This document shows positions 1 to 39,210 of a stretch of 39,210 nt of DNA, piece by piece. Origin of the DNA: a virus (taxonomy: Duplodnaviria > Caudoviricetes); the IMG/VR virus record IMGVR_UViG_3300032237_000117, positions 1-39,210 of that record. One strand, 5' to 3'. A program made the translations under genes and the position numbers. A model generated the notes under the pieces. That model was not told the DNA's origin. It was given only the letters and a program-made list of their open reading frames with translations, and did no database searches. The stretch's first letter is position 1, and every line of letters starts with the position of its first letter.

Positions 1-123
1 ACCTGTCGCTGCGGCTGGTGAAGCCTTTGTGAAAGTTGGCGCTGATAGTGCGCCAGAGTAACCTGAAGCAGTACCGCGAGCCATCAACATCATACGTTCT
101 TCCATAAGCATTGTTGCGTATAG
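1..123. repeat. 123-bp direct terminal repeat (copy 1); circular assembly overlap
   Basis: Bases 1-123 are identical to 39088-39210; the capsid ORF reads in frame through the join. Confidence 0.95.
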
Positions 124-768
124 GGTTGAAGTAGATGAAAGTTGGCGTAGATCCTGATATCCCAAACCAGAGAAGTTAGCATCAAAAGATACGCTGTCTG
201 ATAGTGAGTACGAGTTGTATGGCAATACTAAATCATCAGCAGCGTACGCAATCTTTGGACCACGTTCGTAGTTGATAGATCCAAACGCTGTTGTTGTTGA
301 CTCAGTGATACCTGGCCATGTGTTTCCTACGCCGCCTGTACCTGTACCTGTGTAGCCAGTAATACGCTTAACACGGTGTGAAGTACCAACGCCCTTTTTA
401 CGGGGAATACGGTTACGTAGTGGTGTTGGACGTGGTGTGAGCAACTTTGCAGGTGCTTCCAAGTCAAACGCCGCGAATGATGTTGAGAGTGGTGATGTAA
501 GGCTAATGTCTTTCTGAATATCCTGCATAGCAAGACGCTGTGCTGAAAGAGCATTGTTCAATCCTGCAAGTGCGTCTGGAGCAAGTGACTTGCTGATAGC
601 AAGTTGCTCAAGTGCCTGCATTGGATCTACTGCTGGTGCTTGTCCTGGAACAGATGATGAGCGTGAGAGTGACTTACCAAGTTCAGTTGTGAACTCGTCC
701 ATCTTCACTGCTGCATCCATTGCAGATGAGTCACCAAACAGATCGGTAGCGCGTGGCATTTCCGCCAT
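1..768 (-). CDS. Major capsid protein, N-terminal part (continues at 39087 down to 38188; about 555 aa in total)
   Basis: Not in the ORF track. ATG at 768 with SD AAAGGA; translates without a stop (MAEMPRATDLFG...FDLEAPAKLLTPRPTPLRNRIPR...MLMEERMMLMARG) into ORF 38188..39198; lies downstream of the prohead protease. Confidence 0.85.
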   Translation of the reverse strand, partial: MAEMPRATDLFGDSSAMDAAVKMDEFTTELGKSLSRSSSVPGQAPAVDPMQALEQLAISKSLAPDALAGLNNALSAQRLAMQDIQKDISLTSPLSTSFAAFDLEAPAKLLTPRPTPLRNRIPRKKGVGTSHRVKRITGYTGTGTGGVGNTWPGITESTTTAFGSINYERGPKIAYAADDLVLPYNSYSLSDSVSFDANFSGLGYQDLRQLSSTSTLYATMLMEERMMLMARGTASGYSGALSAPTFTKASPAAATG

Positions 769-794
769 TTTGGTTCCTTTCGGGTTGGAGTTGA

Positions 795-3401
795 TTACTT
801 GTTAAGGTCTTTGTCTGCTTCAGCGATGAACTTATCCGCTAGCAGTTTGTATCCCTTAGCAAGTGTTGGGTCTGTTGTTGCTGCTGCTTTCGCTTTGTAG
901 GTAGCCGCTTTGATTAGCAAATCATTTGAAGTTTCTCCAACTGGCTTTGCTGTTCTACGTGGACCACCAGCCACCGCGAGAGATTTGGCAATATTCAACT
1001 CTGCTTCTAAGCCCACTGCTTTCTCCTGCGCTGCCTCTTTTGCAGCGACAAGGGAAGCAATCTCTGACTTGAGTGCCTTTGTTGCGCTATCAACCACTTG
1101 CTCTACTATGGCTTCAATATCCGCTGACTTATCATCATCGGAATTCTCTTTTGTTTCTTCAGGTAGTTCCTGATCTTCAAGTTCTGTGACTTCAGCAGAC
1201 TTCATTGCGCCGTCTGGTGAAACCATTTCAGCGGTTGATACATCTGAACGCCCGTGTGAGTCTTGCGGTACTCCGCAGCCGCACTCTAAGCACTTGTGTG
1301 TTTCTTCAACCGCTTCTTCAACAACCGCTTCATCCTCTGAAACTACTGTTTCATCTGGATCTGCTTCTTTGTCTGTTGTATGACCTTTGCACATCTTGTC
1401 GCCGCAACCGCCTGCTTTGCTGCACTTCATACAGCCGTCGCACTTGCAGTCCATTGTTGATTTATCAGCGTCAGCCGACATTTCAATAGTCTCTTCAATC
1501 ACTTCTTCAGGCACTTCTCCCTCTGCTTTCTCCCCTTCGTACCAAGCAAAGAGGTGGTGGACGGCTTCTAGGAGATGAGCCAACGACATTTCTTCATTGT
1601 GATTTCCTTCAGCCATTTCATTTGCTTCAATAGAGATCAAGTTTGCTAGCGCTGTACGAGCCATGTCGTAAGTCTTTTGATCAAACTTCAATAAATCAGG
1701 CGCAATGTAAGACTTTGAAACCTCAATTAATTCTTTGGCTGTCGTCATATCAAACTCCATTTCCGTAATATCCGATTGTAATGATTTCTTTGTCTTGGCG
1801 CGATACTTTCCGCCGCGCTTTTTGTATTCTCTGACCACCCAAGAGTTAGCAACAGCAGACGGATATACGTCAAACTTTTCTTTTGCTTCAGCCTTGACGC
1901 GGTTATACAGATCCTTGTCTGCTGGCTCTGAGCGCTCGCCGCCTTCAAGCATACCTTCGTAGTCTTGCTCTTTTTTTGTAATGTCGCCCTTAACAGATTT
2001 ACCTACGCTTGATGATACGTCTTGTAATGTTTTGCTAACCGCTTGAAGTTTCTTTCCAACCGCTTTTTGAGCGTCATTTACGCCGCGATCAACAAGAGTG
2101 TCGCCCGCATTTTTAAGTTTTTTGGAAGCGTTACCAACTTGCTCTTTATACATACTGTCGTTTGGTGCGCGCTTAGCCGCAGCCAAACTGTCTTTTGCTG
2201 AACTAATATCCTCTTGGGCTTCTTGAGTTACATCCGCTGATCTTTCTTGAATTTTAGTGCGAGAAGTTTCACCGTCTCCTTGAACTTTCTCGTTAGCAGC
2301 GTGCATTTCATTTTCCGCTTCGCCTACTTGTTTTGCTGCTGCTGCCCGCGTCTCTTCATGCTGCTCCGCTGCGCCACCGCCACCTTTTTTGGGCGCATGA
2401 GCCGCTTGGCTACCATGACCAGGGTGCTTTACAATCTCAATAAGATCCTCTACTTGGATCAAACTTTCTTCACCTTCAGCAGACTTAGCCAACATCAACT
2501 GGCAGTTAGGGTTTGCTGGGCGATCAACGAGCGATACTTCAACAATTTGTCCGTCCACAATACGCCCGTTGGAAGCAGCCTTGTCGCGTGTTACGCGCGG
2601 GTTCTTGATACCAATACTAAATCCCTTGAGTACGCCTGTCTCAACCTTCTTGACTGATACAGGATCTACTACGAGTGCAGATATGTAATGTCCGTCTGCT
2701 TTTGACTCATATTCTTTGGCTACGCCTGCTGCGATAGATGAGTGTTGTTCACGAATGTTGCCGCCTGACTTAAACCAAGCAGGCATAGCGCGGTTCAACC
2801 AATCTGAGTCGCAGATCTGCTGGTCAATATCAATGCTGTCGTCTGTTGCTTTGCCGTAAACAGTAAGAGTTCCGTCTGAGTTACGATCCGCCTTTTCAAT
2901 CCCAAAGTATGATGTTGTTAGATCGGTCATTGTTGATTTCTCCTTGTTTTCTTGTTCACGTATAACTCGTTTAGCCCAAGCCCAACCAGCGTCTCCGCCC
3001 CAGAGCAACCAAGCGATATAACCAGCGCTGTCTTTGCCCCAGCCTTCACCCTTTTTATCCACCTCATGGCGAGCAAAAAAAGAATTCATACGCTTGAGCG
3101 TGTCTAATGATAGCGCTGCGCCGTTGGATAGATCCCGCGCGCGAGCAACACCAACTTCAGTTCCGCCTCTGTTGTACTTTGCTCTTAATTCTAATCCGCG
3201 CTTTGCGTTTGATCGTACTCCCTGCGGTGGTACAAATCCTGCACTTTTGCCGATTTCTGGTTCGTTAATATACAACGCTGCTAATTGCTTCTTGGCTGCG
3301 TCTTTTGTATCGTGGCAGCCCATTACTGTGCCGTCGCTATCCTTGACTACTGGATAACCCTTGCAGCCGTAACTACCCTGCTCGCCAATGTGATAAGGCA
3401 T
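795..3401 (-). CDS. Multi-domain HK97-type prohead protease/scaffold protein
   Basis: Central domain has REQH, GFSIG and EVSLVDRPANP motifs of caudoviral prohead serine proteases; acidic/coiled-coil C-terminus; directly upstream of the capsid gene; likely start MPYH at 3401. Confidence 0.85.
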   Translation of the reverse strand: MPYHIGEQGSYGCKGYPVVKDSDGTVMGCHDTKDAAKKQLAALYINEPEIGKSAGFVPPQGVRSNAKRGLELRAKYNRGGTEVGVARARDLSNGAALSLDTLKRMNSFFARHEVDKKGEGWGKDSAGYIAWLLWGGDAGWAWAKRVIREQENKEKSTMTDLTTSYFGIEKADRNSDGTLTVYGKATDDSIDIDQQICDSDWLNRAMPAWFKSGGNIREQHSSIAAGVAKEYESKADGHYISALVVDPVSVKKVETGVLKGFSIGIKNPRVTRDKAASNGRIVDGQIVEVSLVDRPANPNCQLMLAKSAEGEESLIQVEDLIEIVKHPGHGSQAAHAPKKGGGGAAEQHEETRAAAAKQVGEAENEMHAANEKVQGDGETSRTKIQERSADVTQEAQEDISSAKDSLAAAKRAPNDSMYKEQVGNASKKLKNAGDTLVDRGVNDAQKAVGKKLQAVSKTLQDVSSSVGKSVKGDITKKEQDYEGMLEGGERSEPADKDLYNRVKAEAKEKFDVYPSAVANSWVVREYKKRGGKYRAKTKKSLQSDITEMEFDMTTAKELIEVSKSYIAPDLLKFDQKTYDMARTALANLISIEANEMAEGNHNEEMSLAHLLEAVHHLFAWYEGEKAEGEVPEEVIEETIEMSADADKSTMDCKCDGCMKCSKAGGCGDKMCKGHTTDKEADPDETVVSEDEAVVEEAVEETHKCLECGCGVPQDSHGRSDVSTAEMVSPDGAMKSAEVTELEDQELPEETKENSDDDKSADIEAIVEQVVDSATKALKSEIASLVAAKEAAQEKAVGLEAELNIAKSLAVAGGPRRTAKPVGETSNDLLIKAATYKAKAAATTDPTLAKGYKLLADKFIAEADKDLNK

Positions 3402-3403
3402 GA

Positions 3404-3685
3404 TTACGCTGAGTAAGTCACAATACAAGCGCCAGCCGCTGTTTGAGCCGCTGATATTGCGTAAACCTTATCTCCGCCGTTAAGCCATAACTGGAATGAA
3501 CTTGTTGTAGCCATTGGTCGCCCAATAGTCGCACCTGAAGTCGTGATTGTTGTATCGCCAATGTAGATAGCGGATGAGTGATTGTTGTAAATTTGAACCG
3601 CAATATTACGTCCAACGCTAACGGGTATATCAGCAATCAAGGTTGCTGTTGTTTGAACTTGGGTGTTAAAGTGTTTTAGCGCCAT
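3404..3685 (-). CDS. Small beta-rich virion protein (possible head decoration/spike)
   Basis: 93 aa (MALKHFN...), Thr/Ala/Ile-rich beta pattern, located in the head module. Confidence 0.5.
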   Translation of the reverse strand: MALKHFNTQVQTTATLIADIPVSVGRNIAVQIYNNHSSAIYIGDTTITTSGATIGRPMATTSSFQLWLNGGDKVYAISAAQTAAGACIVTYSA

Positions 3686-3686
3686 G

Positions 3687-3866
3687 CTATTCCTCAATCC
3701 ATTCTATCTTGACGTGAGATAAGGCTTGCTCAAGAGATTTGCTTACATTATCAGAAAGTAACGATAAGCCGCGCCTGTTTGCTTCATCAACCGCTAATGG
3801 ATCGCCTTCTTTAGCCGTAGCAAATATGATTTCATCAGGAAGCGCTTTGTAATATATTGCCGTCAC
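3687..3866 (-). CDS. Small hypothetical protein coupled to the MuF gene (possible immunity protein)
   Basis: GTG start overlaps the TGA of the MuF gene (GTGA); 59 aa. Confidence 0.45.
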   Translation of the reverse strand: MTAIYYKALPDEIIFATAKEGDPLAVDEANRRGLSLLSDNVSKSLEQALSHVKIEWIEE

Positions 3867-5524
3867 CAGCCGAACTCCTTTGCCATAGCCTGAGTCAACG
3901 GATTTTCCGAAGTACCCTTTGAATATATCCAATCAGCAAAACACTCAGCGTAAGCCTCAGCCGCGTCTGATTTACCGTATGTGCTTAGATATTGTCTGCC
4001 TTCTTTTTTAATAACCGCCTTGATTGCGTCATCTGCCATTTGATAAGAAAGAGATCCCGCTGGGTTCGCTTCAATAGAATGACCCCATTCGTGTGAAAGC
4101 GTGTATTTGATAGCAGAGTAATCTTTGCCCACAGGCATAAAAAATTTGTCGGGATCTGGGTGAGCGCCGCCAAGTTTGGCTTCATGATTAATCCAGATCA
4201 TCGCGCGCGCATAACTGTTTGGACGACCCTGCCAGCGCATAGCGCAAGCCTCAGTAGCGCTTGGTCTAGCCTTGGCAAGAGAGATCATTGTGTCGTTATC
4301 AACCATAAGTATTAAATTTTGAATTGGTTTTACGGCTTGCATTTCATCTACGGCTTTTAATATATCCGCAACAGGCGTCTGGGCTTTTTTGTTCATAATT
4401 ACAACAGTGCCGCCGTTAGTGTAAACAACTTTGTTGGCTCGCTGCTGCGTTGTCTTGCCAAGAAAAGATAAATCAGAATTGACCATGTAGGTAGGATCTT
4501 TTTTAGCAAACTCGCTTGGGGATATGAACGTATTTCTCATTTGCTCAGTTTGAGATCTACGCTGCTCACGTAGCGCGTCAAGCGCCGCCGTACCTTCTTT
4601 TGGTTTACTCCACTTCCCAGGCTTGTGTTCCCAAGCGGTCTGAGGCGTGTAAGGCTTTTTAACTTCAGGTTTCACTTCAGGCTTTGGCGTAGGTACTGTT
4701 ACAACACCGTGTTCAGTAGGCGCAGCGTATTCACTAAAGTCTGGTAGCAGCGCACAGCGACAATGAGGGTGCGCTGGCGGCTGCATATTGCCTGACGGGA
4801 ATGACTCACCCAATTTAATTACAACGCCATTGTTTGGCGCGCAGATTTCGCAAGCAACAGATCCGCCTGCAACCGCTAGAACGGTCATCCACTTCATTGA
4901 CTCAACGCCAGCGTCTTTGTATCGTGTTACGGCTGCTACGTTTAATACGCGGCTTGTCTCTGTGATAGCAATAGTTAGCGCGCGAGCAGGATTACCCACC
5001 GCATTGTTAATAAGTTTTGCCGCGCTTGTTGGAGACAATCCCAGTTCAATACTGTCTGCGAGCGCCGTACCAATACGATCCATACTGGTCTTGTCCATAC
5101 CCTTGAGAGCAATACCCATATCGTCAAGGATCTTTTGAAACGCCTTTGGTTTGCGCAACATAAGCGCTGCAACCTTGTCGCCTGCTTTCCACTTTGACCA
5201 ATCAACCGTACCTTGTACGGCTTTCATAGCCTGTCGCCCTTCAAACAAGGCTTCCCCTGCTGCGTCATCGCCCAACACCCAAGCCTCAGCCCAAAGTCGG
5301 ATCAACGCTGTTGCTAATGCGTCATTGTTAAATCTAATGTTCATGATCGCCCATGCGCGCGCGCGAGCGCGGTCTTGGGTCATGTTGCCTGAAGCGTGAG
5401 GTTGGCTCAACTGATAGTCGTCAAACAATTGCTTTGCGTCTATTGACTGTCGCAGCGCCGCCCTGATCTTAACTGCGTTCTGTGCTGCAACGCGCCCATC
5501 AACTTCGTGAGCGCCCCATTTCAC
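3863..5524 (-). CDS. MuF/SPP1 gp7-like head morphogenesis protein with C-terminal HExxH zinc metallopeptidase domain
   Basis: IAITETSR, CEIC and PPAHPHCRC MuF motifs; C-terminal HEWGH...STYGKSDAAEAYAECF; follows the portal gene. Confidence 0.85.
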   Translation of the reverse strand: MKWGAHEVDGRVAAQNAVKIRAALRQSIDAKQLFDDYQLSQPHASGNMTQDRARARAWAIMNIRFNNDALATALIRLWAEAWVLGDDAAGEALFEGRQAMKAVQGTVDWSKWKAGDKVAALMLRKPKAFQKILDDMGIALKGMDKTSMDRIGTALADSIELGLSPTSAAKLINNAVGNPARALTIAITETSRVLNVAAVTRYKDAGVESMKWMTVLAVAGGSVACEICAPNNGVVIKLGESFPSGNMQPPAHPHCRCALLPDFSEYAAPTEHGVVTVPTPKPEVKPEVKKPYTPQTAWEHKPGKWSKPKEGTAALDALREQRRSQTEQMRNTFISPSEFAKKDPTYMVNSDLSFLGKTTQQRANKVVYTNGGTVVIMNKKAQTPVADILKAVDEMQAVKPIQNLILMVDNDTMISLAKARPSATEACAMRWQGRPNSYARAMIWINHEAKLGGAHPDPDKFFMPVGKDYSAIKYTLSHEWGHSIEANPAGSLSYQMADDAIKAVIKKEGRQYLSTYGKSDAAEAYAECFADWIYSKGTSENPLTQAMAKEFGW

Positions 5525-7353
5525 GTCAAATACGCTTTCGCAAGTGCTTTGGCTGTATCAAGATCCCCGTCAAACGCGCAACGATTAAGTGCTTCACCAA
5601 CAATAGGATCTAATGACTTGAATTCAAATAGTCGTGCGCGCTTGCCCTTGCTCGCCCATTTCATAAACGCCTTAACTTCTGAAACAGTCTCTTCAGCCGC
5701 TTGTTCATTTTCTACTTCAGGGGTAGTCGGTTTAACTGCACCTTCAACCGCTGCTTCAGGGCTGGCTTCAGTCGGATTTGTAGTTGGGGTTGCAGCGTTC
5801 ACTATTCCCTCTGGCGTGAACAGATACAAGCCGTTGCCGCTTACAAGTATTGGCATATCCGCTTGAGGTGTATCCAATAGCGGCAAGCCTAACTCCGAGC
5901 GATGCTCATTGACTGTCTTTGCTCCAGATGTAACTTCAATTTGAGATTTGCGAGCATTGGCTTCATTGTCCATACGCCGTGAGGTCATTAACTTAAATTC
6001 TAATTCACGCGGCATACCCAAGTATGTGTAGCAAAGATTTGTGAGCGACTTGTTAAGCCAGTTCACAAGCGGTTGAGATCCAAGCGCTTCTGCTGTTTCA
6101 GCGCGCCCTTCTTCAAATCCAGCGCCACCCAATCCAGCCTTTGGAGCAAAACCAATTTCATTAGGCTGCACTCCAAAGTGTCCGCAGATAGATGTGATCA
6201 AGTAATCGTCAAGCGTGTCCTTAAACTTTTCGCCGTATCCGTCCATACCGACAGGAGACAATCCTGAAGGAAGTAGGCGAGCGCGCTTGCGCTGTTCTGT
6301 CTGCCCCGCTAGATCATCATTGAGAATATTTTCATACGCGCGCAATAGATCAGGGTTTGTTCCCCACTCAGCATCGGTTGTGAACATAAGATCAGGCATA
6401 ACGCCGTCTGTGTACTCAGCGCGTATCCATTGTTGGCGACGCAAGTAAATATCAGCAAGCGGTAGTGATCGTTCAACAGGTGAGTATCCGTAAACGCTTG
6501 TTGTGCGTCGGTTACGCACTAGGTAAGCCAAATCGTCTGAAGTGAATTCGCCGTCAGCCTTTGGGTCATCATCGTTTGATGAAAACTCTGCGCGCGGGAA
6601 GCCGTAAAGGATCTGCTGATAAGCAACTTCAGGTGATACAGGGCGCATACCGCGATCATCTAGCATTGGTTTGATAGTTGATCCGTCAAGGATCTGAAAC
6701 CCGTATAAATCACCGCCTACGGTCTTTTGCGGCCATATAGCAAGCGCGTCAATAACAAGGATCTCTTCAAGTGCAATCATTAACCAGTCAGCAAAAGTCA
6801 ATCCATTCTGACGATCAGGGTTTTCCCAAAAGGTTCTAATGCGGTTAATTTCATCGCTAAATTCTTCACGCGCTTTAGCCATAGCCCTGACGTGATCGCC
6901 GCCTGAAGCGGCAACAATTTTTTCTGAAGCATCGGAAGCCAAAACAATATCCCACTCAAGTCCAGATACTTTTGATTTGCTTACTTCAACGCAGCGACGC
7001 AATATGTCTATCTGATCTGCTGCTGCACGTAAAGTTTTGAAAGGTGTGAGGCGTGTTTCAGTAATGTTAATGTTTTGCGCTACTTGATATTCGTAGCGAC
7101 GTGGGGCTGGTCTCCCCGTTGCAGGATCTACTGGGTTAATCGCACCTGGAGTGATCGGTAGTCCTGGACCAAACGGAACCATAGCCATTGAAGGGTTGCG
7201 CGGTAGTGGAGTGCTGTTTCCGTAGGATTGTCCTATTGCGCCGCCTATTGAATTGCGCATATCTTGTTCACTCATTGTTACAGATCCAGCGGGTAGCGCT
7301 CGCTTTTCAATCTGCGTTGCTATCTGTTGTGCGATACGGTCAATTAGACCCAT
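5521..7353 (-). CDS. Portal protein
   Basis: 610 aa; YGYSPVE and ICGHFGVQPNEIG motifs, C-terminal TVNEHRSELGLP; between terminase and MuF. Confidence 0.9.
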   Translation of the reverse strand: MGLIDRIAQQIATQIEKRALPAGSVTMSEQDMRNSIGGAIGQSYGNSTPLPRNPSMAMVPFGPGLPITPGAINPVDPATGRPAPRRYEYQVAQNINITETRLTPFKTLRAAADQIDILRRCVEVSKSKVSGLEWDIVLASDASEKIVAASGGDHVRAMAKAREEFSDEINRIRTFWENPDRQNGLTFADWLMIALEEILVIDALAIWPQKTVGGDLYGFQILDGSTIKPMLDDRGMRPVSPEVAYQQILYGFPRAEFSSNDDDPKADGEFTSDDLAYLVRNRRTTSVYGYSPVERSLPLADIYLRRQQWIRAEYTDGVMPDLMFTTDAEWGTNPDLLRAYENILNDDLAGQTEQRKRARLLPSGLSPVGMDGYGEKFKDTLDDYLITSICGHFGVQPNEIGFAPKAGLGGAGFEEGRAETAEALGSQPLVNWLNKSLTNLCYTYLGMPRELEFKLMTSRRMDNEANARKSQIEVTSGAKTVNEHRSELGLPLLDTPQADMPILVSGNGLYLFTPEGIVNAATPTTNPTEASPEAAVEGAVKPTTPEVENEQAAEETVSEVKAFMKWASKGKRARLFEFKSLDPIVGEALNRCAFDGDLDTAKALAKAYLT

Positions 7354-7382
7354 GGTATCTCCTTGTTAGCGCCCCTTGTAGT

Positions 7383-7484
7383 TCAGGCTTCGGTAATGGT
7401 ATCAGGGTGGTCAATTATTTCAACAATATTGTTATTTGGCTTTGACTCGTCATAACCACCAAGTCCATAAATTACTTCTTTCAT
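7383..7484 (-). CDS. 33-aa microprotein (MKEVIYGLGGYDESKPNNNIVEIIDHPDTITEA)
   Basis: Below the ORF track cutoff; ATG overlaps the TAA of the fibre gene and the ORF fills the gap before the portal. Confidence 0.55.
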   Translation of the reverse strand: MKEVIYGLGGYDESKPNNNIVEIIDHPDTITEA

Positions 7485-8497
7485 TAGGCCACCCTTACTG
7501 CTACACGGAATGATTTTTGAGAGTCAGCCAATGTGCCAGCCGTTGCGAATGCGCCAGTTACGCTGTCTTGAGAATACGCTGGCAAGCCGTTTCCACCTGC
7601 TGCCACTCGTGGATAAAGGTTGTTAGTTACCGCGATGGTATCTGTGATTCCATAGAAGTTAGGAGTAGTTGCAGCGGTTTGCATATTGAAAGCAAGCCAA
7701 TACCACCCAGCACTAACCGCTTGAGAAATTGTTACTGTGTACGCTGTAGCAGCGGCAGTACAAGATACAGTTCCACCATCAACCAATACCGTAGATGGCA
7801 CACCACCGTTATCGTTGTAGATACCTAATCGCACCACCGCTGTGCCTGCAAATGTATTGATTGTAATTATCTGTAATCTGTCTATTGTTATTGCGTTAGG
7901 AATGTAAATCGGGTTATAGATAGTGCGATTGACAGTTGCAGCAGTTGAAGCCGTAGCATTGATGTTTGAGTAATAACTGCTGGAACGAAATGGCAAGAAT
8001 TGAAACTTGGCTGCGCCAGTATCATAGGCAGTTTTCACACTGTTAGGCGTTGCCGCTGTTGTAGTTGATGTTGATGAAGTTGAGTCAGTCAGTTGTAATA
8101 CTCCAGCAGCGGAAGTTGAACCTGCTGATACTGAAAGATTTGCAGACGATGAAGTGCCAGCATTTGTGATTGGCGCATTAACCGCAATTACTCCAGAAGT
8201 GCCATTAGTTCCGTTAGTGCCGTCTGCACCTTTGATACCTTGTGGAATACCGAAGTTGAAAGTCGCTGCACTACTTGTACCTGAATTGTTTACTGTTGCC
8301 GATGAACCAGCAGCCAATGTAGTCGTAGTTCCGACAGCGATAGTTGCAGCAGATCCGTTTGTGCCGTTGGTTCCATTAGTGCCTGCGTCGCCTTTAGCGC
8401 CTTGTGGTCCAGGGCTAGCAACTTGGACATTGGTTACATCTGGAGTTACCGTGACGCTATTTGTAACAGGTTGAACGACAATTACATCGTTGCTCAT
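7484..8497 (-). CDS. Fibre protein with collagen-like GXY repeats and a phage tail-fibre repeat
   Basis: GPQGAKGDAGTNGTNGTNG repeats; GVLQLTDSTSSTSTTTAATPNSVK resembles the tail-fibre repeat; beta-rich C-terminal head. Confidence 0.75.
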   Translation of the reverse strand: MSNDVIVVQPVTNSVTVTPDVTNVQVASPGPQGAKGDAGTNGTNGTNGSAATIAVGTTTTLAAGSSATVNNSGTSSAATFNFGIPQGIKGADGTNGTNGTSGVIAVNAPITNAGTSSSANLSVSAGSTSAAGVLQLTDSTSSTSTTTAATPNSVKTAYDTGAAKFQFLPFRSSSYYSNINATASTAATVNRTIYNPIYIPNAITIDRLQIITINTFAGTAVVRLGIYNDNGGVPSTVLVDGGTVSCTAAATAYTVTISQAVSAGWYWLAFNMQTAATTPNFYGITDTIAVTNNLYPRVAAGGNGLPAYSQDSVTGAFATAGTLADSQKSFRVAVRVA

Positions 8498-8841
8498 CTA
8501 GTCACCTGTGGGGATACCGTGATTTGACCTTGAATAAGTCTGGTTACAATTCCAGATCCTGAAGTAATTTCAAGATCGTAGAAGTAAATACCTGCAATGA
8601 TTGCGGCTGTTTGAGCAGCGGTGGCGTGAACAGCGATCAAGCCTGTTGCACCTGTAATAACAATGCCGCTTGACGGGCTAGAAAGAGACAATACTGTCGT
8701 TAGATCCTCTGGCTCTGAGCGTAACTGCATAGCCGCTGTGTAGCCTGTTAAGTTGATTGCTACGTTGCTGCTGTCTTTGTAATAAAAGTTGATGTACCAA
8801 TCTGCGCCTTGGTCAATGGTTGTATTGTAATTAGTAGCCAC
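8494..8841 (-). CDS. Virion structural protein (BppU-N-like fibre adaptor)
   Basis: IDQGAD...NLTGYTAAMQLR...YFYDLEI...RLIQGQITVSPQVT pattern typical of fibre-associated adaptors. Confidence 0.6.
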   Translation of the reverse strand: MATNYNTTIDQGADWYINFYYKDSSNVAINLTGYTAAMQLRSEPEDLTTVLSLSSPSSGIVITGATGLIAVHATAAQTAAIIAGIYFYDLEITSGSGIVTRLIQGQITVSPQVTR

Positions 8842-8851
8842 TTAATCTCCT

Positions 8852-10216
8852 TTATACAGCCGCAATGATAGCGCTTCCGCACTTGAAACACGCAGCAGCC
8901 AATTTGGGATTGGGCAAGCCGCAACTACCGCAGAAGTTGGCTATGGCGTTAAAGTAATTAGCGATATTCTGAGTACCCAAAAGATCCTGCAAGCCTTGAA
9001 CCATGGCGTCAAGTCGGTCTGGGCTATCAGCGCTGTCTGTTGTCCAAGTCGTCATTTGATCTTCAAGTGTCGCAAACTCTCCCACGTGATGAACGCGCCC
9101 TTGTTCATACATAGCCGATACAGGCTCAGCGCGTAATCTTTTACCCACGTGCGCTCGCACTTCTCTGATTGGTAGCCCTATCTTGATTTGGCGCAATACT
9201 GACGCAACCATATCGCCGCCTTGATTGACTTCAACAAGGATTGAGTCAGCCTTATGAAATTCAAATACGCTCACAACCTTTTTAGCCCAATCAAGCGGAG
9301 ATCCCCGCATTGAATAGTCAGCCAAGATGTATCCGTGTCCTTGAGTGTCTGATCCTAGAACGATGATGCCTGTTTCATCGCTATCAGGGTTGTTTGTAAC
9401 AGCAGGATCTACTGATACGACAATTCTTGCGAGCGCTGGCGCTTTTTGTAATCTGCTGCGCTCAATGATCCCGCGTGTCCAAAGTGCGCCTTCTACATCG
9501 TCAAGGATTTCCCCGTATAACTCTTGGCGACCAAGCCGTGTACCTGCGTATCGTGCTTCCAATTCAAGCAACGCTGAGGCTGCAAGGTTGGCTGCGTTAT
9601 CAAAGGTTGAACCGCGTGTTACTGCTACAGATCCGTCTGCGCGCCCTGCTAGCGCTCTGATAAGACTTGTTGGGCGCGGCGTAGTTGTTACAACAATTCT
9701 TGGTTTCTCCCCAAGACGCATACCGAATTGTAATTGATCCCAAGCGTCGGTATATCTATACGCTGCTAACTCGTCACACCAAGCGCCGTGATGCTGTGGA
9801 CCACGGAAGCGATCAGGCTTATCTGCTGAAAACAATTTCATTTGCGATCCGTTGGTCAGCACAATTTCACCTAATGATCTGTTCCAATCTTTCAACACCT
9901 TGTATCGGCGCAAGATAGACAACACGCCAGACTCGCCTTCAACGCAAGTATCTCTGGCGTCACCGTATGTAGGTGCGACTATCGCCCAGCGTGTATTTGG
10001 TTGGCGTATTGCTTCCCAGCAAAGCCACTCAGCCGCAGTACGTGTCTTACCTGCACCGCGCCCTGCCATATAAAGCCAGATGTTCCAATCACTCTGGGGC
10101 GGTAATTGCTCTGGTCTTGCCAGTTCCTTCCGCCACTTCCACCGAGATGCTTTGATCCATTGACTCAAGTTGTCTGATGATCCGTTCAATGTCTGCGTCA
10201 ATGCTGTTCCCGTCAT
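8852..10216 (-). CDS. terL: Terminase large subunit
   Basis: Walker A AGRGAGKT, Walker B WCDE, TTTP coupling motif, RNase H-like VDPA...DETG...DRLDA; C-terminal CxxC..CxxC. Confidence 0.95.
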   Translation of the reverse strand: MTGTALTQTLNGSSDNLSQWIKASRWKWRKELARPEQLPPQSDWNIWLYMAGRGAGKTRTAAEWLCWEAIRQPNTRWAIVAPTYGDARDTCVEGESGVLSILRRYKVLKDWNRSLGEIVLTNGSQMKLFSADKPDRFRGPQHHGAWCDELAAYRYTDAWDQLQFGMRLGEKPRIVVTTTPRPTSLIRALAGRADGSVAVTRGSTFDNAANLAASALLELEARYAGTRLGRQELYGEILDDVEGALWTRGIIERSRLQKAPALARIVVSVDPAVTNNPDSDETGIIVLGSDTQGHGYILADYSMRGSPLDWAKKVVSVFEFHKADSILVEVNQGGDMVASVLRQIKIGLPIREVRAHVGKRLRAEPVSAMYEQGRVHHVGEFATLEDQMTTWTTDSADSPDRLDAMVQGLQDLLGTQNIANYFNAIANFCGSCGLPNPKLAAACFKCGSAIIAAV

Positions 10217-10577
10217 AAGTCACCACCTCTGCTTGAATACGTTGAGGCGCTTCAATACCAAGGATCTTGCACCGCTTGTCTATAACTCGCAATATGAAAT
10301 CAGCCGCCCTCACGTTGCCTTCTAATGCGTCTTTCCAATAAGCCCTCTGAAGCCTGTCTAAGCGATCAAGTTCCTGTGTCCTTAACTCTTCAGCAGGTTG
10401 AACCAAAACACGCGCTATGGCTCTCTGATAAGCCTTATACGCCCCACTAGCGTTACTGAACCCGACAACCTCAGCGATTGCCTCCCAGCCTGCACCCGTA
10501 CGACGCAGTTCAAGCACCTGACGCTCTTTGTCTATGACTTCAGGTTTTGGCGCTCTTTTACTCATATATTTCCCCAC
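10089..10577 (-). CDS. terS: Terminase small subunit
   Basis: N-terminal HTH (LELRRTGAGWEAIAEVVG), ELDRLDRL helix; directly upstream of and overlapping terL. Confidence 0.8.
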   Translation of the reverse strand: MGKYMSKRAPKPEVIDKERQVLELRRTGAGWEAIAEVVGFSNASGAYKAYQRAIARVLVQPAEELRTQELDRLDRLQRAYWKDALEGNVRAADFILRVIDKRCKILGIEAPQRIQAEVVTYDGNSIDADIERIIRQLESMDQSISVEVAEGTGKTRAITAPE

Positions 10578-10579
10578 GA

Positions 10580-11113
10580 TTAAGAAAAGATTACACTACG
10601 CATGAGGTTTGCACCTTGCTCTGGTGTTAATCCGTCAGGGATTTCATAAGCCTTGTAGTTGAAAGCAAGGTTCTTGTGTTTGGTCTCCCTGCCTTTAACC
10701 CAAGTAGGGTTTTGTGTTTTACCTGTTTCAGCGGATCTTTTTGCGCGCCGTTCAGCGCTAATCATTGGATCTGTGTTCAAATAAAACAGATGAAAGTCGC
10801 CTACGCTCTTTGCTAGTTCAAAGAAACGCGCGTTGGCTAGTCTGTCGCCTTCTCCGTAGATGATTGAATAGTCTTTGGCGATATTTGGGAGCCATGGTTC
10901 AATTTGTAGTATCGCCGTATTACCGAGCGTGTCTGTTCCACCAAAAGCGGGTCTGAGCCAACCAAGTGATAACGCGTCTCCGTGCGGCGTATGATGACTT
11001 CTGAACTTAATAGGGTTTTCATGTTGCGCGGTATCCACCCAATCTTTTGTGAACTCAGCAGTAAGTGTTGTCTTGCCAGCGCCAGGTGCGCCAATCAAAT
11101 AAATAACCTTCAT
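10580..11113 (-). CDS. P-loop nucleotide kinase of base-hypermodification clusters (5hmU DNA kinase-like)
   Basis: GAPGAGKTT, GGTDTL, EGDRL and ERRAKR...WVKGRETK; adjacent to an aGPT-PPlase gene. Confidence 0.8.
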   Translation of the reverse strand: MKVIYLIGAPGAGKTTLTAEFTKDWVDTAQHENPIKFRSHHTPHGDALSLGWLRPAFGGTDTLGNTAILQIEPWLPNIAKDYSIIYGEGDRLANARFFELAKSVGDFHLFYLNTDPMISAERRAKRSAETGKTQNPTWVKGRETKHKNLAFNYKAYEIPDGLTPEQGANLMRSVIFS

Positions 11114-11122
11114 CGCCTACTC

Positions 11123-12010
11123 CTACCTTGTAAGTATCTTGCCTGTCTCTTTGTATATCTTTTTTCTTGGTCGGTCTATGCCTGTCCAGCCGTTCAATTC
11201 ACCTAGATAAGCGTGAGGGAATACATTTTTGCGCGCTTCAAATATGGTTTGGGTCAACCCGCTTGGTTGTTTAAGGATCTCTTCAAGCATTGAGTCAAGA
11301 TCCTCTCCAACGTAGTAGTCGCCTTTCACCATTGATTTGAACCCGCACAAACCTGTCTCTGTATCTTGTAATTTAGCACTGATACCGCGTTCCGCCAACT
11401 TCTTGTTGAGATCCAGCGATACTTGATCCAAATAGGCTATGTCGGCTGAATTGTTACCTTGCGGCAGATTTGCGTACAAGTATTCTAAGCCGCGTCTTGG
11501 ACCACTACTGTTGGCGTGACCCATATCTGGCGCTTCAACGGGTAGCCCACAGACTTGTCCAATCATTTCAATCGTGCGGTATGACGCCCAACGCCCGTTA
11601 CCAAATATGGTTTCAACGGGATTTATCATATTGACCCAAGACTGCTGTGGGGATTTTTCAACGTAACTAGACAGCCAGTTGTATAAGCCGCCGTTGCTAT
11701 CCGCTATTGAAACAACATCGCCAAAGTGTCTCTCCATTTTGGCGGGTACTCTGTGAACGCGTCTTTCTGTGTCGCACGATAGGCGTAAATACTTGTCCGC
11801 AGGGATCTCTGGATCACGCGTAAACTCAAAACAGCGCAAGAATGAACCCATATCGTAATAAGCCAAATAGACAAAACACATCCACGCCGCTTGGTTTTTG
11901 TTCAGGTGCAGCAGGTTGGCTAATTCAGTCAATACTGTCGCTTCGGTATCCATAGTTTCCGTACGCACAATCAAGTCGTGCATTGTTGCGTAATCGTCTA
12001 GTAAGGACAT
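11123..12010 (-). CDS. aGPT-PPlase clade 2 / amino acid:DNA transferase (HhH glycosylase-like fold)
   Basis: TERR, GRWASY, SGPRRGL and ETGLCGFKS...GDYYVGED motifs; flanked by TET/JBP and kinase genes. Confidence 0.8.
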   Translation of the reverse strand: MSLLDDYATMHDLIVRTETMDTEATVLTELANLLHLNKNQAAWMCFVYLAYYDMGSFLRCFEFTRDPEIPADKYLRLSCDTERRVHRVPAKMERHFGDVVSIADSNGGLYNWLSSYVEKSPQQSWVNMINPVETIFGNGRWASYRTIEMIGQVCGLPVEAPDMGHANSSGPRRGLEYLYANLPQGNNSADIAYLDQVSLDLNKKLAERGISAKLQDTETGLCGFKSMVKGDYYVGEDLDSMLEEILKQPSGLTQTIFEARKNVFPHAYLGELNGWTGIDRPRKKIYKETGKILTR

Positions 12011-12885
12011 TAGCCCTTGCCTAGTACCTGATGTGCTTCATCGCCTTTAAGCGCCCGTGCCATACGATCTTCACGCATTGTGCGGCTGTCTCTTGCTTTG
12101 GCTGTCTCAACCGCGTAGGTGAAACAGTCTTTCAAGCCGCGTAGCGCGTAATAAACGATTGAGTATCGGTAGGCTGTTTCAGTCTTTGGCGTCATAGGTG
12201 TTACGCCGTGAACATACTTGTACCCCGCAAAGAATGTAACCCAGCCGTCACGACAAGAGCAGGTAAAGTTATATTCAGGCAGCGTCAAGTAGCCGCCTTT
12301 CATCTCTCTGCGAATAACAGGCATGGCTGACCAAGTAGCAAAATTAAACCCGTCACGATGATAAGGCAGGGTTGAGGCTTTATTGACTACGCCAGAAGTC
12401 CATAGCGCGTCATCGGTCATGCGCCACTCATCTTGTAGCCCTGCGTCAGCAAGGTTTTTCTTGTCTGCTTCATATAGATCAGGAGCAAACTCCTTGTACA
12501 TCTGAGCAAACTTTTCAGCAAAAGCAATCAAGACAGCGTGTTCATTTGGTTGTTCATGCGCTAAAGAGGTTGGCCGACAACTTTCTCTGCGCTGAAATAC
12601 TTTGCGTGGAGCCATGCCAAAGGTGCGTGATTTGTTTTTTAGCCCTGTTGATTGGCGGATTGTTTCGCCGTAACTTATGTTTAATACGGAAGCGCGCAGC
12701 AGTTCAACTTCTTGCTCCATAGGAAAATACACGAACACAATTTCATCGGTATCTTCATCAATCCAAATCCCTGCTTCAGTGCAGTTTGCTTTGTAATCGG
12801 GTACAACTGTTCCAACCAGCGCTGTCGCATCCTCTTCAGACATAACTCGCTTGATCTTGTGAACGGGTAATTCAGATAGTTTCAT
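12010..12885 (-). CDS. TET/JBP-family 2-oxoglutarate/Fe(II) dioxygenase
   Basis: HRD (HxD), GGYLTLPE, HGVTP (distal His) and RYSIVYY (2OG-binding Arg). Confidence 0.88.
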   Translation of the reverse strand: MKLSELPVHKIKRVMSEEDATALVGTVVPDYKANCTEAGIWIDEDTDEIVFVYFPMEQEVELLRASVLNISYGETIRQSTGLKNKSRTFGMAPRKVFQRRESCRPTSLAHEQPNEHAVLIAFAEKFAQMYKEFAPDLYEADKKNLADAGLQDEWRMTDDALWTSGVVNKASTLPYHRDGFNFATWSAMPVIRREMKGGYLTLPEYNFTCSCRDGWVTFFAGYKYVHGVTPMTPKTETAYRYSIVYYALRGLKDCFTYAVETAKARDSRTMREDRMARALKGDEAHQVLGKG

Positions 12886-13552
12886 GCTCTGACTTTCTGC
12901 CTACTGCGTTTTCTACCAAACGCAAGATTGCTTCAGCGTTGCTAGATATGTCGTTTGCTGTCCGATATTCAATCAGCGCTTCTACGATCCAAACGTAAGT
13001 GTCGTTATGGTAATCGCACATCAACATACGAGTAGCCTTGTTGATGTATCGCTCAGCATAATCACCCAATGACGGGATAAACCGAGTGCCTGATTGACCA
13101 GTTTCTCCCACTTCAAGAGATGAAAAGTATGTCTTATGTTCAAGTTCCGGCATAGACGCTTCTTGTATTTCAGCCTTCAAGTCATCATATTCGTCAAACG
13201 TATATCCAGATCCGTCAAGATTATTCATACTGTCTAGCAGATCCGCCAACACTTGCTTGTCGTACTCGCCCATGTCTGATGCTCTGTTATCTATTGCGAC
13301 AATCTTGGCTGCTGTTACGTTATCTACATCTACGTACACTACGTCAATTTCAGCCCAACCGAGTTTTTTGGCTGCGCGGTAAGTGTGGTTGCCTGCAAGG
13401 ATTTCGCCTGTTTGTTTGCTAACGGTAATCGGCTTGTATTGCCCGTACTTGCTTAGTGACTCAGCAATCAAATCAACATTACCTTTGCGCGGGTTGTTGT
13501 GATATTCCTTTAGATCCTCTACTGGCGCCTTTATGATTTCCATATAGATCAC
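12872..13552 (-). CDS. ParB/Srx N-terminal-domain protein
   Basis: NPRK...IAESLSKYGQYKPI...ILAGNHTYRAAKKLG...IDNR; unrelated C-terminal domain, no methyltransferase fused. Confidence 0.85.
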   Translation of the reverse strand: MIYMEIIKAPVEDLKEYHNNPRKGNVDLIAESLSKYGQYKPITVSKQTGEILAGNHTYRAAKKLGWAEIDVVYVDVDNVTAAKIVAIDNRASDMGEYDKQVLADLLDSMNNLDGSGYTFDEYDDLKAEIQEASMPELEHKTYFSSLEVGETGQSGTRFIPSLGDYAERYINKATRMLMCDYHNDTYVWIVEALIEYRTANDISSNAEAILRLVENAVGRKSEHETI

Positions 13553-13719
13553 TTTACGCTTAATTGTAACCTTGCGTCAAGTAGATCATCAATGCTAGCA
13601 CTCAATATTTCGCGCTTGCGCCAGTCCATGCGGTTGCCGTACTCATCGGTCTTGAGCATTTTATAGATATGAGCAATAGCCTCATCTATATCAGCGACAG
13701 TCGCTTCGTCAATTTTCAT
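13549..13719 (-). CDS. Hypothetical protein (56 aa)
   Basis: Likely start MKIDEA at 13719; stop overlaps the ParB start. Confidence 0.55.
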   Translation of the reverse strand: MKIDEATVADIDEAIAHIYKMLKTDEYGNRMDWRKREILSASIDDLLDARLQLSVK

Positions 13720-13729
13720 AAGCCGTATG

Positions 13730-13906
13730 CTACAACTGCTTACGCGCTCTTTTCGGTTTTGGCGCAGGTGCAGCCGCTTGTATTTCCTCAAGCAGCAGCG
13801 CTTCATAGTTTTCAATCATAAAAGCGAGATCCTCATGACCGCGCATACGCAACTTGTCGGCAAACTGATTAAGCGCCTGACCCACTCTTGGCTTGTCTAA
13901 CTTCAA
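13730..13906 (-). CDS. Hypothetical protein (58 aa, MKLDKPRVGQALNQFADKL...)
   Basis: Not in the ORF track; TTG start, fills the gap, protein-like composition. Confidence 0.45.
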   Translation of the reverse strand: MKLDKPRVGQALNQFADKLRMRGHEDLAFMIENYEALLLEEIQAAAPAPKPKRARKQL

Positions 13907-14084
13907 GTTTTGCTCGCTTTCTCTCTGAATACGCTTCTACATCTTCAGCGCGATAGAACACGCTGCGCCCCTGCTTTTTTGACCAGACCAACTGCTTACG
14001 GAATTGTATCTGACGCAGGTTGTTAAGCGTAATGTTTAATTGAGCAACCACTTCATCGGCGCTTAGCCAGCCTTCATCTACCAC
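13869..14084 (-). CDS. HTH DNA-binding protein (excisionase/MerR-like)
   Basis: WLSADEVVAQLNITLNNLRQ...GRSVFYRAEDVEAY. Confidence 0.7.
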   Translation of the reverse strand: MVDEGWLSADEVVAQLNITLNNLRQIQFRKQLVWSKKQGRSVFYRAEDVEAYSERKRAKLEVRQAKSGSGA

Positions 14085-14434
14085 GCTGGTAAATCGTTTC
14101 TACGTGGGTTCTGAGCAACTTTGGATACAACGCCAATCTCTTGAGCGTTTATCTCAAGTCCAACCTTATCTGAGCCGTCTTTAGCCTTATAAGTGGATTG
14201 TTTTAGCGATCCAGAGATCATTACCTTGTTGCCTTTGGATATTGTGTCCATAAGCGCTTCTGACTTTTCGCCCCATTGGGTGACTCTGAACCACATTGTC
14301 TCGCCGTCCACCCAATCATCGCCTTGCTTCTGACGTGGCGTATAAGCCAAACTAAAAGAAACAAAAGGTGTGTTGGTTTTGGTGAACTTGAGTTCAGGAT
14401 CAGATCCGATATTGCCTACTACTGTTACGTTCAT
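14078..14434 (-). CDS. ssb: Single-stranded DNA-binding protein
   Basis: VTVVGNIGSDPELKFT...DGETMWFRVTQW OB-fold; true start MNVT at 14434. Confidence 0.9.
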   Translation of the reverse strand: MNVTVVGNIGSDPELKFTKTNTPFVSFSLAYTPRQKQGDDWVDGETMWFRVTQWGEKSEALMDTISKGNKVMISGSLKQSTYKAKDGSDKVGLEINAQEIGVVSKVAQNPRRNDLPAW

Positions 14435-14769
14435 TGTGTGCCTTCCTGTAATGTAATCATCGTACCATTTTCTTGTAACAATACAAGTGAGCCATCTGGT
14501 CTTTCCAGCACCCACTCTGTCGGTTCACGCCAAGACGGAACCATGTATCCCTTGCGTTCAGCCTTTTCTGGCTGCATGTGAATACTGTCTGTATTGAGGT
14601 TGTGGCAGCCGTGATGAACCCGTATAAGGTTAGCCACGCTGTCTTTGCCGCCGCGCGATTTTAATTTGCGGTGGTGTAGCGCCATTGACTCTTGCTCTGG
14701 AGATCCGCAGACTTCGCAGTATCCGCCAGCCCGTTGCTCAACAAGCGCAACAATTTTTTGGTTAATCAT
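14431..14769 (-). CDS. HNH endonuclease
   Basis: CEVCG...HHRKLKSRGGKDSVANL...CHN. Confidence 0.85.
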   Translation of the reverse strand: MINQKIVALVEQRAGGYCEVCGSPEQESMALHHRKLKSRGGKDSVANLIRVHHGCHNLNTDSIHMQPEKAERKGYMVPSWREPTEWVLERPDGSLVLLQENGTMITLQEGTQ

Positions 14770-14848
14770 CGTCGTCATCTATCCAGTCATCAGGATCTAC
14801 GCTTGGGTGTTCAACAGTAAGAGGTAGCCCAAAAGGTGATGTAGTCAT
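14762..14848 (-). CDS. 28-aa acidic microprotein (MTTSPFGLP...DDWIDDDDD)
   Basis: ATG overlaps the upstream TAA and the stop overlaps the HNH start. Confidence 0.4.
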   Translation of the reverse strand: MTTSPFGLPLTVEHPSVDPDDWIDDDDD

Positions 14849-15252
14849 TAGTACCAGCCTGTTCCCTTTTTATCTTGTCTTTGCCAGAACCGCCAAGCCG
14901 CGCAGGGAGTTCCGTATCTGTGTTTGATGTATTTCAAGCCTCTGTCTATCTGTTTGTGAGCAGGTAGTTTAGGCGACAAACCAAGTATTTGGGGAATACC
15001 GCCAGCGTGCAAACCATTGACCTTGATCTTGTTGTAAGACTTTGGCGACCAGTTGCTCTCTTTAGTCCAAAGTATGTTCAGACAAGCAAACTGTTTTTTG
15101 TCTGCAACCTTGAATTGGGCGTACTGCTTAGGCGCTAATAACGCAAGTCTCATTTCTTGAGTCATGTGCGGCGCAGAAGCCGTTGCTGGGCTGGCAAGCG
15201 CAAATCCAACCGCTAGTGCGGCTGCTAAAAGGATCTGTGCATAGCGACGTAT
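14848..15252 (-). CDS. Secreted lytic transglycosylase-like protein (lysozyme fold)
   Basis: KESNW catalytic Glu, GIPQ, QIDRGLKYIKHRYGTPCAAW; in-frame signal peptide upstream of the first ATG (15165) suggests an ATA start at 15252. Confidence 0.75.
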   Translation of the reverse strand: MRRYAQILLAAALAVGFALASPATASAPHMTQEMRLALLAPKQYAQFKVADKKQFACLNILWTKESNWSPKSYNKIKVNGLHAGGIPQILGLSPKLPAHKQIDRGLKYIKHRYGTPCAAWRFWQRQDKKGTGWY

Positions 15253-15255
15253 GCG

Positions 15256-15345
15256 TTACTCGTTTCGCCCCTTACGACAGGCTTCGCAGATCTGTTCTCC
15301 GTAGTGCCAAGCGCCATAGGCGCATCGTGATAGTTGATTGTCCAT
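15256..15345 (-). CDS. 29-aa Cys/His microprotein (MDNQLSRCAYGAWHYGEQICEACRKGRNE)
   Basis: Strong SD (AAAGGGGAG), CxxC; same frame as the transglycosylase. Confidence 0.5.
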   Translation of the reverse strand: MDNQLSRCAYGAWHYGEQICEACRKGRNE

Positions 15346-15387
15346 TATCTCCCCTTTCAGGTGGTTATCGGACATAGTTATTTTAGA

Positions 15388-15591
15388 CTATGACGCCTTT
15401 GGCGCGTCAAATCTCTTGGCATGGCTTTTGCCGTTTGGTTCAATAAGCAGGATTTCCCGCGTATCTTTGGCGTCGCCGTAATCTACGTATTTATCGTAAC
15501 CAAGAATTGCCGACATAGCATCGGTGTAGCGAGCGCTGAAAACCAATAGCCCGTCTGTCCAAACCCGCAAAGTAAATATGTACTCTCTCAT
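15388..15591 (-). CDS. Hypothetical protein
   Basis: ORF with ATGA coupling to the upstream gene. Confidence 0.6.
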   Translation of the reverse strand: MREYIFTLRVWTDGLLVFSARYTDAMSAILGYDKYVDYGDAKDTREILLIEPNGKSHAKRFDAPKAS

Positions 15592-15806
15592 TGGTCGTAC
15601 TTGCTTCTTTGGACATTGATCTGATGATTACACTTTGGGCATTCTATGTCGCAATCAAGGTTGCCTGCGTCATCGGTTGGTAGTGTCTCTTTAATAACCG
15701 CGTCGCAGGTCAAACTTTTTCTGTCGCACTCTGAACACTCTTCAGCGCAAACCACTTCAACATCTATATCTACAGACAACGTGCCTGATCCATACCAGTA
15801 ACTCAT
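15588..15806 (-). CDS. Cys-rich (Zn-ribbon) hypothetical protein
   Basis: CSEC and CPKC motifs. Confidence 0.6.
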
Positions 15807-16072
15807 CGCAGTTCCTTCATCATTTCGTTAAGTTCTTTGTAATTTAAGCGGGTGCTGAGATAAGCAATCTTGTCTGGGGTGCGATCCATTTCTAGCCCTT
15901 GACTAATGATAAAAGCCTTGTAAGGGTTTTTTGGGTCTGGGTTGAATTGCATAAAGTTTAACGCCGCCGTGTATAGCGGGTAGTCATTGTTGATCCATAA
16001 AGCCACGTTCCAAGTCTGGCGATTAGCCCAGCCTTCGTATGTCTTGTCCTCTTTTGCGTATATTGCAGTCAT
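15803..16072 (-). CDS. Hypothetical phage protein ([19 protein letters not shown] motif)
   Basis: Motif of a common small phage family; start MTAIY with SD GGAAGG. Confidence 0.65.
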
Positions 16073-16085
16073 TTGTTTGCCTTCC

Positions 16086-16283
16086 TTATCGGTTGATCTT
16101 TGATACATATTGGATTTGAGCGTTCACGCCGTAAAGCCGTAGCGCGTCAGCAACATCTAATGCGATTTGGTCTTTAACGTAGCCGTTCAGCATTGACTGA
16201 GGCAACGATTGTCCTTGGCGGTTTACGTACTGAGCAAGATCCCCGTCAAGATCAATTTCAAGTTCCACTCTGAATTTAGCCAT
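16086..16283 (-). CDS. Hypothetical protein
   Basis: Start MAKFRV coupled to the upstream TAA. Confidence 0.55.
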
Positions 16284-16444
16284 TAGTGAGCCGACAATTC
16301 GTAGTGGTGGGCGCATAGCGTCTTACCGAAAAAGTAATTGGTGGCTTCAACTTCGCAAATCACGCAGGTTGCGCCTTTGACCGCACATCTGCCGCAAACT
16401 GAGCCTGTGTAGTTATGCTCAACGCAATGGTTATCAATAGACAT
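16283..16444 (-). CDS. 53-aa Cys/His-rich microprotein
   Basis: Not in track; TAATG coupling at both ends; CGRC, CVIC, CAHH. Confidence 0.5.
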   Translation of the reverse strand: MSIDNHCVEHNYTGSVCGRCAVKGATCVICEVEATNYFFGKTLCAHHYELSAH

Positions 16445-16614
16445 TAGTTACCCCAAATCATCTTGTGGCAAGATCCGTAGCCAAGCCAGTTGCCGTCAGG
16501 TTGCCCTACGTAGCAAACATCGCGTGTTGCGTATGTAATAGCGCCAATAACAGCCAACAGCAAGATTACGGCTGCAACCCTGCGTCTCACTATGTACTTT
16601 TGTTCCATTCTCAT
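16444..16614 (-). CDS. Small membrane protein
   Basis: YIVRRRVAAVILLLAVIGAITYA basic + hydrophobic segment. Confidence 0.6.
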   Translation of the reverse strand: MRMEQKYIVRRRVAAVILLLAVIGAITYATRDVCYVGQPDGNWLGYGSCHKMIWGN

Positions 16615-16766
16615 TTTGCCTCCAGTAGTTGATCGTGTAATACAGCGCACGGTGGACACACGCCGTTGAAAAACATCTCGCCGTTATCGTATTTGTACCA
16701 CTTGCCCTGTAACACGAATGTGACGTGACCGCACATTGGGCAATTCTGCGGGTTTTGGGTAGCCAT
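16611..16766 (-). CDS. 51-aa Zn-ribbon microprotein
   Basis: Not in track; CPMC...CPPC; coupled start and stop. Confidence 0.5.
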   Translation of the reverse strand: MATQNPQNCPMCGHVTFVLQGKWYKYDNGEMFFNGVCPPCAVLHDQLLEAK

Positions 16767-17035
16767 TACTTTCTCTCCTGATTGATAATGCGTGAGTCAA
16801 CGATTACCGCGCTAGATCCAAAAAGTGTGTTGTTGCCTACTGAGATGAGCGCCTGAGCGCCGTCATACTCGTTGCGTAAGTCAATTCGCACGTCAATTAG
16901 ATACTCTGGTGACTCTGCGATTGCGTCAGTAAGAAAACGTACCAATGAAGCGGCTTGGCGCTTGCTCATCTTGGTTACTGCTGTTACAAGGTCAAAACGT
17001 AGTTCGTGATTGATTGTTGGTGTTGTTGATGTCAT
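16766..17035 (-). CDS. Hypothetical protein
   Basis: Start MTSTT with SD GGAGG. Confidence 0.6.
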   Translation of the reverse strand: MTSTTPTINHELRFDLVTAVTKMSKRQAASLVRFLTDAIAESPEYLIDVRIDLRNEYDGAQALISVGNNTLFGSSAVIVDSRIINQERK

Positions 17036-17037
17036 TT

Positions 17038-17328
17038 TTATGCCTCCATTTTGATTAGTAGGTTTGGTGCAAATTTGTATGCGCAAGTTGAACCAATCGG
17101 AAAACAACCTTGCGAATTTTCTTCATCTGAATTAGGAACGATTACTTCCCAATCGGTGTTAACCTCAAAATAAAGCGGATTTTTGCCGAGTATGCGACCG
17201 CACTCTGTGCAAAGATTGCCAGATGAATCAAGCGCCTTGCGATTGTGAGGTGCGCGGTCGCCAGCGTTGTACTTGTAATCGCTCGCTAAAACGCTTGTAT
17301 TTAGTGGGTTTTTTTGGCTTGTAGTCAT
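17038..17328 (-). CDS. Zn-binding hypothetical protein, first gene after promoter cassette 1
   Basis: CTECG...GSTC; SD AGGAGG. Confidence 0.65.
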   Translation of the reverse strand: MTTSQKNPLNTSVLASDYKYNAGDRAPHNRKALDSSGNLCTECGRILGKNPLYFEVNTDWEVIVPNSDEENSQGCFPIGSTCAYKFAPNLLIKMEA

Positions 17329-17449
17329 TTTTGCCTCCTAGTAAGAGAGATCTGGTTTGATCTCAATAACTAAAATCTAGTTGTGAATTGTAGAAAAACC
17401 TAGTTTATTTTGACTTTTTTTATAACTTTTTTATAACTTTTTTATACGG
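17292..17449 (-). promoter_or_regulatory. Duplicated promoter/leader cassette, copy 1
   Basis: Tandem 11-bp GTTATAAAAAA units, TTAGTTATTGAGATCAA, leader hairpin, SD and 28 bp of identical N-terminal coding sequence shared with 18858..19017. Confidence 0.7.
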
Positions 17450-17453
17450 CTTT

Positions 17454-17726
17454 TTAATCTTTGCGCCAACAAATTGATGTGTAGTTTGTGACCAACATAA
17501 ATTCGCTAGTATTTTCATCAGCCAATTCTTGATACTCAACCCCAATACCTTCAAGAAAAGTCCGAGCCAGCAAATATGACGAGTATGAAACAAACCAATA
17601 CGCCCAAGCGTGGTCATAGTGAATTGGCTCTTTGCTACTGAAACGATGTAACTGGGGCAGCCATTGAACGCCCCAACCCATTGATGAACTCCATAGTAAT
17701 TCAAAATCTGTTTCAGATATATTCAT
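17454..17726 (-). CDS. Hypothetical protein
   Basis: Start MNISE, ATGA overlap. Confidence 0.6.
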   Translation of the reverse strand: MNISETDFELLWSSSMGWGVQWLPQLHRFSSKEPIHYDHAWAYWFVSYSSYLLARTFLEGIGVEYQELADENTSEFMLVTNYTSICWRKD

Positions 17727-17854
17727 CGTCTTGTAGTTAGCCTTTCGTAGCAGCATTTTTCGCAGTAATCGCAATCGTGTTCCATGCGGTCAAGCATATC
17801 TCCGCAAATCACGCATTTGATTGCGCCAGTATCAGGGTGGGCGTAATCAACCAT
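17723..17854 (-). CDS. Zn-finger microprotein
   Basis: CVICG...CDYCEKCC; start MVDY. Confidence 0.5.
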   Translation of the reverse strand: MVDYAHPDTGAIKCVICGDMLDRMEHDCDYCEKCCYERLTTRR

Positions 17855-18012
17855 TATCTGCTCCAACCAGTAAGCATTAGTTCTGTTGCGCAACCTGAGC
17901 AGGCAAGTATGTCGTTGCCGTCTTTGATAAAAGTGAATAAATATCGCACTTTGTCGCACAACACGCACTTGTCTTTTTTAGCAAGGATCTTTGTTCCGTA
18001 TTTGTAACCCAT
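17854..18012 (-). CDS. 52-aa Zn-finger microprotein
   Basis: Not in track; CVLC...CSGC; SD GGAGG, TAATG coupling. Confidence 0.5.
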   Translation of the reverse strand: MGYKYGTKILAKKDKCVLCDKVRYLFTFIKDGNDILACSGCATELMLTGWSR

Positions 18013-18134
18013 TACTTTGCCTCCAAATCCTCAAGTTGATCCAGTACCCAAAACTTATGTGTTGGGCGTAACTCCATTGTTTCTAGCATCCACTTGTAAT
18101 GCTCAATTTTGCGCTGCTTTTCTTGTTCAGTCAT
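18012..18134 (-). CDS. 40-aa microprotein (MTEQEKQRKIEHYKW...)
   Basis: Not in track; SD GGAGG; fills the gap exactly. Confidence 0.5.
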   Translation of the reverse strand: MTEQEKQRKIEHYKWMLETMELRPTHKFWVLDQLEDLEAK

Positions 18135-18578
18135 TTACTTTGCCTCCTTGATTGATCCGTAGTATTCCTGCTTTGTTGCAATTGCTGAGCCAACGTATAA
18201 GTCAGCCCAAGTCTTGATTTGCGCTTGGCTGTTGCGTATTGATGTGCGGCGGTCAAAGAAATACATCACGCCATCTGCGTCTGTGAATAGTGGTTTTTTA
18301 CCAAAGTTGAGCCAGCCGCATTTTCTGGCTTGATCAGCGTCTTTGAAAAATATGATTGATCCGTCTGCGCCGTGTAACTTTTCGCCGTTACCGATCTGAG
18401 CCGCAAACTGCTTGCCTTCAGAGTAATAGCGCCCTGACGACTGAGAGCGCACGTCAAAGTACGGAACAGCCTCTGTCGCTGCGTAAGATCCTGAAAGAAT
18501 AAAAGTTACATCGCGTGTAATTGTTTTGCCTTGAATTGAGTCGTATAGTTCAATCGGTAGTGTGATCTCGCGTTCCAT
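18135..18578 (-). CDS. Hypothetical protein
   Basis: Likely start MEREIT at 18578. Confidence 0.6.
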   Translation of the reverse strand: MEREITLPIELYDSIQGKTITRDVTFILSGSYAATEAVPYFDVRSQSSGRYYSEGKQFAAQIGNGEKLHGADGSIIFFKDADQARKCGWLNFGKKPLFTDADGVMYFFDRRTSIRNSQAQIKTWADLYVGSAIATKQEYYGSIKEAK

Positions 18579-18580
18579 TG

Positions 18581-18754
18581 TTACGCCTGCTCTCTTGCTT
18601 CGCTGTGAAGGCTTAAACCTGTTGCAGAAATTTGATTTGCTAATTCGTCTAGAAAATCCCAATCCTTGTCGTTAACTGCTTGTTCAATCCATTTGATTTG
18701 GCGCTTCATGTCGCGCTTCCAATCTTCAAGAGCAACTTTGGTCATTGGCTTCAT
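18581..18754 (-). CDS. Hypothetical protein
   Basis: Likely start MKPMTK at 18754. Confidence 0.55.
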   Translation of the reverse strand: MKPMTKVALEDWKRDMKRQIKWIEQAVNDKDWDFLDELANQISATGLSLHSEAREQA

Positions 18755-18756
18755 TT

Positions 18757-18894
18757 TTACTTGCTCCAGCAAGTCGCGCAAAAGTTAAGAGACTTGATTT
18801 CAGCGACCATTTGAAAAAACTTAACTTGGCAGTTGTAGCAAGTTACAATCGCGAAATCGCTTGTATTTAGTGGGTTTTTTTGGCTAGTTTTCAT
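18757..18894 (-). CDS. 45-aa Zn-finger microprotein (MKTSQKNPLNTSD...CYNC...CATC)
   Basis: Not in track; SD AGGAG; N-terminus shared with the 17038..17328 protein. Confidence 0.55.
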   Translation of the reverse strand: MKTSQKNPLNTSDFAIVTCYNCQVKFFQMVAEIKSLNFCATCWSK

Positions 18895-19017
18895 TTTGAC
18901 TCCTAGATAGTTTTGAGACCGCGTTGATCTCAATAACTAAATCTTCGGTGATAAAACGTAAAAAATCTAGGATTTACGCCCCTTTTTTTATAACTTTTTT
19001 ATAACTTTTTTATACGG
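18858..19017 (-). promoter_or_regulatory. Duplicated promoter/leader cassette, copy 2
   Basis: Same blocks as 17292..17449. Confidence 0.7.
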
Positions 19018-19387
19018 GTTTTTCACTTAACTGCACTTCAAGGCAGGGTGCGTCTCCGTATATTTTCACAGATCGGATCTCAGTTACTTGTGAGTCATCT
19101 TTGTAAGCAATAGCCGTCAGCGCGTCTAATACTGCGCGTATTAACTTATCCAGATCAGGCGGCACAGTAGGTTCTGCGCGCGTAACAGTCTTTGGTTTTG
19201 CGAATACAAATACCATTGTTATTGAGACAGGCTTGAGTGTTGGTTTTGCGCCTGCTTGTCGCGCTGCTAATCCAATAGCAGATCGCCAGACAGCGAGCGC
19301 AGATCCTTGAGAATGAAATATATGTCCATTGACGACAGACATTGAACCTTGCGGCACAGGTTTGCCGTCAACGCGGAATTGGATCAC
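19010..19387 (-). CDS. rusA: RusA-family Holliday junction resolvase
   Basis: GKPVPQGS, PDLDKLIRAVLDALT, DDSQV. Confidence 0.9.
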   Translation of the reverse strand: MIQFRVDGKPVPQGSMSVVNGHIFHSQGSALAVWRSAIGLAARQAGAKPTLKPVSITMVFVFAKPKTVTRAEPTVPPDLDKLIRAVLDALTAIAYKDDSQVTEIRSVKIYGDAPCLEVQLSEKPV

Positions 19388-19572
19388 ACTACGATTGTAA
19401 CTGCACCCGTGACGATTGCGTGTTGGTCGCGCCCTTGTAGATCCGTAACGTATAAATCAACAGTACCGCGAGCGTCTGGCGTGTCCACGTACTTTAACAC
19501 GCACTCTTGGTTGTTGATTACTACGTGGTCGCCAAGTTGCAGCAGTTCAGGCTGAACTTCTACTTTAGACAT
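19384..19572 (-). CDS. Hypothetical protein
   Basis: SD AAGGAG; coupled to rusA. Confidence 0.6.
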   Translation of the reverse strand: MSKVEVQPELLQLGDHVVINNQECVLKYVDTPDARGTVDLYVTDLQGRDQHAIVTGAVTIVV

Positions 19573-19630
19573 ATCACTCCTTATGGGGCGTAATCATTAC
19601 AATAAGTGTAATGGTTACAAGTGATCTGCG

Positions 19631-20464
19631 CTACCTTGATCCAAGCACCTTCCGCAGCGTCTCTTTGATGTTCTCAGGCATAGGTACTGCTCGCGCTCGC
19701 GCTTCAGCGTCAAGCCGTGATAACTCAGCAGCCCTAGCGCGCTCCAATTCAGCCCTTCTAGCGGCTTCTGAGGCTTCCTGCGCCCTTTTCTCCGCAGGGT
19801 TCAACTCTCTGGGTGGGAGTGGATCGTCAGCCCACCTGCCAGCGTTGAGCCACGTTGAAGGGTGCGCGGTATACGACGGATGACGATTAGGATCGTCAGC
19901 ATACCTGCGCGCCCCTTCAACAATGGTCGCAGCGTCAGCCTGTAGAATGGCTTTGTCCCAAGCATTCATAGCCGCCTGCTTGCCCACCCTAGTCGGATAT
20001 ACACTCCAGAATGTATCAAAGTCGGTATTGGCTACAACAACACCGCTGGGTGTTTCTAAGGGTGGATCTAAAGGAAGGTTCTTAGGGCGTAAGAGTCGCC
20101 CCGTATCAGGCGTAAGAGTCGCCCCGTTAGCGTCGTCAGCGTCGCCCCGTACTGTACGAGTGGTCGCAGCGTCGCCCCGTAGCGCAGATAAGATCATCGT
20201 GTATCTATGCGGTCTGCGATCCTCACGACAATTAGCAGATCCGCCTGCGTGTTTTTCAAGCCGCAGAAAGCCACCACTGACCAACGAATTGACTGCGCGC
20301 TGTACAGTTCTCACACTAATACTAGCCTTAGTAGCAATGGTCGCCTGTGACGGCCAAGCCTCTGTGCCTTCATCGTTAGCGTGATCTGCAATAACCAGCA
20401 ACACCATTTTTTCAACAGTAGGTAATTTGGTGCGCCAAACCTCACTCATCAGTCGTATGCTCAT
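19631..20464 (-). CDS. Replication initiator (lambda O-like, N-terminal wHTH)
   Basis: KMVLLVIADHAND...AWPSQATIA...RTVQRAV; C-terminal FDTFWSVYP..VGK...HPSTWLN. Confidence 0.85.
   Translation of the reverse strand: MSIRLMSEVWRTKLPTVEKMVLLVIADHANDEGTEAWPSQATIATKASISVRTVQRAVNSLVSGGFLRLEKHAGGSANCREDRRPHRYTMILSALRGDAATTRTVRGDADDANGATLTPDTGRLLRPKNLPLDPPLETPSGVVVANTDFDTFWSVYPTRVGKQAAMNAWDKAILQADAATIVEGARRYADDPNRHPSYTAHPSTWLNAGRWADDPLPPRELNPAEKRAQEASEAARRAELERARAAELSRLDAEARARAVPMPENIKETLRKVLGSR
20086..20181. repeat. Iteron-like repeats (candidate replication origin)
   Basis: GTCGCCCCGT at 20095, 20118, 20141 and 20171 (spacing 23, 23, 30) inside the initiator gene. Confidence 0.7.
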
Positions 20465-20786
20465 ATACCTGCCTTACCTGCTCAATAGATATTCCGTTTT
20501 CGTTGAACGATGTGATCGCCCGTTTTTGTTGCGCTGGATACTTGTTTGGCTCTCTGAACGATTTGCGCTCAAGGCTCGTCATGCCGCCCCAAACTCCATA
20601 TTGTTCATTCTCCAATGCGTATTCCAGACATTGACTCCAAATCGGGCAGCGTGAGCAAATAGAACGCACAGCGTCAATGTACGCGTATGCGTCTTTGTTG
20701 CGTGACTCTTCAACCCAATAAAAAGTCTCTGTCTCAACGCCTTTGCATTCCGCCTTATCCCAATTCACTTCCGCATACTTGGGCAA
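20442..20786 (-). CDS. whiB: WhiB-family Fe-S transcription factor
   Basis: C...CSRCPIWSQC and GVWGG motif. Confidence 0.92.
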   Translation of the reverse strand: MPKYAEVNWDKAECKGVETETFYWVEESRNKDAYAYIDAVRSICSRCPIWSQCLEYALENEQYGVWGGMTSLERKSFREPNKYPAQQKRAITSFNENGISIEQVRQVYEHTTDE

Positions 20787-21436
20787 CCGATTTCTCCCGT
20801 CGGATCGTAGTAGTTACAGTACCGCGAGCAGAAAAAAACACTTTCCTCTGGCGCTGGCGCTGGGTCATTGTTGGCGACAATCAACTTTAGATCCTCAAGC
20901 CAAGCAATTCCCGCTTCCGCCGTTGGCGCGTCGTAGGGTTCTATATGCGATTTAATCTCAGCCATTTCTCCGTCGCGCGGGATCGCAACCAAAGATACGT
21001 AATTTACTGTGTGACCCATTTTGGTGAGCAACCAGCCGTAAATCTGCACCTGCATACGTTGTTGTTTTGACGGGAAGTAACGCAGCGATTTGACTTTGGT
21101 TGTTTTCCAATCAACGACAATGCCCTGATCTTTGATGAACAGATCGCAATGACCCTTCAGCCCGTCATATTCAACAGTAACTTCAGTCATAAAGTTATCG
21201 CCAAACGGATCTTCACGCTTGACCGCTTTCTCAATTCCTGAGTGAATAAACGTACCAAGTATTGCTGCCAATGACTCAGTATCAGGATTTGTTTCAGGCG
21301 TGCGCTTGAGTTCATGCCACACTTGCCTGCGGCAGCCGCCAATACTGCTTGGACCAACTTCAACCTGCTGGCTGCGATCTCTTTGCTTGTCGTAGCCTTT
21401 AAGTGACTTGGTGAGCATGTCGTTCAGATCAATCAT
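20765..21436 (-). CDS. PD-(D/E)XK Cas4-like exonuclease
   Basis: GPSSIGGCRR, GTFIH, GHCDL...DWKT, QVQIY, C-terminal CSRYC...C. Confidence 0.85.
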   Translation of the reverse strand: MIDLNDMLTKSLKGYDKQRDRSQQVEVGPSSIGGCRRQVWHELKRTPETNPDTESLAAILGTFIHSGIEKAVKREDPFGDNFMTEVTVEYDGLKGHCDLFIKDQGIVVDWKTTKVKSLRYFPSKQQRMQVQIYGWLLTKMGHTVNYVSLVAIPRDGEMAEIKSHIEPYDAPTAEAGIAWLEDLKLIVANNDPAPAPEESVFFCSRYCNYYDPTGEIGCPSMRK

Positions 21437-21569
21437 CTGTTTTTTCCTTGCTTAAACGGATTACTGCCTCATCGTGCGTGATGTTGTGTTTTTTAGCGTA
21501 TGCCGCAACATAAGCAAAATAAACAGATTGACCCAGCGGTGTTAATACAAAGCCTGTTTCATCGCTCAT
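21429..21569 (-). CDS. 46-aa hypothetical protein
   Basis: Not in track; ATGA-coupled, fills the gap. Confidence 0.45.
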   Translation of the reverse strand: MSDETGFVLTPLGQSVYFAYVAAYAKKHNITHDEAVIRLSKEKTDD

Positions 21570-21928
21570 GAGAGATCCATACTGGTACGGACAGATGTAC
21601 CGATTGAGCGAGCGATATCAACTTGGGTGCGTATTCTTGAAGCGTTAGCCCTTGCTGCCCGTACCAGCGCTTCAACAGTAGCCATTTTCATGTGCAGTTC
21701 CTCAGCCGATACAAGCGCCATATCCGCCTTATCAGATACAGTCAATTTCATATCTTGCTTACCTGCAAGCGACAAGCGCCCGTGAGCAAGCGCCAATTCA
21801 TATTGCGCCTTGATCTTGAAGTATTGAGTCTCAGCGTCAGCCAAGTCTTTGTGTGATTGATCTACTTCACGCGACAAATCACGTAGTCGTGTTTCAATCA
21901 TCTGAGGCGTAACAACATTATTGCTCAT
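21566..21928 (-). CDS. Hypothetical coiled-coil protein
   Basis: Helical composition; located in the recombination module. Confidence 0.65.
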   Translation of the reverse strand: MSNNVVTPQMIETRLRDLSREVDQSHKDLADAETQYFKIKAQYELALAHGRLSLAGKQDMKLTVSDKADMALVSAEELHMKMATVEALVRAARANASRIRTQVDIARSIGTSVRTSMDLS

Positions 21929-22187
21929 CTGGTGTCTCCACTACTTGTAGATCAGGCTTCTCTGGTTGGTTGGCTTGTTTTGCTTTTTCAACCTTTAACA
22001 CCTTTGCTGTGTCCGCACTAATGTCCATTGGATCAGCGACCATTTGAAATCCTGTTTCTTCCAACGCCTGAGCCAAGATATATGCGTCCATGCCTAAATG
22101 TTTGGCTGTTTCTGTGATACCGATAGCGTTGATGTGTACTGCCGTTACCCAGCCTTGCGGTGCTTTGAATTTCTTTTGATTGCTCAT
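21918..22187 (-). CDS. Hypothetical protein
   Basis: Coupled ORF. Confidence 0.6.
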   Translation of the reverse strand: MSNQKKFKAPQGWVTAVHINAIGITETAKHLGMDAYILAQALEETGFQMVADPMDISADTAKVLKVEKAKQANQPEKPDLQVVETPDEQ

Positions 22188-22393
22188 AGTTCTGTCTCCA
22201 TTAGTTTATTAAGATCCGCTAAGCGCACAGTCATTGCTTCCACTATGTCGCGCACAGTCATTTGTTCAGACATAGCAGGCGTGATCCCTAATGCGAGCGC
22301 AATAGCAGATAGTTCGCCTGACTCAACAGCCTTGTTTACATTTACTACCTTATCCATTAGTTCTAGTTTGTTCATATCCGTTTCCATTTCCAC
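22184..22393 (-). CDS. Hypothetical protein
   Basis: Coupled ORF. Confidence 0.55.
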   Translation of the reverse strand: MEMETDMNKLELMDKVVNVNKAVESGELSAIALALGITPAMSEQMTVRDIVEAMTVRLADLNKLMETEL

Positions 22394-22803
22394 CCGTTAA
22401 TTAATTTGTGATCCTCTTGTAGTGCGCATAGTGCTTGTGCGTTGAGATAGTCAATAACATCATCTTTATCTACGCCGTTAGGTATGTCCAGTATCAAAGT
22501 CAGCATACGTTTTCTTGGTTTGGCTAACTCTCTGCCGTTCACAAACATATTGTGTACGTACACCGATGACTTGCCGCGTCTTTCTTTTAAGCGGCTGATC
22601 TTGCCGCCTTTGTCCAAGACAGACAACTGCCCTGACGCTGTGCCGTGATGCCAGTTCATAATTTCGGCTAGTTCAAACCAAGTCAAGCCGCGCTCGCCTT
22701 GCGCCCTGACGTGATTAAGTGCGAGTGATTGAGCAAGGGTTGTCGCGCCCGATCCATTCCAACCCATTGTGCCTGCGTACGGAAGTACTGGTTGCTCGCT
22801 CAC
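22372..22803 (-). CDS. Winged-helix DNA-binding protein
   Basis: GLTWFELAEIMNWHHGTASGQLSVLDKGG. Confidence 0.65.
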   Translation of the reverse strand: MSEQPVLPYAGTMGWNGSGATTLAQSLALNHVRAQGERGLTWFELAEIMNWHHGTASGQLSVLDKGGKISRLKERRGKSSVYVHNMFVNGRELAKPRKRMLTLILDIPNGVDKDDVIDYLNAQALCALQEDHKLINGWKWKRI

Positions 22804-23366
22804 GCTTGCTCGTTCTCGTTGATCTCAGCAACGCGCTTGGTGATTGCGTCGCGCAAGGTTGAACCCTCAATAGGCAGGTCAAGCAGATCCTTGTAGCCTT
22901 CCCACATCAACTTGAGTTCGTCTTTGCTGCTGACGCTCACGCCTACAATCATTGACTCAACCAAACTAATTTCGGCTGGCGAGTACTCGCGTGGCTTGAC
23001 TTTTGGCGCTGCTGGTTGGCGCGGTTCATCTTGGTAGCGCTGCACCTTCTCCATTTCGGATCGGCTTGGGCGCTTGCCTTCTGACGCAAAGCCGCAATTT
23101 GCTAGGCTGCGACCAATGGCGCTGGTCTCGCAGTTTTCTAGGGCTGACGTGCGATTGACGGGAGACGCGCCTACGATCTCTTCAGCGTAGCCGTGAGCAA
23201 CTGGGGTCATGTCGTCGCGGTCAAAGTAGATCTCAGCCTTGACGATGAACCTGCGCTCATCGTGAAACACCAGATCCGTTAATACCCTGCCGTCAGGGTG
23301 CGCCGCCCAGAAGCGGGTGAGGCGCTGCTCAACTGTCTCGTAATCAGACAGATCAAATTTAGCCAT
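22800..23366 (-). CDS. Rad52/Sak-like single-strand annealing protein
   Basis: YETVEQRL...FIVKAEI...SALENCETSAIGRSLA. Confidence 0.75.
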   Translation of the reverse strand: MAKFDLSDYETVEQRLTRFWAAHPDGRVLTDLVFHDERRFIVKAEIYFDRDDMTPVAHGYAEEIVGASPVNRTSALENCETSAIGRSLANCGFASEGKRPSRSEMEKVQRYQDEPRQPAAPKVKPREYSPAEISLVESMIVGVSVSSKDELKLMWEGYKDLLDLPIEGSTLRDAITKRVAEINENEQA

Positions 23367-23369
23367 GTG

Positions 23370-23499
23370 TGCCTTCTTTCAGTTTGGGGGGCAGGATTGC
23401 CCCTGTTGACCGAAAGTATCCCCCCAAAGATTACATAAGTGGGGGATTTCGCTTGGCGAGTCGCGTGATTTTTTTCTGTAATCCTGCCAATATTGGGGT
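23370..23499. promoter_or_regulatory. Divergent promoter region with inverted repeats and TGGCGAGTCG motif
   Basis: Intergenic between divergent genes; ATCCCCC...GGGGGAT inverted repeat, GGGGCA/TGCCCC leader hairpin, TACTTT candidate -10 on the minus strand. Confidence 0.55.
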
Positions 23500-23724
23500 A
23501 TGGCTAATGAACCTGTGATCCCGCCCGTTGCCCGCGTGGTACTCAGCCTGCACAATTTGTATGTTGAGATAGAACATGAAGGATCGTATCCAGATCAACT
23601 ATCTGACTTGGGCAATCGCGCGTTTGAACTGTTTACATCAGCAATGCAGCACGCCAAGGATTTGGGCATGGACATACGATCCAGAGGGTATGAAGATTGG
23701 GAAGAGTTTGAGGATGATGAATAG
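23500..23724 (+). CDS. Hypothetical acidic protein (one of only two plus-strand genes)
   Basis: 74 aa ORF in a gap between minus-strand genes; acidic tail. Confidence 0.65.
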   Translation: MANEPVIPPVARVVLSLHNLYVEIEHEGSYPDQLSDLGNRAFELFTSAMQHAKDLGMDIRSRGYEDWEEFEDDE

Positions 23725-23852
23725 TGTGTTTGTCCTGCGGGAACTGCGCGGCTGAACACTCACGCAATATAGATGACGCGGTTGACGCGGTGATTGACTC
23801 TGGTTTTCGCGGCAGCAAAAAAGCCGCAGGAGACAGTTCCTACGGCTTTTGA
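23724..23852 (+). CDS. 42-aa Cys-containing microprotein (MCLSCGNCAAEH...)
   Basis: GTG overlaps the upstream TAG; CxxCxxC..H. Confidence 0.4.
   Translation: MCLSCGNCAAEHSRNIDDAVDAVIDSGFRGSKKAAGDSSYGF
23817..23850. terminator. Bidirectional intrinsic terminator
   Basis: AAAAAAGCCGCAGGA-gacagt-TCCTACGGCTTTT hairpin between convergent genes. Confidence 0.7.
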
Positions 23853-23854
23853 GC

Positions 23855-24331
23855 CTACTGTTGGGTCTTTGCTTGCTTGTGAAGCGCAATCATGTCTAGC
23901 CACAACTGGCGGTCTTTGCGCCACTTGGCTGTTCTGTTCTTGCCGTATTCTTTTGAGTACGGTATTTCTTCAGCCTTGATCCGTTGATAAAGTCTGAGTG
24001 CGTGTTCGGCTTGAATTTCTAATTCCTCAAGCGTGGCTACTTCAACAGCCCAGATCTTAAGACACTCCAAGATTGGCTTGCCCCACTTTTGCATTTGATC
24101 GCAGCAATGATCGTGCCACGACATAGATATTCCGCCGTAATTTGTTTGCTGAGTACCGTTACAAGGGAAGCAATATCTTTTTGATCTAGCCCATTTAATA
24201 AATTCAATGCGTGATCTTGCTGCAATCTTGTACTGCTCTGACTTGAGATAACGCTTTCTGCCTTGCTCCCAAGTCTCGTTTGGCAAACGTAGGTGCGATG
24301 ACTTGCTGCACCAAAGGATTGTGTCGCTCAT
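23855..24331 (-). CDS. Hypothetical protein (Cys/Trp/Lys-rich)
   Basis: SD GGAAGG; has its own upstream promoter region. Confidence 0.6.
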   Translation of the reverse strand: MSDTILWCSKSSHLRLPNETWEQGRKRYLKSEQYKIAARSRIEFIKWARSKRYCFPCNGTQQTNYGGISMSWHDHCCDQMQKWGKPILECLKIWAVEVATLEELEIQAEHALRLYQRIKAEEIPYSKEYGKNRTAKWRKDRQLWLDMIALHKQAKTQQ

Positions 24332-24334
24332 TTT

Positions 24335-24487
24335 GTAGCCTTCCTGTCCTGATACTTTCAGGATCTAAGACTATTTTAGCGGATTGGGTTTTTGCGATTT
24401 CTAAAAAATTGGTTTGTCTTGTTTACGTTTTGCGCGACTCGCCACGACTCGCCACGATTTTTTTAATTTTTTTGGGTTTTTTGGATT
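24335..24487 (-). promoter_or_regulatory. Promoter with A-tracts, tandem CGACTCGCCA and leader hairpin
   Basis: TAAAAT candidate -10, TCCTGA/TCAGGA hairpin, A-tract-rich upstream sequence. Confidence 0.55.
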
Positions 24488-25519
24488 TTAGTCAAGCCAC
24501 ACTTTATAGACAGCGGTAACTCTCCCTTTTATTGGATCAATGAAGTGAAGCCTTTGAGAAGGTGTTGCGCTGGCTGCGAGCATAATTCCTGCATAGCGGT
24601 TGTCTGACTCTGTTGATCCTGTTTGATAAACAGATCCTTGTCCGTTAGCCATAGCCCACTCAGAATGCGTGTGATAGTGTCCAATGTAAACATCTCTGAA
24701 CTCCCAAGGATATGAACCTGATCTCCATTTGTTTGCGTGTTGCACGATAGCACCTGGGCTAGCAAATCCGTTACGCCCCACTTCATCGCCGTGAATAAGC
24801 AGCGCCCGATATGCGCCAATCTCAACGCGCTGTATATCTTCAGGACAATCTTGCCACGTCAGCCGCTTTTCCCCCTGAAGCAACTGACGGGCAAGTTCGT
24901 AGCACATGCGATCAAAGTTATCTGACCGCGGCACATTGTCGCGCTTAGATCCAATTCTGCCGTGATTACCCCACTCAGCAATCACTGTTACTTTTTCGTA
25001 ATTGGCAAGCGCAAATCGCACTACATCTACGCAAAGTCTTGAAACATTTACATACTGCTCAAACAGCGTCGCATCTACTTCAAACGCTTGCGTGGGGAAG
25101 TTAAATAAACCTTCAACCATGTCGCCGCCAAAACATATTGTTACATCTTTAACTGGGTGATCTGCTCTCTGGATCTCCGTAATACGTACTGCTTTTTCTG
25201 CAAACTCCATAACGCGCCGTCTCATAACTTGGCTGTTGTATGACGTGGTTTGTTTTGCGCCTTGCCAGTCAGTCATGTGCCACAAAGCAACTTCGCCTTT
25301 TGTCTTGCGCTTATCCTGTGCCGGAATTTGAACAGGCTGCACCTTGCCCATGGTTAGCATCGCGTCGTATGCCGCCTGCTGAGTCGTATCAACTAAATCC
25401 TGCGTACGCTCTTTTGCTTGGCGTAATTGTTTCTGCATACGCATGAGCGCTTGACGTAACTCTTTAATGTCTTGGCTTTCAGGTTCAGGCATACTGTCTA
25501 ATTGATCTTTAAGGCTCAT
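24488..25519 (-). CDS. Calcineurin-like metallophosphoesterase with N-terminal coiled coil
   Basis: TDWQ, GGDMVEG, GNHG, HGD and GHYH motifs. Confidence 0.85.
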   Translation of the reverse strand: MSLKDQLDSMPEPESQDIKELRQALMRMQKQLRQAKERTQDLVDTTQQAAYDAMLTMGKVQPVQIPAQDKRKTKGEVALWHMTDWQGAKQTTSYNSQVMRRRVMEFAEKAVRITEIQRADHPVKDVTICFGGDMVEGLFNFPTQAFEVDATLFEQYVNVSRLCVDVVRFALANYEKVTVIAEWGNHGRIGSKRDNVPRSDNFDRMCYELARQLLQGEKRLTWQDCPEDIQRVEIGAYRALLIHGDEVGRNGFASPGAIVQHANKWRSGSYPWEFRDVYIGHYHTHSEWAMANGQGSVYQTGSTESDNRYAGIMLAASATPSQRLHFIDPIKGRVTAVYKVWLD

Positions 25520-25772
25520 CGGTCATCGCAATCTCTTGTCCGTGTTGCGTATAGCCCTGCTTGTCTAACCAACTATCTTCATGCGCAGGATTTACGGAAC
25601 ATCTAATGGTCTTAAAAAAGTCCATCATCAAAGCAACCTTCCAAGCGGGTATATCGTCAATACCTAAAATTGCACCCCAACCGCGCCCTGTTTGAGCAAA
25701 GTTAGCGTGTGCGCTTCCGTATTCGTTATCCCTGTCGTTTAGGATCTCCGTTACTTTGTCGCGCATTTGCAC
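25509..25772 (-). CDS. DUF6378-like phage protein
   Basis: DRDNEYGSAHANF...W...VALMM...K..R...HEDSWLDKQGY. Confidence 0.75.
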   Translation of the reverse strand: MQMRDKVTEILNDRDNEYGSAHANFAQTGRGWGAILGIDDIPAWKVALMMDFFKTIRCSVNPAHEDSWLDKQGYTQHGQEIAMTDEP

Positions 25773-25982
25773 TTGCCTTGCCTGTGAACATTGAAAGAAG
25801 GTTCGCCAATTTTGTAACCCTCTTCACGAAGTGCAGCAACCAAGGTCATTGTTGGAGTTCCTTTTTCAATTGCTTCAAGTAAGGTTGCTTGATCGTCTGG
25901 GTTTAACTTATCTATCATTCGCCCAAGCGGGCATTTTTCAATAACAAACGCGTGTTTCTTGATATTGTCTTTTAACGACATA
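25751..25982 (-). CDS. Hypothetical protein (C...H..G.C.C, possible Zn binding)
   Basis: Start MSLKD with SD AGGAGG. Confidence 0.65.
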
Positions 25983-26033
25983 TTGCCTCCTTGTCGTAAG
26001 GATAGCAAGAAAAACAAAAACAAGCACCAATGC

Positions 26034-26068
26034 AAAAGCCTTCATTGCTTCCCACGTCAATGAAGGCT
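26034..26068 (-). terminator. Intrinsic terminator after the lysis cassette
   Basis: 11-bp stem AGCCTTCATTG/CAATGAAGGCT followed by T-rich sequence on the minus strand. Confidence 0.7.
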
Positions 26069-26093
26069 GTTGCTATTAAGTTGTGATTGAACC

Positions 26094-26351
26094 CTACTTG
26101 GTTTTCTTTGCTGGCGCTTTCTTTGCTGATTTCTTAGCCAACTTGTCTATTTCAATATCAGCGATATCTGCTACAACGCCAAACGCAGGATCTTTGCTAT
26201 CCATAGCGCGTAAAGCAGGGCTAATAACGCCAGCGCAAATCGCTACGACATAAGCCCAAACGTCAGTATTGTGAATTGTGATTAGTGGGGTGATTGCGAC
26301 AATGACGCCGCGAAGGTATGACTTGAGTACGGATTTCAAGATTGAGTCCAT
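26094..26351 (-). CDS. Holin-like membrane protein
   Basis: Two hydrophobic segments and a basic C-terminus; follows the endolysin. Confidence 0.6.
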   Translation of the reverse strand: MDSILKSVLKSYLRGVIVAITPLITIHNTDVWAYVVAICAGVISPALRAMDSKDPAFGVVADIADIEIDKLAKKSAKKAPAKKTK

Positions 26352-26371
26352 GTTCTGTCCTTCCTAGTCGG

Positions 26372-26827
26372 TTATGGTCTCGCAACACCCATTATGAGGG
26401 AGTATGCGCGTTTCTTCAAATATACGCCGTCACCGTTGGACTGAGATCCTTTGGTGTCGCCTGACGTGTTGCCCTCATATACCCATAGATATTTCTTGCC
26501 GTCATTCTTGGCGACAATACCTACGTGGTCTGGTTGAGCGTCTGCGTCAAATTGAAAGAAACATATATCGCCTGCCTGAGCCTGACCAACTGGTACAAGA
26601 CTGTTGTTTTTAGTAAACCATTTTAAGCCTGCGTCGCAAGAGGCAAATCCTTTTTTGGTTTGCGCTGCCACCAAGCGACTGTAACCTGCCTGATCAAAAC
26701 ACCAAGATACAAACATGGCGCACCAAGGCTGATTGTTAAGCCCGTACCATTTCCCGTACATAGTGTCGTTATTGCCTGTCTCTTGATAACCTACTTGAGA
26801 CTTTGCGATTGCTACTACATCTATCAT
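26372..26827 (-). CDS. Endolysin, CHAP domain
   Basis: PWCAMFVSW (catalytic Cys), HVGIV (His), EGNT. Confidence 0.9.
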   Translation of the reverse strand: MIDVVAIAKSQVGYQETGNNDTMYGKWYGLNNQPWCAMFVSWCFDQAGYSRLVAAQTKKGFASCDAGLKWFTKNNSLVPVGQAQAGDICFFQFDADAQPDHVGIVAKNDGKKYLWVYEGNTSGDTKGSQSNGDGVYLKKRAYSLIMGVARP

Positions 26828-27042
26828 TTGCGCTCCAATAGCAGTTCATAAATTGAGTCCACGCGCGCTTCCAAGCGCTTGATTGTGTCGCCTTGTCTGG
26901 TTTGTTCATCGCGCAAACTAGATCCGCCGTTGGGCTTGAGTTCAGACAAGTAATGCTTAGTTAGAAATCTTACGGCTACTGAAAGAGATCCCAACAATGT
27001 TGATATCGCTACGGCTAAGCCAGCCCAGTCTGCTGCGGTCAT
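26824..27042 (-). CDS. Small membrane protein of the lysis module
   Basis: N-terminal TM helix, ELKPNGGSSLRD motif, coiled coil. Confidence 0.65.
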   Translation of the reverse strand: MTAADWAGLAVAISTLLGSLSVAVRFLTKHYLSELKPNGGSSLRDEQTRQGDTIKRLEARVDSIYELLLERK

Positions 27043-27050
27043 CACATTCC

Positions 27051-27266
27051 TTATGTCCAAGTAAGAACACGGACAGCGCCAAACTTGTCCACGATCTTTG
27101 CCTGATTAGTAGTCGTGTTCAGCCACGCGTCACCGATACGTGGATTACTAGGATCTGATGTTACAGCAGGGAAGGTAAATCTTACGGCTGTTTCTAACTT
27201 GCGTAATCTTGTATCAAGATCCGCAAATATATCTTTGAGGTTGGGTGTTTGATTTATGTATCCCAT
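27051..27266 (-). CDS. Small tail-associated protein
   Basis: DPSNPRIGDAWLNTT motif typical of tail proteins. Confidence 0.55.
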   Translation of the reverse strand: MGYINQTPNLKDIFADLDTRLRKLETAVRFTFPAVTSDPSNPRIGDAWLNTTTNQAKIVDKFGAVRVLTWT

Positions 27267-27268
27267 AA

Positions 27269-28366
27269 TTACACCCCTGTTCCAGTAGTCAAAGTCAATG
27301 TTACGCGCTCTGGACCATTCTCACCTGGGGCTACGTTAAAAGCAACAATGCGGTAAATCGCGTCAAGTCCTGACGGGAAGCGGTTGTCTTTAATGATTAC
27401 TCGCGCATCGTCGCCAATCTTGTATGTACCAAAAGTAGGGTTTTCATAAGGCGGTACTGTAATTTTTAGCGTGGTTGGCGGATAAGATACGGCTGCAACC
27501 TGACCGCTTGCTAATCCTGCTAGCAGCGTTGCGTCTGTTACATCAGAGTAGTTAGCCTGCTCTTCAAGCAGCGGCCAACCAGCGCTTACCTTTGTAGCGT
27601 CTGTTGCCGTAGATATTAACTTGCCTTCATTTGATCCAGCGCCAAGCGCGTAAACTGTGTTGGCTGCGATAGATCCATCTTCAGGGTAATTGTATTCAAC
27701 TACGTTACCCGCAGGGAATTCAAATACAGGCGCAGTGTAACTGGTTGCAGAGTACGCAGTTCCAGCGCGCGGATAAGACAACAACAAAGTCTTGGTTGGA
27801 TTGCCGCCGCCGTCATAAGCCACTTCAATGTTCATATCAAAGCCGTTTGTTTGACGTGAAAGATCCTGCAACGCTGGATACACGCCCTTTAATTCGTAGG
27901 CATAGTAAGTACGACTGACTAAAACGCCTGACGTGTTTGACGGAACAATAACTCCAATATTACCGCCTGTTACCGATTGAGCGTCATTGACTAAAGTTTG
28001 AGTAATAGTAAGTTGATCTGTGTTTGTAAATACCCGTGTTGTTGTTATTCGTCTGCGCTCAAAATATGACTCAAATTCTCTCGCTTGGAAGGTAAGCGTT
28101 TGTCCTGTGCTGTCGTATTCGCGCCCCCAAAGCACGCCACCCCAAACCAATACGCCATTACGATCTACGTAAACTGCGGTGCGTCCTGGGATTGTTCCGT
28201 TGGCTACATTGAGTCCAGACGCGTTCACGCCAGACAGCAACAAGTGTCCTGTGAAAGTTCCCGCCGAATTGAGTTGTTGGGTGAAATTGACGCCCGTAAT
28301 AGGAAGTTCAGCAAGAATACTGTTGGTTCTTAAATCGGCAAATAAGTATCGGTATGAAGTAGCCAT
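27269..28366 (-). CDS. Minor tail protein (baseplate hub/Tal-like)
   Basis: Size, position and YVDRNGVLVWGG motif of actinophage minor tail proteins. Confidence 0.75.
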   Translation of the reverse strand: MATSYRYLFADLRTNSILAELPITGVNFTQQLNSAGTFTGHLLLSGVNASGLNVANGTIPGRTAVYVDRNGVLVWGGVLWGREYDSTGQTLTFQAREFESYFERRRITTTRVFTNTDQLTITQTLVNDAQSVTGGNIGVIVPSNTSGVLVSRTYYAYELKGVYPALQDLSRQTNGFDMNIEVAYDGGGNPTKTLLLSYPRAGTAYSATSYTAPVFEFPAGNVVEYNYPEDGSIAANTVYALGAGSNEGKLISTATDATKVSAGWPLLEEQANYSDVTDATLLAGLASGQVAAVSYPPTTLKITVPPYENPTFGTYKIGDDARVIIKDNRFPSGLDAIYRIVAFNVAPGENGPERVTLTLTTGTGV

Positions 28367-28719
28367 TAGATACCCTCAGTTGTTTTTATTTCTTTCCAAC
28401 AAATTGCTTGTTCATCCCAAGTATAATTTTTGCCGTCTGAAGGATAAATTGTTGGCGCTTCCCAAATTGATCCATTGCGAGTCCAAGACGCAAAAGGTTG
28501 AGGTGTTACAAATATGTCCTCTGTTTCGTTATACAAAAAACCAATACCCGCGTATATACCGCGAATACGATTATTGTAAGAAGTGCGAACGCACTTTTGT
28601 CCTCTAAAATTTCCGTACCAAGTTTCAGGATCAAGTCCTTCAATTAATTCAGTTTCATCAATGCCAACAATGACTTCGGTGACAATGTTATTTTTATCTA
28701 AAAACGCGTAGTGTGCCAT
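28366..28719 (-). CDS. Tail-fibre-associated hypothetical protein
   Basis: MAHYAFLD...RTSYN..IR..YAGIG...PQPFASW family, typically adjacent to Gly-rich fibres. Confidence 0.65.
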   Translation of the reverse strand: MAHYAFLDKNNIVTEVIVGIDETELIEGLDPETWYGNFRGQKCVRTSYNNRIRGIYAGIGFLYNETEDIFVTPQPFASWTRNGSIWEAPTIYPSDGKNYTWDEQAICWKEIKTTEGI

Positions 28720-29645
28720 TACGCCCAACTCACATTTCCTGTGCCAGCAGTAAATCTTTTGTAAGAATAAGATCCGTCTGTACCTGTTGCGTCAGCGGTC
28801 AATCCTCCGCCAACTGTAATTGTTCCAGAAGCAGTTAGCCAGCGCAAAATAACCACGCCTGAACCGCCAGATCCTCCAGCGGCGTCGGCAAAACCACCTC
28901 CGCCGCCACCGCCACCCGTATTTGCAGTTGATGAAGAACCTGCGCTTGAACCAGTTCCGCCGCTGGCGCCACCGCCTGTGCCGCCAGAACCTGCGCCAGT
29001 ACTTCCGCAACCGCCGCCGCCGCCGCCGCGAGTCACAGAAACTCCAGTAATAAGTGTTGCTCTACCTGCACCGCCGCTGCCGCCAGTTCCGCTTGATGAA
29101 ACTGCGCTTCCATTGTTTCCAACAGCGGCAGCACCGCCGCCGCCGCCGCCTGCACTACCAGAAAATCCACCGCTACCCGTACCGTTGCCGCCAGCAAAAC
29201 CTTGACCTGAAGGTGAGGCAGCGCCAGGAGAGCCAGTTCCAGAATTGCCGTCAGCGCCGCCGCCGCCGCCCGAACCGCCTGCTGAACCGCTAGTTCCGTT
29301 TGTAGGATTAGAACCACCTGTGCCGCCACCTGTTGAAGTAATTGTAGCAAACACAGAGTTTGATCCATTTGTACCGCTACCGCCGCCGCCGCCTACCGTG
29401 ACAGTGTAATTTGTACTTGGCAACAAAACCAAAGCAGTTTCTAATGCGCCGCTGCCGCCAGTTCCCGTCACGGTGCAACGATAGCCACCTCCGCCGCCTC
29501 CGCCGCCCGAACCTCCGCCGCCACCTGTGCGCCCACCAGCCCCGCCAGCAAGAACAAGGTAATCAACGGTAATTGGAGATTTGCCAGAAGTAAAACCATA
29601 AGCCTTTGCGGATAAACCGCCTGCTGCTCCAAGTATTGGACTCAT
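28719..29645 (-). CDS. Glycine-rich tail/fibre protein
   Basis: VDYLVLAGG...GGGGG...GGSGVVILR. Confidence 0.75.
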   Translation of the reverse strand: MSPILGAAGGLSAKAYGFTSGKSPITVDYLVLAGGAGGRTGGGGGSGGGGGGGGYRCTVTGTGGSGALETALVLLPSTNYTVTVGGGGGSGTNGSNSVFATITSTGGGTGGSNPTNGTSGSAGGSGGGGGADGNSGTGSPGAASPSGQGFAGGNGTGSGGFSGSAGGGGGGAAAVGNNGSAVSSSGTGGSGGAGRATLITGVSVTRGGGGGGCGSTGAGSGGTGGGASGGTGSSAGSSSTANTGGGGGGGGFADAAGGSGGSGVVILRWLTASGTITVGGGLTADATGTDGSYSYKRFTAGTGNVSWA

Positions 29646-29654
29646 GCCGCCTCC

Positions 29655-30581
29655 TTACGCGAATTTAGTTTGCGATGTAAAAACTGTATAAGTTGGAGTT
29701 GCTGCTGTTTTGACCACTGTGTACACATAAGCATCAATGCTTGAAGCATTACCAGATGAATAAGCAGTTCCACCTTGATACTTCGGCGTTACCGCAGATC
29801 CGTCAATTTGTAGTGCGTTATTGTAGTAAGCGGTTGCTCCGTTTGTATTTAGAAAAGTTACAGTAATTGCGTCGCCTACGGCAAGAATTGAACTGAGCGT
29901 AGCCGTTGCGCTTGCGCGTATATTCAAAGTCCAGTTGGCGCTTGCGTTTGTTGTGTAATAAAGAACGCCTTGAGTTGAAGCGTCATAGTTAATTGTTCCT
30001 GTTGCGGCTGTCGCTGAAACTGTTGTGCGTTCCTCTGGAGAAATAAGTGTTTTACTTGATAACGCTTGCACGCCAGTAGGCGTTACAAAAGAGGTTGAGG
30101 ACAAAGTTCTAGTATCAGTTATATTAGCCGTAAGAATAGATGTAACCGAAGTTCCAACCAAGATTGTCGCTAGTGAAATTGAGTTTGTGGGAATTGCTGG
30201 TGCGGTAGGAGACGCGGCTGGCGTTCCCGCTAGTACTTGAAACGCAACCTGATTAAGCGTTCCCGTGTAATAAGAGTCAGATACAGTCATAACAATACGG
30301 TCAATACGCGGGTTTGAACCGCTTGCCGTAGTGATAGTTAAGTTTTGAACAGCGTCATTGTAGGCTACGTATGCTCCCATGTTGGTAGCGTAATCTCCAA
30401 CAATTGCAGCCCAACCAATCGCTACGTTCACGCTCATATTTGGAGTTCCGTTTTGCGTGACCGCTAAATCGGTGGAACCAAGAATGCCCGTTGTACGCCA
30501 TAAACCTTGAGTAGTAAGGCGGTCATTTTCAGCAGGGTGAGATGCGTTCTGCTGCCAACTTGGGGGTGTACGTAATACCAT
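29655..30581 (-). CDS. Minor tail protein / receptor-binding candidate
   Basis: NPRIDRIV...P..SISLA.I.V N-terminal domain; beta-rich C-terminal domain. Confidence 0.7.
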   Translation of the reverse strand: MVLRTPPSWQQNASHPAENDRLTTQGLWRTTGILGSTDLAVTQNGTPNMSVNVAIGWAAIVGDYATNMGAYVAYNDAVQNLTITTASGSNPRIDRIVMTVSDSYYTGTLNQVAFQVLAGTPAASPTAPAIPTNSISLATILVGTSVTSILTANITDTRTLSSTSFVTPTGVQALSSKTLISPEERTTVSATAATGTINYDASTQGVLYYTTNASANWTLNIRASATATLSSILAVGDAITVTFLNTNGATAYYNNALQIDGSAVTPKYQGGTAYSSGNASSIDAYVYTVVKTAATPTYTVFTSQTKFA

Positions 30582-30590
30582 TGTTTCTCC

Positions 30591-31703
30591 TTAGATGAAC
30601 GCTGAACGCCAAGATACAGTAGCAGCAGTCGTGCCTGCAAGTGTACCCGAACCAGTTAGATAGAAAGAGTTATTACCAGGCGCAGCGCCGTACCAAGTTG
30701 AAGTTCCTGCTACTAAATTGCGAGCCGCAGCACCGTTTACTGTAATCAATTTAGAGTCAAGATCAATAACCACGCTATCGGTGTTGGAGTACGATCCTGT
30801 AACTGTAATATAATTGCCTGTTGTTGAGTTACCTACTGTGGGGTTCAATATTGGACCATTTAAGGTAATTACGGGATAAGTGGTTGCCCAGCCATTATTA
30901 GTCACGGTTGTTGTAGCGCCTGATGAACCATATCCGTAAACAAGATTGTAAATACGATTGTAAGTACGCCCCAAAGCGTTAGATACGGTTAATGAAGCGG
31001 TCTGAAGTGTGTCGTTATATACGCGTGGATCTGGACAAAAAAATGTGTAACTTGATTTGATGTAACCAAAAGTATATTCAGGGTCTAATGAAGTCATATT
31101 GCCGCGTACGCGCGCATTGACTCTTTGAAGCACGTCAGATCCGCTTAATTGGAATTGCAACGGGGTAGTGCCTGTCGTCTGAGGTAGGAGTGCGCGCTGA
31201 AGTAGATTGTAGTTAGCCTGAGCGCTTGAACTCATGGTCATTGTTCCGCCAGAAGTCCGAGTATCCGTCAAAACAACAGCCAGCGTAAATTGGGTGGTAG
31301 ATGTAACAGTACAAGCCAAGTTTGTCTGGTTAAACCCAGTTCCTGCTGTTCCTGAAGGGTTGCCCGTAGAGATAACGCCAGTTATTGTAACTTTTTGTCC
31401 AGTTACAAGCCCGTGTGCGGTTGAAGTCGTATAAGTGATAACGCTTGTACCAGTTGCAGAAGCGGCTGAAATAGACGCTGTGCTGCTGCTAGCCAAAGTA
31501 ACGATAGACATAGTAATTGTGCGACCAGCCAAGAAGTCATTACCAGAGAACATTCCGTCTGAGTAGCCTCTGTTGTCGTCTTGGTTACGTATCGCAGGAA
31601 GTGCCTCAAGCCCTTGAACATCGGATATTGGGTGCGCAGATCCCGCACCAAACACGTAATCGTTCCAAGCGAAAGAGTAATTACTTAATGAAGTTACGGT
31701 CAC
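30591..31703 (-). CDS. Distal tail (Dit)-like protein with inserted beta domain
   Basis: Follows the tape measure; FFCPDPRVY and PGNNSF Dit motifs; insert TTSTAHGLVTGQKVTITGV. Confidence 0.7.
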   Translation of the reverse strand: MTVTSLSNYSFAWNDYVFGAGSAHPISDVQGLEALPAIRNQDDNRGYSDGMFSGNDFLAGRTITMSIVTLASSSTASISAASATGTSVITYTTSTAHGLVTGQKVTITGVISTGNPSGTAGTGFNQTNLACTVTSTTQFTLAVVLTDTRTSGGTMTMSSSAQANYNLLQRALLPQTTGTTPLQFQLSGSDVLQRVNARVRGNMTSLDPEYTFGYIKSSYTFFCPDPRVYNDTLQTASLTVSNALGRTYNRIYNLVYGYGSSGATTTVTNNGWATTYPVITLNGPILNPTVGNSTTGNYITVTGSYSNTDSVVIDLDSKLITVNGAAARNLVAGTSTWYGAAPGNNSFYLTGSGTLAGTTAATVSWRSAFI

Positions 31704-34195
31704 AATAAAGCCTGACTCTGCGCGTATCTCATACCGATACTTCCAACTGAACCAAATTTAATAGCGCTCACAGTAGCAGAGGTTATGTCGGCTGCGCTGG
31801 TTTGTCCGTTAATGTTATTGGTCTGTTTAATTACAATTTGCGGATTGTCGTTTTGAGCAAAAGGATTTTCTGTTGCTCCGCCCCCAAGTGGAGTAACACC
31901 AGCAAGATAAGGCGCGGCAGGAGATCCCGCCGTGATAGATACGGCTGCACTCTTGCCTGAAAGTTCTGCAATTTTAGCGGCTGTTTTAGCCAATTCATCT
32001 TGAAGTGTTTTTAACTTATCCATTGTGTCTTTTTCAAGTTCGGTAATGGCTGCGTTGAAATCTGCTTGCGCTTCAAGTAAAGCGTCTTTCAAATTGGTCG
32101 CTTCTTCATCAAGCGCTGCGCGCAAGTTTGAGTTAATGTTGCTTAAAGTATCTTCAAGTTGAACCGCGACATTGTTGTACTCGTCCATAAGTTCTTGAGT
32201 AGCAAAACTTGTTGATGTACTCATCTGCTCAGCGAGCGCGTCAAGTCCGTATTTGCTTACATCCTCAAGCCCGTAAAACACTTCTTTTAGCCCAGCCTGA
32301 ACTTCTGGAGATGAACTCAGTATCGCAGCAGCCATTTCTGACCCTACTCCTGGTCCATTTTTTACTATCTCTTGAATAAAAGTCTGTGAAAATCCTGCTG
32401 ATGCTAACGCGTACGCTTGGTCTTTCAATCTCTTAATAGAAGCAAACTTGCCTTTCATCATACTTAAAAGATTTGCCCCTGATTTGTCTGTGTCCTTAAA
32501 CATCTCAGCAAGATCAAACGCCGCGCCAGTGGCAAACGCGTTGCGCAGCATGTCTTGACCTTTTGCGATAATGTTTATTCGGTCATTTGCGGCTTTTATT
32601 TCCGCAGCGTTGCGATCTTCAAACGCTTTGTTTTCAAGCGCTGCAACCTTTTTGGCTGAGTCAGCCTTGAGTTTAAGTACCTTGTCGTCGTAAGCGGCTG
32701 TAATCTTGACGCGCTTCTCGCCTGAGTCGGATATAACTTTATCCATTTTGTCGTATGTCTTTTGAACATCGTCGTATAGTTTGGCGAGCGCATCTGCTTT
32801 TTTCTTTGCAGCAGCAGCAATTTCTTTCGCTGTCGCTTTACCGCCGCCACCGCCGCCGCCACCGCCGTTTGCGACTGATTTGGAGTCAAACGCAGATCCA
32901 GACAAACCAAGCGCTGCATTACTTGTGCTTTGAGCCTGTTTGACCTTGCCTACGTTCAAAGCAAATTCTTTCATATTGTCTGAAGCGCCGCGTATGGCTT
33001 TTGCTACGCCGTCAAATTTGCTTCCAATGCCAGGGATCTTGCTTGCCGCTTCAAATACAGTAGCAATAGCGCCGATGAATTGACCAAGCGCTCCAACCAT
33101 AGCCGAGAATATTGTGTTGATTGCTTTTCTGAACGCGTCGCTGCGCTTGTATAGTTCGTACAAACCAACAGCAACTGCACCGATAGCAATAGCAATAGCA
33201 ACAAACGGGTTGATCGCTAAAACAGCGTTCAAAGTAGCCGTAGCAATTTTTGCAGCATTGACCGCCAGCGTATAAACGCCCCAACCAGCGGCAAACGCAA
33301 GTACAGCAATAGTAAATACCTTCACGTCATCGCCGTGTTTAGCAAGCAAGTTACCAAACGCCGCTAGTCCAGAAATAAGTGGTTTCATAATTAGCAAGAT
33401 TGCTTGGAACACGGGAAGCAATCCAGCGCCCAAAGCCGCTTTTGCGTTCTCCATTTGCGCCTGAAGGATCTTCATTGTGTTGGCAGTACCGCTTGATGTG
33501 CGCTCAAAGTCTCCCTGAGCCAATTTTGTTTGTTCCATTACCAGCGCGTATGTAACTTGAGCCTTGATCGCTGGATCCATAGCGCCCTTGATCTCACCAA
33601 AGCCCATAGCCATAGCCTTGTTCTTGAGAGTTACATCGTTGAGTGCTACGCCAAATCTCTTCAATGGTTCTGTCTCGCCCGATAGCCCAGAGCGCAGCGC
33701 GTTGATAGCATCTTCAACGGAAGTGTTGTTGAAGGAAGCGAGATCGCCAGCCAATTTAACAAGCGTGGTGGACATTTCAGTTGCTTTACCTTGACCCACG
33801 CCAAACGCTTGAAAGAGATTGCCGTATGTACCAGCGGCTTCAATCGCTGCTTGCTTTGATATACCGATACTTGTAGCCGACTTGTTACCAAATTGTTCAA
33901 CCGCGTCTGCGTTTTCGCCAAACACTACGTGCATTTTAGAAAGCGACTCGTTCATATTGCTTGCCGCCATAACAACATCTTTGCCAAATTGAACCACTTG
34001 GGTTGCAGCAAAAGCCACGCCCATAGCGCCCGCCATACGCTTAGCATTAGCAATCATATTGCTCATGCCTGTTGAGGCTGTTTTGACTGATCCATCTAAG
34101 CCCTTGACGCTTGCTTCAGCCTGAGCCATACCTGCTTTAAGTTGAGCAACATCGGCTTGGATCTGAACCAAAATTGGGGGAATTGCGCTCGCCAT
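31700..34195 (-). CDS. Tape measure protein
   Basis: 831 aa, Ala-rich helical, GETEPLKRFGV motif, hydrophobic central region. Confidence 0.9.
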   Translation of the reverse strand: MASAIPPILVQIQADVAQLKAGMAQAEASVKGLDGSVKTASTGMSNMIANAKRMAGAMGVAFAATQVVQFGKDVVMAASNMNESLSKMHVVFGENADAVEQFGNKSATSIGISKQAAIEAAGTYGNLFQAFGVGQGKATEMSTTLVKLAGDLASFNNTSVEDAINALRSGLSGETEPLKRFGVALNDVTLKNKAMAMGFGEIKGAMDPAIKAQVTYALVMEQTKLAQGDFERTSSGTANTMKILQAQMENAKAALGAGLLPVFQAILLIMKPLISGLAAFGNLLAKHGDDVKVFTIAVLAFAAGWGVYTLAVNAAKIATATLNAVLAINPFVAIAIAIGAVAVGLYELYKRSDAFRKAINTIFSAMVGALGQFIGAIATVFEAASKIPGIGSKFDGVAKAIRGASDNMKEFALNVGKVKQAQSTSNAALGLSGSAFDSKSVANGGGGGGGGGKATAKEIAAAAKKKADALAKLYDDVQKTYDKMDKVISDSGEKRVKITAAYDDKVLKLKADSAKKVAALENKAFEDRNAAEIKAANDRINIIAKGQDMLRNAFATGAAFDLAEMFKDTDKSGANLLSMMKGKFASIKRLKDQAYALASAGFSQTFIQEIVKNGPGVGSEMAAAILSSSPEVQAGLKEVFYGLEDVSKYGLDALAEQMSTSTSFATQELMDEYNNVAVQLEDTLSNINSNLRAALDEEATNLKDALLEAQADFNAAITELEKDTMDKLKTLQDELAKTAAKIAELSGKSAAVSITAGSPAAPYLAGVTPLGGGATENPFAQNDNPQIVIKQTNNINGQTSAADITSATVSAIKFGSVGSIGMRYAQSQALL

Positions 34196-34196
34196 G

Positions 34197-34640
34197 CTAT
34201 CCCCTCACTACTTTAATAAAAGCCGCAGTAAATATACGGCTAAGTGTACCGTTCTTGGACAAACTATCCGCCGCTGGCGTTAAATAAGGGAACTTTACGC
34301 CACTTTTCCAGACAGGATTACCTAATTCAATAGCGCGCGCATACTCAGCGCCAGATCCGATTACCGCGCTGTAACTTTTGAAACCTTTGATTGGTCGCTC
34401 AGCCCTAATGTTATTTACAAGGTTGCCTGTAACTACGTTTGGACCTTCACCAGTGCGTGGTCCAATGTGCGGTTGTCCAGCCGCGTGAGATCCTGTATTT
34501 GCGTTTGTTTTTGCTTGACCTTCAATGGCTAGTGCAGCCTGCCAAGTAGCAGTTAAAGCGGCAGCGTCAATTCGTTCATCAGTGATATCAAAACCTTTTA
34601 ACACTTCAGCAAGGTTTGTAACACTTATGCGACCACTCAT
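34197..34640 (-). CDS. HK97 gp10-like tail completion protein
   Basis: TGNLVNNI...EYARAIELG...PYLTPA; start MSGRIS. Confidence 0.75.
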   Translation of the reverse strand: MSGRISVTNLAEVLKGFDITDERIDAAALTATWQAALAIEGQAKTNANTGSHAAGQPHIGPRTGEGPNVVTGNLVNNIRAERPIKGFKSYSAVIGSGAEYARAIELGNPVWKSGVKFPYLTPAADSLSKNGTLSRIFTAAFIKVVRG

Positions 34641-34857
34641 GTGTCCAGCCGTTCTGCCCTCACCTTGTCTATGGTAGTACCAATCGCCAACAACCAATCG
34701 GCTGTTGTGGCGGGCAAATCATCTACCTGATCTGGCGTCCAGCCAAAGCGATCAGCCATTTGATAGTAAAACCATTGTTCATCAGGATAGTCAAAGTCAG
34801 TATGTCTATGACCGCCCTCAAGCAAAAACTTTAGGCGTTGGAGTCGCCTGTAATCGC
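34637..34857 (-). CDS. Tail assembly chaperone, frameshifted extension (gpGT-like)
   Basis: Open -1 frame from the slippery site to 34637; MADRFGWTPDQVDDLP. Confidence 0.65.
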
Positions 34858-35184
34858 TTTTGGGTCTGCCTCATTCTGATCTGTTTCAGACAGGCTTGGG
34901 AACAAAGATTTTTGCGCTTCTTGAGTCTCTGAAACAAGGAAGTCGTAGTCTTTCATCTCAAGTTCGTCAAGGCTATCAATCTTGATTGACGGAATAAGTA
35001 GATCAAACGACCACTCTTCAATCAACATAGCCAATAACGCGTCACCCAATGCGAGCGCTTTTGATAGATCGCCCTCAGCCTTATCTGCTGCGCGCATTAC
35101 GTTCTTGCGATCCTTGACGCGTAGTTGCGCTGGATCTTTTAATGTAACAGTTGCGCCTGACGGCAGTTTAAGTGTTCTTTTCAT
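34831..35184 (-). CDS. Tail assembly chaperone (gpG-like)
   Basis: Between major tail and tape measure genes; SD AGGAGG. Confidence 0.75.
   Translation of the reverse strand: MKRTLKLPSGATVTLKDPAQLRVKDRKNVMRAADKAEGDLSKALALGDALLAMLIEEWSFDLLIPSIKIDSLDELEMKDYDFLVSETQEAQKSLFPSLSETDQNEADPKAITGDSNA
34858..34864 (-). other. Programmed -1 frameshift slippery site C CCA AAA
   Basis: X XXY YYZ heptamer near the end of the chaperone gene joins it in frame to the downstream ORF. Confidence 0.7.
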
Positions 35185-35221
35185 ACTTGCCTCCTAGTGT
35201 TTGCCTTCGCTTATCCTACAA

Positions 35222-35292
35222 GATAGGGCATTGGGGCGCGAGATTGCGGGAAGGCGTACGCAATCAACCTGACCGCCCCAATGCTTGATCTA
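35222..35292 (-). promoter_or_regulatory. Structured intergenic RNA element (nested stem-loop, possible pseudoknot)
   Basis: GCATTGGGGCG/CGCCCCAATGC outer stem and GATTGCG/CGCAATC inner stem. Confidence 0.55.
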
Positions 35293-36279
35293 TTACTGGT
35301 AAGTACCAGATGCTTTGGCGTTCTTTAGTTCCCACTTAATTGGTGAGTAACCAGAGGTTGCGCCAGCGTCGGTTGTGTTTGCTTGACCATTGATATCAAT
35401 AGTAATCTGAACAAAATCAGCGCTGCGCTCAATAGCGGCTGCTACATAAGCACCCTTTGTAAGAGTTGCTTTAACTCCAACAAGCGCTGCACCTGTTCCA
35501 GAAGTCCAGTTGAATACAAGCGCTGGCTGAGTATTAGTTAGGAAGCGAGTTAGTTCTGTGTTTGCTTCCATAACAAACGTAACCTTGCCTGTTACTTCAA
35601 GTGGTCCAACAAATACGTTGAACGGGTTTTGAGTATTGCTAATGCCGTAGATAGGGGTTACTGGGCGCTTCATATCAATGTTGCCGCTGATAGCGTTGCT
35701 TACAGTAGATCCTGCGACAGATACAGTTCCTGTCCAGACTGGCTGAGGTAGCACAGCGCTGAAAGAAGGAGTAGGTGTAGCGGCTGAGGCTGAAGCCCAA
35801 CCAGTTGCCTTAGTGTCGTACTGAAGCAATCCGTCAGCATTAAACTTGAGTGAGAAATCGCTGATCTGAATACCTGCGTATGCGCGAACATCTGCTGCGT
35901 AGAAATCAGTTAGCGTGAAAGATGTTGGTTGAACATCTGAGCCTGTTGAAGCGCCGTTTTCTACAGAGATTGTGTGAGTGTAAGGCGCTGAAGCACCTAC
36001 TGTAGCCACGTCACCAAGCAAACCAGCGATTGGATAACCAATAGTGTCTGCGAATACAGCGCCACCAAAGTCAAAAGTTGAACGGGTGCGCCCTGGGATG
36101 TAAGCGTAATTGACTACGTTAGATCCGCGAAGCCCTTGATCGTAGAGCGGGTCAATGATATCTACTGGCTTGAGAGTATCAACCATGACGGGAATAAAGT
36201 CAGTAGGTGTTACTGCTGTTCCCTTTGTTGCTTCTTTAGCAATACCTAAGTAACTGCGTACGGATGCTTGAACTGACAT
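35293..36279 (-). CDS. Major tail (tube) protein
   Basis: 328 aa, YLGIAKE.T.GTAV.PT N-terminus; followed by the chaperones. Confidence 0.85.
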   Translation of the reverse strand: MSVQASVRSYLGIAKEATKGTAVTPTDFIPVMVDTLKPVDIIDPLYDQGLRGSNVVNYAYIPGRTRSTFDFGGAVFADTIGYPIAGLLGDVATVGASAPYTHTISVENGASTGSDVQPTSFTLTDFYAADVRAYAGIQISDFSLKFNADGLLQYDTKATGWASASAATPTPSFSAVLPQPVWTGTVSVAGSTVSNAISGNIDMKRPVTPIYGISNTQNPFNVFVGPLEVTGKVTFVMEANTELTRFLTNTQPALVFNWTSGTGAALVGVKATLTKGAYVAAAIERSADFVQITIDINGQANTTDAGATSGYSPIKWELKNAKASGTYQ

Positions 36280-36449
36280 TACTTCACCTCATCTACTGTT
36301 GTGTCTGGCGCGGCAGACTTTGCTGGTGTTGGGATTGACTGTGTTGGTTGAACAAAGTCTTTTGGTGCGTCAAACTCATCGCCTGACTTAACGGTAATTC
36401 CAAGCGTAGGGAACACACGCTCATCTTCACCTGTGTATTTGATCTTCAT
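36279..36449 (-). CDS. 56-aa hypothetical protein (MKIKYTGEDERVFPTLG...)
   Basis: Not in track; SD AGGAG, TAATG coupling to the major tail gene. Confidence 0.6.
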   Translation of the reverse strand: MKIKYTGEDERVFPTLGITVKSGDEFDAPKDFVQPTQSIPTPAKSAAPDTTVDEVK

Positions 36450-36456
36450 ATCTCTC

Positions 36457-36945
36457 CTATGCTTGGATCATTTCGGTTGCGTCAAATTCTATCTCAGCAA
36501 AGATTTCCGTAGCGCCTTCTTTGCTTGTTACAGGCTCGCCGTACCTTGCGCGGATCTGAGGCTCAGCGCCCTGCCACACTAAAGTGCCTGTTGAGTCACC
36601 GAAGTTATGGTCTGAACGTAGTCTTGTTTTGATTGCGTCCACCAGTGTATCAAAATCAGTCATACAATCTTCAGCGTTTCTTTGTAGTGAGTGCTGGTAT
36701 ATCTGAACAATGATTGTGTAATCAACGCGTTTCCAGCCGTTGGTTGCGCCGCCAATAGCAATACGACTTTCTGTCTCTGAGGCGATAAAGATTACGGCGG
36801 CAGCGCGAGACATCTGACCCGCTGTTGCCCCTACTTGAAAATCAATACGCTTTGGGAACGAAGTAAATACTTGATTGAGATTTGTAATTGCGGGAGTAGA
36901 TAAGAACGAATACAGCGTAGCCCGTACGCCAGTACGCCCTGCCAT
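36457..36945 (-). CDS. Tail terminator / head-tail joining protein
   Basis: Position and size; acidic beta C-terminus. Confidence 0.6.
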   Translation of the reverse strand: MAGRTGVRATLYSFLSTPAITNLNQVFTSFPKRIDFQVGATAGQMSRAAAVIFIASETESRIAIGGATNGWKRVDYTIIVQIYQHSLQRNAEDCMTDFDTLVDAIKTRLRSDHNFGDSTGTLVWQGAEPQIRARYGEPVTSKEGATEIFAEIEFDATEMIQA

Positions 36946-37832
36946 TATCTGATCCTGCGGTACGCGTTAATCATGTCTAGCGCGGTTGCGAGATCCGAAC
37001 TGTAACGCTGGGCGTTCCCAGGGTTTGCTGTTGCTTGAGTCGTAATGTTCATCGTCATTGAACTATCTCCACGCAGCCTGATAAAAGCCGTTGTAGCCAC
37101 AATACAAGCCTGTTTGATAGCGCTAGGCAGATTGCTCACATTGACCCCTGAAGTATGGCTATAAGCCAACGCTGAGGTTATAGGAATGGTTGTAGATCCG
37201 TATGAGTAACTAGATGAAACTGTTACTACTTCGCTGCTTGCCCCGTCGTAGATACGATATGAGTCTCCTGGAGTAAAACCTGAGTAATCCTTGACCGTGA
37301 AACTTGACGCGCCTGCTGTTGCGCTCACAATGCTTGTGTTTGAATATCCAGCCGCGTACTGATACTTGGTGAACACTTGAACTCTTGGTCCATTTGGAGT
37401 TCCAAAGGCTAATGGTCCAGCGCTTGAGTATGTTGTAGCCATATCTGATAGCGGAATGATGATCTGTTGATCCTCAAACCAAGCCTTGGAGCAATCGGTC
37501 AAAGCAGTCAAGTTGTTTGGGGTAGTTCCGTACTGAAAACTTGTGAGCGAGATGATTGGATTGTGGTTTGGGTGCAAGGCTATGTAGCCATTACCGCCAA
37601 TACGCACTCTCTGAGTCTCAATGCGCTGTTGAGCGTTCAAATCTTGGTTCAGATACTCGTTCATAAACGATGTAGCGCGCAATATGACGTTAGCCAATTC
37701 AGCGTCTTGGGCTGCTGCGTTGCCGCCAATGACTAGGTTGTTGATATCAATAGATGTTGGCGCGTTCTTGTACTCAGCAACGCTGATATAAGGTTGCTCA
37801 AATAAAGAATTGTTATTGACGCCGACAGCCAT
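36945..37832 (-). CDS. Head-tail adaptor with inserted beta domain
   Basis: YISVAEYK N-terminus, LPSAIKQAC and MINAYRR C-terminus typical of gp6/gp15-like adaptors. Confidence 0.7.
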   Translation of the reverse strand: MAVGVNNNSLFEQPYISVAEYKNAPTSIDINNLVIGGNAAAQDAELANVILRATSFMNEYLNQDLNAQQRIETQRVRIGGNGYIALHPNHNPIISLTSFQYGTTPNNLTALTDCSKAWFEDQQIIIPLSDMATTYSSAGPLAFGTPNGPRVQVFTKYQYAAGYSNTSIVSATAGASSFTVKDYSGFTPGDSYRIYDGASSEVVTVSSSYSYGSTTIPITSALAYSHTSGVNVSNLPSAIKQACIVATTAFIRLRGDSSMTMNITTQATANPGNAQRYSSDLATALDMINAYRRIR

Positions 37833-37834
37833 GG

Positions 37835-38110
37835 TTATTCTCCGTCTCGCTCAGGCGTTCCGTTGGTGTGACCGCATCTTGAACACTTGCGGAACCAAGA
37901 TCCAAAGCCACATTCTACGCAAGTAAAGCCTCTTGTGGCGTCGCCTTGAGTATAAGGGCTAAGTGTTGCTTCAAAAAATCCTTCTGACTTCATTGCGCGC
38001 GCTGCACTAGCACTTTCTACGTTATAGATCCCGCCTTTGTCTGGTCTATACGATACGCCGCCCACGTCAGTTATCTTCACGCCTTTGTCTGGTGCTACCA
38101 ATCTTGCCAT
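37835..38110 (-). CDS. Zn-ribbon hypothetical protein
   Basis: CVECG...CSRCG; SD GAAGGAG. Confidence 0.65.
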   Translation of the reverse strand: MARLVAPDKGVKITDVGGVSYRPDKGGIYNVESASAARAMKSEGFFEATLSPYTQGDATRGFTCVECGFGSWFRKCSRCGHTNGTPERDGE

Positions 38111-38132
38111 GTGCCTCTCCTTCTACCTAAGA

Positions 38133-38167
38133 GTGAGGGAGTGCGCCCCGAAAGACGCACCCCCCAC
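38133..38167 (-). terminator. Hairpin (terminator/stabiliser) after the capsid gene
   Basis: GC-rich stem with TTCG loop just after the capsid stop. Confidence 0.6.
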
Positions 38168-38187
38168 TGCCTTACTTATTCAGTTAA

Positions 38188-39210
38188 TTACGCTGAGACA
38201 ATTCCTGAAACTGCGCCGTTCCATGCTGGAGCAGTACAGAAGAAAGTGCCACGGAAGTATGTGCTGAATTCATAAGCGAACTGAGTTACTGGCCATTGAA
38301 TACCCATGTAATCCTGAACCATGAAGTTAGCCCAAACATCGCTGACCTCAGTATCTGGAATTGGAAGGGTGAACGATAGAACAGGAGCAACACCAGAGTT
38401 CAACCAAGGATGAACTTGAATATCTACTGACTTGCCTGTTACTTCGTTCTGAAGTCCAGTCACGATAGAACCGTATGTAGTTCCTGAAGTTCCTGGGTTA
38501 TCAATAGTCAGACGATAGTTGGCTGTTGAACCTGACTTGATCGCGTCTGAAAGTTGCTTGCGATCATTGCCGTTCATTAGAACCATATCTGGATCAGCCT
38601 TTACGTTCTGGTACAAGTTAGCAAAGACAGTCTGGAATTCTGCACCTGGGTTAGAAGTTGAGAATGTGCTGTTGATTGCGTTGTTGAAGCCAGAGTTAGC
38701 GCCAAGTACGGTAGGCAAGATGCCGTCGTAACCTGTTGCGTATGCTGAAGTGTCTGATGAAGCACGTGACGCTGCTGCACCTGATGTGGTGAGTGCTGCG
38801 TTGTTGCCTGTTAGACCCTGTGTTCCAGCGCCCTGAATTGTGAAAGTACCAGTTCCCTTAAGAGTTCCCTGATACTTGAGATTTGCTGCGCCTGTTGTTG
38901 TTCCAACATAGATGTTGTAACCAAGTGCGCCTGCTACTGGTGTTGAAACTGTGATCGTTAAGACATCGCCTGAAGCAGTTGTCTCTGATGTTTCAGTTCC
39001 AAGAACTGACTCACCAAATCCGTTTGCAGAAATACCGGCATCAGCAGTTACGTTGATGTAGTAAGTAGTTGCTGCAATCGCAGTTTGACCTGTCGCTGCG
39101 GCTGGTGAAGCCTTTGTGAAAGTTGGCGCTGATAGTGCGCCAGAGTAACCTGAAGCAGTACCGCGAGCCATCAACATCATACGTTCTTCCATAAGCATTG
39201 TTGCGTATAG
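38188..39210 (-). CDS. Major capsid protein, C-terminal part
   Basis: EERMMLMARG...YDGIL...ADPDMVLMN...VHPWL HK97-like elements; in frame with 1..768. Confidence 0.85.
   Translation of the reverse strand, partial: LYATMLMEERMMLMARGTASGYSGALSAPTFTKASPAAATGQTAIAATTYYINVTADAGISANGFGESVLGTETSETTASGDVLTITVSTPVAGALGYNIYVGTTTGAANLKYQGTLKGTGTFTIQGAGTQGLTGNNAALTTSGAAASRASSDTSAYATGYDGILPTVLGANSGFNNAINSTFSTSNPGAEFQTVFANLYQNVKADPDMVLMNGNDRKQLSDAIKSGSTANYRLTIDNPGTSGTTYGSIVTGLQNEVTGKSVDIQVHPWLNSGVAPVLSFTLPIPDTEVSDVWANFMVQDYMGIQWPVTQFAYEFSTYFRGTFFCTAPAWNGAVSGIVSA
39088..39210. repeat. 123-bp direct terminal repeat (copy 2)
   Basis: Identical to 1..123. Confidence 0.95.

Follow-up and report, generated by a model that had tools for sequence, protein, structure and literature searches.

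The window, by which we mean the whole stretch of 39,210 nucleotides analysed here, is the complete 39 kb genome of a freshwater bacterial virus, an actinophage. On its minus strand a cassette encoding a ParB-like protein, a TET/JBP-family dioxygenase (TET), an amino acid:DNA transferase (AADT) and a P-loop nucleotide kinase directly precedes the terminase genes (Table 1). This ParB/TET/AADT/kinase combination is already a known kind. By analogy with ParB-dependent dioxygenases (PMC13229309) the ParB-like protein is likely to be an activator of the dioxygenase. From its sequence the kinase is likely a 5-hydroxymethyluracil (5hmU)-DNA kinase, and by its position 10089-10577 is the likely small terminase subunit. 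The TET structure model (pLDDT 75.6) has TET2, NgTET1, CcTet and CMD1 as top fold matches, and superimposes on TET2-DNA (Z 16.3, rmsd 3.7, 239 aligned) and NgTET1-DNA (Z 15.8, rmsd 3.6, 208 aligned). When the model was checked for a C-terminal extension beyond the conserved core, a helix predicted with low confidence was seen at residues 255-279. H176, D178, H226 and R240 are invariant across the rows of 19 relatives; we take the first three to be the HxD...H iron ligands and R240 to be the 2-oxoglutarate arginine.

Table 1. Features of the window and the basis of their assignment.
Feature	Position	Strand	Basis or details
AGATCC, 59 dispersed sites, first part	within 149..38031	+	Exact count: 149, 277, 1909, 2443, 3130, 4052, 4859, 5561, 6076, 7282, 8351, 8554, 8702, 8982, 9299, 9629, 11298, 11409, 13208, 13239
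AGATCC, second part		+	Exact count: 13512, 13827, 14402, 14701, 16237, 16471, 16814, 18486, 19301, 19439, 20237, 20889, 21573, 22212, 22885, 23272, 24632, 24947, 26444, 26920
AGATCC, third part		+	Exact count: 26986, 27217, 27671, 27861, 28770, 28869, 29796, 31137, 31638, 31922, 32894, 34353, 34488, 35707, 36121, 36991, 37194, 37898, 38026 (last = 38026-38031)
GGATCT, 34 dispersed sites (AGATCC on the minus strand)	623..36557	+	Exact count: 623, 1357, 2662, 4152, 4494, 5128, 5606, 6609, 6690, 6759, 7124, 9405, 10262, 10733, 10767, 11275, 11803, 14793, 15231, 17985, 19075, 20064, 21207, 24361, 25171, 25742, 26188, 27151, 31027, 33034, 33466, 34159, 35132, 36552
Palindromic RGATCY forms, 7 surviving	2813..33578	.	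AGATCT 2813, 4553, 15288, 17348, 23228, 24052; GGATCC 33573
Terminase pair, directly downstream of the cassette	8852..10577	-	Large subunit 8852-10216: PF03237, PF17289; gene order
P-loop nucleotide kinase 3, 177 aa	10580..11113	-	PF18751, 94.3 bits (cut-off 27)
AADT (aGPT-Pplase2), 295 aa	11123..12010	-	PF18724, 74.6 bits (cut-off 26.2)
TET/JBP-family dioxygenase, 291 aa	12010..12885	-	PF12851, 43.6 bits (cut-off 34.9)
TET residues 73-89, predicted beta-hairpin with IRQSTGLKN (76-84)	12619..12669	-	Model strands 73-76 and 83-89
ParB-like protein, 226 aa, first cassette gene	12872..13552	-	PF02195, 30.4 bits (cut-off 26.3)

PF18724 is present in 64/64 AADT homologues, and an AADT scan of viral contigs returned 2 loci only. 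Profile searches of the window's 61 ORFs detected neither methyltransferase families nor a dUMP hydroxymethylase family, whose place TET takes, and the window contains no restriction enzyme. With ParB adjacent to TET, kinase and AADT nearby and no neighbouring C5 methyltransferase, the locus has the gene neighbourhood of the subclass of ParB-dependent T-dioxygenases and is a candidate member. In the portions of O'Toole et al. (2026; PMC13229309) covered here, clade C1 of these enzymes likewise has ParB beside TET/JBP, a P-loop kinase with AADT and no C5 methyltransferase, and oxidizes T post-replicatively, as in the pathway we propose below. Judged by eye, parts 1-2 of 4 of Dataset S11 of that report contain no clade C1 sequence closely like the window's actinophage subfamily. 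Rhodococcus phage Tonitrus (PP978825) and Gordonia phage Wooper (OP910132), which carry a predicted thymine hypermodification cassette (PMC11955845), have the same gene order before the terminase; TET and AADT of Tonitrus are 47% and 39% identical to those of the window. The same transferase and kinase families serve the 5hmU kinase/AADT pathways of M6, ViI and PaMx11 in TG/TC contexts (PMC8989533, PMC6449724). Those phages incorporate 5hmU throughout their DNA as it replicates and modify as much as half of T, whereas in the window 5hmU would come from the dioxygenase and be sparse.

Excess of RGATCY in the window

A preliminary description of this DNA had counted about 90 AGATCC/GGATCT sites by hand against about 19 expected from base composition. 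The exact figures are 93 (59 AGATCC and 34 GGATCT on the plus strand) and 19.0, and all the site coordinates that it quoted are correct. Its approximate count of six AGATCT is exact and its single GGATCC is real, but the latter starts at 33573 rather than near 33553. The 93 sites, 2.38 per kb, occupy four main reading-frame classes, with only 5 in intergenic DNA, and fill 31/97 and 59/168 of the synonymous opportunities on the two strands. Their spacing is more even than chance (CV 0.72, p 0.0008), a property that, for RGATCY, is significant in only 4/10 cassette genomes.

AGATCC/GGATCT is the top hexamer under Markov models of order 1 (93 versus 10), order 2 (93 versus 21) and maximal order (93 versus 51); at order 0 it ranks third only. 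The shuffle that preserves amino acids and codon usage, under which the preliminary description expected a spurious excess to vanish, gave 18.0+-4.0 against the 88 coding sites observed, with a maximum of 32 in 1000 shuffles of the coding DNA. Keeping the next-base context as well gave 26.7+-4.4. Codon or codon-pair bias as the cause is thus ruled out. Compensation for avoided words is ruled out in the window by two further nulls, one in which 34 avoided words were capped (90 versus 25.5+-4.4) and the harshest, with 289 words capped (90 versus 30.9+-4.8). An assembly or adapter artefact is ruled out because the genes that contain the sites are intact and relatives recovered from different samples have such sites too. 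RGATCY stands at about three to five times chance in the window.

The asymmetric hexamer originally proposed as the selected site has to be replaced by RGATCY. All three forms of this word are enriched in relatives, and interchange among them proceeds at the neutral rate. The accompanying observation that the palindromic relatives are not enriched is true but misleading: GGATCC and AGATCT are purged in the window, where they fill 1/139 and 4/120 of their opportunities, and it is this purging of both palindromes in the lineage that makes the site look asymmetric. Their loss may reflect host six-cutters unhindered by the mark. Additive per-strand recognition was rejected, half-sites being just 0.9-1.3-fold in G000 plus G023. 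Fixed functional positions were likewise rejected, as distant relatives differ in where their sites lie (at saturated synonymous distance, cassette relatives retain 44-66%). RGATCY is also the word of known restriction-modification systems (BstYI, MflI, R/M.Nph3I; PMC10734518), but restriction predicts avoidance whereas the window shows excess.

The window is free of TCGA, AGCT and CTGCAG, and GAWTC and TGACA are nearly absent. Blanket modification lifts restriction-word avoidance in coliphages (PMC6286503); since restriction words are still avoided here, T modification in the window is probably sparse. The idea that the mark shields type II restriction sites locally was rejected: in 10 cassette genomes the remaining copies of avoided sites coincide with RGATCY in 34 cases versus 59 expected, and 117 versus 173 lie within 10 bp of it, both by a simple positional expectation.

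Relatives, hosts and alternative origins of the excess

Cassette-bearing relatives gained RGATCY at 2.0x the neutral rate (112 gains versus 56.0 expected, 12 disjoint pairs), by many substitution types that include transitions and transversions at several positions, versus 1.0x in cassette-less relatives (33 versus 33.7, 7 pairs). Control hexamers ranged from 0.70 to 0.98, with one exception at 1.76. Site loss was 0.64 of neutral in both groups alike, because one-mismatch neighbours are rare. Together with the shuffles and the capped nulls, these gain counts support the original suggestion of positive selection at the DNA level rather than codon bias. An origin without selection, in which the avoidance of neighbouring restriction words or a biased mutation or repair route creates the sites incidentally, strikes us as highly improbable. 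At least 7/18 one-mismatch neighbours are indeed rare words, and by-product excesses exist: that of CTCCAG in the cultured phages Phaedrus, Prince, Wooper and Kozie, considered as a parallel case, mostly vanishes under the capped null. The window's excess, however, survives both capped nulls and the gains are not confined to one type. Vsr-like T-to-C creation fails for the same reason, and its source words are undepleted in the window (GGATTT 30 versus 29.5, AGATTT 24 versus 27.7). The by-product reading is therefore largely refuted for the window, but may still explain the residue in cassette-less relatives.

Among relatives the excess is higher with the cassette (2.3-4.2-fold under the capped-word null in 10 complete cassette genomes versus 1.4-2.1-fold in 7 complete TET-less ones), but cassette-less relatives also keep a 1.4-2.6-fold excess, the fragments L352 and L353 reaching 2.4-2.6-fold. 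The ranges of the two groups overlap when the harshest null is applied (1.7-3.1 versus 1.0-2.7). Because the groups avoid different restriction words, host and cassette are confounded. The excess could instead be due to a different phage protein (a small DNA-binding protein, HNH or terminase) that recognizes RGATCY, for example to discriminate phage from host DNA at packaging, in which case the link to a TET hairpin described below would reflect shared ancestry. This would account for the residual excess of cassette-less relatives. The excess-free lineages, mostly depleted as if restriction overrode a general pull, would fit, as would the small number of independent contrasts behind the hairpin. 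We regard this as unlikely, since the transferase is the sole family confined to rich genomes (332 clusters, 29 sequences; AADT2 included), cassette-less pairs show no surplus gain and, in a tree of the terminase, the trait turns up in scattered places. Moreover, the unrelated cassette-less actinophages D29, TM4 and PG1 also lie at 1.3-1.9-fold, so much of the cassette-less residue may be background. A survey for unrelated RGATCY-rich viruses (69 loci of >=5 kb scored, of 120 with AGATCC clusters) found a maximum of 2.8-fold and none with TET.

Methylation of RGATCY by host strains (6mA, 4mC or 5mC) could let the phage pass as self or supply 5mC to TET, the cassette amplifying or accompanying the effect. 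Persistence of the excess without the cassette in three subclades is consistent with such a host factor. RGATCY systems among hosts are probable because other lineages (G011, G012, G020, G029, G030) purge this word specifically. In G160 a BglII/BstYI-family nuclease has a C5 methyltransferase as its neighbour. Methyltransferases that act on RGATCY have been described (PMC10734518), as has 6mA at AGATCC/GGATCY in Sulfolobus (PMC5809426), and phage 5mYOX enzymes oxidize 5mC about as well as T, according to the covered portions of PMC13229309. Phaedrus and Tonitrus, moreover, have a GGATCC excess in common despite different cassettes. The host-group genomes themselves show no excess: site counts are flat (172 versus 157 expected in 331 kb), and actinobacterial genomes in two samples, of 81 and of 251, contain <=0.91 sites per kb versus 2.38 in the window. 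The methyltransferase types searched are rare (D12 3/93, N6/N4 6/93, one C5 type 2/390), and the host-group genomes searched yielded no methyltransferase conserved among hosts. This absence is weak evidence because most of these genomes are incomplete, with defence islands missing. The earlier alternative that host 5mC is the TET substrate may hold, but a matching C5 methyltransferase was found in just 2/390 genomes searched. A lake study saw no methylated motif in 7 actinobacterial bins (PMC6329791). Furthermore, RGATCY-rich cassette phages (G016 and G018 versus G000) have very different sets of avoided words, but in all of them a third of the opportunities is filled, and the hairpin link would not be expected from a host factor. 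On balance we consider host methylation possible but not probable. Contrary to what is expected of an orphan methyltransferase motif, host chromosomes show no over-representation of the word, and the flat hosts and lack of strand bias (32% versus 35%) do not match a Chi-like motif. A phage methyltransferase common to rich genomes was also sought, with none among 96 accessory proteins scanned.

ParB loading sites of the parS type are long palindromes present in few clustered copies. The window instead has 93 dispersed hexamers, whose flanks show no conservation and no longer palindrome, and ParB occurs in many loci without excess. That RGATCY is a parS-like site, at which the cassette ParB loads and delivers TET to nearby DNA, accordingly seems very unlikely, even though ParB is the first cassette gene and some ParB columns also split rich from other rows; the alignment around those columns is gapped and poor. 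Aravind and colleagues put forward such a directing role for ParB (cited in PMC8256090).

A TET hairpin and a proposed marking pathway

The predicted hairpin at TET residues 73-89 is, from sequence comparison and the structure model, a candidate determinant of an RGATCY preference. All 26/26 distinct TET loci with the hairpin [IL]RQ[SN][TS]GL[KR]N have 1.9-7.4x the expected AGATCC (pooled 1300 versus 322), compared with 2/52 loci with other hairpins that reach 2.5x (pooled 278 versus 383). Columns 76, 82 and 83 of 291 in the TET alignment separate the groups best. In a tree with the hairpin masked it appears in three separate lineages, with 4 changes versus 5 for the trait. The hairpin was chosen post hoc. 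Among loci fetched later, its bearers were 5/5 at >=4.5-fold, all five from the window's own clade, and 48/50 other readable hairpins were at <=1.8-fold. The independent contrasts (2 well-supported, 4 on all branches) are too few to reach significance. The pairs L020/L026 and L027/L028 have the full cassette, TETs that are ~80% identical and a different hairpin, which accounts for their lack of excess. Thus the earlier link between sites and modification cassette is supported but narrows to one TET hairpin, the cassette not being sufficient. No AGATCC at all is found in 25/52 negatives, which test little because its absence is probably forced by host restriction. Two loci are rich with other hairpins, L051 (5.9-fold) and G024 (2.6-fold, all GATC raised). 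GATAC was rejected as target of the L020 hairpin: its excess is common to most GATC-free phages and so probably compensation. The sequence match to NgTET1 spans residues 196-253 only, and a literature search for a counterpart of the hairpin in NgTET1 yielded nothing.

We think it moderately probable that this TET variant is a thymine dioxygenase that prefers RGATCY and marks ~1% of T, and that weak selection multiplies the marks. TET would oxidize the central T of each RGATCY strand, rather than host-methylated C, to 5hmU, the kinase would phosphorylate it and the transferase would then attach an amino acid, with the hairpin setting the preference. This would mark 200 of 20,744 T, one site per 400 bp, and each mark would bring a small benefit (scaled selection ~1.5, estimated from the gain ratio). 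The likeliest benefit may be a dispersed roadblock to host enzymes travelling along the DNA, with aid to packaging second. The T of GATC fits as target because known kinase/transferase pathways modify TG and TC (PMC6449724). In the portions of PMC13229309 covered, the two characterized clade C1 enzymes have measured preferences of YTY and NTR only, as opposed to a hexamer here, its authors propose that the ParB-dependent enzymes with low activity may need longer contexts, and no genome enrichment of targets was seen. Our literature search found no report of the hairpin link, nor one of positive selection for a cassette's target.

If correct, the proposal describes a hexamer-specific thymine dioxygenase, and such an enzyme could become a tool for site-specific DNA labelling. 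Shedding of restriction sites is known for phages; here selection would make a phage family gain one. Whether phage T-dioxygenases mark specific sites or the whole genome, and why they act after replication, is a question left by recent work. With a proposed target word, a candidate determinant of nine residues and natural variants for swaps, it becomes a short experiment.

More tentatively, we speculate that phages with ParB-linked cassettes evolve their whole genomes toward the target word of the enzyme and that the TET hairpin is an exchangeable specificity switch: IRQSTGLKN would direct the enzyme to RGATCY, whereas AAGCTT might be the word of KRQSLGIEN and AGCTG words those of KRAxTGMEN. 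The targets of uncharacterized modifying enzymes could then be read from genome composition. Word excesses lie behind the other hairpin classes, AAGCTT 107 versus 36 (KRQSLGIEN) and AGCTGC 177 versus 66 (KRAxTGMEN); gains of these classes were too few for the gain test (AAGCTT 8 versus 4.6, AGCTG 9 versus 10.6). The cultured phages with TET plus kinase (n=5) count against the proposed RGATCY preference: Tonitrus is rich in GGATCC alone (70 versus 21; AGATCC 19 versus 17) and Wooper is near neutral, both with other hairpins, and Prince, Phelemich and Kozie purge RGATCY. The idea of whole genomes evolving toward a target word, if true, could explain the GGATCC excess of cluster B3 mycobacteriophages, in which an about fourfold genome-wide excess of GATC/GGATCC was left unexplained (Siranosian et al. 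2015, PMC4841201). The B3 phage Phaedrus has a ParB-linked cassette ahead of its terminase. No TET was seen in the 50 of its 68 kb that were covered, yet GGATCC stands at 76 versus 21 under the capped null, which also counts against a TET origin. The B3 phages differ from the window in the palindromic form of the word, a GC-rich genome and a cassette of ParB, PAPS reductase and ParB.

The selected word

Coding DNA of the window (59 AGATCC and 34 GGATCT in the whole sequence) carries 88–90 sites, more than any null predicts: 18 for a codon shuffle, 27 when each codon and its next base are kept, and 25.5 and 31 when 34 or 289 avoided words are capped. The excess claimed in the preliminary description is thus real and selected, and did not vanish under codon shuffling, the outcome named there as counting against it. 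One third of the synonymous opportunities are filled, on either strand, and GGA TCT encodes 36 of the 98 Gly-Ser pairs. None of 69 unrelated viral loci chosen for AGATCC clusters exceeds 2.8-fold (observed/expected).

The selected word is RGATCY, which adds the palindromes GGATCC and AGATCT, and not the asymmetric site originally proposed. Each of the three forms is raised 2.8- to 5.2-fold in four relatives (G017, G018, G025 and L217), where the remaining GATC words lie near expectation. Between close pairs the inner four bases are conserved; in the palindromic forms, outer R-to-R and Y-to-Y swaps, which keep the word, occur at an approximately neutral rate. The window has purged its palindromes (GGATCC at 1 of 139 opportunities, AGATCT at 4 of 120), so its asymmetric look is the remainder of RGATCY. 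Their scarcity had been seen correctly but understated as mere lack of enrichment; AGCT, TCGA and other words are likewise purged. We infer that host six-cutters caused the palindrome purge. In G021 and G022 almost every GATC left is part of GGATC/GATCC, with hardly any in a different context; it looks as though a single context were shielded from an enzyme that cuts GATC.

Sites in the window are more evenly spaced than random (CV 0.72 versus 0.98; p 0.009 against opportunities), with even RGATCY spacing in just 4 of 10 cassette genomes. The TET genes of these 10 genomes hold 15 RGATCY in 8.9 kb, versus 2.2–4.6 per kb genome-wide.

Features and their coordinates
Feature	Location	Remarks
ParB, TET/JBP dioxygenase, amino acid:DNA transferase (AADT), P-loop kinase	window 10580-13552	flanked by small HTH-like gene and terminase
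Longest site-free gap	window 11803-13208	1405 bp; spans TET gene
Head gene	window 795-3428	877 aa; DUF5872 piece and cysteine-rich stretch
Predicted hairpin	TET residues 73-89	window IRQSTGLKN at 76-84
Phaedrus cassette	L296 73-2606	cultured phage; ParB-linked, differs from that of Tonitrus
Tonitrus cassette	L297 1-3764	cultured phage; ParB-linked
C5 methyltransferase	L507 (G160) 173-2175	adjoins BglII/BstYI-family nuclease; methyltransferase looks Sau3AI-like
Methyltransferase	L519 (G190) 1468-3599	59% identical to that of L507; beside unannotated 279-aa gene

Cassette and TET hairpin

Selection for RGATCY is stronger with the cassette. Across 12 disjoint pairs of cassette lineages, each counted in both directions, there were 112 site gains versus 56.0 expected and 249 losses versus 388; seven cassette-less pairs, counted likewise, gave 33 gains versus 33.7 and 77 losses versus 120 (L082, L086 and L087 in this test are fragments placed via their terminase clade). 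The expectation that relatives would divide by cassette was borne out for the 10 complete cassette genomes (2.3- to 4.2-fold), but those lacking it keep an excess: 1.4- to 2.1-fold in seven complete relatives with no TET and 1.2- to 2.0-fold in two near-complete records with no TET match (L338, L340). Part of this residue may be background, because D29, TM4 and PG1 show 1.3- to 1.9-fold. Two fragments, about half complete (L352, L353), stand at 2.4- to 2.6-fold. The cassette alone fails to predict the excess, since the 32 TET loci for which an AADT was called comprise 22 rich ones and 10 that are not.

A column scan found TET columns 76, 82 and 83 to separate rich from other loci best. In a structure model they lie within a predicted β-hairpin directly ahead of an SRTFG strand, which matches, by eye, the end of the variable insertion in the phage T-dioxygenases of PMC13229309, an insertion which that paper found to be essential. 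Among loci at least about 5 kb long, with identical TETs counted once, all 26 with the hairpin [IL]RQ[SN][TS]GL[KR]N are at 1.9- to 7.4-fold; 2 of 52 with other hairpins reach 2.5-fold, many of the negatives being without any GATC. Three lineages of a hairpin-masked tree carry the variant: the window clade, G021/L043 and L058/L575. Tree neighbours with other hairpins (L020/L026, L027/L028, L046/L047, L050, L060) have no excess. Among 59 new TET loci, five carry the variant, all at 4.5-fold or above; 50 carry another hairpin, 48 of them at 1.8-fold or below and two being 2-kb pieces; four were unreadable. Judged from sequence comparison, the hairpin, chosen after the fact and with 2–4 independent contrasts, did better than cassette presence as a predictor. 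L051 and G024 are exceptions.

Phage, host and proposed mechanism

The window, a complete record with a 123-base terminal repeat, encodes terminase, portal, tail tube and WhiB, nearly all genes lying on the minus strand. It is a tailed phage, likely of freshwater Actinomycetota; L217, whose terminase is 78% identical, was binned in an Actinomycetota genome. The head gene has relatives in 25 of 25 tabulated genomes. No methyltransferase was found among the 61 window ORFs.

The host side is flat. A total of 331 kb drawn from 14 small actinobacterial genomes holds 172 AGATCC versus 157 expected; the density of this word is 0.26–0.91 per kb across 81 genomes belonging to one order and at most ∼ 0.75 per kb in 251 genomes of the class (a range that holds independently of seven unpublished ones); AGATCC/GGATCT density in the window is 2.38 per kb. 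Methyltransferases are rare in the searched host-group genomes.

The cassette type is already known, for thymine modification. According to PMC13229309 and PMC8989533, a ParB-activated dioxygenase makes 5hmU, a kinase phosphorylates it and a transferase attaches an amino acid to the product. By this chemistry the window's ParB-activated TET would form 5hmU in DNA, its kinase would phosphorylate it and AADT would then add an amino acid. RGATCY is most likely the cassette's target; its central T would be modified, marking perhaps ∼ 1% of T. We lean slightly towards this scheme. The window still avoids restriction sites that contain T, which is consistent with sparse marks. Those restriction sites that remain show no clustering beside RGATCY, and therefore any benefit is probably not local; the marks might block the path of host enzymes moving along DNA or, because the terminase adjoins the cassette, help in packaging. 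Many window relatives also have an FAD oxidoreductase, like PaMx11. The literature covered, largely without subscription papers, described neither selection in favour of the target of a phage modification system nor an RGATCY excess in freshwater actinophages.

Slot variants and other words

The slot that separates the HTH-like gene from the gene for the small terminase subunit has exchangeable content in the window and relatives: TET, AADT and kinase, joined in some by FAD oxidoreductase; TET and a TAGT glycosyltransferase; TET and unannotated genes (clusters c10-c11, c30); ParB and Mom; a ParB-N6/N4 methyltransferase fusion; or nothing. G024 (L200-L201) has ParB, TET and kinase; a transferase was looked for and none found. 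Its 896 GATC sites in 37.5 kb are a 2.2-fold excess in every context (1.4-fold with avoided words capped).

GATGG/CCATC is at 0–0.2 of expectation in each of the eight complete genomes that are rich in RGATCY and belong to the TET clade of the window (window, G014-G018, G023, G025) and in L020 and L051, at 0.8–1.1 in 13 cassette-less relatives and at 0.9 in G021 and G022. Other hairpin classes (G020, G032, L033; G013, G033, L566, L569) favour words of their own when the null caps avoided words (AAGCTT 107 versus 36, AGCTGC 177 versus 66, CAGCTG 98 versus 48) and mostly avoid the remaining AGCT contexts; L035 is without any AGCT. Under the same null GGATCC is in excess in Phaedrus (76 versus 21) and Tonitrus (70 versus 21). 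In L585, a TET-AADT locus of high GC content whose hairpin reads LRGYSGLRN, TAGCT is roughly sevenfold over expectation, at 13 sites only.
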